From positions 19,846 through 83,845 of the forward strand of contig JAJRVD010000025.1 in NCBI GenBank assembly GCA_024277375.1: a stretch of DNA of 64,000 bases. Direction: 5' to 3'. This stretch comes from Candidatus Omnitrophota bacterium (GTDB lineage: Bacteria > Omnitrophota > Gorgyraeia > Tantalellales > Tantalellaceae). Under the pieces are notes generated by a model. The model was not told the origin of the DNA. It saw nothing but the letters and a program-made list of their open reading frames with translations, and did no database searches. This document shows positions 1-64,000 of this stretch, piece after piece (within the stretch, counting starts at the first letter, position 1; each line of letters starts with the position of its first letter). Both the position numbers and the translations under genes were made by a program.

Positions 1-108
1 CGGCAATATCAAAAGTATGTGTTTTGGTCATAGACTGAATACTCACCGGATGGAAAGATCCTATCTTCACATTCCCGACCATAACTGTCCTCGTCTTTCG
101 TCGTGCTA

Positions 109-1185
109 TCACTTGCCTCCAAATGGAAGAATTTTGACGATATCCTGCCAGCTTACAAAAAGCGCGAAACCGATCAAAAGGATCAGCGCCGCCTGAGTTA
201 CTATTTCCTGGGCCTTTAACGATAACGCTTTACCCCGCGCCTTTTCGAGACCAAGAAATATTATGTGTCCTCCATCCAGAACAGGAAACGGTAAAAGATT
301 AAAAATAGCCAACGCCATATTTACATGTGCCGTAATGATCATAAGCGGCACTATGCCCAACTTAGCGGCCTGGCCCATAAGGCGCGCTATTCCTATCGGC
401 CCTGAAACAGAACTTTTTACCGGCATGCCGCCCGTTATGAGAAGCCATATGCCTTTATATGTCACTCCGGTAAGGGTAAGCAACCTCTTCCCGCCTAAAT
501 ATATGGCCGAAAGAGGATCATGCGGGATCGACAATATTTTGTCCTTAGGCGCGACTCCGATCATGGGCCTGGAAATAGTCTGCCCGAAAACATTTGTAAC
601 GGTTGAAATGTCAGGGATGACTTCTATATCAAGAGTTTTCCCTCCGCGCACAACGGTTATATTCAACCTGGTATTTTCACTGTCGGCAGATTCTGTCTTT
701 ATGGCACCCACTATATCATCCCAATATTTTATCTCGTGATGGTTGATAGAGGTTATCTCATCCCCCACCTTGATCCCGGCTTTCGCGGCAGGATAACCTT
801 TCAATACTTCTCCTATCTCATTCGAGAGCATAGGAACACCTATCGTGAAAATAACGCTAAAAAGAATAAAAGCGAAAATATAGTTTGTAAGCGATCCCGC
901 GGCCATGACCCAAAAACGATGACCTACCGGTTTTGACGCGAGCTCGTCATCTCTGCCTTCTACATCGGCGGGGTCTTCTCCCCGCATCTTGACGTACCCG
1001 CCAAAAGGTAAGAGCGAAATACGATAATCCGTTCCTCCGCGTTTAACTCCGCATAAACGCTTACCAAATCCGAGTGAAAATACTTCCACATCAACACCAA
1101 TTTTTTTTGCCGCAACCAAGTGCCCCGCCTCATGCACAAGTATGATCACGCTAAAAACAGCTAATACCACAATAATTGTTAACAA
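109..1185 (-). CDS. rseP: RIP zinc metalloprotease RseP (site-2 protease)
   Basis: 358-aa ORF with an HEAGH zinc motif near the N-terminus, a PDZ-like middle region and multiple TM segments; canonical position after dxr; TTG start, TGA stop. Confidence 0.9.
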
Positions 1186-2321
1186 GACCTTAACACCTCC
1201 TCAATCGCCCACTTTTCCGCGTTTTTTATATCGTCCATAGACGGCTCATCTATACTTTTGTGACCGTCAATCGTTTTAGACACGATCTTTATTATATCCG
1301 TAAATCTTATCTTATTTTCAAGAAACATGTTCACCGCCACCTCATTAGACGCGTTAAGAACAGCCGGCACCGTACCACCCGCACGCATAGCGTCAAATGC
1401 CAATTCAAGAGCCGGGAATTTTCTGGTATCCGGTTCCATGAAAGAAAATCCCTTTATGGCCGTAAAATCCACCCTGGGGAAATTGCTTTCCATGATATCA
1501 GGGAACGACAACGCCTTTAATATGGGAAATCTCATATCCGGACAAAAAAGGCTGGCACTTACAGTCCCATCCAGAAACTCTACCATTGAATGTATTATAG
1601 CCTCAGGATGGATAACAACTTTTATGGCCGCCGGCGGAATATCAAACAGCCATCTCGCCTCTATGGCTTCCAGCCCCTTGTTCATGAGCGTAGCGGAATC
1701 CACGGTTATTTTCTGCCCCATATTCCACTTCGGATGATCGAGAACTTCTTCAAGCGTGATCGAACCGAAATCCTCTTCTTTTTTATCTTTAAGAGACCCC
1801 CCGCTCCCCGTAAGATATAAAGTTCTTACGTCTTTAGTACTCCTGCCCGAGAGACACTGCATAACAGCGCTATGTTCGGAATCCACAGGTATGATACGGG
1901 CTTTCTTTTCCCGTTGGATCTTTTGTATTACCGCCCCCGCGCTGACTATCGGCTCCTTGCTGGCCAACGCCACTGTCCTTGAGTTATTCAAAGCCGCTAT
2001 AAGCGGATCTAGCGCCGCCATACCACCGATGGCAATAAAAACAATATCCGCCTTTACCTCGCAGGCAAGCCTGACCACCTCTTCTCCTCCGGCGAAAACT
2101 TGTACCCCCGCCGGAACGCTATCTTTAAGATCGGAGTAATATTTTTCATTGCCTATCACCGCGACGTCAGGATGGAACTCTTCCGCCTGTTCAAGAAGAG
2201 AATCAAGATTTTCATTGCTCGCGATCGCCCTTATACGAAACTTATCGGAATAGTGCCTGACTACATCGAGAACATTTTTCCCTACAGATCCCGTGGAACC
2301 GAGAAGAATAATATCTTTCAT
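1179..2321 (-). CDS. dxr: 1-deoxy-D-xylulose 5-phosphate reductoisomerase
   Basis: 380 aa; N-terminal LLGSTGSVG NADPH-binding motif; full-length Dxr homology; ATG start, TAA stop; overlaps rseP start by 7 nt. Confidence 0.95.
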   Translation of the reverse strand: MKDIILLGSTGSVGKNVLDVVRHYSDKFRIRAIASNENLDSLLEQAEEFHPDVAVIGNEKYYSDLKDSVPAGVQVFAGGEEVVRLACEVKADIVFIAIGGMAALDPLIAALNNSRTVALASKEPIVSAGAVIQKIQREKKARIIPVDSEHSAVMQCLSGRSTKDVRTLYLTGSGGSLKDKKEEDFGSITLEEVLDHPKWNMGQKITVDSATLMNKGLEAIEARWLFDIPPAAIKVVIHPEAIIHSMVEFLDGTVSASLFCPDMRFPILKALSFPDIMESNFPRVDFTAIKGFSFMEPDTRKFPALELAFDAMRAGGTVPAVLNASNEVAVNMFLENKIRFTDIIKIVSKTIDGHKSIDEPSMDDIKNAEKWAIEEVLRSC

Positions 2322-2324
2322 AAG

Positions 2325-3140
2325 CTAAAACGCCTTTATATAAAAGTAAAAAACCGGGGCGGTGAATAACAGGCTGTCAATAAGGTCAAGAAAGCCGCCG
2401 ATACCAGATAATTGCAGCCCGGAATCTTTTATATTGCAATCTCGTTTTATAAGGCTTTCAGCCAGATCTCCCACTTGCCCCAAAGTCGCCAGAACAATGC
2501 CTAGTATCGACAAGTGCACTATAGAGAAACCCGTCAAATGCGCGCCTAAAGTAATAGCGACCAAAACACTGACTATGATACCGCCCAGGGTACCTTCTTT
2601 TGTTTTATTTGGACTTATTCTCGGTATCAGTTCGCTCTTACCAAACTTTCTACCGATCATATAGGCGCCCATATCAGCGCTCTTAGTAACGATAATAAGA
2701 AAAGCTACGAGATTCGCTCCATTTTCTAAAAATTTAATTTTCACAAAAAACGAAAAAAACCAGGCGACATAAAAAAGCGAAAACAGGGTCAAGGCCGTGC
2801 TTACAAGATGATCTCGAGCGTTATCCCGCCTTATAAATTGCAAAGTTAAAGCAAAAAGACTGGCGATCACTATTAAAAACGATTCCAAATTCTTCAACTC
2901 AGGAAGAATATTGCCAAGAAAAATAACGATCGGAATGAGACATCCTACTGCTGTTCCAAAATATTTATAAACAAATACACCTCTATGCTCGACCATTTTA
3001 AAGAATTCAAATTGGCCAAAAGCCGCGAACAAAGCGATAATTAAACAAAATGCCCAGTTAGGTATCGCGTATATCACCAAAGATACGAACAGTACAAGTA
3101 TTATGCTGGTAACAGTCCTTGAGATAAATTTATTCACCAA
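2325..3140 (-). CDS. cdsA: phosphatidate cytidylyltransferase
   Basis: 271-aa multi-TM protein with the CdsA C-terminal signature (KRDxxxKDSGxxxxGHGGxxDRxDS-like); TTG start, TAG stop 4 nt before the dxr ATG. Confidence 0.88.
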   Translation of the reverse strand: MVNKFISRTVTSIILVLFVSLVIYAIPNWAFCLIIALFAAFGQFEFFKMVEHRGVFVYKYFGTAVGCLIPIVIFLGNILPELKNLESFLIVIASLFALTLQFIRRDNARDHLVSTALTLFSLFYVAWFFSFFVKIKFLENGANLVAFLIIVTKSADMGAYMIGRKFGKSELIPRISPNKTKEGTLGGIIVSVLVAITLGAHLTGFSIVHLSILGIVLATLGQVGDLAESLIKRDCNIKDSGLQLSGIGGFLDLIDSLLFTAPVFYFYIKAF

Positions 3141-3822
3141 ATCTCCTCTCCCTTAGCGAATACTCTTCTAACGCCTTTCTCAGATCTTCTTCATTAAAAT
3201 CGGGCCAAAGGGTTTTTGTTACATATATTTCCGCATATGCCGATTGCCACAACAAAAAATTACTCAACCGCATCTCGCCCGAAGTACGTATTATGAAATC
3301 AAGCGGCGGGAGGCCTTCGGTGTATAGGAATTTCTCAAAATCATCCTCTTTCAGCGACGACACTTCGAGCTGACCGTTTTTATTCTTTTCGCAAACTTTT
3401 TTGACCGCGTCCAATATCTCCCGGCGTGCGCCATAATTCAATGCCAGGGTAAGTACCATTCCGGAGTTATTGGAAGTACTCTTTGTGATCTTTTTTATCG
3501 CGGCCTGCAATGACTCGGGAAAAGCGTCGATCCGGCCGATCACATTAAATCTCATATTCCCTTCACGTAAAAGGTCTTCTTTTTCCCGCAGGCTCCTTTC
3601 AAGAAGCTTCATAAGCGCGCTTACTTCCTCTTTTGAACGTTTCCAGTTTTCAGAGGAAAAGGTATACAATGTAAGTGCTTTCACGCCCTTATCCGAACAC
3701 TCTTTTACTATCAGATCGACGTTTTTCACTCCCGAACGATGTCCCATTACACGAGGAAGATTTCGTTTCCTGGCCCACCGTCCGTTCCCATCCATTATTA
3801 TGGCTATATGTTCCGGTAACAT
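3130..3822 (-). CDS. uppS: undecaprenyl diphosphate synthase (isoprenyl transferase)
   Basis: 230 aa; HIAIIMDGNGRWA motif and full UppS homology; conserved uppS-cdsA-dxr-rseP order. Confidence 0.95.
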   Translation of the reverse strand: MLPEHIAIIMDGNGRWARKRNLPRVMGHRSGVKNVDLIVKECSDKGVKALTLYTFSSENWKRSKEEVSALMKLLERSLREKEDLLREGNMRFNVIGRIDAFPESLQAAIKKITKSTSNNSGMVLTLALNYGARREILDAVKKVCEKNKNGQLEVSSLKEDDFEKFLYTEGLPPLDFIIRTSGEMRLSNFLLWQSAYAEIYVTKTLWPDFNEEDLRKALEEYSLRERRFGE

Positions 3823-3837
3823 GATCGTATGGTTATA

Positions 3838-3875
3838 GGGGACAGCCTCCTTTTGCCCAAAAGGAGGCTGTCCCC
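3838..3875. other. 13-bp-stem hairpin 16 nt upstream of the uppS start codon
   Basis: GGGGACAGCCTCC-TTTTGCCCAAAA-GGAGGCTGTCCCC; on the plus strand a T-run follows; on the minus strand it sequesters the only GGAGG near the uppS start. Confidence 0.5.
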
Positions 3876-3898
3876 TATTCTTCCCTTATTTTTGTCTC

Positions 3899-4573
3899 TT
3901 ATTTAAAATTGTTTCCGGTTGCGCTGTCTGATATTTTTTCGGCGGAAAACTCCGGCAATATCACTATTTCAACCCTTCGGTTCTTTGCCCTTCCATCGGA
4001 GGAATTATTAGATGCCAAAGGCCGGTGTTCTCCATATCCGGTCGCTGAAAGCCTTCTTGGCGAAATACCTTTGTCCTCAAGGTAATGAAGAACATTAGTG
4101 GCCCGACGAGTCGAAAGTTCCCAGTTAGACGGCCATGATGAATGCTGTATAGGTACGTTGTCGGTATGCCCGCTTACGCCTATGTCTTTATCGGGCACTT
4201 CCCTTTTGATCACTTTCGCGAGTTTATCCAATACGGGATATGCCTCGCTTTTTAACTCCGCCTTACCTGAAGCGAATAGAATTTCGTCCGACAGGATCAC
4301 GACCAGACCACCTTCACCAAGCCTGAATGACACTTGGTCGTCAGCTATTTGCCCCTTAAGCTTGCTCTCCAACATACGCCTGACTTCTTCGAATTGTTTA
4401 CGTTCACGACGGCGCTCGGCTTCGAGATCACTGATCTTGCCTTTTAGCTCTTTGATCTGTTTTTTTGCCCGAGGACTTTGTTTATAAAAATTAACGGCAC
4501 ATCCTGATGTCATAAGACTAACGAAAATGATCAAACACACGCTCTTCAATAGAATAAAACGCTTTAACATCAT
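3899..4573 (-). CDS. OmpA/MotB-family peptidoglycan-associated lipoprotein with coiled-coil linker
   Basis: 224 aa; signal peptide plus lipobox (LMTSGC); coiled-coil region; C-terminal OmpA-like domain (GHTDNVP...NRRVEIV). Confidence 0.7.
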   Translation of the reverse strand: MMLKRFILLKSVCLIIFVSLMTSGCAVNFYKQSPRAKKQIKELKGKISDLEAERRRERKQFEEVRRMLESKLKGQIADDQVSFRLGEGGLVVILSDEILFASGKAELKSEAYPVLDKLAKVIKREVPDKDIGVSGHTDNVPIQHSSWPSNWELSTRRATNVLHYLEDKGISPRRLSATGYGEHRPLASNNSSDGRAKNRRVEIVILPEFSAEKISDSATGNNFK

Positions 4574-4583
4574 AAGGACCCCC

Positions 4584-5927
<1,344 letters not shown>

Positions 5928-5969
5928 CTATGTAATTTGCGTTACTGTGTTCCCAAGTTACAGTCTCAG

Positions 5970-7568
5970 TTATTCCGCTAACCGAACCTGCTTAACGTCA
6001 TTGATATCTTTAGACTGCTTAAGCTTCTTGATAAGTTCTTTCGGAATAGCACTGTCTACGTTTAACAAACTTATAGCCTGGCCGGTTTTCTTGTCCCTGC
6101 CAAAACTCATCTCAGCTATATTTATCCCCTGCCTACCCAATACGGTGCCTATTTTACCAACTACACCCGGGACATCATCATTAGAGACAACCAGCATATC
6201 CCCGTGAGGTATCGCTTCAACATAAAATTTGTCCATTTTTATGATCCGAGGTTCTTTGTTGGAAAAAAGCGTACCCATTATAAAATGCTTTTTCTTGCCG
6301 GTATCAAATTCAACTGTAATAAGATTAGCAAAATCCGTAATGTTCGTAGTCTTTTTTTCGGATACTTTTATGCCTCTTTCTTTGGCTATCAAGAGTGAAT
6401 TCACATAATTAACTTCTTCTTCCAATATTGGATTAAACACACCCTTCAATAAAGCGCGTGTAATGATCCCCACATCCGTGTTCGCGACTTCACCCACATA
6501 ATTTACGGTGATACTTTTTATCGGTTTATCTATAAGTTGTGTCTGCATAGACCCCAGACGTTCCGCCAGATTAACATAAGGTTGCGCCATTTGCAGAGCC
6601 TCTTCTTCCATCGCCGGAATATTTGCCGCGCTACGAAAACCCTTTCCCAGAAGAGCGTCTGAAACGGACCTGGCGATATCCATTGCCACGTTCACCTGGG
6701 CTTCCGCGGTAGATGCTCCCAGGTGAGGAGTGGTAACCACTTCATCCATATTCACCACAGGACTGTCAACCGGAGGTTTCGCCTTAGTCTCAAAAACATC
6801 AAGTGCCGCGCCTTTTACCTTGCCGGATCTTAGATTCTTGGCTAAAGCCGCCTCATCAATTATCCCGCCCCTGGCAGCATTAATTATACGAACGCCTTTT
6901 TTCATCTTTTTAAACGCCTTTTCGTCGATGAGATGTTTTGTCTCATCCGTCAGAGGAGTGTGTATTGTTATGAAGTCCGCTCCTCCAAGAAGTGTGTCTA
7001 AACTCGCCGATTCTACATTTAAAGATTTCGCTTTTTCCTCAGACAGGAACGGATCAAAAACCAGTATCTTCATACCAAAGCTCAAGGCACGTTTGGCGAA
7101 TTCGGCACCAATACGTCCCATGCCGATAATGCCCAGTACTTTCCCGTACAATTCCACACCCATAAACTTCTTTCTGTCCCATTTACCCTGCTTAATAGAT
7201 TGATTGGCCTGGGGAATATTCCTGGAAAGTGACATCATAAGGCTAAAAGCGTGTTCAGCGGTAGATATAGTATTCCCGGCCGGCGCGTTCATGACCACTA
7301 TACCTTTTTTGGACGCCGCCTGCACATCAACGTTATCCAAACCCACACCCGCTCTGCCGATAACTTTCAGTTTGTTGGATGCGTCTATGATCTTTTTTGT
7401 TACCGTCGTTCCGCTTCTTACAATAAGAGCGTCGTATCCTTTTATCTTTTTGACGAGTTCGCTTTCGGAAAGTTTAAAAACCTCATCGACCTTAAGGTTG
7501 TTTTCCCTTAATATATCCACCCCTTCCTTTGCCAGGGGATCACTTATAAGAACTTTGATCGCGGCCAT
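5970..7568 (-). CDS. serA: D-3-phosphoglycerate dehydrogenase
   Basis: 532 aa; 2-hydroxyacid dehydrogenase NAD-binding domain (GxIGxGRIG) plus C-terminal ACT domain. Confidence 0.93.
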   Translation of the reverse strand: MAAIKVLISDPLAKEGVDILRENNLKVDEVFKLSESELVKKIKGYDALIVRSGTTVTKKIIDASNKLKVIGRAGVGLDNVDVQAASKKGIVVMNAPAGNTISTAEHAFSLMMSLSRNIPQANQSIKQGKWDRKKFMGVELYGKVLGIIGMGRIGAEFAKRALSFGMKILVFDPFLSEEKAKSLNVESASLDTLLGGADFITIHTPLTDETKHLIDEKAFKKMKKGVRIINAARGGIIDEAALAKNLRSGKVKGAALDVFETKAKPPVDSPVVNMDEVVTTPHLGASTAEAQVNVAMDIARSVSDALLGKGFRSAANIPAMEEEALQMAQPYVNLAERLGSMQTQLIDKPIKSITVNYVGEVANTDVGIITRALLKGVFNPILEEEVNYVNSLLIAKERGIKVSEKKTTNITDFANLITVEFDTGKKKHFIMGTLFSNKEPRIIKMDKFYVEAIPHGDMLVVSNDDVPGVVGKIGTVLGRQGINIAEMSFGRDKKTGQAISLLNVDSAIPKELIKKLKQSKDINDVKQVRLAE

Positions 7569-7600
7569 GTTACTCCTTTTTCTAACATGTAGTAGACTCC

Positions 7601-7752
7601 TGCAAAACGCTTTTTTTTAATCAGACTGTACCATAATGTAGGGGCTTGATTCATCAAGCCCATTATATCGGGTTCGATGAATCGAACCCCTACAATCAAT
7701 ACATTGTATGCGGACATCCGCAAAACGAATTACGAAAGTCCTATTTTGCAGG
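7601..7752 (+). repeat. MITE-like element, family A, copy 1
   Basis: Outer ends TGCAAAACG / ATTTTGCAGGA; arms CAGACTGTACCATAAT / AATTACGA; core GTAGGGGCTTGATTCATCAAGCCCATTATATCGGGTTCGATGAATCGAACCCCTAC; lies between serA and the aminotransferase gene. Confidence 0.85.
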
Positions 7753-7786
7753 ATCCTTTAACGTGTACGAGCACGGCGCCGTGCCC

Positions 7787-8917
7787 CTACTTAAACAATT
7801 CTTGTGCCTTGCCAACACCTTTACCCAACCGAACATCAAAACCCAGCTGGCTGAGAACTATTTCTATTCCCGCTAGAGCCCCGATAGTGTCATACTCATC
7901 CATGTATCCAAGGTGAGCTAATCGAAATATCTTCCCTTTAAGCGCGGCCTGTCCGCCCGCGATCGTTACTCCCTGCTCATCACGCATTTTCTTTGCTAAC
8001 GCTCCGCCATCAACGCCTTCCGGGACTTTTACCGCGGTAACAGCATTCGAAGGCTTCTCAGAAAAAAGTTCAAGCCCCATAGCTTTTACCGCTTCACGCG
8101 TAGCATTCGCGAGTTTCGCGTGCCTCTTTAAAACATTATCAAGCCCCTCTTCCAGCAGCATATCAAGCACGGTATTAAGCCCCATTATCAACGATACTGC
8201 CGGAGTGTACGGGGTATCATCTTTCGCGTGCGCTTTTAACGCCGCCTTAAGATCAAAGTAATATTTAGGAAGGCTGGACGATTCCACAAGTTTCTGAGCT
8301 TTCCGGCTCAGACTCAAGAATGCCAGACCCGGGGGAAGCATAAGACCTTTCTGAGAACCGCAAACCACTACATCAACTCCCCATTCATCCGTTTTTAGTT
8401 CATCCGCGGATAATCCGCTAATAGCATCGACAACAAGCACAGCGTCGGTTGCCGAAACCACTTTAGCTATCGCCTTAATATCATTAACAACGCCGGTAGA
8501 TGTCTCGCATAAAGTACTGTATACGGCCTTCACGTCAGGATTTTCTTTAAGCAATTCGGACACAACTTCCGGATCCACGCTTTTTCCCCACTCAACGTCG
8601 CAATCTACAACTTCCACCCCGTAGGCACTACTTATCTCGGCAAATCTCTCACCGAATTTTCCGCCCTTTACAACGATAACCTTATCACCTCTGGACACTA
8701 AGTTCACTACAGAAGCTTCCATAGCACCGGTTCCGCTCGAAGCGAAAACAAAAACCGGGTTTTTCGTCTGAAAAAGTTTCTTAAGCTTAATGTTCACGTC
8801 CTTAAGCACAGCCTGGAACTGAGGTGTTCTATGGTGGATAATGGTATCGGCCATCTTTAGTAACACTTTTTCCGGCACAGGCGTAGGGCCCGGCGCCATC
8901 AATCTATATTTTCGCAT
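7787..8917 (-). CDS. class-V aminotransferase, probably phosphoserine aminotransferase (serine-glyoxylate/SerC-like)
   Basis: 376 aa; class-V PLP fold (SGTGAMEA ... SQKGL); immediately downstream of serA; TAG stop. Confidence 0.75.
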   Translation of the reverse strand: MRKYRLMAPGPTPVPEKVLLKMADTIIHHRTPQFQAVLKDVNIKLKKLFQTKNPVFVFASSGTGAMEASVVNLVSRGDKVIVVKGGKFGERFAEISSAYGVEVVDCDVEWGKSVDPEVVSELLKENPDVKAVYSTLCETSTGVVNDIKAIAKVVSATDAVLVVDAISGLSADELKTDEWGVDVVVCGSQKGLMLPPGLAFLSLSRKAQKLVESSSLPKYYFDLKAALKAHAKDDTPYTPAVSLIMGLNTVLDMLLEEGLDNVLKRHAKLANATREAVKAMGLELFSEKPSNAVTAVKVPEGVDGGALAKKMRDEQGVTIAGGQAALKGKIFRLAHLGYMDEYDTIGALAGIEIVLSQLGFDVRLGKGVGKAQELFK

Positions 8918-8938
8918 CTATTGCTCCTTACATTAATG

Positions 8939-8966
8939 GTAGGGGCGTATTGCAATACGTCCCTAC
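8939..8966. repeat. REP-like palindrome type 3b (GTAGGGRCGTAYYGCAAYACGYCCCTRC)
   Basis: GTAGGGGCGTATTGCAATACGTCCCTAC between clpP and the aminotransferase gene. Confidence 0.75.
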
Positions 8967-8976
8967 AATCGTTAAT

Positions 8977-9561
8977 TTATATCGCTTCAACAACGTGATC
9001 AACTATTCCATACTCTTTCGCCTCTTGGGCGGTCATAAAATAGTCTCTATCCGTATCTTTTTTGACCGTCTCCACTGACTGTCCGGTATGTTTTACCAGT
9101 ATCCCTTCCAACTGCTCTTTCATCCTGGTGATCTCTTTTGCCTGAATATGTATGTCCGTTGCCGTACCCTGAACTCCACCCCACGGCTGATGCACCATTA
9201 TCCTGGAATACGGAAGCGCGTAGCGTTTCCCTGTGGCACCCGCGGCAAGAAGAACAGCACCCATGCTCGCGGCTTGCCCGACACAATACGTATTAACCTC
9301 AGGTTTGATAAACTGCATCGTATCGTAAATTGACAGACCGCTGGTAATACTTCCGCCGGGAGTATTAATGTATATGTCTATATCCTTCTCGGCGTCTTCC
9401 ATTTGCAGATATAAAAGTTCAGCGATAACAATATTCGCCACATTATCATCAATAGGCGTTCCTATGAATATAACTCTATCCTTAAGAAGACGCGAATATA
9501 TATCATACGCCCTTTCCATTCTTCCCTCTTTCTCAATAACCATAGGTATTACGCCGCTCAT
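8977..9561 (-). CDS. clpP: ATP-dependent Clp protease proteolytic subunit
   Basis: 194 aa; canonical ClpP sequence including the active-site region GQAASMGA and HQP; no clpX is adjacent. Confidence 0.95.
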
Positions 9562-9595
9562 ATGTTCCTCCTTTTACGTACAGCGTATATTGCCT

Positions 9596-9748
9596 CTGCA
9601 AAACGCTGTTTTTTTAATCAGACTGTGTCATAATATAGGGGCTTGATTCATCAAGCCCGTTATATCGGGTTCGATGAATCGAACCCCTACAATATATTGT
9701 ATGCGGCCATACGCAAAACAAATTACGACACAAGTTCCATTTTGCAGG
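9596..9748 (+). repeat. MITE-like element, family A, copy 2 (flanked by the direct repeat GTACAGCGTAT)
   Basis: Full arms plus core; 11-bp direct repeat at 9578-9588 and 9755-9765; lies between tig and clpP. Confidence 0.85.
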
Positions 9749-9793
9749 ACCCTTGTACAGCGTATGGCATACAGCGCATAGCGTTATTGAAAA

Positions 9794-11068
9794 CTATTTT
9801 TTCTCGACTATTTCCGCCTCATCGAGGAGAAAATCCAGTGTTTTATCTTCTCTTATCTGTTCCTCAAGCCCTCCGATAAGATCATTTTCTCTGTAGTATT
9901 CCTTAACTTTGTCGAAGGGTTGGTTATAACTGACAGCGAGATTCCTGATCCATTCCTCCGTCTCTTCGTCCGTGGACTCAACCTTCTCAATGTTCGCGAT
10001 CGCGTCGAGGATAAAATACAATTTAACTTTGTTTTCGGATTCTCTGGTAAGTTGGTCCTTTAGTTCCGCTTTATGCGATTCCATGGTCTTCTCATCTACG
10101 CCTTTCTGCTTCAATTCGTTTTCCGCTTTTTCCGTAAGCACTTTCAATTGTCTCGCGACCATAGTTTCCGGGAGGTCAAAGGCATGTTTCTTGAGCAGTT
10201 GTTCCATGATCTGATTTTTCATAGCCACTTTATCGTTGTACTGTTTTCTCTCTAAGAGTTGTGCTCGCACTTCATTCCGCGCGTCATCCATTGTTTCTTT
10301 GCCTATCTTTTTGGCAAATTCGTCATTCAACTCAGGCAGTTTTTTCTATTTCGTTTCTTTGACTTCAACCTTAAATATAGCTTTTTTGCCGGCATATTTT
10401 TCGTCAGGATAATTTTCCGGTAAAACGATCTCCATGTCTTTCCGGTCTCCTTTTTTTAGACCGATAAGCTCCTCGCCCATCCCCAGAAGAGAGGTTTCTT
10501 TGTCTGCTTCGATCCACATGTTCTCGCGTTTTTTTGAGATCAATTTATCATCCATAAAAGTTTCCACATCACAAACACCAAAATCTCCTTTTTTCATGGA
10601 TCTCTCGATATCACTAAATTCGGCATTCATGCTCTGGAACCGCTCTATGGTCTCCTCTACTTCTTTGCCTTCAACTGTTATCTTCTCTGCGGAAACTTTC
10701 AAACCCTTATATTTCTGTAACTTTATCTCCGGATGTGTATCCACTTTAGCTTTAAATTTAAGACCCCCTGAAGCTTCCATGACCACATCTGAAACCTCAG
10801 GAAGACTTACCGGCGTGATACCGTGATCGTTCAACGCCCATTGATACCCCTCGGAAACCAAACGACGTTGAACTTCATCGGTCGCTTCCTCATGATGATG
10901 TTTTTGCACAATATCCATAGGAGCTTTACCCGTCCTGAAACCCGGAATAGTCACGGTTTTACGAATATCTTCCAGCACCTCTTTATAAACTTCTTCAACT
11001 TTCTGGCTTGGGATCTCTATGTCCAACTGCCTGGACGTTCCTTTAAGTTTTTTTATCTTACCTTTCAT
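9794..11068 (-). pseudogene. tig: trigger factor (tig) interrupted by a single in-frame TAG at 10346-10348
   Basis: ORFs 10346..11068 (N-terminal ribosome-binding plus PPIase domains) and 9794..10330 (C-terminal domain) are in the same frame. Translation reads ...KVEVKETK-TAG-KKLPELNDEFAKK, collinear with the trigger-factor consensus (ELPELDDEFAK). No frameshift; combined length is 424 codons. Confidence 0.8.
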
Positions 11069-11096
11069 TGTTTTTTCCTATCGTTTTACCCCGTTA

Positions 11097-11630
11097 TTAA
11101 AATTTGGGTTCTACCAGCCCATAATTACCATCGTGCCGTTTATACAAAACATTAACCTCTCCGGTATCCGCGTTCTTAAACACAAGAAAATCTTTATCCG
11201 TATTATTCAATTCCATTTTGGCTTCTTCCGGAAGCATTGGCTTATCCGCGAACATGTTTGTCCTGATGATCTCGCCTTCTTCAGGGAAAAATACTTCTTC
11301 TTGAGACCAAAAGCGCACAAAACGATTAAACACTCTTCTTCTTCTTGAACTAGTCCTATCGCTGATCCTTCTTAACTGTTTTTTTATGCTGGTTGCCGCG
11401 CTGTCTATCGAAGCGTATACGTCTGTTGAGCTCTCTTTGGCAACTATTTTACTTCCCTTTATGTACAAGATTATCTCAACGTTCTGCCTCATCTTTTCTT
11501 CCTCGAGAACAACGTCACATGCCTGGATCCCCTTATACATGCGTTCCAGTTTTCCCAGGCGCTTTTGGATGTATCCTTTTATGTCATCACTTAACTCAAT
11601 ATTCCGTCCGGTAATATTAATATCCATCAC
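11097..11630 (-). CDS. hpf: ribosome hibernation promoting factor (long form, sigma-54 modulation protein family)
   Basis: 177 aa; RaiA/HPF N-terminal domain plus C-terminal dimerisation extension; lies downstream of lptB as in the canonical locus, but rpoN is absent. Confidence 0.88.
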   Translation of the reverse strand: MMDINITGRNIELSDDIKGYIQKRLGKLERMYKGIQACDVVLEEEKMRQNVEIILYIKGSKIVAKESSTDVYASIDSAATSIKKQLRRISDRTSSRRRRVFNRFVRFWSQEEVFFPEEGEIIRTNMFADKPMLPEEAKMELNNTDKDFLVFKNADTGEVNVLYKRHDGNYGLVEPKF

Positions 11631-11749
11631 TTAGGCTCCTTTCACATGAATAATCCGAAAAATAAGAAATATAACTATACCACTATGCGTTACGTTTTTC
11701 AATAGATTTTGACGCTATAGTTCGCCAATCTGCCTCAATTTCTCGTCAT

Positions 11750-11888
11750 TCAGACTGTGTCATACCGTAGGGGCTTGATTCAACACCGTAGGGGCTTGAT
11801 TCATCAAGCCCGTTATATCGGGTTCGATAAATCGAACCCCTACTTCGACTCGGTCTCGTCTCACTCGCTTCGCTCGTTCGCCCAGGAT
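11750..11888 (+). repeat. MITE-like element, family A, copy 3 (internal partial duplication, composite with tail module)
   Basis: GTAGGGGCTTGATTCA duplicated; the core is followed by a type-2 tail (...CGCTTCGCTCGTTCGCCCAGGATGAC); lies between hpf and lptB. Confidence 0.75.
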
Positions 11889-11946
11889 GACGTTACATTA
11901 TACAACTTACGTTCACTTCGTTCCGTAAGTTGTATAATGTAACGTC
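11889..11946 (-). terminator. type-5 long perfect hairpin (23-bp stem, loop TTCACTTCGTTC) at the lptB 3' end; candidate terminator or RNA-stability element
   Basis: GACGTTACATTATACAACTTACG-TTCACTTCGTTC-CGTAAGTTGTATAATGTAACGTC; overlaps the lptB TGA; no U-tract follows. Confidence 0.5.
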
Positions 11947-12667
11947 ACAAGCTAAATCTTTCCCCAAGGTATATCTCCCGGGCTTTAGGATCATTAATCA
12001 GTTCTTCCTTGGTTCCCGAGATGAGAATACGCCCTTCATACATGATGTATGACCTGTTCGTAATAGAAAGAGTTTCCCTCACATTATGATCCGTAAGAAG
12101 GATCCCCAGACCCATTTCTTTCAATTCACGTATAACTTCCTGGCAATCAAATACAGCTATAGGATCGATCCCGCTAAAAGGTTCATCCAATAAAATAAAC
12201 ATGGGGTTCGTAACCAGAGTTCTTGTGATCTCAAGCCTTCTTCTTTCTCCCCCTGAAAGTGTATACGCTTTATTTTTCCTGAGATGCGATATTTTCAACT
12301 GATCAAGCAACCTATCCAACTGGCTTTTCCTTTCCTTGCGGGGAAACCCCAATGTTTCCATGATCGCCATAATGTTTTCCTCAACCGTAAGTTTGCGAAA
12401 AATAGACGGCTCTTGTGACAGGTACCCTATCCCTGATCGCGCGCGTTGATGTATAGGCAGTTTCGTGATATCTTTCTGGTCAAAAATAACGTGTCCTCTA
12501 TCCGGTTTTATAATACCCGTAACCATGTAAAACGTTGTTGTCTTTCCGGCTCCGTTAGGGCCTAAAAGCCCTACCACCTCGCCTCTTCGAACATTTATGC
12601 TCACGCCTTTAACGACTCTTCTGCCGCCATATTGTTTGATTAGGTCTCTCGTCTCCAAAAGATGCAT
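11945..12667 (-). CDS. lptB: LPS export ABC transporter ATP-binding protein
   Basis: 240 aa; Walker A GPNGAGKTT, ABC signature LSGGERRR, Walker B ILLDEP; follows lptA/C; TGA stop. Confidence 0.93.
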   Translation of the reverse strand: MHLLETRDLIKQYGGRRVVKGVSINVRRGEVVGLLGPNGAGKTTTFYMVTGIIKPDRGHVIFDQKDITKLPIHQRARSGIGYLSQEPSIFRKLTVEENIMAIMETLGFPRKERKSQLDRLLDQLKISHLRKNKAYTLSGGERRRLEITRTLVTNPMFILLDEPFSGIDPIAVFDCQEVIRELKEMGLGILLTDHNVRETLSITNRSYIMYEGRILISGTKEELINDPKAREIYLGERFSL

Positions 12668-12678
12668 ATTTCTCCTTA

Positions 12679-13554
12679 TTATTGTCCCGCTATATCCGTT
12701 CCCTGAAACTCCTGAAGCTGTTCGGGCGCGATGATCACCCGGGGCTTACCTATGAGTTTAGCGCTTTTTGTGCTTTCGGTGTATATGGCCTTTTCACTGA
12801 TTGTATAGCTGTCGCCGCGCTTCACTTTTACATTGCCTTCCGCTTCGACTCTGGCAAGTTTCTGTGTTTCCCTATCAAAATAGACAACAAGTTTATCAGC
12901 GAACATCTGGCCATCTTTATCTGTTACCTTTACGTTTTCAAGAAAGACAGCCGTATTATCATCGTACCTGACTTCCATAGAACCGTCACACGTCACTATG
13001 GTGTTGGGCTCTATCACAACTTCAACATTTTGTTTTAATACTGCCCACTTCTCCTCGGAGTTCGCTACAGCACCGATACCAATCGCGACCATGCCTTCGC
13101 GTTCTACGCGCACTTTATCGGCAGTTGAGATCTCCTTGGTCAGCTGAGACCACTTGGCACTTTCAGTTATCAACACAGCCCCATCATCTGAAACAACCTC
13201 AACATTACCGATAAGCTCAACCTCTCCCTTTTCTTTACGGTAAATACCCTTGTCTGAAGTAAGATCGATCTTAGAATCATCTCCATAAGCCACTGCCTTC
13301 AGATCGTTCAGATATATGTCATCCCCTATAATTTCGGCTGAATTCCCCTCGAGATGCCACTGTTTTGCCCCCTTGGGACTTCGTCCGTCAATGACAAATG
13401 ACAACACCTTCTGCTCCAGGTCAGATCCGACTGCCGCGGAATCCCTCATAAGTGCTATTTCCGGAACACTCTGCCGGCCATATCGCACCTGATGGCTCCA
13501 CATCGCGGCCGCTATAGACGCTATTAACATTAACCATAAAAATCCTCTTCCCAT
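12679..13554 (-). CDS. lptA: LPS transport periplasmic protein, LptC-like N-terminal anchor fused to LptA/OstA-like domain
   Basis: 291 aa; N-terminal TM segment; two OstA-like beta-jellyroll regions; immediately upstream of lptB. Confidence 0.7.
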   Translation of the reverse strand: MGRGFLWLMLIASIAAAMWSHQVRYGRQSVPEIALMRDSAAVGSDLEQKVLSFVIDGRSPKGAKQWHLEGNSAEIIGDDIYLNDLKAVAYGDDSKIDLTSDKGIYRKEKGEVELIGNVEVVSDDGAVLITESAKWSQLTKEISTADKVRVEREGMVAIGIGAVANSEEKWAVLKQNVEVVIEPNTIVTCDGSMEVRYDDNTAVFLENVKVTDKDGQMFADKLVVYFDRETQKLARVEAEGNVKVKRGDSYTISEKAIYTESTKSAKLIGKPRVIIAPEQLQEFQGTDIAGQ

Positions 13555-13555
13555 G

Positions 13556-14446
13556 TTATACCTTTTTTGTTTTCCACCTATTGTGAATCCATACCCACTG
13601 GTCCGGATATTCTTTTACGTATCTTTCGAGAACATCCGTCCATTCCTGCGTATACTTTCTTACATTGTCTTCCTTGTCGCCTTCCCGCGACAAAACAATA
13701 GGTTTTTCTACGACAAATTTATACGTATTATCGGCCTTACGTATCATAAACGCCGGAAGGATATCAACGCCGGCAATCATCCCTATCTTAACCGGACCCG
13801 TAGGCGTATACGCGTCTTTGCCGAAAAATTTTACAAATACACCTTCCACGCTCTCAACATCCTGATCGGCTAACATCCCTAAGATCTGACCATCCTTAAG
13901 AGCTCTGAACATCTTTTTCGGGCTTTCATCCCTATACACAAGGTTAGCGCCAAAACGTTTACGTATACCAACGATCATTTGATCGTACTTATGAAAATAT
14001 ATCCTTTTCGCGATTATTGTTCCTCTATACCCCATCGAATGTGTATACGCGGACAACAGCTCCCAGTTCCCGAAATGAGAGACCATAACAATGACACCCT
14101 TACCTCCTTCCAATGCTCTATCCAGGTTCTCAAGGCCGCTCGTCTCTGTCACAAGACCGATCACATCTTTTTTGTCCATAGACATTAGCTTTAACCAATC
14201 CACACCGATCATGGCCATGTTCCTGAACACATCTCTTGCCAGCTTGACGTTTTCTTCGTGGCGGCCTTCAAAAACACTGTCTAAATTGGATATCGCGATA
14301 TTTCGATACTTTCCCAACAGCATAAACGCGGCTTTCCCTAAAAGATCAGCTATGAACAAACTGATGTTTCTTGGTATCAGCCGCGAGATGTAAAGAAACA
14401 ATTTTAACGCGTAATAGATGTAATACCGTCTGGTCTTGATCTTCAT
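13556..14446 (-). CDS. lpxL: lipid A biosynthesis lauroyl/myristoyl acyltransferase (LpxL/HtrB family)
   Basis: 296 aa; lysophospholipid acyltransferase fold with the HFGNWE motif and C-terminal WIHNRWK typical of LpxL/LpxM. Confidence 0.85.
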   Translation of the reverse strand: MKIKTRRYYIYYALKLFLYISRLIPRNISLFIADLLGKAAFMLLGKYRNIAISNLDSVFEGRHEENVKLARDVFRNMAMIGVDWLKLMSMDKKDVIGLVTETSGLENLDRALEGGKGVIVMVSHFGNWELLSAYTHSMGYRGTIIAKRIYFHKYDQMIVGIRKRFGANLVYRDESPKKMFRALKDGQILGMLADQDVESVEGVFVKFFGKDAYTPTGPVKIGMIAGVDILPAFMIRKADNTYKFVVEKPIVLSREGDKEDNVRKYTQEWTDVLERYVKEYPDQWVWIHNRWKTKKV

Positions 14447-14835
14447 CTTGTATATTCCGCTTCTACCGTCGTTGTTATCCCACCACGGACATTAAACACG
14501 CCGGTCACTTTCATCATACGAGGTTCAACGGCTTTAACCAAGTCCTCAAGCAGTCTATTGACCACATGTTCGTGAAAAATGCCACAACTTCTGTAAGCAA
14601 CAAGATATTCCTTAAAAGACTTAAGCTCAATACAATTTTTGTCAGGCGAATATTCTATAAAAATACGCGCGAAGTCAGGCAATCCCGTCTTAGGACATAT
14701 ACAACTGAATTCCCCGGTATCAAATTTAATGAGGTATTCTTTGTCCTGATATTTGTTTTCCCAAACCTCTATTTCGGGAAGTTCTAATCCCCTTACGTCT
14801 TCCTGCAAACTCTCATAACTCGACTTATTGTCCAT
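14443..14835 (-). CDS. queF: NADPH-dependent 7-cyano-7-deazaguanine reductase
   Basis: YkvM-type QueF homology (CPxTGxPDFA, E...HE motifs). Start placed at the internal ATG (MDNKSSYE) because the upstream MTKKKKGTG codons run into the MITE end; the ORF-track start is 14862. Confidence 0.85.
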   Translation of the reverse strand: MDNKSSYESLQEDVRGLELPEIEVWENKYQDKEYLIKFDTGEFSCICPKTGLPDFARIFIEYSPDKNCIELKSFKEYLVAYRSCGIFHEHVVNRLLEDLVKAVEPRMMKVTGVFNVRGGITTTVEAEYTR

Positions 14836-14854
14836 TCCTGTTCCTTTTTTCTTC

Positions 14855-15035
14855 TTCGTCATTCAGGCTGTGTCATAATGTACGGGCTTGATTCATCAAG
14901 CCCGTTATATCGGGTTCGATAAATCGAACCCCTACCGTATATAGTATGCGGCCACCCGCAAAACGAACTACGATACAGCCTGATTGCGCGGGAGCACAGC
15001 AACCGAAGCCATCTCTACATAAGATCCTTCGACCA
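14855..15035 (+). repeat. MITE-like element, family A, copy 4 with right-arm extension
   Basis: Core plus arms; right extension GAGCACAGCAACCGAAGCCATCTCTACATAAGATCCTTCGAC; lies between queF and queE. Confidence 0.8.
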
Positions 15036-15036
15036 T

Positions 15037-15067
15037 GCAACTTACGTCACTTCGTTCCGTAAGTTGC
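15037..15067 (-). terminator. type-5 hairpin (same loop and stem core as 11889-11946) at the queE 3' end
   Basis: GCAACTTACG-TCACTTCGTTC-CGTAAGTTGC, 9 nt after the queE stop. Confidence 0.5.
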
Positions 15068-15075
15068 GGTCTCAC

Positions 15076-15762
15076 TTACCTTATCCCCAAATACTTATGC
15101 ATCTGCCCGAGTATGGTAACATTCTTGCACGTCTCATTTTCCAGAAACTTCTTAAAATACGAGAGCATCTCTTCATCCGGAGCGGCGATATCAGCGACAG
15201 GTGTTACCGGCTGCAAAATGATGGAAAAGTCATTCTCCACCTCTCTGAGCACACATGGTATATGTTTAATGTCGTCCATCACGGTAGTATCCGTTACTAT
15301 AGCCTTAATTATCAACTCTTTTCGACCGGCGATACGGACGAATTTTTCATGCCGAGGCCAAAGATCTTCCGCGCATCCTGTGGAGGAAGGCAATTTCAGA
15401 TCCATCGCCACTATATCCACATAATCTATTACTTCGCTAAGCGCGTCGGGAAGCGTCCCGTTTGTTTCCAGATAGACCCTGTGTTTTCGGTGTTTTCTAA
15501 AAAAAGGTAAAAATCCTTTAAGGAATTCCGCATAAAGCAAAGGCTCGCCGCCGGTAAGAACCAGCTCATTATAATTATCGCCAAAGTCCAGAACGTTCCC
15601 CAATAACGTTTCGGCGGAAAACGATTTATAGCTCTCAAGAGTTGTATCACAAAAATCGCAGCTAAGATTACATTCAAAAAAACGCAAAAACAACTGGCGG
15701 CTCCCCGCGAAAGGACCCTCACCTTGATGTGATAAAAATATTTCTGAAACTTTTGCCTGCAT
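15076..15762 (-). CDS. queE: 7-carboxy-7-deazaguanine synthase (radical SAM)
   Basis: QueE homology including the CxxxCxxC-like cluster CNLSCDFCDT. Start at the internal ATG (MQAKVSEIF), which avoids overlap with queC; the ORF track extends to 15909. Confidence 0.88.
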   Translation of the reverse strand: MQAKVSEIFLSHQGEGPFAGSRQLFLRFFECNLSCDFCDTTLESYKSFSAETLLGNVLDFGDNYNELVLTGGEPLLYAEFLKGFLPFFRKHRKHRVYLETNGTLPDALSEVIDYVDIVAMDLKLPSSTGCAEDLWPRHEKFVRIAGRKELIIKAIVTDTTVMDDIKHIPCVLREVENDFSIILQPVTPVADIAAPDEEMLSYFKKFLENETCKNVTILGQMHKYLGIR

Positions 15763-15772
15763 AATGCTCCGG

Positions 15773-16441
15773 TTATAGGTTTTTAGCTGTAAGCGGATCC
15801 TCAATTCCCGCCTCACCAAACGCTTTCGAGCGAAGAAGACAAGATTCGCATATTCCGCAAGGCTTATCGCCATCAATATAACATGACCACGTATTCCCGA
15901 AAGGAACACCCAGGTTAGATCCTATTTCAATTATTTCTTTCTTCGTCTTGTTTATGATCGGGGTTTCTATCTTTATCCCGCGCCCCCGGGTACCTTTTTT
16001 AGTCCCCCTGCGAACTGACTCCTGAAAACTTTCAAAAAATTCACCCCGACAATCGGGATAATTAGAATAGTCCAGCTGATGCGCCCCGATGAACACGGCA
16101 TCCGCGTCAATAGCCTCCGCGAACGACGTCCCAAAACTCAACATTATAATGTTCCGGGACGGAACGTATGTAGCCGGGATCGCGCCCCCGGCGCTGGCGG
16201 AACCTTCAGGAACAGCCTCCGCTTCGTCCAACAAAGCGCTTCCCTTCCACGGCAACGATATCTCTAACACATAAAACGGGGCTTTTGAGACCTCGGCGAT
16301 TTTTTTAGCGCATTTGATCTCACTTGCGGCTTTTTGCCCATAATCGAATATCAGACAATGACATTCATAGGTTTCTTTTGCCATATAAAGTGTAACCGCC
16401 GAATCCATCCCCCCGGATAATAATACGATAGCTTTTTTCAT
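15773..16441 (-). CDS. queC: 7-cyano-7-deazaguanine synthase
   Basis: 222 aa; PP-loop LLSGGMDS; C-terminal zinc-binding CxxC...CxxC cysteines. Confidence 0.95.
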   Translation of the reverse strand: MKKAIVLLSGGMDSAVTLYMAKETYECHCLIFDYGQKAASEIKCAKKIAEVSKAPFYVLEISLPWKGSALLDEAEAVPEGSASAGGAIPATYVPSRNIIMLSFGTSFAEAIDADAVFIGAHQLDYSNYPDCRGEFFESFQESVRRGTKKGTRGRGIKIETPIINKTKKEIIEIGSNLGVPFGNTWSCYIDGDKPCGICESCLLRSKAFGEAGIEDPLTAKNL

Positions 16442-16476
16442 TAGCTCCTTACAAAAGAAATAAGATGCAAGATGAC

Positions 16477-16548
16477 GTAGGAGCCGCCTCCGGCGGCGAA
16501 TTGATGAATTGTTCGCGGCCCATCGCCGAAGGCGAGGCCGCTCCTACG
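16477..16548 (-). repeat. type-4 repeat (CCGTAGGAGCGGCC...CGCCGAAGGCG...GGGCCGCGAACAA)
   Basis: Long imperfect inverted repeat GTAGGAGCCGCCTCCGGCGGCG...CGCCGAAGGCGAGGCCGCTCCTAC between queC and queD; related copies are at 41611, 48466 and 61352. Confidence 0.7.
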
Positions 16549-16583
16549 AACTTTTCGCAAATGATCTTTACCTCTCTACTTCT

Positions 16584-16958
16584 TTATCTCTTGCTGTACG
16601 TCGCTGCCGACGAATCCGTTTCCCAAACCGTAACTTCCTTGATATTTATTCCGGACAGTTTTTCGGCTGCTCTCTCATATATAAACCGGGCTATATTCTC
16701 AGATGTCGGGTTAATTTCCTTAAAATCATCTAACTCATTCAAATATTTATGGTCTAACCTTTCTAAAATACCTTTCAAAATACCTTTTAGCTCGGTAAAA
16801 TCCGCCACCATACCCGTCTTATCAAGATCTTCGGAAGATGCCGAGAGCTCTACGTGCCAATTATGGCCGTGCAGTGCCTCACATTTACCTTTATACCCTC
16901 TCAGGTTATGTGCACTACTAAATCGTAATTTGACTTTAACTGTATACATATTATTCAA
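16584..16958 (-). CDS. queD: 6-carboxy-5,6,7,8-tetrahydropterin synthase
   Basis: 124 aa; PTPS fold with the zinc ligands HGHNW and the catalytic Cys/His/Glu pattern. Confidence 0.9.
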   Translation of the reverse strand: MNNMYTVKVKLRFSSAHNLRGYKGKCEALHGHNWHVELSASSEDLDKTGMVADFTELKGILKGILERLDHKYLNELDDFKEINPTSENIARFIYERAAEKLSGINIKEVTVWETDSSAATYSKR

Positions 16959-17487
16959 AGTAGCAGGCCATTATCTCGTCCCATATACCTTGGGCTTTCA
17001 TAAGAAGGTCACAAACCTCTCTTACCGCGCCGCGACCACCGTTTTTTTTGGTAAGAACGTGCGCGAACGGTTTAACATCATCCATAGCGTTAGGGGGACA
17101 TACCGCCAACCCCACTCTTTTCAAGACCGGAATATCTATGAGGTCATCTCCTACAAAACAGATCTCTTCATCATTGACTCTGAATTTTCTTTTGATCTTA
17201 TGTAACGCTTTGATCTTATAATGAAAATTATGGTAAACCTTGTCTATGCCCAGGTCTTTTGCGCGTTTAGTAACAACACGAGAACCTTTTGCTGTAAGTA
17301 TCACACATTTCATTTTGGAACGTTTTAAAAGTATTATGCCCAGCCCGTCGTTTACGTCAAAATTCTTTATCTCGTCCCCATAATTCCCATATATAATTCT
17401 GCCGTCGGTAAGCACTCCATCAACATCAAGAACAAGAACCTTTATTTTTTTTGCTCGCTCTAAAATTTCCAGTGGATATTCAGTCAT
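16951..17487 (-). CDS. kdsC: 3-deoxy-D-manno-octulosonate 8-phosphate phosphatase
   Basis: HAD-IIIA family (DVDGVLTDG, GDD motifs). Start at ATG 17485-17487 with an AAGGAA RBS; the ORF-track start at 17523 lies inside a palindromic repeat. Confidence 0.85.
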   Translation of the reverse strand: MTEYPLEILERAKKIKVLVLDVDGVLTDGRIIYGNYGDEIKNFDVNDGLGIILLKRSKMKCVILTAKGSRVVTKRAKDLGIDKVYHNFHYKIKALHKIKRKFRVNDEEICFVGDDLIDIPVLKRVGLAVCPPNAMDDVKPFAHVLTKKNGGRGAVREVCDLLMKAQGIWDEIMACYFE

Positions 17488-17513
17488 ATTATTCCTTTCT
17501 TGTTTTTTATGTT

Positions 17514-17541
17514 GTAGAGGCACGGCATGCCGCGCCCCTAC
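17514..17541. repeat. REP-like palindrome type 3a (GTAGRGGCACGGCATGCCGYGCCCCTAC)
   Basis: 28-bp near-perfect palindrome between kdsD and kdsC; shares GTAGGGG/CCCCTAC ends with the MITE core. Confidence 0.75.
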
Positions 17542-17544
17542 AGC

Positions 17545-18516
17545 CTAGACCAATCCCGCTTTAAGAATATCCTGAACGTCAAGCAATCCTGCCGGTTTTC
17601 CTTTTTTATCCACAACGGGAATTTCATCAATATTTTTATCTCTAAGAACCTCAAAAGCTTCAGCAGCCAAACGTTCACCGGTGATCGACACGGGATTTTT
17701 CGTCATAACATCTTTGACCTTTTCATCCATAAAGGCCGCGCCTTTCTCAAAATGTCTTCTGAGGTCGCCGTCAGTGAATATACCGATCAATTTACCCTTA
17801 TCATCCACAACGCTTGCGCTGCCCGCGCGCATTTTTGTTATCTTAAGAAGAACATCCTTTATCCTGACATTCTGTTTTACGATCGCTGTTTTGGATTTTG
17901 GACGCATAATATCTTCAACTCGGAGCAACAGTCGTTTCCCCAACGCGCCACCGGGATGGAACAAAGCGAAATCTTTAGGTTGAAATTTCTTCTTTTCAAG
18001 AAGAGCGACAGCCAAAGCATCACCTAACGCCAGCATAGCGGTCGTGGATGTTGTCGGAGCAAGACCCAGTGGACAAGCTTCCTCGGCCACTGAACTATCA
18101 ATAACATAATCGCTATTAATCGCGAGGATAGATTTCTTATTGCCTGTAATCGCGATAAGTTTGGCACCTATCTTCTTAATGATCGGCAACAACTTAATGA
18201 CTTCTTCTGTCTCCCCGCTATTGGAAAAAGCGACAATAGCATCCCGGGATGTAACTCTGCCCAAGTCTCCGTGAAGAGCCTCGGCCGGATGCAAATAGAG
18301 CGATGGAGTCCCAGTCGAAGACATTGTCGCTGAAACCTTCTGCGCGATAAAGCCGGGTTTTCCCATGCCGGTCACTATAATGCGTCCGGTGGTTTCAGAC
18401 AACAGGTTCACTATTTTCTCAAAAGTACCATCGATCCTGTTCGCGAGAACGGCTATTGCTTTACTTTCATTAAGCAGTACCCTTTTAGCTCTTACTTTAG
18501 CGCTCAAAGACTTCAT
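17545..18516 (-). CDS. kdsD: arabinose-5-phosphate isomerase
   Basis: 323 aa; SIS domain plus tandem CBS domains, as in KdsD/KpsF. Confidence 0.9.
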   Translation of the reverse strand: MKSLSAKVRAKRVLLNESKAIAVLANRIDGTFEKIVNLLSETTGRIIVTGMGKPGFIAQKVSATMSSTGTPSLYLHPAEALHGDLGRVTSRDAIVAFSNSGETEEVIKLLPIIKKIGAKLIAITGNKKSILAINSDYVIDSSVAEEACPLGLAPTTSTTAMLALGDALAVALLEKKKFQPKDFALFHPGGALGKRLLLRVEDIMRPKSKTAIVKQNVRIKDVLLKITKMRAGSASVVDDKGKLIGIFTDGDLRRHFEKGAAFMDEKVKDVMTKNPVSITGERLAAEAFEVLRDKNIDEIPVVDKKGKPAGLLDVQDILKAGLV

Positions 18517-19340
18517 AATTCTCTTACCGCCTTCTCTACCTTTTTAACTTCCTTAAGAAAATTTTCGAGATCACTTAACTTTAACATATTCGGCCCATCA
18601 CTCTTGGCAATATCAGGATCTTCATGTACTTCTATAAAAAGCGCGTCGCATCCGACAGCTACAGCCGCCTTAGACAAGGGTAATACGTACCGTGATTCAC
18701 CGTCCGAGACAGTTCCCTTGCCTCCCGGCATCTGCACCGAATGGGTGGCATCATAAACCACCGGATACCCCGTCTCGCCCATTATGACCATCCCTCTGAA
18801 ATCATTAATGAGCATATTATATCCGAATGTGGTTCCTCTTTCCGTAAGCAATATATTCTCATTGCCGGATGAGACGATCTTAGAAACAACGTTATCCATT
18901 TCCTTTGGCGACATGAATTGCCCTTTTTTCACGTTAACGACCTTTCCGGTAGCTGCCGCCGCTAAGAGCAGATCCGTCTGTCTGCATAAAAACGCGGGAA
19001 TCTGTATTATGTCCAGAATTTCCGCGGCCGGACTTACTTCGCTCGTACAATGCACATCACTTACAACGGGTACACCTAGCTCATCCCTGATAGTTTTAAG
19101 TATCTCGAGTCCTTTTTCCAATCCCGGCCCCCGGAAAGATTCTTTAGAACTCCTATTCGCTTTGTCATAGCTGGATTTAAAAATGAAAGGTATTTCCATT
19201 TTATCTGCAATTTCTTTTATGTTTTTGGCATGCTCAAGCGCGCTCTCTCTCGACTCAATAACACATGGCCCGGCCATCAGAACAAGCGGGTTTCCGGCAC
19301 CTATTGTTATCTTCCCGACTTTCACGATTTTATTCTTCAT
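18513..19340 (-). CDS. kdsA: 3-deoxy-8-phosphooctulonate synthase (KDO8P synthase)
   Basis: KdsA homology (GPCVIES, DVHxxxQ). Start at MKNKIVKV (ATG 19338-19340), downstream of the kdsB stop. Confidence 0.93.
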   Translation of the reverse strand: MKNKIVKVGKITIGAGNPLVLMAGPCVIESRESALEHAKNIKEIADKMEIPFIFKSSYDKANRSSKESFRGPGLEKGLEILKTIRDELGVPVVSDVHCTSEVSPAAEILDIIQIPAFLCRQTDLLLAAAATGKVVNVKKGQFMSPKEMDNVVSKIVSSGNENILLTERGTTFGYNMLINDFRGMVIMGETGYPVVYDATHSVQMPGGKGTVSDGESRYVLPLSKAAVAVGCDALFIEVHEDPDIAKSDGPNMLKLSDLENFLKEVKKVEKAVREL

Positions 19341-19353
19341 GGTTTTCACTCTT

Positions 19354-20139
19354 TCAATTGACCTTTTGCGGTTCGCTTTCTCCATTCAATATAGCTTTTA
19401 CTTTTTCCAAGTCATCCGGGGTGTCGACCCCTATCGTATCGTATCTTGTTTCAATGGTCCTTATCTTGTATCCATGCTCGAGAACTCGCAACTGTTCTAA
19501 TTTTTCTTCATCCTCAAGCGTAGACTTAGGAAGGTTAGTAAAGACTCTCAGAAAATCCTTCGTATACGCGTACAACCCGATATGTTTAAAATACCTGGCA
19601 CTGGCATCATCGAGTTCCTCCCCACTTGAGATCGTCTCTTCCCCATCTCTTCTTAAATACGGGATCGGACTTCTCGAAAAATATAGCGCGAACCCTTTCC
19701 TGTCCACAACCACTTTCACAATATTAGGATTAGCTATTTCTTCTTTTTCATGTATCCTTTTTATTAGTGTCGCCATCTGTACATTTTTTTCATATTCAAA
19801 AACTTGCGCTAATTCGTCTATCATTGAAGGCTGCACCAATGGTTCGTCAGCCTGAATATTTATAACCACATCCACATCCACATCTTTAACAGCTTCCGCT
19901 AACCTATCGGTTCCCGAAGGATGTTCGGGAGAAGTCATAACCGCCCTGCCGCCAAAAGATTCAACCGCCTTAAAAACTCGTTCTTTGTCTACCGCTACGA
20001 TCACATCATCAATATTCTGAGCCTGTTTGACTCTTTCCCATACATACTGGACCATGGATTTACCGTTTATGTCCGCCAACACCTTTCCTTTGAATCTGGT
20101 AGATTGCCATCTGGCGGGGATTACCGCGAGAACTTTCAT
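19354..20139 (-). CDS. kdsB: 3-deoxy-manno-octulosonate cytidylyltransferase (CMP-KDO synthetase)
   Basis: 261 aa; VIPARWQSTRFKGK nucleotidyltransferase motif. Confidence 0.95.
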   Translation of the reverse strand: MKVLAVIPARWQSTRFKGKVLADINGKSMVQYVWERVKQAQNIDDVIVAVDKERVFKAVESFGGRAVMTSPEHPSGTDRLAEAVKDVDVDVVINIQADEPLVQPSMIDELAQVFEYEKNVQMATLIKRIHEKEEIANPNIVKVVVDRKGFALYFSRSPIPYLRRDGEETISSGEELDDASARYFKHIGLYAYTKDFLRVFTNLPKSTLEDEEKLEQLRVLEHGYKIRTIETRYDTIGVDTPDDLEKVKAILNGESEPQKVN

Positions 20140-21083
20140 ATCTTCCCCTTTCCTATTACCTGCTTTATCCTTCCCAATAGCTCGGCGGGCTCAACAACCG
20201 CGACCCCGGCCTTACCAACCACGATACCGGCTGCGCAATTTGAAATATGCGCGGCCACGATCGGGGAAGCGCCACTTATCACCGACAACGTATATACAGC
20301 TATAACAGTATCTCCGGCACCGGAAACGTCAAACACCTCCTGCGCCGTCGTAGGTATTTTGCAAGGCTTTTTCCCTTTCACGAAAACCATCATACCTTCT
20401 TCACCGAGAGTTACAAGCACGACTTCGGCTTTAAGTTTCTTACGAAGCGCCTCTCCGGCCTTTTTGAGCTTAGCGTCATTATTAAGCAAAACACCTACAG
20501 CCCGGCCGGCTTCATGATGGTTGGGGGTTATCACATTAACGTTCGTATAGTAATCAAAATGACTTTCTTTCGGGTCTACCGATACGATCTTACCGTATCT
20601 CTTTGCCATTCGAACAGTTTCCTTTATCAACAAGGGTGTAATAAGACCCTTCCCATAGTCTTCAATTATGACGCCATCAACCGCCTTTATATTCTGTTTT
20701 ATGTACTCTTTTATCTTATTTGAAATATTCACAGGGATAGGCTCAACTTCTTCCTTATCAATGCGAAGCACCTGTTGGTTGTGCCCGGCAAAAACACGAG
20801 TCTTAAGGATCGTGGGCCTTTTTTTGTATTCAAAAATACCGTTTGTTATTATGTTTTTTTCTTCGAGCCGCTCTTTAAGGATATCCGCTTTATCATCGCC
20901 CCCGACAACTCCGACCAAAGACACTTCCGCCCCTAAAGCCGTAAGATTACTCGCGACATTACAAGCTCCTCCGGGCATATACTTAAGCTCTTTCTGCCAG
21001 ACAACGGGCACGGGAGCTTCAGGAGAAATACGTGTAACTTCCCCTCTGATGATCCGATCAAGCAAGAGATCCCCAATTACCAT
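20136..21083 (-). CDS. hldA: D-glycero-beta-D-manno-heptose-7-phosphate kinase (HldE domain I only, pfkB family)
   Basis: pfkB ribokinase-like fold (GGxxNVA ... DVSGAGDT). No adenylyltransferase domain II follows. Start at MVIGDLLLD; the ORF-track N-extension runs into the MITE. Confidence 0.8.
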   Translation of the reverse strand: MVIGDLLLDRIIRGEVTRISPEAPVPVVWQKELKYMPGGACNVASNLTALGAEVSLVGVVGGDDKADILKERLEEKNIITNGIFEYKKRPTILKTRVFAGHNQQVLRIDKEEVEPIPVNISNKIKEYIKQNIKAVDGVIIEDYGKGLITPLLIKETVRMAKRYGKIVSVDPKESHFDYYTNVNVITPNHHEAGRAVGVLLNNDAKLKKAGEALRKKLKAEVVLVTLGEEGMMVFVKGKKPCKIPTTAQEVFDVSGAGDTVIAVYTLSVISGASPIVAAHISNCAAGIVVGKAGVAVVEPAELLGRIKQVIGKGKI

Positions 21084-21180
21084 AATTTTCTTCCTGGAAA
21101 AGCTCTTTACCGTATTTGACAAAGTGGCATACTTATATCGCTTCACTAATGACTCCCCTGTTATTACATATTCAAGGATC

Positions 21181-21345
21181 CTGCAAAATGAAATTTTCGT
21201 CATTCGGACTGTGTCGTAATTCGTTTAGCGGATAGCCGCATAAAATATATCGTAGGGGTTCGATTTATCGAACCCGATATAGCGGGCTTGATGAATCAAG
21301 CCCCTACATCATGGTACAGTCAGATTTAAAAAACAGCGTTTTGCA
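21181..21345 (-). repeat. MITE-like element, family A, copy 5 (reverse orientation)
   Basis: Reverse complement of the full-length element, including outer CTGCAAAATG / CGTTTTGCA ends; lies between the heptose kinase gene and trxA. Confidence 0.85.
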
Positions 21346-21367
21346 TAAGCCTAATTACATATTTCCG

Positions 21368-21394
21368 GCAGGGCGTATCGCAACACGCCCCTAC
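21368..21394. repeat. REP-like palindrome type 3b
   Basis: GCAGGGCGTATCGCAACACGCCCCTAC between MITE copy 5 and trxA. Confidence 0.7.
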
Positions 21395-21399
21395 CCAAA

Positions 21400-21729
21400 T
21401 TAAAGTTGAGCGTCGATCTTAGAAACAATATCGTTTTTCGGTACTACGCCCACCATTTTCTCAGCTACTTCCCCACCTTTGAAGATGATCAAACTGGGTA
21501 TGTTCATAATACCGTATTCAGACGCCGTTTTCTGTCCCTCTTCAACGTTCAGCTTACATACCTTAAGTTTACCGTTATATTCCTGAGCTAATTCACCGAT
21601 CGTAGGCGCTATCATGCGACATGGTCCACACCATTCCGCCCAGAAGTCTACCAATACCGGCAGTTCTGATTCCAAAACTTCCTGTTTGAAATTTTCATCA
21701 TTTACCTTGATCTCTAATTCTTCGCTCAT
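21400..21729 (-). CDS. trxA: thioredoxin
   Basis: 109 aa; WCGPC active site. Confidence 0.93.
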   Translation of the reverse strand: MSEELEIKVNDENFKQEVLESELPVLVDFWAEWCGPCRMIAPTIGELAQEYNGKLKVCKLNVEEGQKTASEYGIMNIPSLIIFKGGEVAEKMVGVVPKNDIVSKIDAQL

Positions 21730-21806
21730 AGCTCCCCCCCCTAATAATATATATTATTCAGCCTATTATTATATGCTTTTTTTTTAAGTACGTAAAGGGG
21801 CTAGTC

Positions 21807-22850
21807 TTAAGTCTTTTGTTTTAATATGGTTACAGAGGCTTGAAACACTTCCTCGTCGGTTACTGCTTGCAAGCATTCAAAGTGTCGTTCACAATTATGG
21901 GCAAGACATTTTTGACAGCCCACGTCTTTGTGCAACACCTTATCACTTTCGCCTAAAGGCCCCCACCGCAAGGGCGAAAGCCCCGGGTCACTCCGACCGA
22001 AAATAACTACTGTCGGAGTTCCAACAGCTACGGACACATGAACGGGACCGGAATCGTTAGAAATGAATAAACGGCAGCGAGAAAGAACTTCGGACAGTTC
22101 ACCAATAGACAATTTTTGTGTTAGATCAAAAGCCTTGGATCTTACTTCGGAGACGATTTGAGAACTATACGTTTTTGTTTCACCCGATCCCACAACAACA
22201 ATGTCACACCCATATTTTTCAACAAGCATATCGGCGACTTGAATAAAACGCTCGGGAGGCCATCGTTTTGACGGACAGCTGGCGCCGGGATGAAAAGCAA
22301 TAATGTTATCCCCTATCTCATTTTCCTCAAGAATAAAGTCGACACGTTTTTTTTGGCGCTCATCGGTCACTACATAAGGCAGACGATCCGCGCCATCCGT
22401 ATCCAATCCACATTTTTTTAAAAGATCGAAATTGTAATCTACCTCATGCTTTGTTCCTTCTTGTTTATCATGAAATATTTTTTCTGTTAGCAAACAGCCC
22501 ATTTTCCTGTCATATCCTATCCGGCGGGAGATCCCGGCCAAAAACAACATGACATGCACACGGTTCGTAGGATGAAGCGCTATCGCCATATCAAACCCTT
22601 TTTTTCTGAGTCTGAAAGCGAAGTTTATCGTACTCCAGAAACTTTTGTGAATGCCGCGCTTATCATAAATAATTACTTCATCAAGGTGGGGATTATTGGA
22701 AACTACGTCAAAGTTTTCCGGCCTTACCATAAAAGCAATGTACGCATCGGGGTTTTGTTCTCTCAGAAGGCGGATCGCCGGAGTTGAAAGCACGACGTCG
22801 CCGAGTCTATCGGTCCGTGTGATCAGTATACGTCGAGAATTGCCTGTCAT
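21807..22850 (-). CDS. ADP-heptose:LPS heptosyltransferase (GT9 family)
   Basis: 347 aa; GT9 N-terminal signature (ILIxRxxxLGDVVLSTPA) and C-terminal domain; lies within the LPS core cluster. Confidence 0.8.
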   Translation of the reverse strand: MTGNSRRILITRTDRLGDVVLSTPAIRLLREQNPDAYIAFMVRPENFDVVSNNPHLDEVIIYDKRGIHKSFWSTINFAFRLRKKGFDMAIALHPTNRVHVMLFLAGISRRIGYDRKMGCLLTEKIFHDKQEGTKHEVDYNFDLLKKCGLDTDGADRLPYVVTDERQKKRVDFILEENEIGDNIIAFHPGASCPSKRWPPERFIQVADMLVEKYGCDIVVVGSGETKTYSSQIVSEVRSKAFDLTQKLSIGELSEVLSRCRLFISNDSGPVHVSVAVGTPTVVIFGRSDPGLSPLRWGPLGESDKVLHKDVGCQKCLAHNCERHFECLQAVTDEEVFQASVTILKQKT

Positions 22851-22870
22851 GCCATCCTTTATCAGCGTTT

Positions 22871-22988
22871 AGATCCCTCCCCTCGCTTCGCTCGGTCGGG
22901 ATGACAGACTTTTTGTCATCCCATCGAGGCCCGAAGGTCCGGACATTGTCGTCCTGAGCGAGGCCTTCAGGCCGAGTCGAAGGATCTC
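22871..22988. repeat. type-2 GC-rich repeat (GTCATCCTGAGCG...GAGTCGAAGGATCTC), head-to-head dimer, solo
   Basis: AGATCCCTCCCCTCGCTTCGCTCGGTCGGGATGAC followed by GTCATCCC...CGTCCTGAGCGAGGCCTTCAGGCCGAGTCGAAGGATCTC; the same unit forms the tail of MITE copies 3, 7, 10 and 15. Confidence 0.7.
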
Positions 22989-23013
22989 ATTTTTAGCGTC
23001 TAGCGTACGCTAG

Positions 23014-23520
23014 TTATTTCGTTAGCTCTTCGTAAATTTTTTGGTACACATCAAGATCTCTCGCGCTAAAGCATACATACACTATACGATCAAAATCACC
23101 TCTGTGTTTTATGCCTTCTTCCAAAGCTATGCGTGTCGCTTCCTCAACAGGAAATCCGTAAATACCGGTACTTATGGCCGTAAAAGCGATCGTTCTCGAT
23201 CCATTTTCTATCGCGCACTTAAAGCTATTGATATAACAATTCCTCAATAACCCCGACTCGCCGGAATGACCACCGTACCATACGGGTCCCGGGGTATGGA
23301 TAATATTTCGCGCGAGGAGGTTTCCGGCAGTCGTAATGACAGCTTCTCCTGTTTCACATCCACCAATCCCTCGGCATTCTTCCATAACCGAAGGGCCCGC
23401 GGATCGATGAATAGCGCCATCAACACCACCTCCACCCTTAAGACCCGTGTTTGCGGCATTAACGATCGCGTCTACGTCTTCTTTTGTTATGTCACCCCGC
23501 TTAATAATGATCTGGCCCAT
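23014..23520 (-). CDS. macro-domain protein (O-acetyl-ADP-ribose deacetylase-like)
   Basis: Macro domain motifs (VNAANxxLxxGGGVDGAIH, ISTGIYG). Start at MGQIIIK; the ORF-track extension covers a palindromic repeat. Confidence 0.8.
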   Translation of the reverse strand: MGQIIIKRGDITKEDVDAIVNAANTGLKGGGGVDGAIHRSAGPSVMEECRGIGGCETGEAVITTAGNLLARNIIHTPGPVWYGGHSGESGLLRNCYINSFKCAIENGSRTIAFTAISTGIYGFPVEEATRIALEEGIKHRGDFDRIVYVCFSARDLDVYQKIYEELTK

Positions 23521-23532
23521 GACAGCCCCCCG

Positions 23533-23560
23533 GTAGGGACGTACTGCAATACGTCCCTGC
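23533..23560. repeat. REP-like palindrome type 3b
   Basis: GTAGGGACGTACTGCAATACGTCCCTGC between the macro-domain gene start and the upstream heptosyltransferase stop. Confidence 0.75.
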
Positions 23561-23590
23561 ATATTGTTTTATTCACTCCGTTACCTAATA

Positions 23591-24604
23591 TCAGCTACGT
23601 AACAAAATCTCTTTCGCGGCCCGAAAAACGTCTTCCAATACCACGTCTGTTATACATCCTTCCTCTGGTCCCTGGTCACATAACGCGTTTTCGCAAGGAC
23701 GACATGACTTGCGCGGCTTAAGGACCCTGCTTTCTTTCGCCAAAGGACCATATTTTCGCTCGTCGGATGGACCGAAAATAGCTACAGTGGGTGTGTTTAC
23801 CGCACTGGCTACGTGCATGGGAGCGCTATCATTCGTTATAAGTAGTTTGGCGGAACCTATAAGTCCGGCAAGTTCCGAAATGGATGTTTTGCCATGCAAA
23901 TCATTCACCGGCTCTTTCACTTCAGCTAGAAAATTTTCTATCACTTCCTCATCGTCTTCATTCCCGGTTACAATTATTCTACAGCCGAGTTCTGTTACCA
24001 GTTTATCAGAGAGTTTCGCGTACTTTGAAACATCCCATCGTTTCAGATGACTTTTAGCCCCGGGATTAATTACGACTAACTGTTTTTGTTTTCTTGAACC
24101 CATTATTCCACTGACAATATTTTTTTGAGTATTATCTACCGGCAGGTAAAACCTTGTTCCGAGAAACGCCTCTATCCCAAAGTCTAATAACTTCGAAAGA
24201 TGTTCTTCCTTTTTATGTTTTACGAATTCCTTCTCTCCACCGGTGAATATCTTTTTTTTCGTAAACACTAAATTCGATAAACCCGGACGAAAACGTGATC
24301 CTACAAGGAATGGGATCAGTGAATTTTTCAGATCCACAACAAGATCATATTTTTTGTCGCGCAGGTAGAGTATTTGCCGCATAGCCTCGGGAAGAGGCTG
24401 TTTCTTATTGTGGACGATAACTTCCCTCACACGAGAATGCCCCTCAAAGATCTCCTTGCCCGGCGCTCCGGTCAATATGTCTACGTCTGAGGAGGGAAAT
24501 TCGTCACATAATTTCTCTAAAACGGGAGTTGTTAATATAATATCTCCCAGATTGCTCAATGTAATAAACAGGATCGATTTAACTTTTTCTTTATCTATTT
24601 CCAT
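23591..24604 (-). CDS. heptosyltransferase-family glycosyltransferase (GT9)
   Basis: 337 aa; LGDIILTTPV N-terminal motif and C-terminal GT9 domain (NDSAPMH). Confidence 0.75.
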   Translation of the reverse strand: MEIDKEKVKSILFITLSNLGDIILTTPVLEKLCDEFPSSDVDILTGAPGKEIFEGHSRVREVIVHNKKQPLPEAMRQILYLRDKKYDLVVDLKNSLIPFLVGSRFRPGLSNLVFTKKKIFTGGEKEFVKHKKEEHLSKLLDFGIEAFLGTRFYLPVDNTQKNIVSGIMGSRKQKQLVVINPGAKSHLKRWDVSKYAKLSDKLVTELGCRIIVTGNEDDEEVIENFLAEVKEPVNDLHGKTSISELAGLIGSAKLLITNDSAPMHVASAVNTPTVAIFGPSDERKYGPLAKESRVLKPRKSCRPCENALCDQGPEEGCITDVVLEDVFRAAKEILLRS

Positions 24605-24623
24605 ATTTCCTTTGAATACCCGG

Positions 24624-25646
24624 TTAGCTCGCTAATACCTCTTCCGCGGCATTAAAGACCTCGTCTACAGTGACCGATCTCATACACTTATAATCCTTCT
24701 CACATTCCTCTGCATAGCAAGGCACGACACAATCTATACTTTTCTGGATCACAATGTTCCTTCCCTTACCCCTCGGCCCCGTAATCTCACGCGACGTTGG
24801 GCCAAAAATCCCTATCGTTGTTGTCCCGGTAGCCGAAGCCAGGTGAAGAGGCCCGGAATCCGCGCTTACAACAAGATCGCATTTCTCGAAAAGAACACCC
24901 AACTCTTTTAAATCTGTCTGACCCGCGACAGCATAACATCTCCCGGACCCTATCTCCTTAACTATACCCCCGACATATTTCACATCTTTCGCCGCGCCGG
25001 GTATCATTACTTCAATATCGTCGAAACGATCCAGCAATTTTTTTCCCAGTGAAATAAAATTCTCAACCGGCCATCTTTTGGCTATCCAATTGCCGCCGGG
25101 ATTAAGCGCTACCATTCTCTTTACCCCGCCTTTTACATTGTGAAGTATCACATTCGCCCTATCCCGCTCTTCCGGCTTGGAAAAATATTCATATGTCCCA
25201 TCCGCTTCCGTCACTCCAAATACACCTGCCAACATCAGGATCTGATCGGCTCTATGAATATTGCCCTTCGGCATTTCAACTTCTTTTGTTAAAGATGTCT
25301 TTTTTCCCGCGAATCCGACACGTTCAGGGATACCCGCCAAAACCGCCATGGCGGTTTTCATAGAGGAAGGTTTCAAAAGCAAACACGTATCATATCCTTC
25401 TTTTCGTATCATTCTGACAAACGCCATTTTATCGCCCAGTGAAGTGATCTTATTGCTGTCTGAAAGCGCGTGCACACTATTTATCCAGGGATTATTTGTC
25501 AATAGATCCGCGTATCTTGGCACAACAACACATGTTATATAAATATCCGGGAAAGTTTTTCTGATAGCACGCAATAGCTGAAAGGAAAATAAAATATCAC
25601 CCATCCAATTCAGCATAAAAATGATCATTCTTTCCGGTTTTTTCAT
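24624..25646 (-). CDS. heptosyltransferase-family glycosyltransferase (GT9)
   Basis: 340 aa; GT9 fold (MGDILFSFQLL ... ADSGPLHLA). Confidence 0.75.
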   Translation of the reverse strand: MKKPERMIIFMLNWMGDILFSFQLLRAIRKTFPDIYITCVVVPRYADLLTNNPWINSVHALSDSNKITSLGDKMAFVRMIRKEGYDTCLLLKPSSMKTAMAVLAGIPERVGFAGKKTSLTKEVEMPKGNIHRADQILMLAGVFGVTEADGTYEYFSKPEERDRANVILHNVKGGVKRMVALNPGGNWIAKRWPVENFISLGKKLLDRFDDIEVMIPGAAKDVKYVGGIVKEIGSGRCYAVAGQTDLKELGVLFEKCDLVVSADSGPLHLASATGTTTIGIFGPTSREITGPRGKGRNIVIQKSIDCVVPCYAEECEKDYKCMRSVTVDEVFNAAEEVLAS

Positions 25647-26749
25647 TACCTACCCAGAACCTCTTCATATACTTTTATCGTTTTCTCCACACTCTCTTCG
25701 ATCGAAAAATTATTATGCGCCTTCAGCTTCGCTTTTTCCGCGAAACGGCGACGAAGCGCCCGGTCCTTCAAAAGACGCGTAATGGCTTCCCCCACAGCTT
25801 CCGAGTCTCGCGGCGGCACCAATATTCCGTCCTCTTCATTTTTGATCAACTCCGCGAGCCCGCCTACATTGCTCGCGACACAGGCTCTCCCCGCGGCCAT
25901 AGCCTCCATTAAAGACAATCCCAATCCCTCATGTATGGACGGCAGACAGAAAATATCAATAGCCATAAAATGTCTTTCGAGCGGGACGCCACCCGGAGCA
26001 AAAGAAATACTACCCGCGATCCCCAGATCAACGGCCTGTTGCTCTAAAGCCTTCCTTTCCGGGCCATCACCAACAATAAGCAACTGGATATTATCATCTT
26101 CCGACAACGCGTATTTGAAAGCGTCAATAAGATATTTATATCCTTTGACGGAAGAAAGCCTTCCTACGGTTCCGACTATTGTTTTGCCGGGATCCAACCC
26201 TAAGCTTTCCTTGAATTCACTGCCGTTCTCAACGGTTATTTCTTTGTATTTACTGAGTTCTATGCCATTGTATACCAATTCTATCCGATCAGCGGAGACA
26301 CCCAGATCCTCCCGGAGGTGTTTATATACACTTTTACTGATCGCTATAGCTTTTTTTCCCCAACACGGCAACAATCTACGAAAGATCTTACGATGTCTGA
26401 AAAATCCATGACATGTCGAAACAAATGGTACGCCAGAGATCTTTTCCGCAAAAAAAGCGAGCACCTGCGTAACGCGTGTTTGAGCATGCACAACATCAAT
26501 GCCATTTTCTTTGATCAAACGCGTTAATGAAGGTATAGCTTTCCACATTTTTAATCCAAATTCGGATTTTGTCTTTATGTCCAGCGGAATATGGGCTATG
26601 CCCTCCTCTTTAAGTATACCTTTTAAATCTCCCCCGCTGGAAGCCACAGCGACATCCATACCGTTCTTTTTTAAATATTTGGCAAGACTTATCGTATAAA
26701 CGCCTACGCCGCCGGTATTTAAGTGTGTTGTAAGTAAGAGAATTTTCAT
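25646..26749 (-). CDS. glycosyltransferase family 4 (GT-B, RfaG-like)
   Basis: 367 aa; N-terminal GT4 region (KILLLTTHLNTGGVGVY) and C-terminal glycos_transf_1 domain (EGLGLSLMEAMAAG). Confidence 0.8.
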   Translation of the reverse strand: MKILLLTTHLNTGGVGVYTISLAKYLKKNGMDVAVASSGGDLKGILKEEGIAHIPLDIKTKSEFGLKMWKAIPSLTRLIKENGIDVVHAQTRVTQVLAFFAEKISGVPFVSTCHGFFRHRKIFRRLLPCWGKKAIAISKSVYKHLREDLGVSADRIELVYNGIELSKYKEITVENGSEFKESLGLDPGKTIVGTVGRLSSVKGYKYLIDAFKYALSEDDNIQLLIVGDGPERKALEQQAVDLGIAGSISFAPGGVPLERHFMAIDIFCLPSIHEGLGLSLMEAMAAGRACVASNVGGLAELIKNEEDGILVPPRDSEAVGEAITRLLKDRALRRRFAEKAKLKAHNNFSIEESVEKTIKVYEEVLGR

Positions 26750-26755
26750 GATATA

Positions 26756-28849
26756 TTAAGACTGCTTCATAACTTCCATCAAAGCATCAACAACTTTTTC
26801 AGGTTTGATCGAAGTTATACATTTTGATCTATCCTTACACGTCGGTTTATAACAGGGTGAACACTTTAAATTTTTATATAAAACTCTCATGTCTTCTGAC
26901 GGAGGAATATGCCTGTCGGGGTCTGTGGGACCAAAAAGGGCCACAAACGGCGTCCCGGTAGCGGCCGCCACATGCATAGGCGCGCTATCTCCCGTAACTA
27001 AAGCGTTACATCTCTCAATAAGGCTGATGAGTTGTGGAACATTCGTCTTCCCCACCGCGTCTATGGGTTTCGCTTCCGTCTTTTTGAGAAATTCCGCGGC
27101 ACACGGCCTGTCTTCTTCCGCCCCTAAAAGGACGACTCTCATCCCCTTATCACGAGCAAGTATCCGCGCCAATTCCACCATAGCCGGTACTCCCCAGTTT
27201 TTTGTCTCCCATCGTCTCGAGGCGGATAAGCTTAGAGCAACCAGTTTTTGTCCTTCTATCATCCATCGTTCTTTTAGAAACCTTTCGGCCCAAGCCTCAT
27301 TCGCGTCACCCGGCCATAATTCCAGGTTTTGTTTGATGCCTGTAATACCAAGAAGCCCCAAAACAAAGCTTTGATGTTTCACCGGTGTCATGGGTCTCCT
27401 CGGAACGCTGATTTTACGATTAAGAAGGAAACTTAACTTGCCATTATCATAGCCGAATCTTTCGGGTATCGCGCTTAAAAAAGAAAGAAGATGACTCTTG
27501 CGATTATTCTGAAGATCTATCGAAACATCAAAATCCTCTGCTCTTAATTTTCCGGCTAATTTTAAAAATCCGATCCCATTATCCCTGTTTTTAAAGTCAC
27601 CGGCAATGATCTCGTCGATATAGGGACAGTTGTCCAACAGCTCCCTGAAACGCACATCAACGAGGATCTTAATATTAGCGTTTTTAAAGCGGTTTCTAAC
27701 AGCGCGCAGCGAGGGAGTGCTGAGAATAATATCACCGAGCGAACTTATTTTAAAAATAAGTATATTTTTCAGACCAAAAACACGTTTGTACGCTTCCAGC
27801 GTCATAGTCATCGTTTTTTCCAGAGAATAATTCTCTTCCACATATTTCCTGGCATTTTCGGCAACTTTCATGACCAGATCGGGTTCCTCGGCATAACGCA
27901 TGATCTTGGCGGCCATATCGGTTGGATCTTTTGGCGCGCAGAAGAGACCCGTCAAACCATCATTTATATTTTCCACAACACCACCTATTCTGGTAGCTAC
28001 AACCGGAACACCCCTGGCCTGTGCCTCGATAATCGACCTTCCAAAAGCTTCCTGTTCACTGTTTGCGGAAACCAGGACATCTAACCCTCCAATAACATCC
28101 GCTACATCTTTAGTGCTATCAACAAATTTCACCGATCTTTCGATCATCAGGCGACGCATCGTAAGGCTGATCCTTCTAAGATACTCCTCCTTAGCGGACG
28201 TTCTGTCTCCCATCATAACGATCTCAACATCAGGGATCTTACGCAAAACGTGCGCCATGGCTTTCAGAAAATCCACATGACCCTTTAGCGGTGTAAACCG
28301 ACATATCATTCCTACCCGAAAAGGCTTACTTCTCGCGGCCGACGGGGGGACAAAGGAAAATTTCTTAAGATCCACGCCCCGGGGAATAATAGTGATCTTT
28401 TGCCGGGGTACATTGAAATTATCTTTCATGTACCTGGCCATCGTCTCATTGGCGGTAATAACAACTTTTCCCCACCCCATAACTTTACTGATCAGATGTT
28501 TTCTATATTGACCATGCGCGGTTGTAACAAATGTCTTCTGCAAAGAACGAGCGGCAAAGTAACCTATAAGTGCCGGAACCCTGCTTCTGCCGTGTACAAT
28601 ATCTATACTGTCCTTTCGAATGATATGCCTGAGCTTAAAGTAACAACGTATCATGACTAAAGGATTCTTACTGCCTACAGGAAGCGTATAATGGCGTCCC
28701 CCGATAGCGCTGAGATCTTTCTCCATGCGGCCACCTGCCGAGACCACTACCGCTTTATGACCGTTAAGGGTTAAGTACCGGGCGACTTCTATGGTCCCCT
28801 TCTCTACTCCACCGACATTAAGTTTTGGAACTAACTGTAAAATATTCAT
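26756..28849 (-). CDS. bifunctional glycosyltransferase: N-terminal GT4 fused to C-terminal GT9 heptosyltransferase
   Basis: About 700 aa; residues ~1-370 are GT4 (EAFGRSIIEAQARGVP); residues ~375-712 are GT9 (ILIFKISSLGDIILSTPSL ... GDSAPMHVAAA). Start set at MNILQLV to avoid overlap with the upstream gene. Confidence 0.75.
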   Translation of the reverse strand: MNILQLVPKLNVGGVEKGTIEVARYLTLNGHKAVVVSAGGRMEKDLSAIGGRHYTLPVGSKNPLVMIRCYFKLRHIIRKDSIDIVHGRSRVPALIGYFAARSLQKTFVTTAHGQYRKHLISKVMGWGKVVITANETMARYMKDNFNVPRQKITIIPRGVDLKKFSFVPPSAARSKPFRVGMICRFTPLKGHVDFLKAMAHVLRKIPDVEIVMMGDRTSAKEEYLRRISLTMRRLMIERSVKFVDSTKDVADVIGGLDVLVSANSEQEAFGRSIIEAQARGVPVVATRIGGVVENINDGLTGLFCAPKDPTDMAAKIMRYAEEPDLVMKVAENARKYVEENYSLEKTMTMTLEAYKRVFGLKNILIFKISSLGDIILSTPSLRAVRNRFKNANIKILVDVRFRELLDNCPYIDEIIAGDFKNRDNGIGFLKLAGKLRAEDFDVSIDLQNNRKSHLLSFLSAIPERFGYDNGKLSFLLNRKISVPRRPMTPVKHQSFVLGLLGITGIKQNLELWPGDANEAWAERFLKERWMIEGQKLVALSLSASRRWETKNWGVPAMVELARILARDKGMRVVLLGAEEDRPCAAEFLKKTEAKPIDAVGKTNVPQLISLIERCNALVTGDSAPMHVAAATGTPFVALFGPTDPDRHIPPSEDMRVLYKNLKCSPCYKPTCKDRSKCITSIKPEKVVDALMEVMKQS

Positions 28850-28850
28850 A

Positions 28851-30800
28851 TTAGAATAATCTGTACATCCTCTCGTACATCCGTTTATCATCATCAGGCA
28901 AAACGGTTTCGTTTTTGTCTTCTATGGCGCGAATCGTTTCTTTTCTTATCTCGCCCGCCTCTATACATTTGACGTATCCGTTCTTCGCGAGATCATTGAC
29001 AAACCGTTCATACTTGGTGACTTTCCTGGTTTTTTTCTCGGGCATGAAAACCAGGGTTGGCTTCCCGGAAGATACTGCCTCCGAAACCATCGAAATGCTT
29101 TCTCCCGAAACAACAACAACATCACTTTTCGCTAATATTTTTTCAACTGTATTTTTATCCTTATCTTGCACGCCTGAAACAAACTTACCTTTCACCTCTT
29201 TATTCTCAATATTTTCTTTGAGAATCGCTTCAATCTCTTTCGGTGTTCTTCGTGATGTAGTCACGTAAAAACCGCCCTCTATACCGACACACGCGTCACG
29301 TATTCCATCCGCTACAACTTTTGCCAGATCCTCGCCAAAACTGAAATGCGGATTGTCTCCGCCAAACAGCAAGCCAATACATTTTCGCTTGTCATCTGAC
29401 CCGCCCACCGTAGCTTCAGCGAGAGTGGGAGCCTCTATGTGTGCTTTTAGCCCTTCAGGGTCTATAAGATTAGGGGCTAGTTCCGTAACTATCACATTAT
29501 CTCTAACTTTTCCGCGCTGGTCATGTTTTGGCATAACTACAAGGTCAAAGCTCCTGCGATTGCCCCATCCCGGATCAAGCACAGTTACGTTTCGGGCATT
29601 ATTCTCTATTTTTATCATTTTATTAACCCCGAACAGTGTAGATCCGCAACTTATTATAACATCACCATACCGGCTACTTAGAACCTCGTAGCTTTCATTA
29701 GAAAGCGCCCGCTTTAAACATTTTAAACATCCCTGACAACGCCTGGTAAAAAACGGACTTATAGCGTTAAAAACAGCCTTGGCCCGCTTGCTTTTAAACT
29801 GAACTCTGAGGATATCAACTTCAACTTCCCCCTGCCGAAACCCTTCGTCTCTCCTATACATCTCGATCTGTTTAACAACCGCCAACGACTGTTTAAGATG
29901 CCCCTTTTTACCATCGTCCAGAACCATGATCTTTTTAACGGGGGTCAACTTCCATCTCTTATGCATCCAGAACCACTGTTCGGGATACGCCCTTATGTGC
30001 TTTTCGAGAAGCTTATTGTACCTTCGAGCATAAAGAGTAACATCCTCATCTTTTCCGACAACCATGGGTTCTTCCAGGATCAATTCCTGATAAGGTCCCT
30101 TGACCCGGTGAATAAACGCCGGTAATACCCATGCTCCGCTCTTTTGAGCGAATCGGTATGGACCAATGGCTGTTGATGCCGGCCGTCCGAAAAAATCTAT
30201 AAGCTTACCGCTGGTACCCGCGTTTTGATCCGCGAGAAGGCCCACGCTTCTCCCTTCACGAAGAAGCCGGAACATCCTCTTGATATCCATCCCCTTGCGA
30301 ATTACGGTAGCTCCTTTTGATTCCCGCAGCTGATTAAAAAGCTCATTAAGCCTTTTCATTTTCTGCTCTCGCGCCAAAATACACAATGTGTATCCCTTAA
30401 TAGCGCTTGCCGCCGTACTTAATTCCCAATTCCCAAAGTGCGCGGAAACCATTATCATACCCTTCGGGTTTTTCGATGCTTTCTCTATCCTTTCCATATT
30501 TTGGATCTTTATGTATTTATCAACATACTTCTCATCGACCTTTGTCAAAGAAACAAGTTCGGCAAAAGTCTGTGCCATATGTCTGTAAACACCTTTTGAG
30601 ATATGCTTTATCTCTTTTGGTGTTTTCTCCCGGCAGAATGCCGCTTTGAGGTTGGCATATGTTATCCCTATTCTCTTTCCACTCAAAAGACGCACAAGAT
30701 CCCCAAGACACCTGCCCAACCAAAGGTTAAATCCTATCGGCATGACATGAAGAAACCGGTTCAATCCCCTAACCAGAAATGACGCTATTAAGTCCAGCAC
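28851..30800 (-). CDS. LpxL-family lipid A acyltransferase fused to ELM1/DUF1022-like GT-B domain
   Basis: 649 aa; N-terminal ~290 aa are LpxL/HtrB-like (HFGNWE, WFWMHKRWK); C-terminal ~350 aa match the mitochondrial-fission ELM1-like bacterial family (TTSRRTP ... SMVSEA motifs). Confidence 0.7.
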   Translation of the reverse strand: MLDLIASFLVRGLNRFLHVMPIGFNLWLGRCLGDLVRLLSGKRIGITYANLKAAFCREKTPKEIKHISKGVYRHMAQTFAELVSLTKVDEKYVDKYIKIQNMERIEKASKNPKGMIMVSAHFGNWELSTAASAIKGYTLCILAREQKMKRLNELFNQLRESKGATVIRKGMDIKRMFRLLREGRSVGLLADQNAGTSGKLIDFFGRPASTAIGPYRFAQKSGAWVLPAFIHRVKGPYQELILEEPMVVGKDEDVTLYARRYNKLLEKHIRAYPEQWFWMHKRWKLTPVKKIMVLDDGKKGHLKQSLAVVKQIEMYRRDEGFRQGEVEVDILRVQFKSKRAKAVFNAISPFFTRRCQGCLKCLKRALSNESYEVLSSRYGDVIISCGSTLFGVNKMIKIENNARNVTVLDPGWGNRRSFDLVVMPKHDQRGKVRDNVIVTELAPNLIDPEGLKAHIEAPTLAEATVGGSDDKRKCIGLLFGGDNPHFSFGEDLAKVVADGIRDACVGIEGGFYVTTSRRTPKEIEAILKENIENKEVKGKFVSGVQDKDKNTVEKILAKSDVVVVSGESISMVSEAVSSGKPTLVFMPEKKTRKVTKYERFVNDLAKNGYVKCIEAGEIRKETIRAIEDKNETVLPDDDKRMYERMYRLF

Positions 30801-31812
30801 TGATCTTCTCCTCTCCCTCGGTAATATTGATCACAATGTCCAGTATAAAAAGTTTCTTTTCAACGGAAGAAACATCCAAGTCCTTCATTTTTACATAATC
30901 TTTCCGTGTAGTAATAATTTTTTCCACCCTGCTGCCTGCACATTTATCGCATATTCTGGAAATATCATCCTGCGTGTAACTATGATGATCCGCGTAATCT
31001 ATTCTCAAGACGCCGGCAACACCCAGAGTATTTGTTATAAATTCAAAATAATCGGGATCCCCTATCCCGCTCACAATACAGACTCTCTCACCTTTGAGAT
31101 CTTCCATAGAATAACCGCCACCCGCCGGGTCACTAAGCGCGGACGGCATATGGCGAGCTGTTACCACAGGTTTTCCGGGGGCTATCTTTTCTAACTTCTT
31201 TAAAATGAATCTTTTGCGTTCCTCTCCGGCCATATCGATCTTTGTAAGCACGAACATATCCGCCCGGTTAAGAGAGGATACCGGCTCCCGTAAGGTACCC
31301 CTGGGGAACAATGAATTGCTTCCGGAGAAGGAAACGCTATCCAACAGCACAATGTCCAGATCTCGCTTTATTCTCCTGTGCTGAAAACCATCATCGAGAA
31401 CAAGAACATTTTTTTCTTCCCGGGTGGCTCGCGCGGCGCTTAACACTCTATCCTGTCCCACAAAAACCGGAACACCCGGAAGATCTTCTTTGATCATACG
31501 GCATTCATCTTTGCCATATCCTCTGGTAAGCACCGCGGGAGCGGCATTCATCGAAAGAAGCCGATCCACGATATACATTACAAACGGCGTCTTACCCGTG
31601 CCTCCCAGGGTTATATTTCCAACACTTATGACAGATACTTTCACTTTATGTTGACGCCGCATCCCTGAACGAAATCCCCAATTTACAGAACCAACGGCGA
31701 TCGCGTAGACCCACGAGAGAACACGTAAAAAACCTTTCACGATAACGTGAGGAAACCCATTACGTTTATCTATCATAAGAGACAATATATACAATTTTAG
31801 CGATGCGAACAT
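30769..31812 (-). CDS. lpxK: tetraacyldisaccharide 4'-kinase
   Basis: LpxK homology with the P-loop VISVGNITLGGTGKTP; the true start is possibly the internal MIDKRNG. Confidence 0.85.
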   Translation of the reverse strand: MFASLKLYILSLMIDKRNGFPHVIVKGFLRVLSWVYAIAVGSVNWGFRSGMRRQHKVKVSVISVGNITLGGTGKTPFVMYIVDRLLSMNAAPAVLTRGYGKDECRMIKEDLPGVPVFVGQDRVLSAARATREEKNVLVLDDGFQHRRIKRDLDIVLLDSVSFSGSNSLFPRGTLREPVSSLNRADMFVLTKIDMAGEERKRFILKKLEKIAPGKPVVTARHMPSALSDPAGGGYSMEDLKGERVCIVSGIGDPDYFEFITNTLGVAGVLRIDYADHHSYTQDDISRICDKCAGSRVEKIITTRKDYVKMKDLDVSSVEKKLFILDIVINITEGEEKISAGLNSVISG

Positions 31813-31825
31813 AAGCTCTATTCTC

Positions 31826-31983
31826 TGTCATTCTGGCTGTGTCGTAATGTAAGGACTTGATTCATCAAGCCCGTTATGTCGGGTTCGCTAAGCTTGTCCC
31901 CGCGAAAGCGGGGATCGAACCCGATATAACATATTGTATACGGCCATTCGAAAAACAAATTGCGACACAGTCTGATCGCGAGG
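31826..31983 (+). repeat. MITE-like element, family A, copy 6, with a GC hairpin (TCCCCGCGAAAGCGGGGA) inserted in the core
   Basis: Arms conserved; the core centre is replaced or interrupted by a 21-bp GNRA-type hairpin; lies between lpxK and waaA. Confidence 0.75.
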
Positions 31984-31985
31984 GT

Positions 31986-33290
31986 TTATAAATACTCTTC
32001 AACTTTCTCTATCGTAACACTTACCGCTCCGGTATTTTCCTCTATAACTTTCCGCGCGCCTTCCGCCGCGCGGTCACGTTTTTCTGGATCATTCAAAAGT
32101 TCCTCTGTTAGATCCTTAAGGTGCCTTTTATCCTTTACCCGGAAGGCTGCGTTATGCTCCAGGAATATATCGGATACTTCGCGAAAATTAAACATATGCG
32201 GACCGAAAACAACTGCCTTACCCCATCTTGCCGCTTCAATCGGGTTCTGTCCTCCCTTTTTCACAAGACTTCCGCCAATAAAAACCACGGTAGCTATACC
32301 ATAAATATCCTTGAGATGACCTATCGTGTCGACGAGCAAAACATCGTAACCTGTGTCTTCAGCACTGCCTGATAAACAGCGACACTTTAGCCCCTCTTTT
32401 TCAACATGGATCTTTATGGCTTCGGCTCTCTCAATATGCCGTGGAGCTAAAACAAGTTTCAAATTCTTCCTGTCAGCTTTGAGGTCCTTATAGATGTCGA
32501 TGATCTCGTTCTCTTCGGGACAATGGGTGCTACCCGCGACAACGATCTCATCATTGGCATTAAAGCCCCACCGTTCCCTACCTGGTACCGCGTCGAAAGG
32601 AACGGGATCTTTTTCGTCAAATTTCATATTGCCGGTAACAAAAACTTTTTCTGACGAAGCGCCTAATTCCTGTATTCTTTCAGCATCCCGATCGGACTGC
32701 ATACAAAAACAACTAATACCCTTGAGAATACGCCTGGTTACAAACCTTATCTTCTTGTAATTCTCAAAGGACCCATCTGATATGCGACCATTAGCAATAA
32801 CAACCGGAACATCCTTCGAATACAATTCTTCCAGGAGATTAGGCCAGAGCTCCGTTTCTACCATCACATACAAACGAGGTTTCAAGAGACGTACCACACG
32901 AGCGGTTACCATCCTCATGTCTATCGGATAGTAAAATACGGCATCGACATTGCCGTTGGCAAGTTTTCGTATCATATTATTCCCGGTCTGTGTAGTTGTC
33001 GACACTATAACCGGAGTGTCTTTAAACTTACATTTGATGTCCGCGGCCAATTTTGCCGCCAAGGCCGCCTCCCCCACGCTCACCGCGTGTATCCAAACAG
33101 GATTGGAGAGTATCGTAACCTCTCTGGGCAAAAATCCAAGCTTTTGAAAAAAATCCCGGTGGGCTTTTCGCTTTACCAGAAGATACGGAATGTAAAAAAT
33201 GCTGAAAATTATAAAAAACAGATCGTATATTAATCTCATAGTAGCCTTGTCGGCGAATAGTCGTTGGTAAATAGTATTGGACCGGCTCAA
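31986..33290 (-). CDS. waaA: 3-deoxy-D-manno-octulosonic acid transferase (Kdo transferase)
   Basis: 434 aa; WaaA/KdtA family; N-terminal membrane anchor; alternative start at MRLIYDLFF (33239). Confidence 0.88.
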   Translation of the reverse strand: MSRSNTIYQRLFADKATMRLIYDLFFIIFSIFYIPYLLVKRKAHRDFFQKLGFLPREVTILSNPVWIHAVSVGEAALAAKLAADIKCKFKDTPVIVSTTTQTGNNMIRKLANGNVDAVFYYPIDMRMVTARVVRLLKPRLYVMVETELWPNLLEELYSKDVPVVIANGRISDGSFENYKKIRFVTRRILKGISCFCMQSDRDAERIQELGASSEKVFVTGNMKFDEKDPVPFDAVPGRERWGFNANDEIVVAGSTHCPEENEIIDIYKDLKADRKNLKLVLAPRHIERAEAIKIHVEKEGLKCRCLSGSAEDTGYDVLLVDTIGHLKDIYGIATVVFIGGSLVKKGGQNPIEAARWGKAVVFGPHMFNFREVSDIFLEHNAAFRVKDKRHLKDLTEELLNDPEKRDRAAEGARKVIEENTGAVSVTIEKVEEYL

Positions 33291-33317
33291 GACTATTCAC
33301 CATAAACCATTCACGCG

Positions 33318-34193
33318 CTACGCGCGTGGATGTGCTTTCGAGTATATCTCTTTTATACGTTTTGAACCGAGATGCGTATATATTTGTGTTGTCGATAAAT
33401 TTTTATGACCTAAAAGCTCCTGCACACTCCTGAGATCCGCGCCATTATTGAGCATATGGGTCGCGAATGAATGCCTGAGCGAATGCGGTGATATTTTTTG
33501 TTCTATCCCGCATTTAGTTATATATTTGTCAATAACTCGCCTTATGCTCCGATCAGTAAGGCGCGTGCCCCTCGCGTTAAGAAAAAGAGCTTTTACGGAA
33601 TCCTGCCCCTCGAGGCTTCTTTCTTTCAGATAATTCCGTAACGCGCTCCCGGCTTCCGATCCCAACAAGGTAAGCCGCTCTTTTTTTCCCTTACCTTTAA
33701 CTTTTGCCACTCCCGAGAGAAGATCCACATCCTGCTGATCTAGCTGAACCAATTCACTAACACGCATCCCCGTTGAATACAATATCTCCAGGATAGCCCT
33801 ATCTCGCAATCCAAGGATATTATCCGACAATGGCGAGGTTATAAACTTAAGCATCTTTTCGGTATCCAAAAATTCCGGCAAACGCCTATCCAGCTTTGGA
33901 GTAAAAATGCTATCCGCCGGATTTTGTGTTAAATATTTTTCCCTAAAAAGAAATCTAAAAAAAGAGCGTATCGCTCCCAGCTTTCTTACAACCGTACGTT
34001 TGGCGCAATTTCTCCCTTTAAGCTCCGCTAGGAAACGCCTGAGATCAAGGTGAGTTGTTTTTCTAGGATCTTTATCGTCCAAAAAATCAGCAAGCTCATT
34101 AAGGTCTGTCTTATAACACCGTAATGTATGCGCTGAATAGTTCTTCTCTATATCCAGATAAGAAACGAACTTCACAACGAAACGTTTCATCAT
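33318..34193 (-). CDS. tyrosine site-specific recombinase XerC/XerD
   Basis: 291 aa; phage-integrase catalytic domain with R...HxxR...Y (HSLRHSFATHML ... LGHKNLSTTQIYTH). Confidence 0.85.
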   Translation of the reverse strand: MMKRFVVKFVSYLDIEKNYSAHTLRCYKTDLNELADFLDDKDPRKTTHLDLRRFLAELKGRNCAKRTVVRKLGAIRSFFRFLFREKYLTQNPADSIFTPKLDRRLPEFLDTEKMLKFITSPLSDNILGLRDRAILEILYSTGMRVSELVQLDQQDVDLLSGVAKVKGKGKKERLTLLGSEAGSALRNYLKERSLEGQDSVKALFLNARGTRLTDRSIRRVIDKYITKCGIEQKISPHSLRHSFATHMLNNGADLRSVQELLGHKNLSTTQIYTHLGSKRIKEIYSKAHPRA

Positions 34194-36346
34194 TATTCAC
34201 CCTTCACGCCGCCATCACCATCTCCATTCTCTTTCTCGTCGGCAGCCGGAAGTGTTTTGGTAATAAACGTACATTTCGGATACTTCGTGCATCCATAGAA
34301 TGCGCCCCTTCGGGATCTTCGTTCTATAAGCTCACCATCACAGTCTTCGGTAGGACATTTAACTCCACTCGTTATCGATTTTGAGAACTTGCATTCAGGG
34401 AACGTTGAACAACTCATAAAACGTCCACGACGACCCCATTTTATCACAAGGGGCTTCCCGCACTCGTCACAAAACTCATCAGTCTCAATATCTTTGTGTT
34501 TGACCTTTTTTATGTTTTCTTGCGCCGCTTTAAGCATTTCCGAAAAGGGCCCATAAAAATCTCTCAATACGGCAACCTTGTCAATTTTCCCGTCTTCAAC
34601 ATCATCCAACTCATCCTCCATACCGGCCGTAAACGCGTCATCAACAATTTTCGGAAAATGCTCTACAAGTAATTTGTTTACCAACTCACCCAGTTCTGTC
34701 GGCTGCAAACTTTTCCCCAAACGCTTAACATAATTACGACGAATTATCGTTCTTATCGTAGGGGCGTATGTTGACGGTCTTCCTATCCCTTTTTCCTCAA
34801 GAATTTTAACGAGAGAAGCGTCCGTATAGCGTGGAGGCGGCTTAGTAAAATGCTGCCCCGGGATCAATTCCTCAAGATCGGTTTCTTCCAAAACTTCCAA
34901 CGGCGGCATCTCCGCCATATCCTCGCCTCTTTCTCCGTCATCAATATAAACACGAAGAAAACCGTCAAATTTGAGCTGCGCGCCACCGGCTTTAAACCTG
35001 TAGTCCCCCGCGTCAATACTGACGCTCAAAACAGAATAAAGCGCGTTTGTCATCTGGCTCGAAACAAATCTCTTCCATATAAGTTTGTAAAGCTTGATCT
35101 CGTCGTCATTAAGAAAAGGGGCGACATCGTCCGGATGACGAATGGGCAGTGTCGGCCTTATAGCTTCATGAGCTTCCTGGGCTCTCTTTTTTGATTTGTA
35201 TACCGGCGGCTTTTCCGGGCAATATTTGTCCCCGTACTTGTCCTTGATATACTGACGAACTTCCACTTGCGCGTCCTGAGAAATACGAACTGAATCTGTA
35301 CGCATGTATGTTATTAAACCTACGCTCCCCTCAGAACCCAGTTCAACCCCTTCATAAAGACTTTGCGCTATTCTCATGGAATTTGAAGCCGAAAAATTCA
35401 GTTTATTGAAAGCGTCCTGCTGCATAACAGAAGTGGTATATGGTGAACGCGGATAACTCTTTTTCTCTTTGCGGCTCACACTGCTCACTATAAATTTTTC
35501 TTTTTCTATCTCTTCGACTATTTTATTTACACTTTCCTCGTTTTGAATATGTATTTTTTCACCCTTGTGTTTTGCCAGCTTAGCTTCAAATGTAAGAGGC
35601 CCGTTATAACCCTCGGGGGGTGCTATTTTTTTCTTAAGACGCGCGACTAAACTCCAGTACTCCTCTTTTACGAAATTTTTTATATCCTCTTCCCTGTCTA
35701 CTATCAACCGAACAGCTATAGACTGCACTCTTCCGGCACTTAAGCCCCGTGTCACGTTTTTCCATAAAATGGGACTCAGTGAATACCCCACAATCCTGTC
35801 CATGATCCTTCTGGCCTGCTGGGCATTCACTTTCTCCATATCTAAAGTACGCGGATTTTCGAAAGCCTTTTTAACCGCTTTCGCCGTGATCTCATCGAAA
35901 CTTACTCTGTAAATTTCCGGATTTTTAGAATCGAGTTCATTTTTTAAATGCCAGCAAATAGCTTCCCCTTCTCTATCCGGGTCAGCCGCGAGGTATATTG
36001 CCTTTACAACTTTAGCTTCTTTCACCAGGCTGGTAAGATACTTTTTTCGCCCCTTCATAACCAGATATTCAGGCTCAAAATCCTTTTCAAAATCTATACC
36101 CATTCGGCCGGCGGGCAAGTCTATAATATGCCCCATGCTCGCGAGAACTTTGTATTCCCTACCCAGGATCTTATTTATAGTTTTTGATTTCGCCGGTGAT
36201 TCTACAATAACCAGATAGCCTGACCTTTTCTTTGGACTAGCCTTTCTCTTCGAAACGGCCTTTTTCTTAGCAGTGGTCTTTTTTACAGCTGGTTTTGCGG
36301 ATTTCTTTTTTGTATCCGATGTGGTTCCCTCTTTCTTAGTCGGCAT
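34193..36346 (-). CDS. topA: DNA topoisomerase I
   Basis: 717 aa; Lys-rich N-terminal tail; Toprim and topoisomerase IA core; C-terminal C4 zinc ribbons (CxxC pairs). Confidence 0.95.
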   Translation of the reverse strand: MPTKKEGTTSDTKKKSAKPAVKKTTAKKKAVSKRKASPKKRSGYLVIVESPAKSKTINKILGREYKVLASMGHIIDLPAGRMGIDFEKDFEPEYLVMKGRKKYLTSLVKEAKVVKAIYLAADPDREGEAICWHLKNELDSKNPEIYRVSFDEITAKAVKKAFENPRTLDMEKVNAQQARRIMDRIVGYSLSPILWKNVTRGLSAGRVQSIAVRLIVDREEDIKNFVKEEYWSLVARLKKKIAPPEGYNGPLTFEAKLAKHKGEKIHIQNEESVNKIVEEIEKEKFIVSSVSRKEKKSYPRSPYTTSVMQQDAFNKLNFSASNSMRIAQSLYEGVELGSEGSVGLITYMRTDSVRISQDAQVEVRQYIKDKYGDKYCPEKPPVYKSKKRAQEAHEAIRPTLPIRHPDDVAPFLNDDEIKLYKLIWKRFVSSQMTNALYSVLSVSIDAGDYRFKAGGAQLKFDGFLRVYIDDGERGEDMAEMPPLEVLEETDLEELIPGQHFTKPPPRYTDASLVKILEEKGIGRPSTYAPTIRTIIRRNYVKRLGKSLQPTELGELVNKLLVEHFPKIVDDAFTAGMEDELDDVEDGKIDKVAVLRDFYGPFSEMLKAAQENIKKVKHKDIETDEFCDECGKPLVIKWGRRGRFMSCSTFPECKFSKSITSGVKCPTEDCDGELIERRSRRGAFYGCTKYPKCTFITKTLPAADEKENGDGDGGVKGE

Positions 36347-37475
36347 TAAACACTCCCTTATTTGATCGTAAGTCCTTGCGAACGAAATTCTTACCTGCTT
36401 GTGCTTTCACTAACCCCTTTATTTCAAGTTTCATTAATATCTCCGATAACTTTCTGGGGTCAGTACTCGAACTTGCCGAAAGCTGGTCTATATGCAGTGG
36501 AACTTGTTCTTCCAGCATGCCCAGGACACCTCTTTCCTCTTCCCCAAGTCCATACATAACTAAAGATTCTTCCTTTGTTTTTACATCAATGTTTTGCGGT
36601 GCGGATATTTCAAATTCTTCCAGAATATCACCAACATGTAACACCAGTTTGGCACCGTTCTGTATAAGACGATTAGTACCCCTACTTGTAAGTGAATCCG
36701 CCCTTCCGGGAAAAGCAAAAACCTCCCTACCCTGGTCAAGCGCGAAATCAGCTGTTATCAAAGCGCCGCTTCTTTCGGCAGCCTCAACAACTACTACGCC
36801 CCTGGCCATGCCTGAAATTATCCTATTCCTTCTGGGGAAAGACGATTTACTCGGCATAGTATCGGAAGAATACTCAGTAATAACCGCGCCGTTGTAAGCT
36901 ATCGTCGAGACAAGTTTTTCGGATCCTTTGGGATAAATATGTCTGAACCCGCTTCCCATAACGGCAATTGTGCGCCCTCCCGCTTTTATTGCCCCTTTAT
37001 GCGCGGCCTGATCTATGCCTTTGGCCATACCGCTGATAACGGTTACACCCTTTTTAGCAAGATCAAATGCCAACCTTTCCGCCATCTTAAGCCCATACAA
37101 AGAACATCTTCGAGGCCCCACTATCGCCACTGCCTCAGCGTCGACCGGCCTCAGACTTCCCTTGCAAAAAAGCACGGGCGGCGGATCATAAATATTTTTT
37201 AAAGATTCCGGATAAGCTCTATCAAAACAACATATCGGATGGATGTCTTCCGAATCCATATAAGTCATTTCCTCCGCGTAAACTCGCGACTTTCTTACAT
37301 CCGACATCTGCTCTATCCCTCCGTAACGCAATCCTGTTAGCTCTGCCAGGCGAGCGGGAGCCAGCGAAAAGATCTCTTCGGTATTCTGAGTGTTTTTCAA
37401 TAACGTCATTATTCTTTTGGGACCAAGCCCTTCCAATAAATTCAAAGCCACTATATCCCGACATGTTTTATTCAT
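36336..37475 (-). CDS. dprA: DNA processing protein DprA (Smf)
   Basis: 379 aa; DprA Rossmann-like domain (GMAKGIDQAAH ... GALITA); canonical dprA-topA adjacency. Confidence 0.9.
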   Translation of the reverse strand: MNKTCRDIVALNLLEGLGPKRIMTLLKNTQNTEEIFSLAPARLAELTGLRYGGIEQMSDVRKSRVYAEEMTYMDSEDIHPICCFDRAYPESLKNIYDPPPVLFCKGSLRPVDAEAVAIVGPRRCSLYGLKMAERLAFDLAKKGVTVISGMAKGIDQAAHKGAIKAGGRTIAVMGSGFRHIYPKGSEKLVSTIAYNGAVITEYSSDTMPSKSSFPRRNRIISGMARGVVVVEAAERSGALITADFALDQGREVFAFPGRADSLTSRGTNRLIQNGAKLVLHVGDILEEFEISAPQNIDVKTKEESLVMYGLGEEERGVLGMLEEQVPLHIDQLSASSSTDPRKLSEILMKLEIKGLVKAQAGKNFVRKDLRSNKGVFNAD

Positions 37476-37530
37476 ACATCACCCACTCCTTCACTTTAAG
37501 CCACAGAGCGCTTTATGCCTTAACACCCCT

Positions 37531-37745
37531 GTCATTCAGACTGTGTCATAATGTAGGGGCTTGATCCATCAAGCCCGTTATATCGGGTTCGATGAATCGA
37601 ACCCCTACAATATACTGTATGCGGCCACCCGCAAAACGAATTACGACACAGCCTCATTGCAAGGCCTGCAAGATAGAAGCAATCTCTAGATGATATCCTT
37701 CGACTCGGCCTCGCATGTCTCGACTTCGCTCAGGATAAATTCGAA
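37531..37745 (+). repeat. MITE-like element, family A, copy 7 (composite with type-2 tail)
   Basis: Core plus arms at 37531-37665, then AGCAATCTCTAGATGATATCCTTCGACTCGGCCTCGC...CGCTCAGGATAA; lies between dprA and the aroK-HD-GYP gene. Confidence 0.85.
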
Positions 37746-37787
37746 ATACAATTTATGTTCGCTTCGCTCCATAAAATGTTTCTTCAT

Positions 37788-39302
37788 TTAAAAGACTCCT
37801 TTTCTGACCATATCAAGAAATATATCCGTAAGCCGGGGGTCAATTTTGTGACCTTTTTCATTTTCCATTATCGCTACCGCCTCATCGATAGAGAACTTTT
37901 CGCGATATGGCCTGTCTGCAGTTAACGCCTCATATATATCGGCTATGCTTAATATCCGCGCTTCCAGTGGGATCCGCCATCCCTTTCGTCCTTTAGGATA
38001 ACCCGAACCATCAAAATTTTCGTGGTGATTTACAATGATAGGTATGGTCTTACGCAGAAAATAGATCAGCCGTGCCATCTCGGCACCCCAGTAAGAATGC
38101 ATCTTCATCTGTCGAAACTCATTTTTTGTCAGCTGTTCTTTTTTGAACAAGATACTCTCTTCTACACCCAACTTCCCTATATCATGCAGAAGCGCTGCCA
38201 CTTTAAGCCTTTCTGTCTTCACTTTACTCAGTTTGATCTTTTTCGCCAGACTGGCGGCAAAGGTCTTAACCCTAGCAGAATGTTCAGCCACCCATGGCTC
38301 ACTTCTCATGCCGGCATCGAACAGTATACCCATCATTTCAAGATGCGCCGCATGCAGCTCTTTCGATGAAAGAGTATGACTTTTCGCGCTACTATCTACC
38401 GGATCCTCCTTTTCTCTTCCGACAAACATATAAAACACGGTTTTCTCTTCTTTTATGGGCACCACCAACCAGGAGATATATTTCCCGGAGACACCGGACG
38501 CGACAACAGGCATATCAAATTTAAAAAGCCTGTTTTTTCTTTTCATCTCTTTATTTATTTTCCACGCGTCGCCTCGCGCAGATTCGGGTATTATACCATT
38601 GATCCAGGACCGATTCATGATATCGTTTTCAAGAAGAGAGAACGCGGTTAAATATTTTTTGTTCACAAAAACAACCTGACCTTCGTTATCCACGAGCATT
38701 ACAGGGTATTTTATGTTCTGCAGCAATCTTTCAGAAAAATAACCCCAAAGAACGGTATTCTCTTCTAACCCCCGGCCTCTACCCTGTCGTCCTTCAAGGC
38801 GGTTACGCATAATATTCTTCACGCGATCTAAAACGATCGTAAGATCGAGTCCCGTAGTATCTATGTGATAGTTCGCTTTCTTGTAATATGGCCGACGATA
38901 TTCCAGAAGTTCTCTTATCATTTTCCGAGGATCATCAACTTCAAGAAGCGGCCTATGCGCATATTCTTTCGTTCTATCGTATATGGCGTCAACATCAGCC
39001 CATAGACATATAACAACACCAGTCCTACGAAGATCCTTCATATTTTGCCGATTCAAAACTACTCCACCGCCGGTGTCGATCACCTGATCCAATTTTGCCG
39101 AAACCTCTTTTACAACTTCTCGCTCGACCGTTCTGAAATATTCTTCACCTTCATCTCTGAAAATATCAGAAATAAGTTTGTCCTCCCGTATCTCTATGAG
39201 ATTGTCTACACTGACGTATTCCTTGCCCGTATCGTGAGCAAGCGCTTTGGCGATCTCGGTTTTCCCGGATCCCATAAAGCCTACAAGTACAATATTTTTC
39301 AT
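37788..39302 (-). CDS. shikimate kinase fused to PAS-like sensor and HD-GYP phosphodiesterase domain
   Basis: 504 aa; residues 1-175 are a complete AroK (GFMGSGKT Walker A, conserved shikimate-binding pattern); middle ~150 aa are PAS-like; the C-terminus carries HDIGK ... HHENFDGSGYP (HD-GYP signature). Confidence 0.75.
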   Translation of the reverse strand: MKNIVLVGFMGSGKTEIAKALAHDTGKEYVSVDNLIEIREDKLISDIFRDEGEEYFRTVEREVVKEVSAKLDQVIDTGGGVVLNRQNMKDLRRTGVVICLWADVDAIYDRTKEYAHRPLLEVDDPRKMIRELLEYRRPYYKKANYHIDTTGLDLTIVLDRVKNIMRNRLEGRQGRGRGLEENTVLWGYFSERLLQNIKYPVMLVDNEGQVVFVNKKYLTAFSLLENDIMNRSWINGIIPESARGDAWKINKEMKRKNRLFKFDMPVVASGVSGKYISWLVVPIKEEKTVFYMFVGREKEDPVDSSAKSHTLSSKELHAAHLEMMGILFDAGMRSEPWVAEHSARVKTFAASLAKKIKLSKVKTERLKVAALLHDIGKLGVEESILFKKEQLTKNEFRQMKMHSYWGAEMARLIYFLRKTIPIIVNHHENFDGSGYPKGRKGWRIPLEARILSIADIYEALTADRPYREKFSIDEAVAIMENEKGHKIDPRLTDIFLDMVRKGVF

Positions 39303-39331
39303 ATGCTCCCTTTTACATACTTTTTAGGCTT

Positions 39332-39504
39332 GTGCAAAACGCTGTTTTTTTTCAATCAGCCTGTGTCATGATGTAGGGGCTTGATTCATCAAGCCCGTTA
39401 TATCGGGTTCGATGAATCGAACCCCTACAATATGTTGTATGCGGCCATCCGCAAAACAAATTACGGTACAGCCTGAATGACGAGAATTCCATTTTGCACA
39501 AGTC
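39332..39504 (+). repeat. MITE-like element, family A, copy 8 (flanked by the 15-bp direct repeat TTACATACTTTTTAG)
   Basis: Inverted ends CTTGTGCAAAACG / CATTTTGCACAAG; identical 15-bp direct repeats at 39313-39327 and 39505-39519; lies between the aroK-HD-GYP gene and aroC. Confidence 0.88.
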
Positions 39505-40632
39505 TTACATACTTTTTAGTTGCTCCAAATATCCCTCGTAATTCCGGCGGATCTCTTTCATGGAGTCTCCGCCAAACTTCTCTAAAAATACGGCGCCAAT
39601 TTCTATAGCCACAGCCGCTTCGGCGATAACACCGCAAGCCGGAACCGCGGTTACATCAGAACGCTCCGTAGCGGCTTCCGCTTCCTTCTTCGTATCGATA
39701 TCAACAGTTTTTAACGGACTTGCCAAAGTCGCTATGGGCTTCATAAAAGCCTTTACTACAACCGGAGCTCCATTCGTAACTCCGCCCTCTATTCCTCCGG
39801 CATTGTTAGATTCTCGCGTGAACATTCTCCCCAAACTATCATATCCTATCGGATCATGCGTGAGCGAGCCCTTTCGCTACGCGCATTCTATTCCCTTTCC
39901 TATCGAAACCGCCTTTACCGCGGGTATTGCCATAACGGCACGTGCTATCCGACCATCCAACCTTCTGTCCCACTGCGCGTATGTCCCCAATCCCGGAGGG
40001 ATTTCAAGTACCGCGATCTCGATGGTACCACCCAAAGTATCACCGCAAATTTTCGCGTTATCAATGATCTTACGCATACTTTTCGCGGCATTCTTGTCCG
40101 CGCATCTAAGATCTGAAACTTCAGCGATCTTTTTTATTTCATCAAAGAAAAGTCCGTCGGTTTCCGCCTCGACGTTTCCTATCGCGGTAACATGGCTCAT
40201 TACATCAATACCAAATTCTTTAAATATCAATTTCGCGACAGCACCAACAGCGACTTTTATCGCTGTCTCTCGTGCCGAGGCTCTCTCCAGAACATCCCGG
40301 GCGTCTCCAAGAGCATATTTCTGCACACCGGCCAGATCGGCATGTCCGGGACGAGGACATTTTACATCAGGAAGTTTATCGATCTTATGATCCTTATTGC
40401 GTATCAAAAGCCCCACAGGACTGCCTATAGTAAACCCGCCTCGAATGCCGGTCACTACTTCGACCTTATCCCTCTCGATCTTCATCCGGCCGCCTCTACC
40501 ATACCCTACCATACGCCGGGTGAGCTCTTTGTTGATGAATTCTTCATCCATTTTGAGACCCGCGGGCACGCCGTCCAAAACCGCCATTAATCCCTTGCCG
40601 TGGGATTCTCCCGCAGTCATATACCTTAGCAT
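39505..40632 (-). pseudogene. aroC: chorismate synthase (aroC) interrupted by a single in-frame TAG at 39877-39879
   Basis: ORFs 39877..40632 and 39505..39834 share a frame. Read-through gives ...SIGKGIECA-TAG-RKGSLTHDPIGYDSLGRMFTRESNNAGGIEGG, collinear with the AroC consensus (GxGFxxAxxxGSxxxDxI...RSNxAGGIxGG). Total 376 codons. Confidence 0.8.
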
Positions 40633-40717
40633 GGCAAACTCCTTTTTTTCGTATTCCGGATATCGTCAAATCAATGGGGATCAGACCTGCCCCAAAGTCT
40701 TTGCCACCTCTTCTCTG

Positions 40718-40790
40718 TCATCGTGTCGTGTAGGGGTTCGATTCATCGAACCCAATATAACGGGCTTGATAAATCAAGCCCCTACATTAT
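40718..40790 (-). repeat. MITE-like element, family A, copy 9 (minimal core-only copy, reverse orientation)
   Basis: GTAGGGGTTCGATTCATCGAACCCAATATAACGGGCTTGATAAATCAAGCCCCTAC with short arms; lies between aroC and pilD. Confidence 0.75.
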
Positions 40791-40828
40791 GACGAAGCTA
40801 TCACTATAAACACCACTCTCCTACGTAA

Positions 40829-41593
40829 CTAAATTAAAAAATAACCTAAGATCGCATCGCCGTACAATAAACTTATTATCGCCCCTAACGCCAGATAGGG
40901 GCCGTACGCGATAACGTCTTCCCTATGCTTAAGCTTCGCGAAAATACCTACACCGGAACCCATAACCGGCGCGAGAAAAAAAGTAAGAAGTATTAATTTC
41001 CATCCGAGGAACGCTCCAAGCATGGCCATCAGTTTCATATCTCCACCGCCTAATGCCTCTTTTTTGAACAAAACTTCCCCTAAAAGAGCCAGGAGAAACA
41101 TACTGCCGAATCCGGTTACCACCCCCAGTGCGGAATTAATAAACGCCCCCAGCGTTGTCGCGGAACCGTCTAATCTCAACACCGTCATAAGAATAAGCCC
41201 GACGGCTATCCCCTGCAGGCTCAAACAATCGGGTATTTCCTGAAATTCCAGATCAATGAACACAATAACTATCAGCACACATGTTAATGTCCAATAGACA
41301 AAAAACGCGCTGCCCAACGGGTAATAGCGCAAAATGAGCATCGCGCTTAAAGCAGTTACCAGCTCAACCACAAAATACCTTTTAGATATCTTTTCCCCAC
41401 AATGACGGCACCTGCCCCTGAGCGATAAAAAACTTATAAACGGCACATTATCGAACCATCCGATAGTCTTCCGGCATTTCGGACAATAAGAACGAGGTCC
41501 GACTATAGACTCATTCCTCGGTATGCGGTAAATACATACGTTAAGAAAACTCCCTATGATAGCTCCAAAAATAAAAACGATCAAATATTCCAT
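40829..41593 (-). CDS. pilD: type IV prepilin peptidase (A24 family)
   Basis: 254 aa; N-terminal CxxC zinc-finger pairs (CPKC ... CRHC) and the A24 aspartyl peptidase membrane domain. Confidence 0.85.
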   Translation of the reverse strand: MEYLIVFIFGAIIGSFLNVCIYRIPRNESIVGPRSYCPKCRKTIGWFDNVPFISFLSLRGRCRHCGEKISKRYFVVELVTALSAMLILRYYPLGSAFFVYWTLTCVLIVIVFIDLEFQEIPDCLSLQGIAVGLILMTVLRLDGSATTLGAFINSALGVVTGFGSMFLLALLGEVLFKKEALGGGDMKLMAMLGAFLGWKLILLTFFLAPVMGSGVGIFAKLKHREDVIAYGPYLALGAIISLLYGDAILGYFLI

Positions 41594-41610
41594 AGTTTAG
41601 TGCTCCATGT

Positions 41611-41640
41611 TCCGTAGGAGCGGCCTCCGGCCGCGAACAA
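41611..41640 (+). repeat. type-4 repeat copy
   Basis: CCGTAGGAGCGGCCTCCGGCCGCGAACAA upstream of pilD. Confidence 0.7.
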
Positions 41641-41684
41641 CACGTCGTACATCGCATAGCGTACATCATACAGCGTGTTCTCCT

Positions 41685-41885
41685 GTCATTCAGACTGTAT
41701 CATAATGTAGGGGCTTGATTTATCAAGCCCGTTATATCGGGTTCGATGAATCGAACCCCTACAATATGTTGTATGCGACCATCCGTAAAACGAATTACGA
41801 CACATCCTTAACCGAGGACATCGTTCCCGAGTAAGTCCCGGGACCAGAGGTTCTCGGGAAAGGGCCGAGTCAAAGGATCTCTTAT
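41685..41885 (+). repeat. MITE-like element, family A, copy 10 (composite with type-2 tail)
   Basis: Core plus arms at 41685-41806, then a tail ending GGGCCGAGTCAAAGGATCTC; lies between pilD and aroE. Confidence 0.82.
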
Positions 41886-42784
41886 TTGTCTCTCTTCAAC
41901 TCCGCCAAAACCGCTTCTTTCATAACTTTTTTCGTCTCTTCAAGAGGCTTCCCCGTCCATATATTAAAAGCAATGGCCGCCTGGTTGATCAGCATACCCA
42001 ATCCATTAACCGCTGTGAGCCCTTGTTCTTTCGCGGTTTTTAGAAGCCTCGTTTCCCGGGCATAGACAAGATCATATACTGTCATCCCCTCTCTTAAACA
42101 CTCAAGAGGAACAGCCGAACGATCATCCCCCTCTTTCGTTCCGATCGGGGTCGCGTTTACAACAAGTTCGCATTAGGCCATTCTTCCGGAAATATCTTTT
42201 GCCTCAACAGGGACGCACGCGTCCGGCCCAAACTGCTTCTTGCAAACAGTTGCCAATTGACAAAGTAGATCCTCTTGCGAATCATAAAGAAATATTTCTT
42301 CAGGTGCCGCCTCACCGATAGAAGCAAGATACATGCACAGAGCTCGCCCCGCCCCGCCGGATCCAAACAGAAAAACCTTTTTACCTTTGGGGTCAAATCC
42401 CGCGTCTTCTTGCAATGATTGATAAAACCCTTCCACGTCAGTATTATACCCCTTAACCTTTTCACCATCACTCCTGACGGTATTGACAGCACCCAGCAAT
42501 TCCGCTTCGCTATCTATAGTACACTTCTGTCCGGATTTCAGCATATCAAACACGGCTATCTTATAAGGTACCGTAACATTAATACCACCAATATTGTTGT
42601 CCTTGATAAGACTCAAGAAATCCTTATCTATATGTTTTGCTCTGGTGTCAAAATCTCTATCGAAAAGTTTATATTCGGTTGGTATGCCAAAATGGGCAAG
42701 CGCCGCATTATGCATGACGGGAGACAAAGAATAGCTTATATTCTTCCCAAGAAGACCGTATACTTTAGCGTTGACGTTCGACAT
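41882..42784 (-). pseudogene. aroE: shikimate dehydrogenase (aroE) interrupted by a single in-frame TAA at 42173-42175
   Basis: ORFs 42173..42784 (N-terminal substrate domain; Rossmann GSGGAGRA) and 41882..42085 are in the same frame. Read-through gives ...DISGRMA-TAA-CELVVNATPIGTKEG...MTVYDLVY..., matching the AroE consensus DLVVNATxxGM. Confidence 0.8.
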
Positions 42785-42834
42785 AGAATGCTCTCCTCTG
42801 ATCTGTCATTGCGAACGAACTAGCGTGAGCGGAA

Positions 42835-43030
42835 CAATCTCTGCAAAAATAATGTTTTATGGGGATTGCCGCGTCATCATTCGCTTTGCAAATGAACTCC
42901 TCGCATTCAGGCTGTGTCACAAGTCACTTTATGAAAGCTACATACAACATATTGCAGGGATTCATTTATCAAACCCGATATAACGGGCTTGATAAATCAA
43001 GCCCCTACATTGCGACACAGCATGAATGAC
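42835..43030 (-). repeat. MITE-like element, family A, copy 11 (degenerate, reverse orientation)
   Basis: One core half is retained (GATATAACGGGCTTGATAAATCAAGCCCCTAC); the other half is degenerate; the arms carry the CAAGTCACTTT...ACATACAACAT subfamily sequence; lies between aroE and leuA. Confidence 0.65.
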
Positions 43031-43037
43031 AATACAT

Positions 43038-44588
43038 CTATTTCTTGCTTGTTTTCTTTTTCGCCTTAGTGGCTTTCGCCGAAAGGCGATTAACGGCATT
43101 TATGTATGCTCTAACACTTGCCTCTATAACATCGGTACTGGAACCTCTGCCCATTACGATCTTTTTGCCGAAAGACACCTTCACGCTGGCTTCTCCAAGC
43201 GCGTCTTTGCCGCTGGTAACAGCGTTTATTCTGTAATCTACAAGTTTGCCCTTTTGGCCGATAGCTTTATCGATGGTCTTGAAACAAGCGTCAACGGGAC
43301 CATCACCCGTCGCGGTGGCTGAAAGTAGTTTTTTGTTTTTTTTAAGATCTACAGTGGCTAAAGGATCTACCTTATTACAACTAGTCACCTGAAAATTAAC
43401 AAGTTTATACTCTTCGGTAACCGTAGCGAGGTCATCTTCCACGATAGTAGCGAGATCTTCATCGTATATTTCAGCTTTTTTGTCAGCAAGGGTCTTGAAT
43501 CGCGCGAAGGCCTGGTCGAGTTCTTTATCAGAAAGAAAATATCCGAGTTTTTTCAACCGGGCTGATACCGCGTGACGTCCTGAAAGTTTTCCGAGGACTA
43601 TCTTTGAGCCCGAAAACCCGACATCCTGAGGCCTTATGATCTCATATGTAACGCGTTTTTTCATCACACCGTCTTGGTGTATCCCGGATTCATGGCTGAA
43701 AGCGTTCTCGCCGACGATAGCTTTGTTGGGCTGGGGGTTTATCCCGGTTAACTTGGCGACCAATTTACTTGTCTTATATAATTCTTTCGTAATGATCCCG
43801 GTCGTTATTCCCTTGAATATATCCTTACGCATCTTGACGGCCATAATAACTTCTTCAAGAGCGGCGTTACCCGCTCTTTCTCCCAGGCCGTTAATGGTAC
43901 ACTCTATCTGACGCGCGCCGTTCAAAACCGCTTCTAAAGAATTGCTTACCCCAAGCCCCAGGTCATTATGACAATGTACGCTTATTACCGCCTTACCGAT
44001 ATTGCTCACATTTTCATTGAGATATCGTATAAGGCTCCCAAATTCGCCGGGCACGGCATAACCTACGGTATCCGGAATATTGACCGTCCGCGCTCCGGCG
44101 GCGATAACCGCCTCCACGACTTCCGCGAGAAAATCGGGTTCCGTTCGCGACGCGTCCTCGGGGGAGAATTCAATATCCGAAATTTTCTTACGGGCATATT
44201 TTACCGCGTCCACTGAAGCCTTAAGTATCTCGTCTTTAGCTTTATTAAGCTTATATTTTCGATGTATACTCGAAGTTGCCAGAAAAACATGTATCCTGGC
44301 CCTTGCGGCTTTCTTAAGAGCCAGATAAGCGTCATCTATATCTCTTTTGGTCGCCCGGGCCAAACCACATATTATCGGTTTTTTGACGTGCTTTGAGACA
44401 GTCTTTACCGCGTCAAGATCTCCCGGACTGGTACGCGGAAACCCCGCTTCGATAACGTCAACACCCAGAGTTTCAAGCTGAAGCGCGATCTTTAATTTCT
44501 CATTCGCGTTCAGACTCGCTCCGGGTGTTTGTTCGCCATCCCTTAAAGTCGTATCAAAAATGATAACCTTGTCTTTCTTCATGATCAA
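43038..44588 (-). CDS. leuA: 2-isopropylmalate synthase
   Basis: 516 aa; HMGL-like TIM barrel (LRDGEQ) plus C-terminal LeuA dimerisation/regulatory domain. Confidence 0.95.
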   Translation of the reverse strand: MIMKKDKVIIFDTTLRDGEQTPGASLNANEKLKIALQLETLGVDVIEAGFPRTSPGDLDAVKTVSKHVKKPIICGLARATKRDIDDAYLALKKAARARIHVFLATSSIHRKYKLNKAKDEILKASVDAVKYARKKISDIEFSPEDASRTEPDFLAEVVEAVIAAGARTVNIPDTVGYAVPGEFGSLIRYLNENVSNIGKAVISVHCHNDLGLGVSNSLEAVLNGARQIECTINGLGERAGNAALEEVIMAVKMRKDIFKGITTGIITKELYKTSKLVAKLTGINPQPNKAIVGENAFSHESGIHQDGVMKKRVTYEIIRPQDVGFSGSKIVLGKLSGRHAVSARLKKLGYFLSDKELDQAFARFKTLADKKAEIYDEDLATIVEDDLATVTEEYKLVNFQVTSCNKVDPLATVDLKKNKKLLSATATGDGPVDACFKTIDKAIGQKGKLVDYRINAVTSGKDALGEASVKVSFGKKIVMGRGSSTDVIEASVRAYINAVNRLSAKATKAKKKTSKK

Positions 44589-44649
44589 TCCTTTTTAACG
44601 TACATCTCATAGAGTACATCGCACAGCGTGTTTCTACCATCTACCCTGT

Positions 44650-44815
44650 TGTCTCAAGTCACTTTGCAAAGAACAACATACAACATAACATACAACATAC
44701 TGTAGGAGTTTGATTTATCGAACCCGATATATCGGGCTCGATAAATCAAGCCCCTACATTGCAACACAGACTGATCGCGAGGAGCACAGCAACGAATCAA
44801 TCTCTACGATATGTG
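44650..44815 (-). repeat. MITE-like element, family A, copy 12 (subfamily variant, reverse orientation)
   Basis: Core variant GTAGGAGTTTGATTTATCGAACCCGATATATCGGGCTCGATAAATCAAGCCCCTAC; shares the CAAGTCACTTT / ACATACAACAT arm with copy 11; right extension GAGCACAGCAACGAATCAATCTCTACGATA; lies between leuA and ilvC. Confidence 0.75.
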
Positions 44816-44857
44816 TACCCCGAAAAATCGGAAATAAGTCCAGCTATAACTGACAAC

Positions 44858-45847
44858 TTAGTCCATCCAAGGCATCATACCGCGCAGCTCTTCGCCGACT
44901 ATCTCTATCTGATGTTTCTTTTCCTCTGATGTTATCTTATTATAATTCGGACGCCCCGCTTCATTCTCTTTGATCCATTCCTCAGCAAATTTACCGGACT
45001 GCACTTCACCAAGGATCTTTTTCATCTCATCACGTGTTGCCTGATTGATGACCCTTTTACCTCTTGTGATGTCGCCATATTCGGCCGTATCCGAAACCCT
45101 GGATCTCATACCTGAGATACCATTTCTATAAATGAGGTCTGTTATGAGCTTTAACTCATGCAGACACTCAAAATACGCGATCTCCGGCTGATATCCAGCT
45201 TCAACCAAAGTATCAAAACCGGCTTTTATAAGTTCCGAAGCACCCCCGCAAAGTACTGCCTGTTCCCCGAAAAGGTCCGTTTCGGTTTCCTCGGTAAAAG
45301 TTGTCTCAATAACACCGGCTTTTGTTCCGCCGATCGCCTTGGCATAAGCCAGAGCCTTGTCCTTCGCTTTACCGCTGGCATCCTGATAGATCGCGATAAG
45401 AGCCGGAACACCTTTACCCTGTTCGTACATCTCTCTTACCAAAGCACCGGGCCCTTTAGGAGCGACCATTATAACATCCACATTTTCAGGCGGCACGATC
45501 TGCTTGAAATGTATGTTGAACCCGTGCGAAAAGGTAAGCGTATTACCTTCGAGGAGATTAGCCTCGATAGCGTTCTTATAAACCGAAGCCTGAACATGGT
45601 CCTGGGTCAATATCTGGATTATATCGGCCTGCTTTGCCGCCTCGGAAGCTGAAATAACATCAAAACCATCTTTCTTTGCCTGTTCATAGTTAGGGGTGCC
45701 TTCCAGTTCACTGACCAGAACATCAATACCACTGTCTCTCAGGTTAAGCGCCTGCCCACGGCCCTGTATACCGTAGCCGATTATCGCTACCTTTGAATCC
45801 TTGATCACATCAAGCTCCGCGTCTTTATCATAGTACATCTTCGCCAT
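44858..45847 (-). CDS. ilvC: ketol-acid reductoisomerase
   Basis: 329 aa; class I KARI ([17 protein letters not shown]). Confidence 0.95.
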
Positions 45848-45903
45848 CTCACTTCCTCCTTTTTACTAGCGCTCATGCTTCATGCACAATACACTTTTTC
45901 CCC

Positions 45904-45985
45904 GTCCATTCAGACTGTATCATAATGTAGGGGCTTGATTCATCAAGCCCGTTATATCGGGTTCGATAAATCGAACCCCTACATT
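45904..45985 (+). repeat. MITE-like element, family A, copy 13 (right arm truncated)
   Basis: Left arm plus full core; ends 3 nt before the ilvH TAG stop; lies between ilvC and ilvH. Confidence 0.8.
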
Positions 45986-45988
45986 ACG

Positions 45989-46474
45989 CTATTCACTATC
46001 CGACCGCAAAGCTATCTTTCCGGTCCTCACGATCTCCAAAATTCCATAGGGACGTACCAGCTCCACAAGAGCTTTTATCACATGGTCATCCCCTGACTCT
46101 TCAACAGTAAGAGACTTCTTACCGACATCCACTATCTCCGCACCGGTAGTGTCAACAACTTTTACGATCTTTTCCCTGACCTTAGTATCCGGCGCCTTGA
46201 CCTTTATCAGTATAAGCTCTCGCCCGATATGCTCTCCCTCGGTAAGGTCCTGCACGCTAATGACATCTATAAGTTTATTAAGCTGTTTCTTTACCTGTTC
46301 CAATATCTTCTCATCCGCCGCCACGACTATTGTCATCCTTGATGTATCAGGATCTTCCGTTTCACCTACCGCTAACGACGTAATGTTAAACCCCCGTGCG
46401 GAAAAAAGTCCGGCAACCCTCGCCAAAACACCAAACTTATTTTCTACTAAAACTGATAGTACAAATTTAGACAT
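45989..46474 (-). CDS. ilvH: acetolactate synthase small (regulatory) subunit
   Basis: 161 aa; ACT domain plus C-terminal ALS_ss_C; TAG stop abuts a truncated MITE. Confidence 0.9.
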   Translation of the reverse strand: MSKFVLSVLVENKFGVLARVAGLFSARGFNITSLAVGETEDPDTSRMTIVVAADEKILEQVKKQLNKLIDVISVQDLTEGEHIGRELILIKVKAPDTKVREKIVKVVDTTGAEIVDVGKKSLTVEESGDDHVIKALVELVRPYGILEIVRTGKIALRSDSE

Positions 46475-46502
46475 TATTACTCCTTAGCTTTCAGTCTTAG
46501 AC

Positions 46503-46675
46503 TCATGCAAAACGCTGTTTTTTCAATCAGACCGTATCATAATGTAGGGGCTTGATTCATCAAGCCCGTTATATCGGGTTCGATAAATCGAACCCCTACA
46601 ATATCTTGTATGCGGCCATCCGCATAACAAATTACAACACAGGCCGAATGACGAAAGTTCCGTTTTGCAAAACCC
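46503..46675 (+). repeat. MITE-like element, family A, copy 14 (full length)
   Basis: Outer ends ATGCAAAACGCTG / CCGTTTTGCAAAA; flanking CAGTCTT / AGCTTTCAG direct-repeat motifs on both sides; lies between ilvH and ilvB. Confidence 0.88.
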
Positions 46676-46738
46676 TATTCAGTCTTCAGCTTTCAGCCTT
46701 CAGCTGCTGATAGCTGAAAACTGATAGCTGATAGCTCA

Positions 46739-48433
46739 CTACGCCAATCCGTGTAACATCTCGCTTATCGACTTACCTGCCGGTACCATCGGGAACACGT
46801 TCTCTTCCCTTTCTATGACGAAATCCAGTATAACCGGCCCTTTAGCCTTCAATGCTTCCTTAATTGACTTTTTTACATCTTCTTTTTTCTCGATCCTTAT
46901 ACCCTTGGCGCCGAAACTTTCAGCTAACTTCACAAAGTCCGGACATACGGTACCTTTTTCCCCGCCCACAACTGTCCAGGCATAACGCTTATCATAAAAT
47001 AGTTCCTGCCATTGACGTACCATACCAAGATAACCGTTGTTAAGTATCACAATAATGACAGGTATCTTCTCAAGAACCGCGACCGCCATCTCCTGGATGT
47101 TCATCTGAATACTACCGTCACCGGCAATATCAAAAACAATTGCTTCAGGTTTTCCTATCTTAGCGCCTATCGCCGCAGGAAAACCGTAACCCATAGTACC
47201 CAATCCACCACTCGACACTAACGTCCGTGGTTTTGTATACGTATAATGCTGTGCGGCCCACATCTGATTTTGACCAACTTCGGTGGCTATGATAACCTCT
47301 TTATCTTTGGTCATGTCATGTATCGTCTCGATAATGTACTGCGGCCTCAACTTGTCGTCATCCTTATATTTGAGCGGCAACTCTTTTTTCCACTCAGAGA
47401 TCATTTTGTGCCACTCTTCACGTTCTTTTTTTGTTATCATGGTGTTAAGTTCTTTGAGTATTGCCTTAGCGTCCCCGATAACCGGGATATCAACCTGCAC
47501 ATTCTTACTTATACTCGAAGGATCCACGTCAATATGCGCGACTTTAGCATTTGGCGCAAATTCATCTATCCGCCCTGTAACCCTGTCATCAAACCTGGCA
47601 CCGATCGCTATAATAAGATCCGAAGACTGTATGGCATGATTCGCGTACGCCGTTCCATGCATACCCAGCATACCAAGACTTAATGGATCATCTTCAGGAA
47701 AAGCGCCCAACCCCATCAACGTAGTCGTAACAGGTATATCCGTTTTACGCGCCAGACGTGTAAGCTCTTTATCCGCACCCGAAAGAATTATTACGCCGCC
47801 GGCATATATGATCGGGCGTTTACTTTTCTCGATAGCTTTGGCTATCTTTTTTATCTGACCGGAATGCCCCGTACAAGTCGGGTTATAACCTTTAAGCTTC
47901 CGCAAAGACGGTTCTTTGAATTCGGTCGTATTAACCTGAACGTCAACAGGTAAGTCTATCAGCACAGGACCGGGCCTCCCGGTTCTAGCTATATGAAAAG
48001 CTTCTTTTACCACTTGCGCGAGATCTTTTACATCCTTAACCAGATAGTTATGTTTTGTAATAGGACGTGTTATCCCGACCATATCAACTTCCTGAAAAGC
48101 GTCATTGCCTATGAGGCTTGAATTTACCTGTCCGGTAATGGCGACAAGAGGGATCGAATCCAAATGTGCCGTCGCGATACCTGTAACCAGATTAGTCGCG
48201 CCGGGTCCTGAAGTAGCTATACATACCCCGACCTCACCCGTAGCGCGCGCGTACCCGTCAGCGGCATGAATAGCTCCCTGTTCATGTCGGGTCAGATGGA
48301 ACTTTATCTCCTCCACACTGTAAAGTTTGTCCGCTAAAGGGATTATAACTCCACCAGGATAACCGAAAATATGTTTAACCTTCTCTTCCAACAACATCTT
48401 GATCAAGATCTCAGCACCGGTAATTTTAGTCAT
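46739..48433 (-). CDS. ilvB: acetolactate synthase large subunit
   Basis: ThDP-dependent enzyme (GDGSIQMNIQE). Start at MTKITGAEIL (ATG 48431-48433); the ORF-track extension to 48511 covers a type-4 repeat. Confidence 0.92.
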   Translation of the reverse strand: MTKITGAEILIKMLLEEKVKHIFGYPGGVIIPLADKLYSVEEIKFHLTRHEQGAIHAADGYARATGEVGVCIATSGPGATNLVTGIATAHLDSIPLVAITGQVNSSLIGNDAFQEVDMVGITRPITKHNYLVKDVKDLAQVVKEAFHIARTGRPGPVLIDLPVDVQVNTTEFKEPSLRKLKGYNPTCTGHSGQIKKIAKAIEKSKRPIIYAGGVIILSGADKELTRLARKTDIPVTTTLMGLGAFPEDDPLSLGMLGMHGTAYANHAIQSSDLIIAIGARFDDRVTGRIDEFAPNAKVAHIDVDPSSISKNVQVDIPVIGDAKAILKELNTMITKKEREEWHKMISEWKKELPLKYKDDDKLRPQYIIETIHDMTKDKEVIIATEVGQNQMWAAQHYTYTKPRTLVSSGGLGTMGYGFPAAIGAKIGKPEAIVFDIAGDGSIQMNIQEMAVAVLEKIPVIIVILNNGYLGMVRQWQELFYDKRYAWTVVGGEKGTVCPDFVKLAESFGAKGIRIEKKEDVKKSIKEALKAKGPVILDFVIEREENVFPMVPAGKSISEMLHGLA

Positions 48434-48465
48434 ATAACTCCTCTCTGCACTATGTGTACCCGATT

Positions 48466-48511
48466 CCGTAGGAGCGGTATCACAGCACCTTCGGTGATGG
48501 GCCGCGAACAA
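48466..48511 (+). repeat. type-4 repeat copy
   Basis: CCGTAGGAGCGGTATCACAGCACCTTCGGTGATGGGCCGCGAACAA in the ilvB leader. Confidence 0.7.
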
Positions 48512-48673
48512 ATAAATCAGGAATCTATCTCCCCCCTGTCATTCCCGCGAAAGCGGGAATCTATTAATATTAATAGTCAGTTCCTATTAAATCAGGAAAC
48601 CAAGGATTTTACAATTACATAAGTATAACACAAGAAATTATGTTGTCAAGCGCTTCTCGGGGAACAAGAATGG

Positions 48674-48701
48674 GTAGGGGCACGGCATGCCGTGCCCCTA
48701 C
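48674..48701. repeat. REP-like palindrome type 3a
   Basis: GTAGGGGCACGGCATGCCGTGCCCCTAC, a perfect palindrome immediately left of MITE copy 15. Confidence 0.8.
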
Positions 48702-48709
48702 AAATAATT

Positions 48710-48928
48710 TGTCATTCAGGCTGTGTCGTAATGTAGGGGCTTGATTCATCAAGCCCGTTATATCGGGTTCGATAAATCGAACCCCTACAATATATTGTAT
48801 GCGGCCATCCGCAAAACGAATTGCGACACGGCCTGATTGCGAGGAGGAGCGGAACAACGACGAGGCCGAGGAACAACGTTTCCGAGGTCATCCTGAGACC
48901 AGAGAGTCTCAGGGCGGCAATCTCTAAA
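48710..48928 (+). repeat. MITE-like element, family A, copy 15 (composite with type-2 tail)
   Basis: Core plus arms at 48710-48850, then GTCATCCTGAGACCAGAGAGTCTCAGGGCGGCAATCTC; lies between ilvB and the giant ORF. Confidence 0.85.
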
Positions 48929-48967
48929 TAAAAACTCCCGGAGTGGGATTTGCTTCCACTCTGGGAG
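48925..48967 (-). terminator. rho-independent terminator downstream of the giant ORF
   Basis: On the minus strand: CTCCCAGAGTGGAAGCAAATCCCACTCCGGGAG followed by TTTTTATTT. Confidence 0.7.
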
Positions 48968-49011
48968 TGTACATTCTTCTATGAACCATGAACTACAAAC
49001 TATAAACTCCC

Positions 49012-52000
49012 TTACACCGATCGCCAGACTTCTGACGTCGCCGCGAAGATCTCCTTGATCATACCCATATCCACTTTTGTTATCGCCGGCAATGCCAGGT
49101 TAAAAACTATTTTAACGAAATCTCCTATACCTTTGGAATTAAATGCCTCTACTAATTCTTTCTCGAAATCCTCGATGCTATTCGCATTGTTAGTCGCACG
49201 CGCTAATGCCCTGGCCTTTAGCCTTACGGCGTCTTCCTGGTCTTTCGGTGTTGCTCTATTTTCCTTAGCAAGATTTGCCACATGTCCCAAGTTAAGATTG
49301 GCAAATGATACGCCCATCAAACTGCCGTACGGCATCACAGCCGCAGGATCTTCCGCATTCTCTTTATCCTTCCATATCGTAAGCATAGTATTTTCATTAA
49401 GAAAATCTTCTACACTTTTCTCTCGCGTCAAATCTTTCAACGCCTCTAACTTCTCTAATTCTTCAAGTACCGATCTGGCTATCTGAAGATCTATCCGGGT
49501 ACGGCTATCATCTTCCCCCTTAAACGCGTCAATAGCTTCGCGAATAATTTTTTCAGCTTCATTCGTACCCATTGTATTTCTTAATCTTATGTTACCTTCC
49601 TTGCCCAAATCATGTTCGGCTATAAAGTTGTTTCCGCTGCTTTTCAAAGCGGTTAATCGTGACGCGAATTCCACTTGCGTCACCCCTTCCGGCTTGCCAC
49701 CCGCGATTATACCGTAGCACGGGGGTAGATCTTTACTCATAACTTCAGCGACATCCATTGCAGACGCTTCGACACCCTTCGTCATTGCTTCTTTGACCTC
49801 GTCTTTATTTCCTTCATACGGCTTGCTGCCATCGATGGTCACAGAATCATCGGTTACATTAAATTCTACAACATCCACAGCTTCAAGCTCATCCAAAAAT
49901 TGTTTCCTTATATTGTGATACCGACGTATTATACCGTCAGCCGTATCATCACTTGTTGCTACGAGCCGGACACCATTAAATACGACACTAGACATATCAC
50001 CCGGCAGAAGGTCCTCTACCATTCGGCTAGCAATACTTTCTATTGTTTCATCGGCATCCGGTATCACCTTGAACATCTGGGGCCCATCACCTTCCGACGC
50101 TATTATCTCTTTGGCGCGCGCCAATACCATGTTCTGTCGTTCGATATCAGTTATATCGTTCATCTCAAGAAACCCTACAATATCTGATTCAGCTTTAAAA
50201 ACTTCTTTATAATTATCCGGAAAAATTCTTGCAGCGTTGAGAGAATATATTTCTTCTGCCAAAATGACGGCGTCTTTGAATCTTTGTGTCAATATCAGTG
50301 CAAACGCGTTTTCTTTATCTGACAAACCGGAGATCTCTGCTCTTGCCGTAGATTCTTCAACAAGTTTCTCTCCCTGCGGAGACAAGATCTTTTTAGCCAG
50401 CTTCAATATCTTATCCTGACGTGTACTCTCTCTTATATTGTATTTTTCAAGAAAACTTACGACAGCGTCTTCAGCTTTCCTAGCTGGGGCACCCCAATCC
50501 CTTGCGATAGCAGCATCACCATAAATTCCTTCCGCTAAATTGACATCTCCCCGCTTACCAAAGGGGGATTGTGCTAATAACCTGGCTAAAATGGTATCAT
50601 CCAAATTTTTAAACTTATGATCAGGTAAATTCCCATCATATAATATCTTGTTCAAACTAATCGTCTGCGCGTACATCAATACTATGTCCTGTATCAACTT
50701 TGGAACATCCTTATCTTCAGTATTTTTAATTAGCTGAGGTGAGATATAGAGCTTTCCTGCTTCAAAATATATACCATCCATAATGCCAGCGGTATCGGAG
50801 GGCCTTAGCTCTTTTTCTGCGAACGGAATAGCGATATTCTGTCCACTAGATATGTCTGCAAGCACAAACTCAATTATTTTATTAACAACCGTTTTCGCAT
50901 CCAGAGTCTCATTAATGCCTATTTTTTTAAGAAGCTCTTTCTCCATCCGTTTTGTCATCTGCTCACGATTGTGATTTAATAGCTTGCCCATATCATCCTG
51001 CATATACCTCAGTCCTTCGATCAACCTGAATGCCACACGAACAGTTTTTCCATTAAAGAACATATTGCCATACCATGCGCTTAGTTGCATCTCTTCAAAC
51101 GCGCGGATCAGCTCATTTGCTTTTGCCCTGATAGACACAACCTCTTCCGGAGCATTCAAATACCTGGGATTTATGTATATCACACCATCGTTTTGATGCA
51201 TTGTATACTTCGTCAGGTCCGTAAGATTCTGGTTGTTTAAAACGTCTATATTTGAGGCTCTCTCCATGCTGTTCCTTCTCAACATGTCCGCGACATCTCT
51301 CGCTACCAAATCGAGACTACTCATCTTTACTATTTCATCGAACAGCTTCTTGCCTTCTCCTCCTTCAAGATCTAAAAAGTCAGAGCCATATATTCCAACC
51401 GCTTCCCTATGTAATAAGCCCTGATGACTCTCTGCCGCTAATACAGCAATGGCTTCTGTAACTTTCTTGTCCCTCGTAAATTCTTCCCCGTCCGCTCTTG
51501 CCTGCTCCTCAGCTACCAAGTCTAACTGTGCGAACTCATCTAAGCCTTCAATCACATCACTTCTTTCTTTCACTTCATGGTACAATTGTCTGCTGATCTC
51601 CTCTAAATTTCCCGCATCAAACAATTCCTGTGGTAAATATATCTGCGCTCTCGAAACGCCATAATGTCCGCTCCTTAAACCTGGCACAATTATGATCTGC
51701 ACATCCTTCAATAAACTAGTTCTATTTGGCAGCCCGCCTATAACCTCAACCAATAGCCTCATTTGAGCCGGAACCAATCCGGGAGTTTCATTTTGCTTAA
51801 ATGTTTCTCCAGTTTTTCCGTCGGTTTTCACATAAGATTGGACTATCTCGCCATCATCAAACTGATAGGAAGTGGTTAACCCGTCTTTGAGCGGTTTTTC
51901 GATCCACCTTTTATACTCCTTGTTGTCCAACCCCTCCACGCCGCGGCCGTAGGCAAATTTATTGGAAGTTACATTGCTCTTCTTAGCCTGATAATAATGA

Positions 52001-53844
52001 TTTTGTGTTCCCCCCCTTAATATCCTGTCTCCCTCTCTGATCTCTTCCAGTTTTATCAACATATCATCTCTCAAGCCCTCTTGTGGCTTTGGTCTTGCGC
52101 GGCTGACCACTACAAAAAGATCATCCCCCCACTTCTCTTTGAACAACTCCACGCCGGGAGCAGCATTTCTCCAATCTTTTATCATTTTTTCTATTCGCAA
52201 CAACTTCTCATTCTCCTCAATAAAATCCATCCCATCCATATTCTTTTTTATGTTCCGGATAGTTTTGGCCAACTCTATTACGTTATCGGTAAAGTCTTCC
52301 GAAGACACATCCGCGAATCCATCCACTTTTGCCAGACCCGTCAACTGTTCAAACAGATCCACGCCATAGGCAAAATCCCTGTCTCCACCTTTTTCTATTC
52401 GGTCTCCTTCCATAGCAAGATTAATTATTTCCATAGCGTCCATATCCATGCTCTCGCTGTGTTTAATGCTATATGCCGCGCCTGTTTCATGTATTAAAAC
52501 TTCCGCTAATTGCGTATAATCTTGTAACAAATCCGGGTTCAGATATATCGTTTCGTAACTGGCATGGCCACTTACAGGTATTGACTTGTTCCAAATTTGT
52601 ATGTCCTGTTTCATGATAAAATCTATCTGGGATTCTTCTAACCTTAAACTACGAAGAGCAGCTTTTAGTTCCTCCAGGTCTTCGCCCTGCTCCCCAAACT
52701 TATGCATTCCTGCCTCTTTCCCTAATGCGTCTATCCATACTTCATGCTGCAGATACGTCATCGTGTCACCGTCTACAAGAACAATGTCTATGAAGTCCGC
52801 CATACGCCGAATATCCTTATCTGTTTCTACGTAAATATCGACCCCTATTAGAAGCCCTACATCCATAGCAAACCCGGTATCCGAATGTCTTGGTGCTATG
52901 TATGTGGTATCATAATCGGCCGAATGAATGTCTATCCACCCAAACTTGGTCTTAATCGTCAACGTTTCGTTTTTGGCTAACGCTTCCGCTGCCTTGACCA
53001 TCAACTCCATCATATTTTTATTTCTCACATCTATACCCATCTCAGAAAACAGGCTCTGTACGGCTATGGTAGAAGCTCCGGGGGTATAAGAGACCGCTTT
53101 GGTTATAAGCTCCTCGAAGGGCGACTTTTCGCCCGCCAGAAGAGCAAAATACGGACTGTCTTCCTCAACTTGAAGGCGTGGCATTACCTCGATGTATGAG
53201 TATCCTTCTTTTTCAAAGAGTTCCGCCAGGTTTTCCGTATGGAATCCCCCTGTTACAAGAACGGCTATTTTTTTGTCACCGAACTTAGCTCCGATATTCT
53301 TTAAAAACGCGTCATCCCTTTTGAATGCATAGTCATAGAATCCTTCCATATGTTCTCTATAGGAATCTAGTTTTGCTATACCAGAAGGAGTTGTTAGTTT
53401 CAGGCCGTACTGCGGAGCCTTCGCGTCAAAAAAGGCGGTAAAACATTTAACTCCGAACCCGTCTCTGTTGGCCTTGTAATACTCATACTTGTCCCTGACA
53501 AGTGAAAGTGCGAAGAGATCCTTAAGTATGCTCAGTTTTTTTGAAAGTTCGATGAGCCTCTCCTGATCAGGAGTTTTCGCGAACGTCTTCATAAGAGCCT
53601 CTTCTATTTTCCGTACGTCCTTATTAAGGGACGCTTTATCAATATGTTCATAATTTTTCACATATTCAGCATATTTAACAAGGTTGGGCAACTTGCTAAA
53701 GTCTACCGACGCGAATTCCGCTTTCTTAAAAAGATATACATAAAAATCTTCGGATGAAATGTCACCGGTCTTGAACGCGATGGTCTTAACAGCCAGACGT
53801 TTGGCGGCTTTTCTGGATAGTTTTTTGGTAAGTTTATCGATCAA
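49012..53844 (-). CDS. giant hypothetical protein (1,610 aa in this ORF)
   Basis: Uninterrupted 4.8-kb ORF with coding-like composition and no recognisable catalytic motif; a rho-independent terminator follows at 48925-48967. The ORF-track start is a TTG with no RBS, and the ORF is in frame with the upstream ORF 53959..54702. Confidence 0.6.
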   Translation of the reverse strand: MIDKLTKKLSRKAAKRLAVKTIAFKTGDISSEDFYVYLFKKAEFASVDFSKLPNLVKYAEYVKNYEHIDKASLNKDVRKIEEALMKTFAKTPDQERLIELSKKLSILKDLFALSLVRDKYEYYKANRDGFGVKCFTAFFDAKAPQYGLKLTTPSGIAKLDSYREHMEGFYDYAFKRDDAFLKNIGAKFGDKKIAVLVTGGFHTENLAELFEKEGYSYIEVMPRLQVEEDSPYFALLAGEKSPFEELITKAVSYTPGASTIAVQSLFSEMGIDVRNKNMMELMVKAAEALAKNETLTIKTKFGWIDIHSADYDTTYIAPRHSDTGFAMDVGLLIGVDIYVETDKDIRRMADFIDIVLVDGDTMTYLQHEVWIDALGKEAGMHKFGEQGEDLEELKAALRSLRLEESQIDFIMKQDIQIWNKSIPVSGHASYETIYLNPDLLQDYTQLAEVLIHETGAAYSIKHSESMDMDAMEIINLAMEGDRIEKGGDRDFAYGVDLFEQLTGLAKVDGFADVSSEDFTDNVIELAKTIRNIKKNMDGMDFIEENEKLLRIEKMIKDWRNAAPGVELFKEKWGDDLFVVVSRARPKPQEGLRDDMLIKLEEIREGDRILRGGTQNHYYQAKKSNVTSNKFAYGRGVEGLDNKEYKRWIEKPLKDGLTTSYQFDDGEIVQSYVKTDGKTGETFKQNETPGLVPAQMRLLVEVIGGLPNRTSLLKDVQIIIVPGLRSGHYGVSRAQIYLPQELFDAGNLEEISRQLYHEVKERSDVIEGLDEFAQLDLVAEEQARADGEEFTRDKKVTEAIAVLAAESHQGLLHREAVGIYGSDFLDLEGGEGKKLFDEIVKMSSLDLVARDVADMLRRNSMERASNIDVLNNQNLTDLTKYTMHQNDGVIYINPRYLNAPEEVVSIRAKANELIRAFEEMQLSAWYGNMFFNGKTVRVAFRLIEGLRYMQDDMGKLLNHNREQMTKRMEKELLKKIGINETLDAKTVVNKIIEFVLADISSGQNIAIPFAEKELRPSDTAGIMDGIYFEAGKLYISPQLIKNTEDKDVPKLIQDIVLMYAQTISLNKILYDGNLPDHKFKNLDDTILARLLAQSPFGKRGDVNLAEGIYGDAAIARDWGAPARKAEDAVVSFLEKYNIRESTRQDKILKLAKKILSPQGEKLVEESTARAEISGLSDKENAFALILTQRFKDAVILAEEIYSLNAARIFPDNYKEVFKAESDIVGFLEMNDITDIERQNMVLARAKEIIASEGDGPQMFKVIPDADETIESIASRMVEDLLPGDMSSVVFNGVRLVATSDDTADGIIRRYHNIRKQFLDELEAVDVVEFNVTDDSVTIDGSKPYEGNKDEVKEAMTKGVEASAMDVAEVMSKDLPPCYGIIAGGKPEGVTQVEFASRLTALKSSGNNFIAEHDLGKEGNIRLRNTMGTNEAEKIIREAIDAFKGEDDSRTRIDLQIARSVLEELEKLEALKDLTREKSVEDFLNENTMLTIWKDKENAEDPAAVMPYGSLMGVSFANLNLGHVANLAKENRATPKDQEDAVRLKARALARATNNANSIEDFEKELVEAFNSKGIGDFVKIVFNLALPAITKVDMGMIKEIFAATSEVWRSV

Positions 53845-53958
53845 AGCCCGACGTTCCCTGTTGGCTTTTTTAAAATCAATAGACTTTTCGTCCCCAAGCA
53901 GTTTAAGAAGAGCATTAACATCCGCGTGTTGCTCAATATCTACACCGTTAGCCTTACT

Positions 53959-54702
53959 TTACTTCGCTAGAAAAGTTACATATTCTTTAAACTCAATTTT
54001 TTTCCCATTATATGCCATACGTTTTCCATCAACAACTTTAAGAGCCGACGTGTATATCTTGCGCTTTAAATTACTCATCCCGTTCTCTAAAAATTTTAGG
54101 TATCTATCGGCATCCTCTTTAAACGCCAGCGAACTCCTGTAAGCGTTTAAGTTTCCAAAATATAACTCTTCATTTTCGATCCCTGAAAGCTCGATCTTGT
54201 ATGGATTGTTTATAGCGAAGAATTCGGCACCTGTAACACGTCCGGCTTTCACAAATAAGTCGGATACCTGTTCTCTTACCTGTCGGTCACGTATGTCGGT
54301 AAACATCGACAGGTCATACTCGCCCGCTCCCCCTTCAAGAAACGCGAGATCCGCGCCATAAGCTTCATTGGTATACTTCATGAGGTTGGCGATAGATCGT
54401 TGGGCGGAATAGTTACAATGGGCGTCCTGGATGTGGATGATCGTTTTACCATTCTCACCGGAGATCCTGCGTTTTATCTCTCCAAAACGTAGCGGCACCG
54501 TAGAGGAGGCGGGGTCGAATTCCTCCCGGGCATATACCTCGCCTCCCGGGATACCGGCAATAATTCCCGGCACCTCGACAGCAGCGATGGCTCTAGCCAG
54601 ATCCGCGCCTATCATTGTGAACGAAAAAGAACACAGCGTAATTATCGCGAATGTTCTCATCAGCGTCTTTCTGAGACCGGTTTTATTATTAGAATAACAC
54701 AT
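53959..54702 (-). CDS. hypothetical secreted protein (possible N-terminal part of the giant protein)
   Basis: 247 aa; N-terminal signal/TM segment; strong AGGAGGA RBS before ATG 54702; same frame as 49012..53844, separated from it by one TAA plus 38 stop-free codons. Confidence 0.55.
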   Translation of the reverse strand: MCYSNNKTGLRKTLMRTFAIITLCSFSFTMIGADLARAIAAVEVPGIIAGIPGGEVYAREEFDPASSTVPLRFGEIKRRISGENGKTIIHIQDAHCNYSAQRSIANLMKYTNEAYGADLAFLEGGAGEYDLSMFTDIRDRQVREQVSDLFVKAGRVTGAEFFAINNPYKIELSGIENEELYFGNLNAYRSSLAFKEDADRYLKFLENGMSNLKRKIYTSALKVVDGKRMAYNGKKIEFKEYVTFLAK

Positions 54703-55290
54703 GGTTCCTCCTGAAAGTTTTTAAACGACCTTAATTAGTTTGCAAAAAAATATCGTCCAGATCACCTAAATTATTTCACTTAAACGCGCTATGCGCATCT
54801 ACATATTAGTTTACCTAATAGACTAGAATTTACAAACTTTATAATCGTACTTTTTCATATCTAACCATAGCGTGGCCCTCATATCGGGGCCCATCCTGGG
54901 GCCAGGCCCCAAGGGGCCACCCCTGAGCACAAAAAATGGCCGATATTCTAACTTTTTCGCTTAACAGACGCCCCTGCTACCGATTGGTGCAGGCCACAGC
55001 TGTCCGGTAAAAATTTCTACGAGGATCTTTCGTGTTTATTTCATCAAGAGGCAGAACGATTTAACAGTGTAACCTCAATATTTATAGCAATCACCAAATA
55101 AATTGTTTTCGTATCGTATGCTGTCCAATAAATTTCTCGCAAACAATGTCCCGGGTAAATCCACAGTACCAGGTTCCCGTAATCACAGAGCCTCTTATAT
55201 GAGGGGGTGTGCCGCGCGCAGGCACGGAAAAAAGGGAAAATGTTTCCGTTTTTACGCATGTTTGAGCACGGTATACCCCCTCAGATACAA

Positions 55291-55405
55291 ACTGTGTCGT
55301 AACGTAGGGGCTTGATTTATCAAGCCCGTTTATATCGGGTTCGATGAATCGAACCCTTACAACATATTGTATGCGGCCATCCACAAAACGAATTACGACA
55401 CAGCC
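55291..55405 (+). repeat. MITE-like element, family A, copy 16
   Basis: Arms ACTGTGTCGTAACGTAGGGG / ATTACGACACAGCC; core with minor substitutions; lies between the giant-ORF upstream region and alr. Confidence 0.82.
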
Positions 55406-55529
55406 TCTCATATAAGGAGCCTACCTATTTATGAAGAGATTCTTCAGTCGCTATCGCTCCTTCAGAATGACGAATTTTTACGATTTCCCCGAACAGGTGT
55501 GGGTGCAAACTGAAAATCATACAAAAAAA

Positions 55530-56660
55530 TTAACCTTTATAAATTCTTGGGACACGGTCGGTTATGGCGGAAAGGATCTCGTATGGAATGGTTCCGGCAA
55601 GTTTGGCTATTCTTTCGATGGATATTTCCGAAGTGCCCTGCTTGCCGATAAGGACGACTTCGTCGCCGACTTTTACGTTCTCAATATGACCCACATCCAG
55701 AAGAGCCTGATCCATGGTCACCATGCCAACTACCCTGGCATGCTGTCCCTTTAAAAGGGCCTCGGCTTTATTGGAAAGGATTCTACCATAACCGTCAGCA
55801 TAGCCTATCGGTATCGTAGCTATCTTTGTGTTTTTTTGCGTTATATATGTCCGGCCGTAGCTTATAGCACGACCGGAAGGGGTCTCCTTGAGGTGTACTA
55901 TTTTGGTCTTAAGATTCATCGCGGGACGCAGGTGAAACCTCCCGCGAAAATTTTCTTTAGGATACACACCATACAAAAGTATCCCTGTCCTTACAAGATT
56001 TAGATGGGAGCCCCTCCAATAAATAACAGCAATACTATTAGCCGCGTGTTTGTATTTAATCTCGATCCCTTCGGCATCTATGACATCGAGGACCTTACGA
56101 AAAGAATTGATCTGCAGATTTGTTGTTTTCCTGTCACGCGCGGCTGAGGAAAAATGAGTGTATATTCCCTCGATGTCTATATCTTCAGAGGAATGAACTT
56201 TTTTGATAAATTCAAGCGCTTCCTCATGCCACACACCTATACGTCCCATCCCTGTATCTATTTTAAGATGCACCTTAGGGCGCGCCGTTATTTCTTTTGC
56301 CAGCTTTATGATTATCCGGAATAGCTCCTGATCACATAATGTCAGTGTGATATCATGCATTACAGCAGCTTTAGCTTCTTCGCGGAGCACTGAACCGAGA
56401 ACAAGTACAGGTGCTAATATCCCGGAAGACCTTAGAGACAAAGCTTCATCAACGGTCGCCACGCCTAGATAATCGACCCCGCCTTCGCTTAATACACGGC
56501 CGATCCGATCAATACCATGGCCGTAAGCGTTTGCTTTAACAACGGCCATTATCCCTGTGTTTTTGTCAATATGGTCGCGGATACACCCCAGGTTATACCT
56601 GACAGCATCCAAGTCTACTTCCGCCCATGTCGGCCTGTAATTTTTGTTTATTGTGTTCAT
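55530..56660 (-). CDS. alr: alanine racemase
   Basis: PLP-binding VVKANAYGHG motif and full Alr homology; start at MNTINKNYRPTWAEVDL (ATG 56658-56660); the ORF track extends to 56705. Confidence 0.9.
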   Translation of the reverse strand: MNTINKNYRPTWAEVDLDAVRYNLGCIRDHIDKNTGIMAVVKANAYGHGIDRIGRVLSEGGVDYLGVATVDEALSLRSSGILAPVLVLGSVLREEAKAAVMHDITLTLCDQELFRIIIKLAKEITARPKVHLKIDTGMGRIGVWHEEALEFIKKVHSSEDIDIEGIYTHFSSAARDRKTTNLQINSFRKVLDVIDAEGIEIKYKHAANSIAVIYWRGSHLNLVRTGILLYGVYPKENFRGRFHLRPAMNLKTKIVHLKETPSGRAISYGRTYITQKNTKIATIPIGYADGYGRILSNKAEALLKGQHARVVGMVTMDQALLDVGHIENVKVGDEVVLIGKQGTSEISIERIAKLAGTIPYEILSAITDRVPRIYKG

Positions 56661-56673
56661 TGTGTTTGTTGCG

Positions 56674-57081
56674 TTATACGTCCCATACCGACCAGCTCCC
56701 TCCACCCACCAATATCAAGGGAATGCAGGAACTTAATACGAGTAAATTATACTCGATCTCCGCTGATTGCACGAAAGAACCGTAGACAATATTTACCTTC
56801 CATATACGGATAAACGTAACAAGAACTATGCCTACGGCGGCTCCTCTTGCCGATATCCCCAGAACAAGAAAAATACCGCCAATAAATTCTATACCCGCCC
56901 ATACCAACGCCAGAATATGAGGATTGGAGAATCCAAGCCCTTCAACCATCTTTGTCATACCTTCGATCCCAATGCCGCCAAACATCCCGAACATTTTTTG
57001 CGCGCCATGGACCACAAAGATCGAACCCACTATTATCCTCAGCATGAGCATCGCAAGATTAAACGCATTGTCTCTCTCCAC
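56674..57081 (-). CDS. DoxX-family membrane protein
   Basis: 135 aa; four predicted TM helices; DoxX-like N-terminus (LRIIVGSIFVVHGAQK). Confidence 0.65.
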   Translation of the reverse strand: MERDNAFNLAMLMLRIIVGSIFVVHGAQKMFGMFGGIGIEGMTKMVEGLGFSNPHILALVWAGIEFIGGIFLVLGISARGAAVGIVLVTFIRIWKVNIVYGSFVQSAEIEYNLLVLSSCIPLILVGGGSWSVWDV

Positions 57082-57235
57082 TTATCCCCCCTTTGTATCT
57101 GTTCCATTTTAACGCAATCGAAAGCAAAATCAAGATTATTCATAAAAAGTGAATGTATTTGACCAAAAAAAGTGTCTTATACTAATGAGAGGGGGTATCG
57201 CAGAAGTCAGGAGTCAGAATGATAAAGGGGAACAT

Positions 57236-57904
57236 ATGCTACAACTCAAAATTATCACATCGGCCATTATTAACGTTTTGTTTCCCGCGGAGTGTCCCGC
57301 GTGCAAAACCCGATCGGCCAAGTTTCCTGTGCCAATCTGTGAGAGATGCACACAGGATATCTCATCAAGTTCGTCGCTACCATCTACTTCGTCTTTTTAC
57401 CTTGCGAAGATACTCTCCTGCCGCCCGTATGATGGGACACTCAAACAATGTATCCGACAATTTAAATACCATCGAACAGAACGAATGATACTCGTCTTTG
57501 ATGAACTCATCAAAAAAACATACCTGAAAAATAAACATTCACTTAACGACATAGACATCATTGTCCCCGTTCCAATTAACAAACACAAAAAACGTCTGCG
57601 CGGGTTTAACCAAGCTGAGATACTAGCGCAGGTACTTGGTAACACCCTTTCACTACCGGTACCTTCCGCCAACCTTAAAAAAATAAAAAAAACTATCCCC
57701 CAGGCCGGACTCTCAAAAGAAAAACGTATTAACAATTTAATAAAAGCATTCTCTATTCGGGAACCACTTCTAATAAAGGAAAAACACATATTGTTAGTGG
57801 ATGACGTTATGACAACGGGAGCGACACTTGACACTTGTGCCAAGGAACTTTTAAAGGCCGGAGCAAAATCAGTCACTGGCTTTACGCTGGCGAGAACGTT
57901 ATAG
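57236..57904 (+). CDS. comFC: ComF-family phosphoribosyltransferase-domain protein
   Basis: The only plus-strand gene; N-terminal CxxC...CxxC zinc finger; C-terminal PRTase motif LLVDDVMTTGATL; start at the internal ATG (MLQLKII). Confidence 0.7.
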   Translation: MLQLKIITSAIINVLFPAECPACKTRSAKFPVPICERCTQDISSSSSLPSTSSFYLAKILSCRPYDGTLKQCIRQFKYHRTERMILVFDELIKKTYLKNKHSLNDIDIIVPVPINKHKKRLRGFNQAEILAQVLGNTLSLPVPSANLKKIKKTIPQAGLSKEKRINNLIKAFSIREPLLIKEKHILLVDDVMTTGATLDTCAKELLKAGAKSVTGFTLARTL

Positions 57905-57960
57905 ACGTGAAGACCGGATATATCCCGCACAGGCCATCGATGAGCGAGAAAGCTTGGTCT

Positions 57961-57992
57961 TTTAAAAGGGGGACAGTCCCCTTTTTAAAAGT
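57961..57992. terminator. bidirectional rho-independent terminator between convergent comFC and lptG
   Basis: TTTTAAAAGGGG-GACAGT-CCCCTTTTTAAAAGTTTT: 8-bp stem flanked by A/T runs on both strands. Confidence 0.75.
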
Positions 57993-58076
57993 TTTGAGCG
58001 AATCGTCGAGTGAGGTTTTCCGATGGATAAAACCGGACGTGCCTGATAGGGATATATTCGGTATTTGTTATATGGA

Positions 58077-59165
58077 CTAACTCTTCTTATTCACAAAATA
58101 CGCGCCGCAAACAGCGAAACAGACATTACTTAGCCATGCCGCTGCAACGGGAGGAAGGGTTCCGCCTTTACCCAACGCGAGACTTATCGCGGCAACCGGC
58201 AAATATAACATGGCTATCGCGATACCCCTTACCATACCGATCAACGGAGAAGCCCGGCCCGTCTCTATACTGAACGGAACACCCATCAGAACGGTAATAA
58301 GCGCGGTAAAAGGAAATGCCAGCTTATAGTTCAGATCCACTAAAAGCCGCCGCACAGTCTCGGGAGACGCTATATTAAAAACCTCTAAATATTTCTTAAG
58401 CTGGCGATAGCTCATAAATTTCGGATCCCACTGGTTATTCGCGAAATACGCCGGTTCTTCCTCAATATCAATATTCTTTCGTTTATAGTTTTCGGGATCC
58501 TTCGAAAAGGTACCGTCAGGAGATATTTTAAAGATAAGAACATCCACCCCCTGCCAGATCCCATTACCTTGCCATTTCACAAGACGTGAATTGATCTTCT
58601 CTATCACGCGATGATCCTTATCCTGCCTGTGAATTATCACGTCTTCCATAACATCTGTATGGCGATTATATGATTTAGCGAATATTATCTGGTTGCCTTT
58701 AGCATACACGGTAAGGTTACGTATCCTCGCGCCTTTTTTCTCGCCTTCTCGTTCAAGTTCTTCATTCCTTATCCTGTTGGCCTTCCCCATAGCGGTAGGA
58801 ACAAACCTCTCGTTTATAATAAGCGTGAACAGACAAATGATAAACGTCGACAAAAGTATTGGCCTCAGGAGTTTCCAGAGACTTAACCCGCTGGTTATAA
58901 CGGCGGTTACTTCGTGGTTCTTACTTAAAGAGTTGAATACATACACCGCGCTTAAAAGAGCGGCAAACGGAACCATATTGACGAACGCGAACGGCGCCAG
59001 ATAAAAATAAAAAGACAGGATACTGACAAGAGATATGCCGTTTTTTAATATGTCGTCCAGAAAACCCAAGACATCACCGATGATCCCCAGAACCATAAGC
59101 AGCGTTATGCAGAAGAAAAACGCGGAGAGAAAGCCTTTAACAACGTATTTTTCTAAAATTCTCAT
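58077..59165 (-). CDS. lptG: LPS export ABC transporter permease LptG
   Basis: YjgP/YjgQ family; 6 TM helices plus periplasmic beta-jellyroll. Start at MRILEKYV, overlapping the lptF stop by 4 nt (ATGA); the ORF-track start is 59240. Confidence 0.85.
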   Translation of the reverse strand: MRILEKYVVKGFLSAFFFCITLLMVLGIIGDVLGFLDDILKNGISLVSILSFYFYLAPFAFVNMVPFAALLSAVYVFNSLSKNHEVTAVITSGLSLWKLLRPILLSTFIICLFTLIINERFVPTAMGKANRIRNEELEREGEKKGARIRNLTVYAKGNQIIFAKSYNRHTDVMEDVIIHRQDKDHRVIEKINSRLVKWQGNGIWQGVDVLIFKISPDGTFSKDPENYKRKNIDIEEEPAYFANNQWDPKFMSYRQLKKYLEVFNIASPETVRRLLVDLNYKLAFPFTALITVLMGVPFSIETGRASPLIGMVRGIAIAMLYLPVAAISLALGKGGTLPPVAAAWLSNVCFAVCGAYFVNKKS

Positions 59166-60256
59166 TTCTTTGCTATCCGGTAGAACGCGAAAAGGCTTAA
59201 CAGGAACAATAAAATATTTGCCGACCACACACCCGTCCATGCGGGAACAAGACCCCTTATGGCAAAGGCTATACCTCCCAGCATAATTCCCCAGTATACC
59301 ATAAAGAGTGCCATGGCAAGCCCAAAACCTATAAATTTCTCACGACGGTGAGTCGTTATCGCCAACGGGATACCTATCATTACAAAAACAAAATTAGAAA
59401 AAGCTAACGCGAGTTTTTTGTGCAATTCTATCCGTAGAGGCATAGCGTTTATCTCATCCGTTTTGAGCTCGTCAATATCAGCCAAAAGCTCTTTTATGCT
59501 TTTCTCCCTGGCCTTCTTTTGGATATCATTTACATTAACGGTTTTCTCCAAATTCAGCGTCATGAAATATTCCTTTAAAGATAACTTATAAAACTCGTTC
59601 GGTTTCTCCGGCACTATTTCATCTGCCGTTCCGTCAACAAGCTTTAGTTTTATACTGTTTTCTTCCGGCATAGGAATTATCTCTCCCGAGCGCGCTACTA
59701 TTGTTCGGGTTGGCTTATTTTCTCTGGGTTGATAAATACGAATATTTTCAAGCTTGTTGCCTTTTATGTCGTTCACAAAAAGTATATAATCCTTGAACCC
59801 CTTAACAAATACACCCGGCTCAAGCATGGCGGCAGGATGTTTAATGCCCAGGCTTTTCACCAGTTTTCTTGCCTCGAATTCAGCCTGTGGTAATATTCTA
59901 TCATTTAGCGGCACACTCATAAGGCTTATGATAAATCCACACATAATAACGGGAAACACTATCTTATAAATACTTATACCGCTTGTCCTTAATGCGGTTA
60001 CTTCATTATCGCTCGAGAGCCTACCGAACCCGAGAAGCACCGCGGAAAGCACTGATATCGGGATTGTAAAGATAAGAACATAAGGAAGGAACAACAAAAA
60101 TATTTTAAGGACCTGCATGAGCTCTACACCTTTATTTACTACCATGTCAGCGGTCTGAATAATATTTCCCGCGGCAAGAATAATGGTTGAAATAAATAGA
60201 GCAGCTAAAAAGGGACCACCGAGCTCTTTAAGGGTGTATCTTACTATGACTCTCAT
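59162..60256 (-). CDS. lptF: LPS export ABC transporter permease LptF
   Basis: 364 aa; YjgP/YjgQ family; paired with lptG. Confidence 0.85.
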   Translation of the reverse strand: MRVIVRYTLKELGGPFLAALFISTIILAAGNIIQTADMVVNKGVELMQVLKIFLLFLPYVLIFTIPISVLSAVLLGFGRLSSDNEVTALRTSGISIYKIVFPVIMCGFIISLMSVPLNDRILPQAEFEARKLVKSLGIKHPAAMLEPGVFVKGFKDYILFVNDIKGNKLENIRIYQPRENKPTRTIVARSGEIIPMPEENSIKLKLVDGTADEIVPEKPNEFYKLSLKEYFMTLNLEKTVNVNDIQKKAREKSIKELLADIDELKTDEINAMPLRIELHKKLALAFSNFVFVMIGIPLAITTHRREKFIGFGLAMALFMVYWGIMLGGIAFAIRGLVPAWTGVWSANILLFLLSLFAFYRIAKK

Positions 60257-60289
60257 GATTTAGTATTACCTCGTAATGACGAACGTCAG

Positions 60290-61273
60290 TTACGTTGCTA
60301 AAAGTTTCGTCAAAGAATAAAGCTCCTCATACAACTTCATATCTCTATCCGCGTCATAACAAGCTTTGTCATAACGCACAAGCTGTAATTTGTTCCCCTG
60401 GATGCTGACCATAGCTCCGGAATGCCCCTTAATTAAAGCATCTATGGAATACGCTCCCATCCTAGACGCGAGTATTCTGTCCGGAGCATTCGGGGCGCCG
60501 CCTCTCTGAACGTGCCCGAGAGTTACAGCTCTTACCTCATACCCGGTTTTATCTTTTAATTTGTTGGTTATATCCTCGGACGTAGAAACCCCTTCGGAAA
60601 CTATAAGTATCCAGCTTTTTTTGCCTTTTTTTGATCCTTCTTCTATCTCAGAAGCGATCTTATCCAGATCAATAACCCCTCCCGGGAACAAAACCTCTTC
60701 AGCGCCACCCGCCAAACCTGCCATAATCGCGATATATGGCTCTTCCCGGCCCATCACCTCCATGACATAGATCCGTTCCATACTGGTTACGGTATCACGT
60801 ATTTTGTCAACAGCATCCAATACTGTATCTATCGAAGTATGTGCTCCGACCGTATAATCGGTATACCCGAGGTCATTGTCGATAGTTCCGGGGACACCTA
60901 TGCTGGTTATCCCCCAAGTGTCATGTAATACATGCGCGCCTTTAAATGATCCGTTGCCGCCTATAATAACAAGAGCGTCTATCTCGTTTTTCTCAATTGT
61001 CTCGACTGCCTTTTTCTGGCCCTCTTTTGTTATAAATTCCTTTGACCTGGCGGTTTTAAGTATAGTTCCTCCACGGGAAAGAATATTACTCACGCTACGG
61101 GAATTCATACCGATACACTTATCGTTTATCAATCCCTCATACCCTTCCATTATCCCGAGGACTTCTATACCTTCAAACACGGCCTTACGGACAACACTTC
61201 TTATCGCCGCGTTCATTCCCGGGGAATCGCCACCGGAAGTCAGCACACCAATTTTTTTGATATTTTTTTTCAT
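60290..61273 (-). CDS. pfkA: ATP-dependent 6-phosphofructokinase
   Basis: PfkA motifs (GVLTSGGDSPGMNAAIR, GGNGS, TIDND). Start at MKKNIKKIGVL (ATG 61271-61273); the ORF-track extension covers repeats. Confidence 0.9.
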   Translation of the reverse strand: MKKNIKKIGVLTSGGDSPGMNAAIRSVVRKAVFEGIEVLGIMEGYEGLINDKCIGMNSRSVSNILSRGGTILKTARSKEFITKEGQKKAVETIEKNEIDALVIIGGNGSFKGAHVLHDTWGITSIGVPGTIDNDLGYTDYTVGAHTSIDTVLDAVDKIRDTVTSMERIYVMEVMGREEPYIAIMAGLAGGAEEVLFPGGVIDLDKIASEIEEGSKKGKKSWILIVSEGVSTSEDITNKLKDKTGYEVRAVTLGHVQRGGAPNAPDRILASRMGAYSIDALIKGHSGAMVSIQGNKLQLVRYDKACYDADRDMKLYEELYSLTKLLAT

Positions 61274-61291
61274 AATATTTTCTTTTTTTTT

Positions 61292-61338
61292 AGAGATCCT
61301 TCGACTTTGTGCCCTTCGGGCACTCCGCTCAGGATGAC
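61292..61338 (-). repeat. type-2 GC-rich repeat, solo copy
   Basis: AGAGATCCTTCGACTTTGTGCCCTTCGGGCACTCCGCTCAGGATGAC with an internal GTGCCC-TTCG-GGGCAC hairpin; lies upstream of pfkA. Confidence 0.7.
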
Positions 61339-61351
61339 ATTTATTTTGTGT

Positions 61352-61385
61352 GCCGCCCATCGCCAAAGGCGATACGGCTCCTACG
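61352..61385 (-). repeat. type-4 repeat copy (partial)
   Basis: GCCGCCCATCGCCAAAGGCGATACGGCTCCTACG upstream of pfkA. Confidence 0.6.
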
Positions 61386-61453
61386 TCACACATCACTCTT
61401 CACGTATCACATCTTACTTCTCATAGTCGATGGACCATTGACTATGGACTAGC

Positions 61454-62869
61454 CTAATATCTATAGTGTTCCGGTTTATAAGGACCTTCAACAGGGATTC
61501 CTAAATAATCGGATTGTCCCTTGGAAAGTTTTGTGAGTTTCACTCCGATCTTGTCCAGATGAAGTCTGGCAACTTCCTCATCAAGCTCTTTGGACAATCT
61601 ATAAACTTTATTCTCGTATTTACCCTGATTTTCCCAAAGATCTATCTGTGCCAGAACCTGATTTGTAAAAGAGTTCGACATAACAAAAGAAGGATGCCCC
61701 GTAGCGCAACCCAGGTTGACCAGACGTCCCTCCGCCAGAAGATATATTTCTTTACCGTCCGGGAAGATATACTTATCTACCTGCGGTTTGATGTTTACCT
61801 TTTTTATGCCGGGGTACGCTTCAAGACCCGCGACCTCTATTTCGTTATCGAAGTGTCCTATATTACACACGATGGCCTGGTCTTTCATTTTTGCCATATG
61901 TTCAGCCGTAAGAACATCGCGATTTCCGGTTGCGGTAACATAAATATCACCTACACCAAGTGTATCTTCCACGGTCGCGACCTCATAACCTTCCATAGCC
62001 GCCTGCAAAGCACATATAGGATCGATCTCGGTTGTTATAACACGAGCTCCTAAGCTTCGTAACGACTGGGCAGAACCTTTACCCACATCACCATACCCGC
62101 ACACAACGGCTACCTTACCGGCAAGCATAACGTCCATAGCTCTTTTCAGTCCATCACCAAGTGACTCACGACAACCGTACAAATTATCAAATTTGGATTT
62201 CGTAACAGAGTCATTCACATTGATGGCCGGCACCAAAAGCTCTTTCTTCTCCATCATCTGATATAAACGATGTACTCCGGTAGTCGTCTCCTCTGACACA
62301 CCTTTCCATTCGTCAAGCATATTTGTCCACTTGCTCAGATTAACTTTCTGAATTTTCTTAAGGAGCCTGAAAAGCTCCACCTCATCCTCACCGCCTGGAG
62401 TTTTATCAAGCACCGATTTATCTTTTTCGGCACTGGCTCCAAGATGTATCATAAGTGTCGCATCTCCGCCATCATCCACTATAAGCTGAGGCCCTTTATC
62501 CCCGGCAAATGTCAATGCCTGGTCCGTACACCACCAAAACTCTTCAAGCGTTTCACCTTTCCACGCAAATACCGGAACTCCACTTTTAGCAATCGCGGCA
62601 GCCGCATGGTCCTGAGTAGAAAATATGTTACAGCTCGCCCATCTGACTTCAGCCCCCAAAGCAACAAGTGTTTCAATTAGCACCGCTGTCTGTATGGTCA
62701 TATGCAATGAGCCCATTATCCGTACGCCCGAAAGTGGTTTTTTAGAAGCATATTTTTCCCGTATGGCTATAAGACCCGGCATTTCATGCTCGGCGACAGA
62801 TATTTCTTTCCTGCCATAATCTGCAAGACTCATGTCTTTAACTTTGTAGTCCCGCACTGAAGTAGACAT
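61454..62869 (-). CDS. ahcY: adenosylhomocysteinase
   Basis: 471 aa; SAHH family with an NAD-binding Rossmann motif (GYGDVGKG). Confidence 0.95.
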
Positions 62870-62892
62870 TTTCCCCCTTTTTTTGATTTGAT

Positions 62893-62918
62893 AGGGGCAC
62901 GGCGCGCCGTGCCCCTAC
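62893..62918. repeat. REP-like palindrome type 3a variant
   Basis: TAGGGGCACGGCGCGCCGTGCCCCTA between ahcY and metK. Confidence 0.75.
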
Positions 62919-62936
62919 GTACTTGTATCCCGATTA

Positions 62937-64000
62937 TCACGCTTTCGCCGTTGATCTGCTCTTAAGCACTTCGGCCATATCTGTTTCTTCCCAGGTAAAG
63001 CCTTCCTCGTTCCTGCCGAAATGACCGTAAGCAGCTGTCTTCCTGAAAATAGGCCTTCTTAGTCTTAATTTTTCTATTATGCCGCCGGGTGTCAGGTCAA
63101 AAGTTTCCCTTGCCAGCTTCACAATATTTTTTTCAGACAGTTTGCCCGTCCCGAAAGTATTGACCATAACACTTACCGGTTCCGCAACCCCTATGGCATA
63201 CGCGAGCTGTACTTCACATTTGTTAGCCATGCCTGACGCGACGATATTTTTCGCGACATAACGCGCCATATACGAAGCGGATCGGTCAACCTTTGTAGCA
63301 TCCTTACCGCTAAAACACCCGCCGCCATGGCTCCCTACACCTCCGTAGGTATCAACTATTATTTTTCTTCCGGTAACACCTGTATCACCCTGGGGACCGC
63401 CTACTTCGAATCTTCCGGTAGGATTAATGTATATTTTAGTATCCCCATCCATCAAGTCCGCCGGAACGATCTCGTGTATTACCAAGTTCTTCATATCCTC
63501 ATAAATCTCTTTCATATCGGTTTTATGATCATGGTGCGCGCTTATGACGATCGCGTCAACTCTCTTTGGGGCGCCATCAACGTACTCTACTGTTACCTGG
63601 CTTTTGCCATCAGGACGCAGATAATTCACAAGACCTTCTTTTCTGATCTTCGCAAGTCGCCTGGTAAGAGCATGCGCCAAAGTTATAGGCATTGGCATAA
63701 GAGTTTTGGTCTCATCAGTGGCATAACCAAACATCATACCCTGGTCACCCGCGCCTCCTGTATCAACACCCATCGCTATGTCCGGAGACTGCCCCTGTAT
63801 GGATGTGATAACCCCACATGTCTCGTAATCAAAACCGTAATCAGCGTGTGTATACCCTATACTTTTAATGGTTTCCCGTATAACTTTATGGATGTCGACG
63901 TAACAGGAAGTCGTTATCTCCCCTGCAACAAGCGCGAGGCCCGTCGTCACCATCGTCTCACAGGCGACTCTTCCGGACGGATCCTCTTTCAATATCTCAT
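62937..64000 (-). CDS. metK: S-adenosylmethionine synthetase (N-terminal part runs past the window end)
   Basis: MetK C-terminal and central domains (GGGAFSGKD, DRSAAY); the ORF continues past position 64000. Confidence 0.93.

Follow-up and report, generated by a model that had tools for sequence, protein, structure and literature searches.

REP-based repeats and MITEs are the described systems closest to the element analyzed here, a family found in a window of DNA (the whole 64-kb stretch under study) from an Omnitrophota MAG. In the classical REPIN a single imperfect palindrome supplies both REPs, the second an exact inverted copy of the first, and REPIN-RAYT systems are reported to be vertically inherited and lineage-specific. 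The Pseudomonas REPINs (Bertels and Rainey 2011) share with our element an inverted REP doublet able to form a long hairpin; unlike the classical form, however, its two REPs are two different perfect palindromes, for which reason its long hairpin is an imperfect one, and unlike REPIN-RAYT systems its core is common to several phyla.

At the E. coli rayT locus, which we inspected directly, the same GTAG-REP-spacer-iREP-CTAC architecture lies on the flanks of the gene, and the E. coli REP/BIME system with its RayT protein (TnpA-REP) resembles the element in its head-to-head, non-identical GTAG hairpins with a short spacer and CTAC on the outside, as well as in its extragenic location and high copy number. 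The element nonetheless has no sequence similarity to it, has 8-bp stems that are perfect and lack the bulge seen in E. coli, and carries its doublet inside a larger inverted-repeat unit with target duplications. By the published rules a REP unit has a fully paired stem of at least 7 with the tag 0-2 nt away, a loop of 2-5 and a GC-rich base (PMC6006769). The SMAG/REPSm repeats of S. maltophilia have the same geometry of GTAG and 8-bp perfect palindrome as the element, and these REPs, with a 3-nt loop, are cut in vitro by their own RAYT (PMC8266576). Composite 'TIR' elements of P. putida and P. fluorescens, in which degenerate GTAG-1 REP units are coupled to unrelated stem-loops (Di Nocera et al. 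2013, PMC3733652), likewise fuse GTAG REP units with other inverted sequences into larger palindromic structures in many copies; those, however, flank RAYT genes and have the REP unit outside, whereas our element has a central, intact REP doublet and outer arms that carry target duplications.

The other relevant group comprises the Correia/NEMIS, ERIC and RUP MITEs, which the element matches in being 100-200 bp long, non-coding and intergenic, in having terminal inverted repeats and target-site duplications, and in being co-transcribed with its neighbours and folding as a long hairpin. It shows no sequence relation to them in the collections searched, its centre rather than its termini is most conserved, and this centre is joined to unrelated termini in other lineages. 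The element combines known kinds, REP/REPIN and MITE, in a new form.

Sixteen intergenic copies in 64 kb

The 56-nt core occurs in the window at 12 sites with at most 3 mismatches (0.00 expected from shuffles) and at 13 sites with at most 8; searches with single hairpins bring in further copies at 31853, 42985 and 55308, which are degenerate or partial, so that the total is 16 loci, and profile HMMs made from the copies recover the same 16 and none besides. The copies are as follows.

Copy 1, 7594-7757, plus: full-length A-type, 17 nt deleted from the right arm; core 7638-7693; flanked by the direct repeat TAACATGTA (7583-7591) and TAACGTGTA (7759-7767)
Copy 2, 9592-9753, plus: full-length A-type between clpP and tig; core 9635-9690; 11-bp target-site duplication GTACAGCGTAT (9578-9588 and 9755-9765)
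Copy 3, 11742-11849, plus: left arm, 21-bp internal tandem duplication and core (11788-11843); right internal segment and right arm absent
Copy 4, 14853-14994, plus: B-type without TGCAAAACG ends; core 14880-14935; right arm runs on as ...GCGGGAGCACAGCAAC...; no target duplication
Copy 5, 21175-21352, minus: full-length A-type; core 21252-21307; 10-bp target-site duplication AATATGTAAT in element orientation (21163-21172 and 21354-21363)
Copy 6, 31822-31986, plus: B-type between lpxK and kdtA; an inserted GC hairpin (TCCCCGCGAAAGCGGGGA) interrupts the second hairpin and an inverted spacer copy replaces the CTAC foot
Copy 7, 37528-37666, plus: B-type between dprA and aroK-HD; core 37553-37608
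Copy 8, 39326-39505, plus: full-length A-type, the reference copy
Copy 9, 40726-40798, minus: essentially bare core (40730-40785) between aroC and pilD
Copy 10, 41682-41816, plus: B-type between pilD and aroE; core 41707-41762
Copy 11, 42887-43039, minus: degenerate, between aroE and leuA; first hairpin intact (42985-43004), second decayed
Copy 12, 44689-44777, minus: degenerate core (44702-44757, 6 mismatches) between leuA and ilvC; long B-type left arm reaching ~44810
Copy 13, 45883-46010, plus: left arm and core (45927-45982), right side diverged; between ilvC and ilvH
Copy 14, 46499-46676, plus: full-length A-type between ilvH and ilvB; core 46544-46599; 9-bp target-site duplication TTCAGTCTT (46490-46498 and 46678-46686)
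Copy 15, 48707-48847, plus: B-type; core 48733-48788
Copy 16, 55286-55407, plus: variant with a spacer 1 nt longer and a CTTAC foot; covered by a spurious ORF (55091-55411)

All 16 copies are intergenic; together they span 2,257 bp, or 3.5% of the window, and account for 35% of the non-coding sequence, at a coding density of 90%. They occupy 16 of the 20-21 intergenic gaps of at least 100 bp (about three quarters of the larger gaps) and all fall in the ~7% of sequence that was non-coding before insertion; insertions into genes were not seen in the window, and the small overlaps with mechanical ORF calls reflect start-codon over-extensions or one spurious ORF. With copy sizes of 73-180 bp and only spurious ORFs within, the family is small (below the ~300 bp expected of a MITE), non-coding, multi-copy and dispersed, as MITEs are. 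With 12 plus and 4 minus copies, orientation does not deviate significantly from parity (two-sided binomial ~0.08), and the division is confounded, since nearly all window genes and the GC skew point one way.

An earlier note on this DNA had described such a dense family, with 16 copies per 64 kb, dispersed, non-coding, built on inverted repeats, confined to intergenic DNA and present in both orientations and in full, truncated and degenerate forms. All of this is upheld, and the copies lie within ~50 nt of the positions it gave; its figure of hundreds of copies per genome would be an extrapolation from the density in the window. Its mention of spurious ORFs over the element is illustrated by the one across copy 16, and its statement that the window holds no transposase agrees with a Pfam scan of ~50 ORFs, all of them housekeeping, and with a RAYT profile that found no match there; E. 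coli RayT likewise had no match in the window, neither it nor the RAYT profile matched 27 genome loci outside it, and the window has no tRNA or tmRNA genes.

The core is a doublet of GTAG-tagged hairpins

The invariant 56-bp centre consists of GTAG-GGGCTTGA-TTYA-TCAAGCCC, an 8-nt spacer and GGGTTCGA-TRAA-TCGAACCC-CTAC, that is, two perfect 8-bp GTAG-tagged hairpins placed head-to-head. The parts of the reference copy are these.

39313-39325 and 39505-39519: direct repeat of 12-15 bp, (T)TACATACTTTTT(AG)
39326-39372: left inverted repeat
39373-39396: REP-a (GTAG + GGGCTTGA-TTCA-TCAAGCCC)
39397-39404: spacer GTTATATC
39405-39428: inverted REP-b (GGGTTCGA-TGAA-TCGAACCC + CTAC)
~39429-39462: right internal segment with a small hairpin, GCGGCCATCCGC
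~39463-39505: right inverted repeat

By the published rules, with the tag scored as GT[AG]G 5' of the stem (Di Nocera 2013; Quentin 2018), the window contains 27 REP units as against 0-1 in shuffled sequence. These are extragenic, in high copy and arranged as head-to-head dimers with GTAG outside, as defines GTAG-REPs, and the two inverted REPs are separated by a short spacer of 6-10 nt (4-12 nt in a wider metagenome set), as in REPINs and BIMEs. As a REP doublet of the BIME/REPIN class, the core is of a known kind; the earlier note was right that a double-hairpin core is present but overlooked this affiliation.

Within the window the core has a pairwise identity of 96.3%, whereas the left arm stands at 78.5%, the right internal segment at 85.4% and the right arm at 64.3%. 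As a single strand it can form either two hairpins or one long imperfect hairpin at nearly equal energy (-16.1 kcal/mol for the two hairpins summed and -16.4 kcal/mol for the long one); both folds had been proposed in the earlier note. The two-hairpin model pairs 97.8% of cells, with compensatory double changes at 3 pairs, and the long hairpin 88.7%; this covariation test draws mostly on nine metagenome sequences, and part of the covariation is also compatible with alternative pairings (columns 22-38; tag columns 2-58). In a metagenome superfamily the foot and tip are fixed and the middle covaries. We note that the loop of the second hairpin can hold a further, nested GC hairpin, as at window 31822-31986 and L027:2575-2656, and that palindromes with a double foot of the GTAG type co-occur in the source genome and in its relatives.

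The view that no named repeat family matches at the sequence level stands. Rfam 15 gives no match in the window at gathering score, and one copy searched at a permissive E-value gives only sub-threshold, miRNA-like hairpin matches; plasmid, phage and E. coli genome collections contain no match to the element, and a full-text literature search found the hairpin sequences in no paper and no paper tying Omnitrophota to MITEs or REPs. A phage vector for the doublet was considered and rejected on the finding of 0 matches in viral contigs to either its canonical or its degenerate form.

Arms, ends and target-site duplications

Five full-length copies of ~165-180 bp have imperfect terminal inverted repeats of ~38 bp. 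The inner arms, TCAGRCTGTGTCRTAAT ... ATTRCGACACAGYCTGA, are found in most copies just as first described, but the outer ends, TGCAAAACG ... (C)ATTTTGCA, are confined to 5 of the 16 (7594, 9592, 21175 on the minus strand, 39326 and 46499), and the TGCAAAACG ends mark one subfamily only. Complete ends in these five have the form AGRCTYN-TGCAAAACG...TTTTGCA-NRRGYCT; the right outer end is CCATTTTGCA, and the form CGTTTTGCA occurs in a single copy. A GCAAAAYG motif is present at each end and a third time inside the element.

All five complete copies have direct repeats of 9-15 nt immediately outside the inverted ends, exact at 9, 10, 11 and 12-15 nt in four and a 9-mer with a single mismatch in the fifth; direct repeats of at least 9 nt occur in 0.7% of control flank pairs. 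Such duplications are a hallmark of transposition, and the five full-length copies have transposed. The description 'MITE-like' accordingly holds for these five because they have terminal inverted repeats and target-site duplications, but the other 11 show no target duplication above chance. The family as a whole consists of non-autonomous mobile elements of ~140-180 bp with two layers, a core and a carrier.

Distribution in other lineages

Exact core stems are present in MAGs of Desantisbacteria (GC 30-36%), Desulfobacteraceae, other Omnitrophota and Auribacterota (GC 57%), labels that may include mis-binned contigs. The core is not private to the source genome, as identical stems occur in at least 4 other phylum-level lineages with arms that are unrelated or absent; their invariance across phyla is partly one of ascertainment, since they were retrieved by an exact-stem pattern. 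Outside the window the stems are either naked or within MITEs whose inverted repeats are unrelated. In Desulfobacteraceae the element is a MITE of 147 bp that has an inverted repeat of 22 bp, GTAACTTCTCAATAAGTTGGGG, and exact duplications of 8 bp, and its homology with the Omnitrophota element runs ~35 nt past the core (CAAT.T..RTATGYGGCCA...GAATTAC). Naked doublets were found at no fewer than 9 genome loci and at 9 metagenome loci, with no target duplication seen. The core is better conserved than the arms and recurs with unrelated termini, and is thus a module separate from its carrier.

The copies at all 27 genome loci outside the window are extragenic, and relative to the flanking genes 7 copies across genomes are sense and 7 antisense. 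One naked copy is kept at an orthologous site in two Desulfobacteraceae MAGs with flanks 63-85% identical, an observation biased by exact-pattern retrieval. At the syntenic loci of three Omnitrophota relatives (~80% LeuA identity) gene order is kept, the gaps measure -4 to 125 bp and no copy is present. In the source lineage the element has colonised the short gaps within conserved housekeeping operons: ten adjacent spacers of the conserved ilv-leu-aro-dprA-kdtA cluster, whose genes overlap or nearly touch in relatives, hold elements of ~75-180 bp able to fold as hairpins. With at least 4 phylum labels and absence from the nearest relatives, this pattern departs from lineage-specific vertical co-inheritance.

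The search for a mobilising enzyme

Neither the window nor 27 + 53 loci yielded a cognate RAYT like that of the E. coli system, apart from a Y1 transposase gene 56 nt from a canonical-like doublet at one locus, L037. Orthologues of this gene (100%, 68% and 67% identity) all lie at one DJ-1/MutL locus and are consistently flanked by TGCGTCAGGAG.../GTGTCAGGAC... doublets of a CGTC-tagged type, and the GTAG doublet is absent beside the 68% and 67% orthologues. The adjacency at L037 is therefore probably due to chance, and we reject this Y1 protein as the enzyme of the doublet, its cognate repeats being different at all orthologous loci. A Y1 gene at another locus (L084), 1.1 kb from the doublet, is of the TIR-flanked type and was also discarded. 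Scanning metagenomes for a doublet followed downstream by the RAYT N-terminal motif gave 0 matches, and clustering of ORFs over the 27 genome loci returned only housekeeping families or response regulators. RAYT genes flanked by GTAGGG-tagged hairpins or doublets are present in a Chloroflexota plasmid and a Thermodesulfobacteriota MAG.

What moves the element

The reading we favour, at a probability of about 0.6, is that of a carrier MITE with a separate REP-doublet core, the carrier being moved by a DDE transposase and the core being read by a RAYT-like protein. The carrier would be inserted by a staggered-cut enzyme of DDE type supplied in trans from elsewhere in the genome, although duplications of 9-15 nt are loose for one such enzyme. 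The constancy of the core suggests a conserved protein that reads it as a folded strand, and the GTAG tag and stem geometry make a RAYT-like Y1 HUH transposase the likeliest candidate; the core presumably entered, or was captured by, different carrier MITEs. This two-layer model needs two enzymes, because Y1 transposases leave no target-site duplications. Also against it stand the 11 of 16 copies that show no duplication and the failure of the enzyme searches above to reveal a mobilising protein.

A bolder proposal, which we offer tentatively, is that the GTAG double hairpin is itself a mobile module that crosses phyla and inserts where other palindromic elements expose a single-stranded tip, for instance at the centre of a MITE or in a hairpin loop. 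It would ride on unrelated MITEs or be repeatedly captured by them, as a parasite of parasites, and a candidate HUH enzyme would recognise the foot (GTAGGGG) and tip (GAT-NN-ATC) while tolerating a variable 4-bp middle. The proposal fits because the same core is found with different arms, naked copies exist, GC hairpins are nested within it, and the superfamily has a fixed foot and tip.

It seems unlikely that the element is an ordinary MITE, an internal-deletion derivative of a horizontally spread IS whose sub-terminal sequence supplies the double hairpin. Inverted repeats with target-site duplications in two lineages, the homology extending past the core between Omnitrophota and Desulfobacteraceae, and the resemblance of the recurrent GCAAAAYG to sub-terminal transposase-binding repeats all speak for such an origin, but the lineages have inverted repeats of unrelated sequence, the duplications differ (8 nt as against 9-15 nt), armless naked doublets are common, and it is the core, with its exact fit to the GTAG-REP definition, and not the termini that is best conserved.

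Rather improbable is a pure REPIN/BIME moved by a RAYT alone, with the arms as passengers or hairpin extensions and the direct repeats incidental. The architecture of the core, its conservation above that of the arms, the naked doublets without target duplication and the GTAG-type double-foot palindromes in the source genome and relatives would all be expected of one; REPIN/BIME-RAYT systems, however, make no duplications, and the complete copies have symmetric repeats of 9-15 nt in 5 of 5 cases and the Desulfobacteraceae MITE exact ones of 8 bp. Neither the metagenome scan nor the L037 orthologues revealed an association with RAYT, and the core crosses phyla whereas REPIN-RAYT systems are described as lineage-specific and vertical.

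We consider it very doubtful that the element is chiefly a structural or regulatory module kept constant by host function (a hairpin for mRNA 3' ends or processing, an insulator of operons or a protein-binding site) with mobility secondary. Copies must be transcribed through, since they lie inside conserved operons whose genes overlap or are tightly spaced in relatives; the whole element is very stable as RNA (-82 kcal/mol, z = -9.5), a promoter-like TTGATG-N16-TATGAT reads out of some copies, and the naked copy at an orthologous site has been kept. Yet that last evidence is subject to the retrieval bias, close relatives are entirely without the element, the T tract of an intrinsic terminator is absent, and counts of promoter-like and terminator-like motifs do not clearly exceed those in shuffles; an orientation-dependent RNA function is rejected on the 7:7 division of orientations across genomes. 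An assembly or binning artefact, for which one could cite the several split genes in this MAG window, is already contradicted by point differences among copies, unique flanks with target duplications, and related copies in dozens of independent assemblies, and has virtually no chance of being correct.

Wider context

GTAG-tagged REP doublets are now found in uncultured phyla, in MAGs of Omnitrophota, Desantisbacteria, Auribacterota and Desulfobacteraceae, and identical stems across phyla challenge the lineage-specific, vertical view of REP/REPIN systems. REPs, which are thought to be moved by Y1 enzymes without duplications, are here joined to MITEs with inverted repeats and duplications, which raises the question of who moves what. 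The filled spacers of the ilv-leu-aro-dprA-kdtA cluster should affect operon transcription, and the element helps to explain the fragmented assemblies of such MAGs and could be used as a strain marker. We also note that copy 15 abuts a separate GTAGGGGCACGGCATGCCGTGCCCCTAC palindrome at 48674-48701.

Copy number, placement and anatomy

The 56-nt core occurs at 12 sites in the window with no more than 3 mismatches, against 0.00 expected from shuffles, and at 13 sites with no more than 8; using each 20-nt hairpin as the query brings in three more, degenerate copies, and profile HMMs made from the copies retrieve exactly 16 loci, the same 16 that were counted in the earlier note. Together the copies amount to 2,257 bp, or 3.5% of all window sequence and 35% of the part that is non-coding, and fill 16 of the 20-21 gaps of at least 100 bp between genes. 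None of the 16 lies within a gene, as had been proposed, and since the non-coding share of the window before insertion was about 7%, their placement is far from random. A Pfam scan of about 50 ORFs bears out the reported lack of a transposase in the window, as all identified ORFs are housekeeping genes (such as serA, clpP, tig, hpf, queC/E/F, LPS and ilv/leu/aro genes, dprA, topA, metK and ahcY). No tRNA genes are present in the window, and Rfam gave no match there.

Parts of the element in order (consensus; reference copy 39326-39505), with mean pairwise identity among the window copies
Left inverted repeat (left arm): AGGCTTG-TGCAAAACGCTG-T(6-8)-(C/A)AATCAGRCTGTGTCATRAT; 78.5%
Core, with hairpins GTAGGGGCTTGA and GTAGGGGTTCGA; 96.3%
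Right internal segment, about 34 nt: CAATATRTTGTATGCGGCCATCCGCAAAACRAATT, holding a small hairpin; 85.4%
Right inverted repeat (right arm): ACGRYACAGCCTGAATGACGARAATTCCATTTTGCA-CAAGTCT; 64.3%
Terminal sequence of this Omnitrophota carrier: AGGCTTGTGCAAAACG

Full, truncated and degenerate forms are all represented, as previously described. The outer inverted ends are a feature of the five complete (A-type) copies only; about five B-type copies have the inner arms but a different outer extension, and the remainder are truncated or decayed. The whole element is predicted to form a long hairpin that bears a side hairpin, at -40.8 kcal/mol as DNA (z = -7.4) and -82.1 kcal/mol as RNA (z = -9.5). The termini are usually the best conserved part of a MITE; here the pattern is reversed, with conservation highest at the core.

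The core is a GTAG REP doublet

Each half of the core consists of GTAG directly followed by a perfect, GC-based 8-bp stem with a 4-nt loop, and the second half is inverted, giving outward-facing GTAG...CTAC feet; this is the double hairpin recognized earlier. The long imperfect hairpin offered as an alternative is iso-energetic (-16.4 versus -16.1 kcal/mol for two hairpins). Among 28 distinct cores, the two-hairpin model leaves 97.8% of cells paired and includes three pairs with compensatory double changes, a number reached in 0-1 of 500 shuffles, whereas under the long-hairpin model 88.7% are paired and two positions never pair. Some covariation is also seen at the feet (GCAG/CTGC in Auribacterota) and for a central stem (columns 22-38). 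Ten of the 28 aligned cores were retrieved with their stems fixed, and the covariation signal therefore rests on the window copies and nine metagenome sequences.

The core fits the published operational definition of a REP (PMC6006769), and the rules of that definition find 27 REPs in the window compared with 0-1 in shuffles. Di Nocera et al. (PMC3733652) describe GTAG REPs arranged, as here, in a "head-to-head dimer". Direct inspection of the E. coli rayT locus shows that its flanking doublets also have the GTAG-REP-spacer-iREP-CTAC architecture and consist of two non-identical REPs. GTAGGG-tagged hairpins border a RAYT from Chloroflexota, where they form doublets of this layout, and one from Thermodesulfobacteriota, where they stand singly. 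Because definition, arrangement and RAYT-locus architectures agree, the core belongs to the known REP class. The S. maltophilia REP that is cleaved in vitro by its own RAYT likewise has a perfect 8-bp stem after GTAG, with a loop of 3 nt; in that system the enzyme needs the tag to cleave and the loop to recognize its substrate (PMC8266576). The family is new in sequence and joins a MITE carrier to a GTAG REP doublet, each of a known kind.

A degenerate metagenome scan, in which the foot GTAGGG and tip GAT-NN-ATC were fixed and the four middle stem positions left free, recovered 53 loci. Nine are canonical-like naked doublets with a spacer that forms a mini-hairpin of its own (GCC-AAA-GGC). There are also several sister families: some pair one imperfect palindrome with its exact inverted copy, as in classical REPIN logic, and others combine two different perfect hairpins like the window core.

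The core is separate from its carriers

A cross-genome scan with the two stems fixed, loops and spacer free and one genome per species found at least 27 loci in MAGs labelled Desantisbacteria (GC 30-36%), Desulfobacteraceae/Deltaproteobacteria, Omnitrophota and Auribacterota (GC 57%), although such exact-pattern retrieval biases the picture both of taxonomic spread and of stem covariation. All 27 loci among the matches listed are intergenic. In Desulfobacteraceae the core lies inside a MITE of 147 bp whose inverted repeat, GTAACTTCTCAATAAGTTGGGG, is 22 bp long and whose duplications are exact and 8 bp in length (for example AGGTGTAC, TTTTCAAC, GTGAAAAG and GTTTTTCT(T)); this MITE matches the window element over the core and along some 27 aligned bases of the right internal segment, but not in the arms. 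The arms of Desantisbacteria copies are different again, and at least nine loci lack arms entirely. Core and arms are thus separate modules, and the unusual features of the family are the identity of the core module across phyla and its association with unrelated carriers. The family would gain in interest if the core proved to be loop-seeking, to move independently and to have an enzyme of its own.

Transposition and candidate enzymes

For each of the five complete copies we took the longest exact string common to both 30-nt outer flanks. These strings measure 11, 15, 9-10 and 10 nt, with one 9-mer containing a single mismatch, and lie 5-9 nt outside a TGCAAAA motif, symmetrically on both sides; only 0.7% of 5,000 control flank pairs share strings of 9 nt or more. 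They are target-site duplications, roughly 9-13 nt in length with an upper limit made uncertain by chance extension. Besides being real and dense, the element is mobile. No target duplication above chance is seen in the other 11 copies. Duplications of this kind imply that the target was cut in a staggered way, which is how DDE transposases cut; going by the duplications, a DDE-type transposase would have inserted the carrier. A RAYT-like enzyme, proposed purely by analogy, would act on the core.

No Y1 gene lies in the window or at the 27 genome loci listed, and a pattern scan found no doublet 45-105 nt upstream of a conserved RAYT N-terminus. One of the 53 metagenome loci, L037, has a Y1_Tnp gene (Pfam E = 1.7e-10) 56 nt from a canonical-like doublet. 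Its orthologues share a DJ-1/MutL locus, and the gene and all orthologues are flanked by TGCGTCAGGAG-CTA-CTCCTGACGCA and GTGTCAGGAC-TGAG-GTCCTGACAC doublets, whereas the GTAG doublet is found only at a 100%-identical copy. We therefore reject this gene as the enzyme of the core; it serves another repeat, and its adjacency to the GTAG doublet most likely reflects REP clustering. The flanking doublets are CGTC-tagged hairpins (L037:116-263 and 829-851; also at the metagenome loci L090 and L092-L095), and the gene is retained at the DJ-1/MutL locus across related metagenome genomes, always flanked by them. Di Nocera et al. 2013 (PMC3733652) reported CGTC-tagged REPs to lack a dedicated transposase; this Y1 gene looks like one.

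Host lineage and operons

The window LeuA places it in Candidatus Omnitrophota, with one database entry 100% identical and the following matches at about 80% identity, many of them labelled Omnitrophota. Three relative sets share the gene order alr-ilvB-ilvH-ilvC-leuA-aroE-pilD-aroC-aroK-PAS/HD-dprA-topA-xerC-kdtA-lpxK, with intergenic gaps of -4 to 125 bp and no element copies in this cluster, whereas ten of its spacers in the window, 141-579 bp long, each hold one. The element therefore invaded this lineage after its split from these relatives, and its copies sit inside gene clusters that elsewhere are operons.

Copies occur in both orientations, as noted earlier, and the split of 12 to 4 in the window is not significant and is also confounded with the single gene direction and GC skew. 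Among the matches listed, 14 genome loci divide into 7 sense and 7 antisense relative to co-directional neighbours, and nothing indicates an orientation-dependent role. GC skew is uniformly and strongly negative (about -0.2) over the whole window, and the minus strand carries all Pfam-supported genes but one; this uniformity and extreme co-orientation place the window inside one replichore.

Some copies contain a promoter-like TTGAT(G/A)-N16-TATGAT reading towards the downstream minus-strand gene, in numbers equal to those in shuffles. The first hairpin together with the left-arm junction makes up such sites at 41726-41699, 45946-45919 and 46563-46536 of the minus strand; in most copies TATGAC replaces TATGAT. 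What can most safely be said is that the copies form very stable predicted hairpins and are transcribed within operons; an effect on RNA processing, by analogy with Correia, ERIC and REP elements, is a conjecture.

Other repeats and gene irregularities

Two further families, of single double-foot palindromes, are GTAGGGGCACGGC(AT/GC)GCCGTGCCCCTAC and GTAGGGGCGTATTGCAATACGTCCCTAC. They are mostly found 3-30 nt downstream of the stop codons of minus-strand genes, and the foot CTA at 7787-7789 doubles as a stop codon.

Repeats in the window
Double-foot palindromes, first group: 17514-17541, 48674-48701, 62892-62918, 7768-7790
Double-foot palindromes, second group: 8939-8966, 21367-21394, 23533-23560
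Other short modules: 11849-11875, 15022-15033, 22883-22987, 37695-37769, 61295-61306
Other short modules, further set: 16509-16548, 41600-41640, 48467-48511

In a relative (L096:13284), GTAGGGGCGGTTCGCGAACCGCCCCTAC lies between pilD and aroC, and similar palindromes occur 1.3-2.1 kb from a Thermodesulfobacteriota RAYT gene (L036). The second hairpin carries GC-rich hairpins nested in its loop in the window copy 31822-31986 and at L027:2575-2656, with L011 also concerned. The insert in the window copy, TCCCCGCGAAAGCGGGGA, has a GNRA-type loop and occurs free in an Auribacterota locus; that in a Desulfobacteraceae locus is a different GC hairpin. These nested hairpins hint that small palindromes insert into hairpin tips. 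We note that copy 31822-31986 also has an inverted spacer copy in place of the CTAC foot.

The gap from alr to ilvB measures just 230-620 bp in syntenic relatives, but in the window it contains a 1,610-aa and a 247-aa ORF without Pfam match (49012-55411); this insert of about 6.4 kb is bracketed by two same-orientation element copies (48707-48847 and 55286-55407). Trigger factor (9794-11068) and chorismate synthase (39505-40632) are both broken into two ORFs, while the ORF of shikimate dehydrogenase (42157-42784) is truncated to 203 aa compared with 293-301 aa in relatives; these are either assembly frameshift errors or real pseudogenes. A single fused ORF of 504 aa comprises both aroK and the PAS/HD gene, unlike in relatives. 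The other short modules, which include ATCCTTCGACTCGG, TCGCTTCGCTC and the motif CGTAGGAGCGG...CCGCGAACAA, mostly adjoin element copies, and together suggest that small repeats form a mosaic in this genome.

Follow-up and report, generated by a model that had tools for sequence, protein, structure and literature searches.

Does the in-frame TAG inside the trigger factor gene (tig) of this Omnitrophota bacterium mark a codon that is recoded, a gene that has recently been lost, or a base that was deposited incorrectly? The TAG had been pointed out in a sequence-only reading of the window (i.e., the whole stretch of 64,000 nucleotides). The codon was evaluated here through the structure of the gene, the orthologs of related species, the terminators of the neighboring genes, and the frequency of comparable stops in the window and in related genomes.

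Layout and Identity of the Interrupted Gene

The window was gene-dense with a G+C content of 44%, and all of its genes except one were carried by the minus strand. The sole plus-strand gene within positions 1-64000 was a comF-like gene (57149-57904). A strong composition skew was present on the plus strand over the window (16,949 C versus 11,438 G).

The tig gene was located on the minus strand at 9794..11068 and comprised 424 codon positions, including the internal TAG. Its terminal stop, which was also TAG, was at 9794-9796, and clpP was directly downstream. The internal amber codon was codon 241 (10346..10348, minus strand). The plus strand reads 'cta' at 10346-10348, which is TAG on the minus strand, so the clean in-frame stop reported inside tig was present. 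Translation of the minus strand from 11068 to 9794 gave 240 amino acids, a stop, 183 amino acids and the terminal TAG, in agreement with the earlier description of two open reading frames that share a frame and read KVEVKETK and then TAG. The junction was ...IFKVEVKETK*KKLPELNDEFAKK..., and the residues flanking the stop position (x) were VEVKETK-x-KKLPELNDEFAK. The upstream frame (10349..11068, minus strand; 240 aa) contained the ribosome-binding N-domain and the FKBP-type PPIase domain and represents the predicted truncated product. The downstream frame (9797..10345, minus strand; 183 codons) contained the C-terminal chaperone domain (PF05698), which would be untranslated if the TAG terminates. 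Both halves of the 1,275-nt gene were in one frame with a single internal stop. Neither a second internal stop nor a frameshift was found on translation of the 1,275 nt, and the earlier statement that the gene had no other lesion was correct. The isolated stop was flanked by 243 and 183 open codons, and both halves matched one protein family. Given these open flanks and the common family of the halves, the pattern exceeds chance.

The best-matching trigger factors, which were from Candidatus Omnitrophota, had 64% identity over 100% of the 424-residue reconstructed protein (homologs of 423-424 aa). The identity of the reconstructed 424-aa protein to full-length Candidatus Omnitrophota trigger factors was 53-65% over 99-100% of the length. 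The domains of the homologs were PF05697 (N-domain), PF00254 (FKBP PPIase) and PF05698 (C-domain), and the reconstructed protein had this three-domain architecture, collinear with its orthologs. The stop occupied exactly one gapless alignment column against 21 full-length homologs, and a tblastn HSP from a trigger-factor homolog spanned residues 1-424, through the stop. The collinearity with trigger factors and the replacement of exactly one residue, both proposed earlier, were thus confirmed. The two halves were deposited as separate predicted proteins, P0082 (240 aa) and P0121 (178 aa), and a single 87,523-bp NCBI contig was the source of both. Hence, the TAG belongs to the deposited record and was not introduced into the window. 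P0082 contained PF05697 and PF00254, whereas PF05698 was found only in the full-length homologs. This comparison places the stop where the PPIase domain meets the C-terminal domain.

The Stop Site in Related Species and Terminator Usage

One genome per GTDB species was scanned for relatives, and 65 Omnitrophota tig loci were returned. Orthologous tig genes, to which the sequence-only reading had pointed for comparison, were intact and without a stop in 65/65 related species. Most relatives had Glu in the column of the stop and a few had Lys, Gln, Val, Arg or Asp; a stop did not occur there. GAG, AAG and CAG are each one base change from TAG, and the stop replaces a sense codon of the orthologs, as is expected of a pseudogene. 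Since Glu was present in most relatives, a single substitution in a GAG codon offers the simplest path to TAG.

The terminal stops of the 52 minus-strand genes were TAA (31), TAG (12) and TGA (9). For the TAG-ended genes cdsA, class-V aminotransferase, tig and kpsF, the stop of the relatives was at most 3 residues away in 171/177 comparisons. The terminal TAG of tig itself coincided with the C-termini of its homologs, and the Pfam profiles ended at the TAG-terminated C-termini. TAG functions as a terminator in this genome, and the host very probably uses the standard code. Any recoding of UAG that the sequence-only reading may have implied was therefore not supported.

Neither a tRNA nor an Rfam match was found within the window. 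The 120 nt after the tig TAG folded no better than shuffled sequence (z = -1.9), and tandem back-up stops were not in excess among the window genes. A literature search found no paper that linked Omnitrophota with stop-codon recoding or suppressor tRNAs. The tig TAG is very probably an ordinary nonsense codon, with no recoding involved.

Three Further Clean Stops in the Window

Further cases were sought by a scan for isolated stops in long open frames, followed by Pfam searches over all genes. Equally clean stops were present in aroC, aroE and a gene for a large hypothetical protein; these stops and the role of TAG as a normal terminator had been missed in the sequence-only reading. In aroC (chorismate synthase, 40632..39505, minus strand), an in-frame TAG was located at 39877..39879, and one Chorismate_synt match (2-348) spanned it. 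The PDB and Omnitrophota homologs were collinear through the stop, and among 38 Omnitrophota homologs the residues in the column included G, S and A. The window's own 251-aa aroC fragment is in a public database (P0212). In aroE (shikimate dehydrogenase, 42784..41882, minus strand), an in-frame TAA was located at 42173..42175, preceded by Shikimate_dh_N and followed by SDH_C, both in one frame. The PDB alignments crossed the stop, and the column was E in 8/19 homologs; the window's own 203-aa aroE fragment is in a public library (P0282). The last case was an in-frame TAA (53959..53961, minus strand) in the gene for a 1,897-codon Omnitrophota-specific protein (54702..49012), where a tblastn HSP spanned the stop. 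Homologs of 950-1,000 aa covered 99% of a 579-aa query that spanned the stop, the alignment was collinear, and the stop replaced one residue, which was K, R, L or others in the homologs.

No Pfam domain was found in the 1,897-codon protein (49012-54702, minus strand). Its N-terminal region of ~600 aa defined an Omnitrophota-restricted family of ~950-1,000 aa, whose members carry no annotation beyond hypothetical, membrane or secreted.

The remaining window genes were all full length against their Pfam profiles, and 0 of the ~52 genes in the window were frameshifted. The internal stops and their next nucleotides were UAG-A, UAG-C, UAA-U and UAA-A. Downstream of all four stops, no significant RNA structure was found (z from -1.9 to +0.1). 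Visual inspection for a motif common to the surroundings of the four stops revealed nothing beyond a CGAA tetramer, whose offset varied and which was judged to be due to chance. Other isolated minus-strand stops were rejected as candidates, namely those at 2325 (the cdsA/dxr gene boundary), 17545 (the kpsF/kdsC gene boundary), 26756 (the boundary between two glycosyltransferase genes) and 57397 (antisense to the plus-strand comF-like gene).

Repeat Families and Gene Fusions

A family of ~155-nt intergenic repeats with at least 15 copies occupied nearly every intergenic gap. The copies were located at 7610-7766, 9607-9763, 11739-11830, 14852-15008, 21256-21342, 31821-31974, 37525-37681, 39345-39501, 40702-40820, 41679-41835, 44674-44792, 45899-46055, 46516-46672, 48705-48861 and 55276-55407. 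The core of the repeat was composed of two adjacent hairpins, GGGGCTTGATTCATCAAGCCC and GGGTTCGATGAATCGAACCCC, the order of which was swapped in some copies. The family looks REP-like or MITE-like, and no Rfam match was found for it. Two smaller families of G+C-rich palindromes were present at gene ends, i.e., GGGGCGTATTGCAATACGTCCC (8938-8967, 21366-21395 and 23532-23561) and GGGGCACGGCATGCCGTGCCCC (17508-17541, 48668-48701 and 62885-62918). These palindromes are possibly terminators or another type of REP.

Unusual fusions were also observed on the minus strand. Shikimate kinase was fused to a PAS and an HD domain (37788-39302), lipid A acyltransferase to an ELM1-like domain (28851-30800), and a GT4 glycosyltransferase to a GT9 heptosyltransferase in one 712-aa protein (26756-28894).

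Excess of Stops and Tests for Sequence Noise

The window proteins were compared by tblastn with the 65 related loci, which covered 1.0 Mb and gave 961 gene-level alignments. Clean internal stops were found in 4/52 window genes versus 1/961 relative alignments (Fisher p = 3e-5), and the stop rate was ~80x that of the 65 related genomes. The method was validated in the reverse direction, in which the homologs searched against the window recovered all four stops. The 961 alignments of the relatives contained one genuine internal stop and four frameshift-like splits. The sole genuine internal stop in the relatives was in a lipid A acyltransferase homolog (L046, ~347-1225, ...SPKDM*KLLKNN...). Four clean stops in 64 kb without a frameshift constitute an excess that is mildly odd and specific to this genome.

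The contribution of sequence noise was estimated from the coding sequences of the window. The stop-creating share of random substitutions in these sequences was 4.2%; hence, four stops imply ~96 random errors in 58 kb. The noise test covered 18 genes with at least 25 relatives and columns that were at least 97% conserved. The window deviated at 8/1,287 conserved columns (0.62%), which placed it at rank 31 of 54 genomes, with a median of 0.70%. All eight changes were conservative, e.g., D to N, I to V and V to I. Under noise, ~5 more changes would be expected, most of them radical, and the power of the test was limited accordingly. The changes at conserved columns were not raised and no indels were seen; random base-call noise is disfavored within this limited power. 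Moreover, the absence of indels in ~52 genes indicates good per-base quality.

The constraint on either side of the stops was compared at columns that were at least 90% conserved. The upstream part of tig had 0/50 deviations, and the downstream part had 4/46, all of them conservative (rank 5 of 48). For the four genes pooled, deviations were found at 11/161 downstream columns versus 5/225 upstream columns (p = 0.036), with values within the range of the relatives. This asymmetry was absent in the relatives, and more deviation downstream is as expected if the tails are no longer translated. Furthermore, the window contained three shikimate-pathway genes, two of which carried stops, and 0 of the four stops were in its many LPS, lipid A and topoisomerase genes. 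As signals of real truncation, the asymmetry across the stops and the clustering in one pathway are weak, suggestive and post hoc. Each of the four genes had exactly one lesion and was otherwise conserved as in the relatives.

Interpretation as Probable Recent Nonsense Alleles

We infer that the stops are real and recent nonsense alleles, a reading to which we assign a probability of about 0.55. In tig, one substitution, most simply from a presumed ancestral GAG (Glu241) to TAG, would end translation at codon 241 and release a 240-aa fragment composed of the N-domain and the PPIase domain. The fragment would have no C-terminal domain, which presumably would alter its function. The C-terminal domain is the main chaperone module of E. 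coli trigger factor, and tig is dispensable in E. coli. The window's tig would be a very recent loss-of-function allele, i.e., a pseudogene at its first step. Together with the alleles of aroC, aroE and the gene for the large surface-type protein, it would form a set of four or more clean nonsense alleles in the window that is specific to this genome. All four stops are plausibly in dispensable genes, and such a pattern would fit a lineage in which selection is relaxed or the mutation spectrum is prone to transversions. The probable ancestral codons were GAG in tig, GAA in aroE, TCG or GAG in aroC, and AAA or TTA in the gene for the large protein. The changes would then be mostly transversions toward T or A, although this is uncertain with relatives that are only 47-72% identical. 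Re-initiation after the tig TAG seems unlikely from the sequence around it.

Some observations count against real alleles. Given one lesion in each gene, four independent inactivations must all be very recent, and four stops with 0 frameshifts are unusual for natural gene decay. Searches of the protein database, the GTDB species representatives and the JGI metagenomes found no sequence near-identical to tig; the best match had 64% identity. These collections contained no second sample of the population. The source genome was absent from both the GTDB r232 species representatives and the JGI metagenomes, and this lineage seems to have been sampled a single time.

Alternative Explanations

The main rival to real alleles is that all four stops are errors in the deposited consensus and that the tig of the organism is intact. 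Such errors could have arisen through DNA damage, through low coverage or faulty polishing of the assembly, or because the assembler selected a minor variant. We regard this explanation as unlikely, though it deserves serious consideration. It is consistent with four genes that are otherwise pristine, with an excess over related MAGs that is confined to this one record, with the position of the genome outside the GTDB species representatives, and with searches that found no independent replicate. In addition, two to three of the stops fit a change from G:C to T:A (GAG to TAG, GAA to TAA, TCG to TAG), the class that is produced by oxidative damage, but this signature is uncertain because the ancestral codons were deduced from relatives with 47-72% identity. 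However, the ~96 errors required in 58 kb should have added ~5 mostly radical changes at the conserved columns, whereas the eight seen were conservative and at the median level, and indel errors numbered 0 in ~52 genes.

It is much less probable that the stops are real but decoded, either by an ochre-type suppressor tRNA (anticodon UUA, which reads UAA and UAG) or by leaky termination, such that the cell would still obtain useful amounts of full-length trigger factor, AroC, AroE and the large protein. All four internal stops were UAR and none was UGA, and the genes were conserved on both sides of the stop, as expected if the stops are tolerated. However, chance alone would give 4/4 UAR in 39% of cases. 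TAA and TAG end 43/52 genes, so a suppressor would be costly, and the tandem back-up stops were not in excess. Moreover, the replaced columns differed among the four genes (E; G/S/A; E; K/R/L), the next bases were not uniformly leaky, and no structure was found downstream. The absence of a tRNA from the window, the occurrence of the tig site in 0/65 relatives and the lack of literature on decoding for Omnitrophota also argue against this explanation. The features of programmed readthrough were likewise not observed, in that the contexts of the stops differed, no structure was found and the site was unconserved. The more specific proposal that the lineage decodes UAG/UAA, through a UUA suppressor tRNA or weakened RF1 termination, and keeps the four genes functional is very improbable. 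If it were true, this would be a free-living bacterium in which stop-codon capture is still at an early and ambiguous stage.

A functional split of tig is highly improbable. Here, the 240-aa fragment would act with a C-domain that is separately initiated from TTG 10330 or a nearby ATG. The stop fell between the PPIase domain and the C-terminal domain, an in-frame TTG was present 5 codons past it, and gene callers predicted both halves. However, no Shine-Dalgarno-like sequence preceded the TTG (10330) or the next ATG, unlike the real starts of tig and clpP, which were preceded by AGGA or AAGGAGG. A split tig was found in 0/65 relatives, and the other three stops were not at domain boundaries.

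Reassignment or conditional use of TAG as a sense codon, by pyrrolysine-type recoding or a changed genetic code, is effectively refuted: two in-frame TAGs in conserved genes (tig and aroC) would be in its favor, but TAG (in 12/52 genes) and TAA terminate at conserved C-termini, TAA is hit as well, the TAG columns contain different residues (E in tig; G, S or A in aroC), the window contains no PYLIS-like structure, tRNA or Rfam match, and the tig site is in 0/65 relatives.

Comparison With Known Systems

The tig stop alone is routine and leaves present knowledge of trigger factor and of the genetic code unchanged; a nonsense codon in a conserved gene is a kind of feature that is already known. 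A modest value resides in the pattern, i.e., four clean stops and 0 frameshifts in 52 genes with no sign of general noise. Real alleles would mean that the record shows gene loss at its first step, with a chaperone, two enzymes of the shikimate pathway and a large protein of surface type affected. The Omnitrophota are a phylum suspected of host-dependent lifestyles. If the stops are artefacts, the record serves as a warning: pipelines split the genes, and the fragments P0082, P0121, P0212 and P0282 are already in public protein databases.

In stop reassignment, TAG is read as Gln in some phages, and UGA is read as Trp or Gly in Mycoplasma, SR1 and Gracilibacteria. In those codes, the reassigned codon occurs often within most genes and does not serve as a terminator. 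The window resembles such codes in having in-frame stops within conserved genes; it differs in that only 4/52 genes are hit, only tig and aroC carry an in-frame TAG, TAG is common as a terminator, and TAG and TAA together end 43/52 genes. The pyrrolysine UAG of the methylamine methyltransferase genes (mtmB, mtbB and mttB) is conserved across orthologs and requires pylTSBCD. As in pyrrolysine systems, the UAG of tig is in frame in an otherwise intact gene, and UAG is also a terminator in the genome. Unlike in those systems, UAG was in 0/65 orthologs, the family is unrelated, TAA stops occur too, the fold after the stop was at the shuffled level (z = -1.9), and the pyl genes were absent from the window.

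The closest likeness is to ordinary nonsense pseudogenes, such as the amber rpoS allele in E. coli K-12 and the stop-codon pseudogenes in Salmonella Typhi. The shared features are one base change in an otherwise intact conserved gene, lineage specificity and a non-essential function. Natural pseudogene sets usually mix frameshifts and stops. The present case is unlike the usual one in that four stops occur in 64 kb with no frameshift and that their reality is deduced from one record.

For the product itself, a comparison is provided by the domain-deletion constructs of E. coli trigger factor that were reportedly made by Merz, Kramer, Deuerling and colleagues, in which the N-domain and PPIase domain are present without the C-domain. 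The predicted 240-aa product of tig matches this N-domain and PPIase fragment and, by analogy, should bind ribosomes without most of the chaperone activity. The E. coli fragments are laboratory constructs, whereas the truncation of tig arises from a natural or apparent nonsense codon.

Follow-up and report, generated by a model that had tools for sequence, protein, structure and literature searches.

Four of the approximately 54 genes in the window, the 64,000-nucleotide stretch of an Omnitrophota MAG contig analyzed here, each contained one in-frame stop codon in an otherwise intact reading frame. The affected genes were tig, aroC, aroE and a giant ORF, all on the minus strand. Comparison with homologous sequences suggests, with moderate confidence, that these stops are four recent and real nonsense alleles, restricted to this lineage and carried by the sequenced population.

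Four interrupted genes

All six frames were scanned for pairs of open segments, each 50 codons or longer, with one stop between them. This gave 12 candidate pairs on the gene-bearing minus strand, and reading of the translations placed four of these inside a gene (Table 1). Other same-frame neighbors were ordinary separate genes: cdsA/dxr at 2325, kpsF/kdsC at 17545, and two glycosyltransferase genes at 26756. In Pfam scans of about 50 further ORFs in the window the profiles were completely covered, none of these genes was split or frameshifted, and the remaining genes were full-length. The fragments made by the stops (251, 240, 203, 247, 1,610 and 178 amino acids) are listed as predicted proteins of a single 87,523-nt NCBI contig, so the stops are present in the deposited sequence.

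Table 1. Interrupted genes, their in-frame stops, and aroK. Positions are those of the window.
Feature	Position	Strand	Description
tig (trigger factor)	9794..11068	-	TIGR00115, 349 bits, one stretch; full length except for one stop
In-frame TAG in tig	10346..10348	-	Codon 241 of 424; junction of PPIase and C-terminal domains
aroK fused to PAS and HD domains	37788..39302	-	Pfam SKI, PAS and HD_5 all complete; intact
aroC (chorismate synthase)	39505..40632	-	NF003793, 400 bits, one stretch; otherwise intact
In-frame TAG in aroC	39877..39879	-	Codon 252 of 375
aroE (shikimate dehydrogenase)	41882..42784	-	TIGR00507, one stretch, profile positions 1-265 of 270; otherwise intact
In-frame TAA in aroE	42173..42175	-	Codon 204 of 300; six codons ahead of conserved NATP motif
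Giant ORF, ~1,900 codons	49012..54702	-	N-terminal membrane helix and conserved HIQDAHCNYSAQ domain
In-frame TAA in giant ORF	53959..53961	-	253 codons before, 1,648 after

In each case the premature stop cut a conserved region that is continuous in orthologs. When the stop was read as X, tig matched TIGR00115 unbroken from residue 12 to residue 415 (profile positions 2-410 of 410), and aroC matched NF003793 unbroken over profile positions 1-343 of 344. The 119 tig homologs were all 414-442 amino acids long, mostly about 423. The closest database matches were distant: 65% identity at best for tig, and 72% for aroC, with no more than 66% among GTDB species representatives.

The giant ORF matched no Pfam family in the Pfam scan, and the structure predicted for its N-terminal domain had a pLDDT of 51. 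Its relatives comprised 310 stretches in JGI metagenomes. Alignment with them was collinear on either side of the stop, and the frame was open across the stop position in 79 of 80 JGI loci, for hundreds to at least 2,000 codons. The possibility that the TAA at 53959 is a normal gene boundary had been based on short proteins and on three relatives with a small ORF followed by a giant ORF, and was overturned by the 79 continuous loci. A protein search with the N-terminal fragment retrieved only broken or shortened copies.

The same family provided a baseline for the frequency of such stops. Only the plus-strand giant-ORF cases were usable, the rest being swamped by antisense shadow ORFs, and about 326 kb from the 80 JGI loci yielded one homology-verified single in-frame stop (in locus L056). 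The density in the window, four stops in 57 kb of coding sequence, was therefore well above this baseline, in a window that had been chosen for its oddness.

All four stops were at variable or moderately conserved columns. In tig the column was occupied by E in 84 of the 119 homologs, K in 10, V in 6 and Q in 5, and the TAG most likely arose from GAG. In aroE the 76 homologs had E (14), D (13), S (10) or K (9), with E in the nearest relatives, and GAA is the likely precursor of the TAA. The giant-ORF column was K in 26 of 58 relatives, with M, S, A, T and N in four each, so that AAA to TAA is the likely change. The aroC column was G (37), S (32), A (19), Y (7) or F (4) among 114 homologs. A stop at the same column was found in none of the 114 aroC, 119 tig, 76 aroE or 58 giant-ORF relatives, which indicates that the changes are derived and private to this lineage.

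Downstream of the stops the genes showed no sign of decay. Identity of tig to its homologs was 0.581 upstream and 0.585 downstream; the ratio of downstream to upstream identity was 1.007, compared with 0.985 between pairs of homologs, and for aroC the corresponding values were 0.95 and 0.92. All 67 invariant columns of aroC were kept, 25 of them beyond the stop, as were the aroE invariant residues G215, D238, Y241, G261 and Q268, all of which lie downstream. The sequence-only reading had described four lone stops (TAG, TAG, TAA, TAA) in otherwise intact genes, affecting about 7% of the genes and free of frameshifts or other decay. The scan, the one-stretch HMM matches and the giant-ORF relatives confirmed the stops, the proportion was reproduced (4 of about 54), and the retained invariant residues and undiminished downstream identity agreed with the absence of decay.

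Proposed nonsense alleles and possible consensus errors

If the stops are nonsense alleles, independent single-base substitutions, one per gene, would be present in the sequenced population. With the standard bacterial code in use, translation would end at each stop; trigger factor, chorismate synthase and shikimate dehydrogenase would all be made in truncated form, and the giant protein only as its N-terminal 247 residues. As loss-of-function alleles they would be very young. The genes may be recent pseudogenes in a genome where selection is relaxed, a plausible state for a host-dependent Omnitrophota lineage that takes aromatic amino acids from outside; alternatively, the alleles may be deleterious ones borne by a dominant clone. 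We infer that the stops are real in the cells, rather than consensus errors, and that they would abolish gene function.

Two of the four stops were in a three-gene shikimate cluster, of which aroK is the third member. This fits relaxed selection on one pathway, although the probability, about 0.02 by target size, was calculated post hoc. Other pathways in the window, such as LPS synthesis, which accounts for about 35% of it, could equally take two stops.

Several findings count against recent nonsense alleles. The extra lesions and lost conserved residues expected from relaxed selection downstream of the stops were not found, and this lack of decay is compatible only with very recent inactivation. 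The 64 kb contained no older pseudogene with several lesions, so all the inactivations would have to be recent. Furthermore, tig and the shikimate genes are usually kept in relatives, and four of four lesions were nonsense, with no frameshift. If, as in Salmonella and E. coli, 30-45% of natural point-lesion pseudogenes are nonsense, four nonsense lesions in a set of four have a probability of about 0.01-0.04.

Young pseudogenes with single lesions are typical of bacteria that have recently become host-restricted or passed through a bottleneck, such as Salmonella Typhi, Shigella and Sodalis. As in those organisms, the affected genes here were conserved and otherwise intact, each had one point lesion and intact orthologs elsewhere, biosynthetic pathways were among the targets, and a few percent of the genes were affected. 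Unlike in those organisms, all four lesions were nonsense, without frameshift, IS insertion or deletion, and the comparison covers only 64 kb of a single MAG contig.

The types of stop codon were not unusual in themselves. A model of random point substitution on the codon usage of the window predicted 37-41% TAG, 35-41% TAA and 21-24% TGA, derived for the most part from K, E, Y and L. The two TAG and two TAA found here, at columns occupied by E, E, K and G/S/A/Y, matched this model, in which the chance of no TGA among four stops is about 0.37. Because the mix of stops is what random substitution predicts, the pattern is less strange than had been suggested. The earlier description of so clean a pattern as unusual holds for the preponderance of nonsense over frameshifts, which is mildly unusual for natural decay, but not for the stop types. 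C-to-T deamination was a poor fit as a cause because none of the stop columns was Q, W or R. Oxidative damage with a G:C-to-T:A signature fit two or three of the four stops, which was not significant.

The main rival, possible but doubtful, is that the stops are substitution errors of the consensus or assembly, caused by low coverage, by polishing or by an error process that produces substitutions only, and that the cells have sense codons at these sites, probably GAG, TCG or similar, GAA and AAA. Unselected random substitution would then explain the stop types and source residues, and the lack of frameshifts and of downstream decay would be automatic. The genome lacks a deposited protein annotation and is absent from the GTDB species representatives, which may mean that it is a low-quality MAG. 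There was no second assembly of this species in a collection of 15 billion proteins, and no independent assembly exists to contradict the consensus. The organism is known as an Omnitrophota MAG without a close relative in the databases.

Consensus errors would, however, have to be numerous. Approximately 100-140 unselected substitutions in 57 kb (0.2%) would be required to give four nonsense codons, whereas the normal consensus error of short-read or HiFi sequencing is orders of magnitude lower. Assemblies of error-prone long reads have mostly homopolymer indels, but the window contained 166 homopolymer runs of at least 6 nt and no N, and its approximately 54 genes were free of frameshifts. 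The assembly appears to be accurate for indels, which supports the reading as nonsense alleles, and a substitution error of 0.2% is hard to reconcile with an assembly without indels or N. Homopolymer errors and odd residues at invariant sites were not found either; tig and aroC each had one deviation at columns at least 95% conserved, equal to the homolog median and hence no surplus, in a test of low power. The only shared 4-mer was CGAA, located no more than 10 nt from all four stops in registers -5, -5, +3 and +5. The lack of a fixed register is unlike a motif-specific miscall. Some shared 4-mer is found in 2.3% of random site sets, and the sharing of CGAA, which was considered as a possible motif for methylation or miscalls and as a possible signal for recoding, is probably due to chance. 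The stops resemble the 'internal stop' calls attributed to consensus errors in draft and metagenome assemblies in being isolated, in-frame, unaccompanied by other damage and of a random-substitution spectrum. The implied error of about 0.2% without indels in 166 long homopolymers is atypical of any common sequencing platform.

Stop-codon usage and possible translation across the stops

A further explanation, a long shot, is that partial read-through of UAA and UAG in this lineage keeps the four genes functional, by means of either an ochre-type suppressor tRNA (UUA anticodon, reading UAA and UAG) or weakened termination by RF1/RF2. In that case a nonsense codon at a tolerant position would carry almost no cost, whereas selection would continue to purge frameshifts. 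Such read-through would account for the absence of UGA among the four stops, for the lack of frameshifts and of decay downstream of any stop, for the location of the stops at variable or moderately conserved columns, and for the interruption of genes that relatives normally keep. However, an absence of TGA is expected by chance at the frequency given above, and TAA was the most common terminator in a census of 53 genes (TAA 31, TAG 12, TGA 10), in which all three codons ended genes normally. In-frame back-up stops were not in excess, with 14 within three codons compared with 12 and 8 in the other two frames. No tRNA gene and no Rfam element was detected in the 64-kb window. Downstream RNA structure was not shared by the four stops (fold z-scores -2.4, +0.3, -1.2 and -0.1), nor was there a shared stimulatory context, the following base being A, C, T and A.

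Classical amber and ochre suppression by mutant tRNAs is known from E. coli sup strains, in which an ochre suppressor reads both UAA and UAG. UAA and UAG nonsense alleles could persist here with function retained in the same way, but the window had neither a suppressor tRNA nor a signature of back-up stops, and its terminator usage was not shifted. Such suppression is known from laboratory strains and mobile elements and is not known as a lasting feature of any wild lineage. It is accordingly improbable, and slightly more so than read-through as such, that this is a wild bacterium with ambiguous UAR decoding in which the four genes still give full-length protein, possibly as an early step toward UAR reassignment. 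The known stop-codon changes in bacteria all involve UGA; no bacterial change of UAA or UAG emerged when more than 250,000 genomes were screened (PMC8629427). Literature searches on Omnitrophota and stop codons yielded nothing on recoding or pseudogenes in this phylum.

Read-through in a conserved, programmed form was rejected on the alignments, in which no relative had a stop at any of the four columns. It had been one of four explanations offered in the sequence-only reading; that list is now narrowed by its removal, though not to a single choice.

It is very improbable that the genes are split and function as two polypeptides, with the stop as a true boundary and the downstream part re-initiated. 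The domain junction at the tig stop and the position of the giant-ORF stop just past the conserved N-terminal domain would suit such an arrangement, and three relatives (L001, L002-4 and L005/L020) have a break in the giant ORF within the first ~400 codons. The break in L020 was a plain 1-nt insertion relative to L012, which is 91% identical, and the continuity of the frame in nearly all JGI loci is contrary to a boundary. No start codon with a ribosome-binding site followed any of the stops; the first canonical starts lay within conserved blocks, 5, 15, ~34 and, in the giant ORF, 38 codons downstream. In aroE and in aroC the stop also cut through a single catalytic domain.

Genome-wide reassignment of TAG, TAA or both to an amino acid, for which the presence of these codons in-frame in conserved genes is the sole support, was rejected and is effectively refuted by the terminator census: TAA or TAG closed 43 genes at the point where the family profile ends, only four in-frame occurrences were found in 19,018 codons, and these did not align to one amino acid (TAG with E/K in tig and G/S/A/Y in aroC; TAA with E/D/S/K in aroE and K in the giant ORF). 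Absence of reassignment had been proposed from the sequence alone, and the terminators listed in its support were correct (TAA for dxr, uppS, purA and serA; TAG for cdsA, the aminotransferase gene and ilvH; TGA for rseP and lptB). Stop codons also appear in-frame in conserved genes where UGA encodes Trp or Gly, as in Mollicutes, Absconditabacteria and Gracilibacteria, or where TAG encodes Gln, as in crAss-like and Lak phages (PMC8629427; PMC9523058). In those systems the codon is frequent in-frame, is gone from true gene ends, corresponds to one amino acid and has a cognate tRNA, whereas here TAA and TAG were the main terminators and the few sites mapped to differing residues.

Significance for the Omnitrophota

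If the stops are errors, this contig is a caution for the reconstruction of pathways from this MAG. If UAR codons are read through, which is unlikely, the finding would be of broad importance, and this is the only case in which it would be; the known code changes in bacteria all involve UGA. If the alleles are real, they mark a very recent loss, in this population, of chorismate synthase, shikimate dehydrogenase, trigger factor and a giant protein of surface type. The Omnitrophota are a phylum thought to include host-dependent nanobacteria, and real alleles would offer a snapshot of the first step in gene loss and in dependence on external aromatic amino acids, a result of modest and local interest.

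Single in-frame stops in four genes

A six-frame scan for pairs of open segments (each at least 50 codons) with a single stop between them, followed by inspection of the translations, placed four stops within genes: tig, aroC, aroE, and a giant ORF of about 1,900 codons. With X put at the stop, TIGR00115 (tig), NF003793 (aroC), and TIGR00507 (aroE) matched unbroken across essentially the entire profile. The four single in-frame stops reported in the sequence-only reading were thus confirmed in full. Three other candidates for same-frame interruption (cdsA/dxr, kpsF/kdsC, and a glycosyltransferase pair) were rejected as ordinary neighbouring genes. Pfam profile coverage was end to end in all other ORFs tested, and by this measure there were no frameshift-split genes in the window. 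The fragments made by the stops are recorded as gene products predicted on a single NCBI contig (87,523 nt), so the stops are part of the public assembly.

No stop was found at the equivalent column in any of the relatives aligned (119 for tig, 114 for aroC, 76 for aroE, and 58 for the giant ORF). All invariant residues 3' of the stops were kept in aroC, aroE, and tig. Identity of aroC to its homologues was 0.670 upstream and 0.638 downstream, a ratio of 0.95 compared to 0.92 for homologue pairs, and that of tig was 0.581 upstream and 0.585 downstream; each had one deviation at columns at least 95% conserved, the median of their homologues. Judged from these alignments, downstream identity in aroC and tig is as high as upstream.

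The window contained about 54 genes with an extreme strand bias, about 53 being on the minus strand and a comF-like gene the sole exception, and GC skew was negative throughout (1-64000; -0.09 to -0.25) without a switch. The gene set was typical of a diderm bacterium: rseP, dxr, cdsA, uppS, purA, serA, clpP, tig, and hpf; the LPS/Kdo genes lptB, lptC/A, lpxL, kdsA, kdsB, kdsC, kpsF, lpxK, waaA, several heptosyltransferases, and lptF/G; queC, queE, queF, topA, dprA, and xerC/D; aroK (a PAS and HD fusion), aroC, pilD, and aroE; leuA, ilvC, ilvH, ilvB, alr, pfk, ahcY, and metK; and the one giant ORF. Top database matches were Omnitrophota MAG proteins with only 72% (aroC) and 65% (tig) identity, indicating a lineage without a sequenced close relative. 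Several genes were unusual fusions, and two long antisense ORFs without a family match are probably shadow ORFs rather than genes.

Features of the window and of giant-ORF relatives (window positions unless a locus is named)
Feature	Position	Strand	Details	Residues at stop column
tig stop	10346-10348	-	TAG; context 10326-10358, CGAAATAG	119 homologues: E 84, K 10, V 6, Q 5
aroC stop	39877-39879	-	TAG; context 39867-39889, TAGCGAAAG	114 homologues: G 37, S 32, A 19, Y 7, F 4
aroE stop	42173-42175	-	TAA; context 42163-42185, TAATGCGAAC	76 homologues: E 14, D 13, S 10, K 9; nearest relatives E
Giant-ORF stop	53959-53961	-	TAA; context 53949-53971, CGAAGTAA	58 homologues: K 26; M, S, A, T, N 4 each
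Giant ORF	49012-54702	-		
comF-like gene	57149-57904	+		
Unusual fusions	37788-39302, 26756-28894, 28851-30800, 12679-13554	-	shikimate kinase + PAS + HD; GT4 glycosyltransferase + GT9 heptosyltransferase; LpxL-like acyltransferase + ELM1-like; LptC + LptA	
Antisense ORF	16465-17205	+	antisense to kdsC/queC	
Antisense ORF	57397-57930	-	antisense to comF-like gene	
Giant-ORF break	L001 1863-3020		frame change	
Giant-ORF break	L002 8001-8705		frame change	
Giant-ORF break	L020/L005 5311-5885		1-nt insertion (L020)	
Giant-ORF break	L056 1572		in-frame TAG	

The stop in the giant ORF and its family

The TAA in the giant ORF was also considered as a normal gene boundary in a two-gene architecture. 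In three relatives, a small ORF preceded the giant ORF, which lay in another frame, and when the 247-aa N-terminal fragment was used as query, a word-indexed protein search gave only short, broken, or contig-truncated homologues. The same search missed the many full-length giant proteins altogether; giant proteins seem to be under-represented in it. A DNA-level scan of JGI metagenomes, which identified 310 related stretches, overturned the gene-boundary reading. Among the 80 that were fetched, the frame was open through the equivalent position in 79, over hundreds of codons and up to at least 2,000, and the stop column was K in 26 of 58 relatives, the closest ones included. The TAA is therefore a genuine in-frame stop.

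Relatives with a broken giant ORF are exceptions. Compared to L012, a relative 91% identical to it, locus L020 had a 1-nt insertion that created a stop, with a new ATG after it; L056 had its TAG at a Tyr column; and L001 and L002-4 had frame changes. The breaks in L001, L002-4, and L020 were all inside the first ~400 codons, which may be a hot spot or a place where splitting is tolerated. As a rough baseline, single in-frame stops numbered about one in 326 kb of the family, compared to four in 57 kb of the window.

The family itself is large and uncharacterised (loci L012-L091 and L001-L005 were examined), with related ORFs of ~900 to >2,200 codons. Common to its members are a membrane helix at the N terminus and a conserved domain with HIQDAHCNYSAQ and LEGGxGxYDL motifs, and Pfam gave no match. 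AlphaFold modelled the N-terminal domain poorly (pLDDT 51).

Origin of the stops

When all single-base changes were applied to the window's 19,018 codons, 2.8%-4.2% created stops, predicted to be TAG (37-41%), TAA (35-41%), and TGA (21-24%) and to come mainly from Lys, Glu, Tyr, and Leu codons. The stops in the window, TAG twice and TAA twice at columns of Glu (two of them), Lys, and Gly/Ser/Ala/Tyr, agreed with this prediction, and the lack of TGA among four has a probability of ~0.37. In its composition, the pattern is thus not unusual; what is unusual is the stop density and the lack of any frameshift.

There is about an even chance that the stops are four recent, private nonsense point mutations under the standard code. 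However, natural inactivation usually brings frameshifts, the chance of four nonsense changes in four being roughly 0.01-0.04, older, multiply damaged pseudogenes were absent from the window, and the collections searched contained no reads or second assembly against which to check the alleles. Two of the four stops were in the three-gene shikimate cluster (p ~0.02, post hoc test), which hints at relaxed selection on that pathway.

Consensus or assembly error is an unlikely source, though one to be taken seriously. If errors were unselected, it would take ~100-140 wrong substitutions across the 57 kb (~0.2%) to give four stops, a rate that far exceeds normal short-read consensus error. The window had no N and 166 homopolymer runs of at least 6 nt (59 of them at least 7 nt) without a frameshifted gene. 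The assembly is thus accurate with respect to indels, which rules out an unpolished long-read consensus. Together, the indel accuracy and the excessive implied substitution rate favour real alleles over error.

A lineage-specific ochre-type suppressor, or leaky termination at UAR (UAA or UAG), would account for the UAR-only stops, the lack of frameshifts, the undecayed downstream sequence, and the hits in normally retained genes, but is improbable. The 64-kb window contained no tRNA, tmRNA, or rRNA genes and no Rfam families at the gathering threshold; terminator usage was unshifted (TAA 31, TAG 12, TGA 10); and in-frame back-up stops at natural terminators showed no clear excess, with 14 within three codons compared to 12 and 8 in the other frames. 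No shared RNA structure was found in the 100 nt 3' of the stops (z-scores -2.4, +0.3, -1.2, and -0.1), and the next nucleotide varied (A, C, T, A). CGAA was the only 4-mer common to all four stops within 10 nt, but its register varied and 2.3% of random four-site sets share some 4-mer, so it is probably a coincidence.

That the split genes still function as parts is very improbable. The negative tests for recoding reject conserved programmed read-through and genome-wide reassignment of TAA/TAG, the latter having practically no chance of being correct. Known bacterial code changes are all of UGA, and a screen of >250,000 genomes, which found no UAA/UAG change in bacteria, blamed pseudogenes or contamination for spurious inferences at stop codons (PMC8629427). 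The sequence-only reading, whose list of genuine terminators was correct, had likewise judged reassignment unlikely, and this is supported, as TAA and TAG still terminate. The four stops are no discovery at present; they are an ordinary kind of feature at unusual density.

Follow-up and report, generated by a model that had tools for sequence, protein, structure and literature searches.

An LpxL-type acyltransferase fused to an ELM1/KdoT-like glycosyltransferase domain in Omnitrophota: a putative bifunctional enzyme of lipid A and inner core completion

We describe a single reading frame from an Omnitrophota genome in which a late lipid A acyltransferase of the LpxL type is fused to a GT-B glycosyltransferase domain of the ELM1/GtrOC1/KdoT family. 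The fusion is genuine and conserved across the phylum; the arrangement is new, and both halves derive from known enzyme families. We consider it probable (roughly 60%) that the product is a bifunctional enzyme that finishes Kdo-lipid IVA, combining secondary acylation with the transfer of a sugar that is most likely Kdo. No description of LpxL-ELM1, LpxK-ELM1 or GT9-ELM1 fusions was found in the searchable literature; the two halves are known types of enzyme, and the fusion does not open a long-standing question. The coordinates of all features are collected in Table 1, where the window denotes the whole stretch of DNA analysed (64 kb).

Table 1. The fusion gene, its domains and motifs, and neighbouring genes in the window
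Feature	Coordinates	Strand	Evidence
lpxL::ELM1/kdoT-like fusion gene, complete	28851..30800	-	Uninterrupted ORF, two Pfam domains, full-length homologues, AF2 model
LpxL-type late lipid A acyltransferase domain, aa 7-284	29949..30782	-	PF03279, E=1e-52; Foldseek matches to LpxM and PatA
AHFGNWEL, HX4E catalytic dyad (H121, E126)	30420..30443	-	Invariance in aligned fusion proteins
Linker of ~4 residues (LTPV, aa 285-288)	29937..29948	-	Joins the LpxL C-terminus (..HKRWK) to GT-B beta-strand 1 (KKIMVL)
ELM1/GtrOC1/KdoT-family GT-B glycosyltransferase domain, aa 289-649	28854..29936	-	PF06258, E=2.5e-48; KdoT homology; AF2/Foldseek
DDGKKGH loop (D296, G300, H301), following beta-1 in the GT-B N-subdomain	29898..29918	-	Invariance; aligns to KdoT D8-H13
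Helical insertion of ~50 aa (about aa 326-378, with CQGCLKC inside)	29667..29825	-	Gap in KdoT in both alignments
MPKHD (H426, D427), equivalent of KdoT H109-D110	29520..29534	-	Conservation; BLASTP alignment
GGDN loop (G480, G481), following strand 1 of the donor-binding subdomain	29352..29363	-	Invariant; aligns to KdoT LGGSS
TTSRRTP, aa 514-520, family SRRT motif	29241..29261	-	R518 corresponds to KdoT R180
SGESISMVSEA strand-loop-helix, aa 565-575 (S568, S570, M571, S573, E574)	29076..29108	-	Invariant; aligns to KdoT TEDSVSMVFEA
lpxK (lipid A 4'-kinase), 32-nt overlap with the start of the fusion gene	30769..31812	-	PF02606, E=1.7e-70; TIGR00682 above cut-off
waaA (Kdo transferase, GT30), two genes upstream of the fusion gene	31986..33290	-	PF04413, E=4.6e-57; NF004388, E=4e-99 (below cut-off); syntenic
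GT4::GT9 fusion gene, directly downstream; GT9 half heptosyltransferase II-like	26756..28894	-	Pfam; TIGR02195, 155.7 bits vs 134.6; conserved partner
Rest of the core-glycosyltransferase array	21807..26749	-	Pfam, synteny
GT4	25646..26749	-	Core array
GT9	24624..25646	-	Core array
GT9	23591..24604	-	Core array
Macro-domain gene	23014..23562	-	Inside the core array
GT9	21807..22850	-	Core array
CMP-Kdo supply genes	16951..20139	-	Pfam
kdsC-like HAD	16951..17523	-	CMP-Kdo supply
kdsD	17545..18516	-	CMP-Kdo supply
kdsA	18513..19385	-	CMP-Kdo supply
kdsB	19354..20139	-	CMP-Kdo supply
Standalone lpxL paralogue (LpxL2)	13556..14446	-	PF03279, E=1.2e-52; adjoins lptC/lptA-like and lptB genes

Architecture and authenticity of the fusion

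The fusion gene encodes 649 aa between a GTG start codon and a TAA stop codon (28851..28853), with the catalytic motifs intact in both halves. The Pfam search assigned aa 7-284 to PF03279 (Lip_A_acyltrans; 179.6 bits, cut-off 22.3) and aa 300-621 to PF06258 (Mito_fiss_Elm1; 165.2 bits, cut-off 27), both with scores far beyond chance. This agrees with the original prediction, made from the sequence alone, in which the N-terminal ~290 aa were described as a late lipid A acyltransferase and the C-terminal half as an ELM1-like domain with a GT-B-like fold; the motifs it quoted, TTSRRTP and SMVSEA, are present in the C-terminal half. The point at which the halves are joined is apparent from three comparisons: LpxL2 terminates there (..NRWKTKKV) in the alignment, the authentic KdoT N-terminus (MHIVYVSDGKAGH) matches the start of the C-terminal domain after the linker, and DSSP assigns a strand to aa 289-295 of the AF2 model, right after the linker. 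The junction itself (HKRWK-xTPxKK-xxVLDDGKKGH) is conserved in the alignment of fusion homologues. The N-terminal segment is moderately hydrophobic, but its maximal 19-residue Kyte-Doolittle mean is just 1.23, which does not suffice to establish a true transmembrane anchor.

Possible indel problems elsewhere in the window, where the gene for trigger factor is broken into two ORFs and those for chorismate synthase and shikimate dehydrogenase are incomplete, could raise the suspicion that the fusion stems from a frameshift, an overlooked stop codon or the chimeric joining of two adjacent genes during assembly. However, the continuous ORF recurs in at least 120 database clusters from NCBI, ENA, JGI and Logan assemblies (43-66% identity), with the same two-domain architecture, 100% length coverage and likewise an N-terminus MLDLIAS, and in 70 of the 80 best independent genome loci. 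The junction sequence is conserved as well, and the LpxK-fused forms described below occur in a single-cell genome (L063) and in a closed chromosome (L067). Given the homologous clusters, an assembly artefact is excluded for this reading frame, and we consider the probability of any artefactual origin of the fusion negligible.

The acyltransferase domain

The PF03279 match spans positions 16-294 of the 295 positions of the HMM. H121, W125 and E126 are invariant in the aligned fusion proteins (94/94), and so is the DQNAG motif in the 94 fusion homologues, which share 43-66% identity. In the predicted structure the fold of this domain resembles those of LpxM (Foldseek: 5KNK, E=4e-14; 5KN7, E=1e-13; TM(target) 0.67-0.68) and PatA (TM 0.81-0.85). 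The profile, the HX4E dyad, the fold and the lpxK and waaA context are common to the fusion protein and to LpxL/LpxM/LpxP (PF03279; A. baumannii LpxM, PDB 5KN7), from which it differs by the presence of the C-terminal GT-B domain and by its position below every NCBIfam equivalog cut-off. As all 17 of its 17 LpxL-type NCBIfam matches fall under these cut-offs (the best, NF006270, scores 162.8 vs 248), the acyl chain and the acylated position are not assignable for this domain. The second lpxL paralogue of the window, which had also been recognized in the original prediction, is a genuine family member, with 30% identity between LpxL2 and the fused domain.

The ELM1/KdoT-like domain

The ELM1-like family was originally regarded as one of unknown function, which is outdated: work of 2024-2025 established that its A. 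baumannii member GtrOC1/A1S_2903 is KdoT, a CMP-Kdo:Kdo2-lipid IVA KdoIII transferase (PMC12856342; PMC10936431). The work that defined the SRRT motif of this family demonstrated that R180 of the motif is needed for activity, and its arginine was proposed to hold the Kdo carboxylate (PMC12856342). We recovered the authentic KdoT sequence from A. baumannii chromosomes that PLSDB wrongly lists as plasmids and found D8, H13, H109, D110, R179 and R180 at exactly the published numbering; its score on the PF06258 model is 203.5 bits. BLASTP aligned the C-terminal domain with KdoT in a collinear manner (26% identity, E=2e-12), and the profile comparison with hhalign identified their relationship with a probability of 99.75% (E=2.3e-27, 261 columns). 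The TTSRRTP heptad is identical in the two proteins (KdoT aa 176-182).

D296, G300 and H301 of the DDGKKGH loop, as well as S516, R517, R518 and T519, are invariant both in the 94 fusion sequences and in 17 divergent family members. MPKHD is at least 90% conserved in the 94 fusion sequences, with P-H-D invariant in the divergent set (17), while DDGKKGH, GGDN, TSRRT and SxSMxSE are invariant across the 94 fusion homologues (43-66% identity); the complete series of motifs (DGKxGH, PxHD, GG, SRRT, SxSMxSE) is also kept in the 17 relatives, at 27-39% identity. The DSSP assignment for the model places the conserved motifs on loops that lead from a strand to a helix, in the position expected for the cleft of a GT-B enzyme.

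Thus, PF06258 membership, the collinear alignment, the SRRT heptad, the equivalents of D8/H13 and H109/D110 and the GT-B fold are common to this domain and KdoT, and both are surrounded by LPS-core genes and have a GT4 enzyme that acts, or is encoded, alongside. KdoT, in contrast, is a standalone protein of 296 aa, encoded in the variable OC locus beside ilvE, whereas the domain described here is fused to LpxL, occupies a lipid A operon slot after waaA and lpxK, and contains a helical insertion of ~50 aa that KdoT lacks. This insertion is common to LpxL-fused, LpxK-fused and standalone relatives, and its cysteines are not invariant. Another difference concerns the equivalent of H13, which is invariant here, although it was reported as non-conserved outside Acinetobacter (PMC12856342). 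Plant ELM1 (ELONGATED MITOCHONDRIA 1), after which Pfam named the family, likewise belongs to PF06258; it is a eukaryotic factor of the mitochondrial outer membrane that recruits DRP3A and is not known to act as an enzyme (PMC10936431). For the bacterial members of the family, the name is misleading.

The AF2 models were confident for the full-length protein (pLDDT 92.9, pTM 0.89) and for the C-terminal domain alone (pLDDT 94.8, pTM 0.92). Foldseek matched the C-terminal domain to more than 100 GT-B structures with a probability of 1.00 and TM about 0.5. Neither the full-length model, which gave noisy GT-B alignments, nor the model of the C-terminal domain alone yielded a specific assignment to GT19, GT30, GT9 or GT28, so the modelled fold is GT-B, with its two Rossmann-like subdomains, and not specifically LpxB- or WaaA-like. 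The family of the C-terminal domain has no solved structure, and a sequence search with this domain against all PDB chains returned nothing significant (best E=1.1).

Genomic context and distribution

The fusion gene lies between lpxK and the GT4-GT9 gene, as had been stated from the sequence, and the whole CMP-Kdo pathway is encoded within the window (Pfam). To assess its distribution we scanned genomes with an alignment of 5 sequences, a subset of the divergent alignment of 17, and compared the 80 best related loci. Among these, the operon topA-xerC-waaA-lpxK-[lpxL::ELM1]-[GT4::GT9]-GT4-GT9-GT9-GT9 is conserved, and 70 of the loci have the LpxL-ELM1 fusion. A search of 1.84 billion proteins found the LpxL part in 110 of the 150 closest representatives. 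One locus (L023) that could be taken for a natural two-gene arrangement was rejected as such: its DNA differs by just one in-frame TGA, which stands in the place of a conserved Leu codon within the GT-B domain. Another (L062) starts at a contig edge and is not informative on the fusion state.

In a few relatives the ELM1-like domain has other partners. LpxK-ELM1 fusions (P0137, P0191, L058-L060, L063, L065-L067) occupy the same operon slot and form, in the NJ tree, a monophyletic subclade nested inside the LpxL-fused clade; on this tree, they arose within that clade when the lpxL module was lost. In yet another protein (P0265) the domain is fused to a GT9 (heptosyltransferase) domain. These proteins of other uncultured bacteria have the ELM1/KdoT-like C-terminus in common with the protein described here and differ in the partner domain, and the domain also occurs as a standalone protein. 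In total, the domain has been joined on at least 3 occasions to an enzyme whose substrate is lipid IVA or the inner core. The fusions to LpxK and GT9, which are independent, and the lipid A/core operon settings support the view, already part of the original prediction, that intermediates of lipid A or the inner core are the substrates of the ELM1-like domain. The KdoT assignment agrees with this view, but lowers its novelty.

Proposed function

We predict that the C-terminal domain is, very probably, an active glycosyltransferase whose acceptor is Kdo-lipid A or the inner core. The chances that its donor is CMP-Kdo, by analogy with KdoT, seem to us about even. In the proposed mechanism, of which the catalytic activity, the acceptor, the CMP-Kdo donor, the order of the reactions and any channelling are predictions, a membrane-associated bifunctional enzyme would complete the lipid A/inner-core intermediate delivered by LpxK and WaaA, encoded just upstream. 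The N-terminal domain would use its HX4E dyad for the secondary acylation of Kdo-lipid IVA, which in the LpxL family depends on acyl-ACP. The C-terminal domain, as suggested by its homology to KdoT, would most likely draw on CMP-Kdo and attach to the Kdo region of this lipid one Kdo in addition to those that WaaA supplies. The resulting lipid would then serve as the acceptor for the building of the core by the downstream GT4::GT9, GT4 and GT9 enzymes. Both activities would share one lipid as their acceptor, on the cytoplasmic side of the inner membrane, and the end-to-end join would therefore co-localize them and keep them at equal dose.

The same architecture and acceptor would be retained if the C-terminal domain were an ELM1-family core glycosyltransferase that transfers a sugar other than Kdo (e.g. 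a hexose, a hexuronic acid, HexNAc or a heptose) to Kdo or lipid A. Membership of the family does not reveal the donor, because the Acinetobacter OC loci encode, besides GtrOC1, the Mito_fiss_Elm1 paralogues GtrOC14, 19a-c and 22, which are predicted to form different outer-core linkages (PMC4172580) and may use other donors. The identity to KdoT of just 26%, the ~50-aa insertion and the UDP- or dTDP-sugars used by the structural neighbours found with Foldseek point in the same direction. On the other hand, the sole biochemically characterized member of the family uses CMP-Kdo, and the KdoT phenotype is restored in part even by a distantly related homologue from Rickettsia, which belongs to another class of proteobacteria (PMC12856342); here the SRRT arginine, proposed as the holder of the Kdo carboxylate, is invariant, and the gene directly follows waaA and lpxK, i.e. 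it stands at the Kdo stage, before the GT4/GT9 array. We therefore regard a donor other than Kdo as unlikely, though a reading to be reckoned with.

Two further alternatives concern the role of the C-terminal domain. WaaA (KdtA, GT30) and LpxB (GT19) are GT-B enzymes acting on lipid A precursors, and WaaA uses CMP-Kdo. With this common fold, the domain could be imagined to replace LpxB, the lipid A disaccharide synthase, or to be a second initiating Kdo transferase of the WaaA type, and neither lpxA nor lpxB was found in the window (tblastn with LpxA and LpxB of L040), an observation of little weight, as the window is a 64-kb portion of a larger genome. The profile search, however, found no match of the fusion protein to PF02684 (LpxB) or PF04413 (WaaA) at E<=0.01, and both enzymes are absent from the top 50 Foldseek matches of the full-length and C-domain-only models; a reassignment to an LpxB-like enzyme, the outcome that would have overturned the original prediction, thus found no support. 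In addition, a bona fide, separate waaA is located in the same operon, an Oryzomonas MAG (L040) has an ELM1 gene that adjoins lpxL-lpxA-lpxB, so lpxB and ELM1 coexist there, and KdoT is unable to add Kdo to lipid IVA (PMC12856342), which together make this reading extremely improbable. Hardly more credible is a non-catalytic scaffold or regulator that tethers LpxL or LpxK, comparable to the plant ELM1 in dynamin recruitment. It is in keeping with the plant family members, not known as enzymes, with the assistive role raised for A1S_2903 in 2024, prior to the biochemistry (PMC10936431), and with the failure to find a single catalytic base in KdoT (PMC12856342), but KdoT performs Kdo transfer in vitro on its own (PMC12856342), the invariance of all cleft motifs down to 27% identity is hard to square with a scaffold, and the domain is kept with different fusion partners and as a standalone protein.

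Returning to the bifunctional enzyme, we may speculate further, although we rather doubt it, that the ELM1/KdoT-like step could be an ancient obligatory gate between the completion of lipid A and the extension of the core throughout the phylum, and not a peculiarity of Acinetobacter and Rickettsia. The domain would then always be fused to the preceding late lipid A enzyme (LpxL, or LpxK after the loss of lpxL), being kept even without the LpxL module, and a rigid machine with two active sites would channel Kdo-lipid IVA between secondary acylation and a WaaA-independent addition of Kdo. If so, a branched or extended Kdo region would be a feature of Omnitrophota LPS.

Our results provide independent comparative-genomic support for the biochemical work of 2025 that assigned a role as lipid A-core glycosyltransferases to the bacterial proteins annotated as "mitochondrial fission ELM1", and add Omnitrophota and Desulfobacterota to the two proteobacterial classes previously covered by the family. 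They lead to the prediction that the LPS of the uncultured, partly ultra-small Omnitrophota bears a WaaA-independent sugar, probably Kdo, for the testing of which constructs already exist from the KdoT work.

Database annotation

The naming of these proteins presents a systematic annotation problem, in which fusions are named after one half only and KdoT is mislabelled. NCBI describes the fusion proteins by their C-terminal half, as "ELM1/GtrOC1 family putative glycosyltransferase", and JGI by their N-terminal half, as "Kdo2-lipid IVA lauroyltransferase", while the authentic KdoT is still a "nucleoside-diphosphate sugar epimerase" in some records.

Architecture and reality of the fusion

The lpxL::ELM1 gene is an uninterrupted ORF of 649 aa with a GTG start, whose product matches, with scores far above the curated Pfam cut-offs, both PF03279 (bacterial lipid A biosynthesis acyltransferase; aa 7-284, E=1e-52) and PF06258 (Mito_fiss_Elm1; aa 300-621, E=2.5e-48). 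The original prediction of an LpxL-type N-terminal half and an ELM1-like C-terminal half is thus borne out; the motifs it named occur where it had placed them, the gene does lie between lpxK and the GT4::GT9 gene, and the second lpxL paralogue it reported, lpxL2, is confirmed (30% identity to the fused N-domain). Beyond GT4::GT9 the gene order continues downstream as GT4, GT9, GT9, Macro-domain gene, GT9.

Coordinates of the features discussed (in the window unless another locus is named)
Feature	Coordinates	Strand	Remarks
lpxL::ELM1	28851..30800	-	
H301 codon	29898..29900		
lpxK	30769..31812		upstream of fusion; 32-nt overlap with its start
waaA	31986..33290		upstream of fusion
GT4::GT9	26756..28894	-	downstream of fusion
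Macro-domain gene	23014..23562	-	PF01661, E=1e-39
kdsC-like HAD, kdsD, kdsA, kdsB	16951..20139		
lptB, lptC/lptA-like gene, lpxL2	11945..14446		
lpxL2	13556..14446		standalone; PF03279, E=1.2e-52
lptC/lptA-like gene	12679..13554	-	291 aa; between lptB and lpxL2
lptF, lptG	58077..60256		
Trigger factor	9794..11068		Trigger_N+FKBP, 240 aa; Trigger_C, 178 aa
Chorismate synthase	39877..40632		HMM positions 1-235 of 327 only
Shikimate dehydrogenase	42173..42784		N-domain only
Shikimate kinase-PAS-HD gene	37788..39302	-	504 aa
1610-aa ORF	49012..53844	-	
Adjoining 247-aa ORF	53959..54702	-	
kdoT, locus L081 (CP040041.1)	5980..6870		296 aa; directly after ilvE (branched-chain aminotransferase), head of OC locus
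lpxK::ELM1, locus L067	6921..9056		
lpxL::ELM1 with TGA, locus L023	7119..9083		TGA junction at about 8028..8033
Oryzomonas locus L040 (NZ_JARLHN010000033.1)	4602..14079		

Among 5.8 billion protein clusters, the search recovered at least 120 (43-66% identity), all of which contain both Pfam domains at full length, and whose named sources are Candidatus Omnitrophota/Omnitrophica. In alignments of 37 and 94 sequences the N-terminus (MLDLIAS...) and the junction are kept. Conservation of the fusion rules out an assembly error as its origin, a reading to which we assign a negligible probability. The fused LpxL part terminates (...HKRWK) at the same endpoint as the standalone LpxL2 and is followed by a linker of ~4 residues (LTPV) and by the first β-strand of the GT-B domain, KKIMVLDDGKKGH, where authentic KdoT opens with MHIVYVSDGKAGH; judged by sequence, the protein corresponds to two complete predicted enzymes joined end to end.

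Distribution and related fusions

With the C-domain as query, HMMER was run exhaustively against 1.84 billion representatives and reported 2169 relatives at E<=1e-3, of which 151 reach E<=1e-30. An LpxL-type N-terminal part is present in 110 of the best 150, some 20 are standalone proteins of full length, and the remainder are fragments or other fusions; the C-domain relatives include LpxK-ELM1 fusions (P0137, P0154, P0191) and a GT9-ELM1 fusion (P0265). P0265 (736 aa, JGI metagenome) represents a third architecture, with a GT9 heptosyltransferase (PF01075, E=4e-58) and an ELM1/KdoT-like domain (E=1e-55).

When one genome was scanned for each GTDB species, at least 530 loci emerged, and we fetched the 80 best: 57 labelled Omnitrophota, 22 ENA bins labelled "uncultured Planctomycetia", which share synteny with the Omnitrophota loci and are interspersed among them in the tree, and one Oryzomonas (Geobacterales) MAG. 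Local annotation of these 80 revealed the order topA-xerC-waaA-lpxK-[lpxL::ELM1]-[GT4::GT9]-GT4-GT9-GT9-GT9 nearly everywhere, and in 70 of them LpxL and ELM1 are fused. Seven loci (L058-L060, L063, L065-L067), one of them on a closed chromosome and one in a single-cell genome, lack the lpxL module, and its slot is taken by an lpxK::ELM1 gene (708-739 aa). Neighbour-joining analysis of the ELM1 domains groups the seven in a single clade nested inside the LpxL-fused forms; the LpxK fusion is therefore secondary, and the predicted glycosyltransferase domain is retained upon loss of the acyltransferase module. In L067, genes for a CBS-domain protein and for a cation-antiporter-like membrane protein lie between waaA and lpxK::ELM1.

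The sole apparent split in Omnitrophota (L023) is due to one in-frame TGA in place of the conserved Leu of LKQS-L-AVV, explained perhaps by a nonsense mutation, by an error in sequencing or by recoding of the codon. In the Oryzomonas MAG (L040) a standalone ELM1 gene is found in the order lpxL-lpxA-lpxB-ELM1-CAAX protease-GT4-GT2-GT2, thus the association with lipid A genes reaches another phylum; its domain groups with that of the Omnitrophota locus L028 in the tree, and horizontal transfer or mis-binning is possible. The operon as a whole is prone to fusions: a merged WaaA-LpxK ORF (853 aa, L047), GT4b::GT9b (L053) and GT9::GT9 fusions of about 676 aa are seen in separate lineages (L047, L053, L070-L072, L078-L080).

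Both halves belong to known families; the novelty lies in their architecture and in how far it extends phylogenetically, with a phylum-wide LpxL::KdoT-like fusion, a derived LpxK::KdoT-like fusion and a GT9 fusion; in the searchable literature we found no mention of LpxL, LpxK or GT9 fused to a KdoT-like domain. The architecture is visible in databases, but automatic annotation covers one half or the other. NCBI PGAP names the fusions only "ELM1/GtrOC1 family putative glycosyltransferase" (older: "mitochondrial fission ELM1 family protein") and JGI only "Kdo2-lipid IVA lauroyltransferase", so that neither reflects both domains.

Relationship to KdoT

The ELM1-like family had been considered of unknown function in the original prediction, which is outdated, since the biochemistry of KdoT has been published (PMC10936431, PMC12856342). 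A. baumannii deleted for A1S_2903, which carries the annotation of an ELM1-like fission protein, makes LOS truncated to Kdo2-lipid A (mBio 2024, PMC10936431). The same group renamed the protein KdoT (JBC, December 2025) and reported that in vitro it is a CMP-Kdo:Kdo2-lipid IVA transferase, that its preferred acceptor is Kdo2-lipid IVA, that its activity requires R180, that the SRRT motif is invariant among all homologues aligned, and that a Rickettsia homologue complements partially; the homologues in that paper are only from Acinetobacter and Rickettsia (PMC12856342). The substrate class originally proposed for the domain, lipid A or inner-core intermediates, agrees with this work (PMC10936431, PMC12856342). 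As GtrOC1, the protein had been described as a Mito_fiss_Elm1 member encoded by the first gene of the OC locus, beside ilvE, with further paralogues GtrOC14, 19 and 22 (Kenyon et al. 2014, PMC4172580).

We found KdoT by tblastn among records of the plasmid collection PLSDB that are in fact A. baumannii chromosomal sequence (CP040041.1, NZ_CP077849.1, NZ_CP064203.1; 0.56, 3.66 and 3.97 Mb). D8, H13, H109, D110, R179 and R180 of the recovered 296-aa product agree exactly with the numbering of the JBC paper, therefore this gene is KdoT. These records label it "nucleoside-diphosphate sugar epimerase", a mis-annotation already remarked by Kenyon et al. (PMC4172580).

BLASTP aligned the C-domain with KdoT at 26% identity over 291 columns (E=2e-12), and hhalign with a profile of 17 divergent relatives confirmed the relationship (probability 99.75%, E=2.3e-27). 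The motifs correspond as follows (KdoT/fusion): DGKAGH/DGKKGH (H13/H301), MPEHD/MPKHD (H109-D110/H426-D427), LGG/FGG (G480-G481), the identical TTSRRTP (R180/R518) and TEDSVSMVFEA/SGESISMVSEA; the 94 Omnitrophota sequences keep the mapped positions unchanged (H426-D427 at 90% or more), as do the 17 relatives at 27-39% identity. Unlike KdoT, the C-domain contains a ~50-aa extra helical segment (about aa 326-378), present in both fused and unfused relatives. H301 is itself invariant in the 94 Omnitrophota and 17 divergent sequences (alignments A2 and A4); H13 was reported not to be conserved outside Acinetobacter, and the single H13A mutant retained activity (PMC12856342). This histidine may be worth re-examination as a catalytic residue.

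Structure and function prediction

From the 94-sequence alignment, AlphaFold2 produced models of high confidence both for the full-length protein (pLDDT 92.9, pTM 0.89) and for the C-domain (pLDDT 94.8, pTM 0.92); the high pTM of the two-domain chain suggests a defined packing between the domains. Foldseek searches of the PDB matched the N-domain to A. baumannii LpxM (5KN7/5KNK; E about 1e-13) and mycobacterial PatA, and the C-domain to many GT-B glycosyltransferases and UDP-GlcNAc 2-epimerases (UrdGT2, MGD1, BshA, MshA, MurG, WecB) with probability 1.00, at a TM-score of only about 0.5. Neither LpxB nor WaaA was among the top 50 structural matches, and a sequence search of the PDB with the C-domain reported no relative, so the C-domain is predicted to be a GT-B enzyme of a family without a solved structure; it is not LpxB-like. 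The reassignment to an LpxB-like enzyme that the original prediction had allowed for was not seen, hence its reading survives.

What the analysis establishes is domain identity, motifs, folds, homology and synteny; how the fusion works, from its activities and donor to the order of the two reactions and any channelling, is inferred. In the proposed mechanism Kdo-lipid IVA, made by LpxK and WaaA, would be processed at two active sites: the N-domain, with its HX4E dyad (H121/E126), would add a secondary acyl chain, and the C-domain would bind the nucleotide sugar in its C-terminal Rossmann subdomain (loops GGDN, TSRRT, SxSMxSE) and hold the Kdo region, the sugar acceptor, in its N-terminal subdomain (loops DGKKGH, PKHD). 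Homology points to CMP-Kdo as the most likely donor, and the product would be a lipid A bearing an extra Kdo, which the adjacent GT4::GT9 and then later enzymes would extend. The substrate of E. coli LpxL must carry the Kdo disaccharide. As KdoT prefers Kdo2-lipid IVA, both domains would thus have one acceptor in common, a rationale for the fusion through membrane co-localisation and 1:1 dosage. The fusion corroborates and extends the recent KdoT biochemistry and provides a testable prediction on Omnitrophota LPS; it overturns nothing.

Transfer of a sugar other than Kdo is a serious, if rather unlikely, possibility, given the low identity of the C-domain to KdoT and the existence of family paralogues with presumably different specificities (PMC4172580). 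A non-catalytic scaffold is hard to square with the invariant cleft motifs and we regard it as very improbable; slightly less probable still is a replacement of LpxB or WaaA, which is contradicted by the profiles and folds, by the presence of waaA, and by the coexistence of the ELM1 gene with lpxB in L040. Kdo transfer by the C-domain is the reading that we prefer, and the kdsC-like, kdsD, kdsA and kdsB genes in the window mean that a CMP-Kdo supply pathway is encoded near the fusion.

Other genes in the window

LPS genes are abundant in the window; besides those listed, it encodes a PfkB-type sugar kinase, four standalone GT9 proteins and one standalone GT4; lpxA and lpxB were not found within the 64 kb. 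The GT4::GT9 gene, present in nearly all related loci, contributes one further domain of each family, and its GT9 half scores above the heptosyltransferase II equivalog cut-off (TIGR02195). Its true start is probably MNILQLVPK, 15 codons inside the listed MMINGCTRG..., in which case it nearly abuts the fusion gene; by analogy with the KdoT/GnaT pair, its GT4 half might be a GnaT counterpart. The protein with LptC and LptA/OstA (LptD_N) domains may be an LptC-LptA fusion, and the Macro-domain gene lies inside the GT9 array.

Trigger factor (two ORFs), chorismate synthase and shikimate dehydrogenase are possibly frameshifted or truncated, which could reflect assembly indels or real pseudogenes. 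The 1610-aa and 247-aa ORFs have no Pfam match at E<=1e-3. Shikimate kinase, PAS and HD (HD_5, HD-GYP-like) domains form an unusual architecture in a single protein. Across 1..64000, the long ORFs that match a family are almost all on the minus strand, and each 2-kb bin has a negative GC skew (-0.09 to -0.25); the window in its entirety looks like a single replichore arm whose genes are co-oriented.
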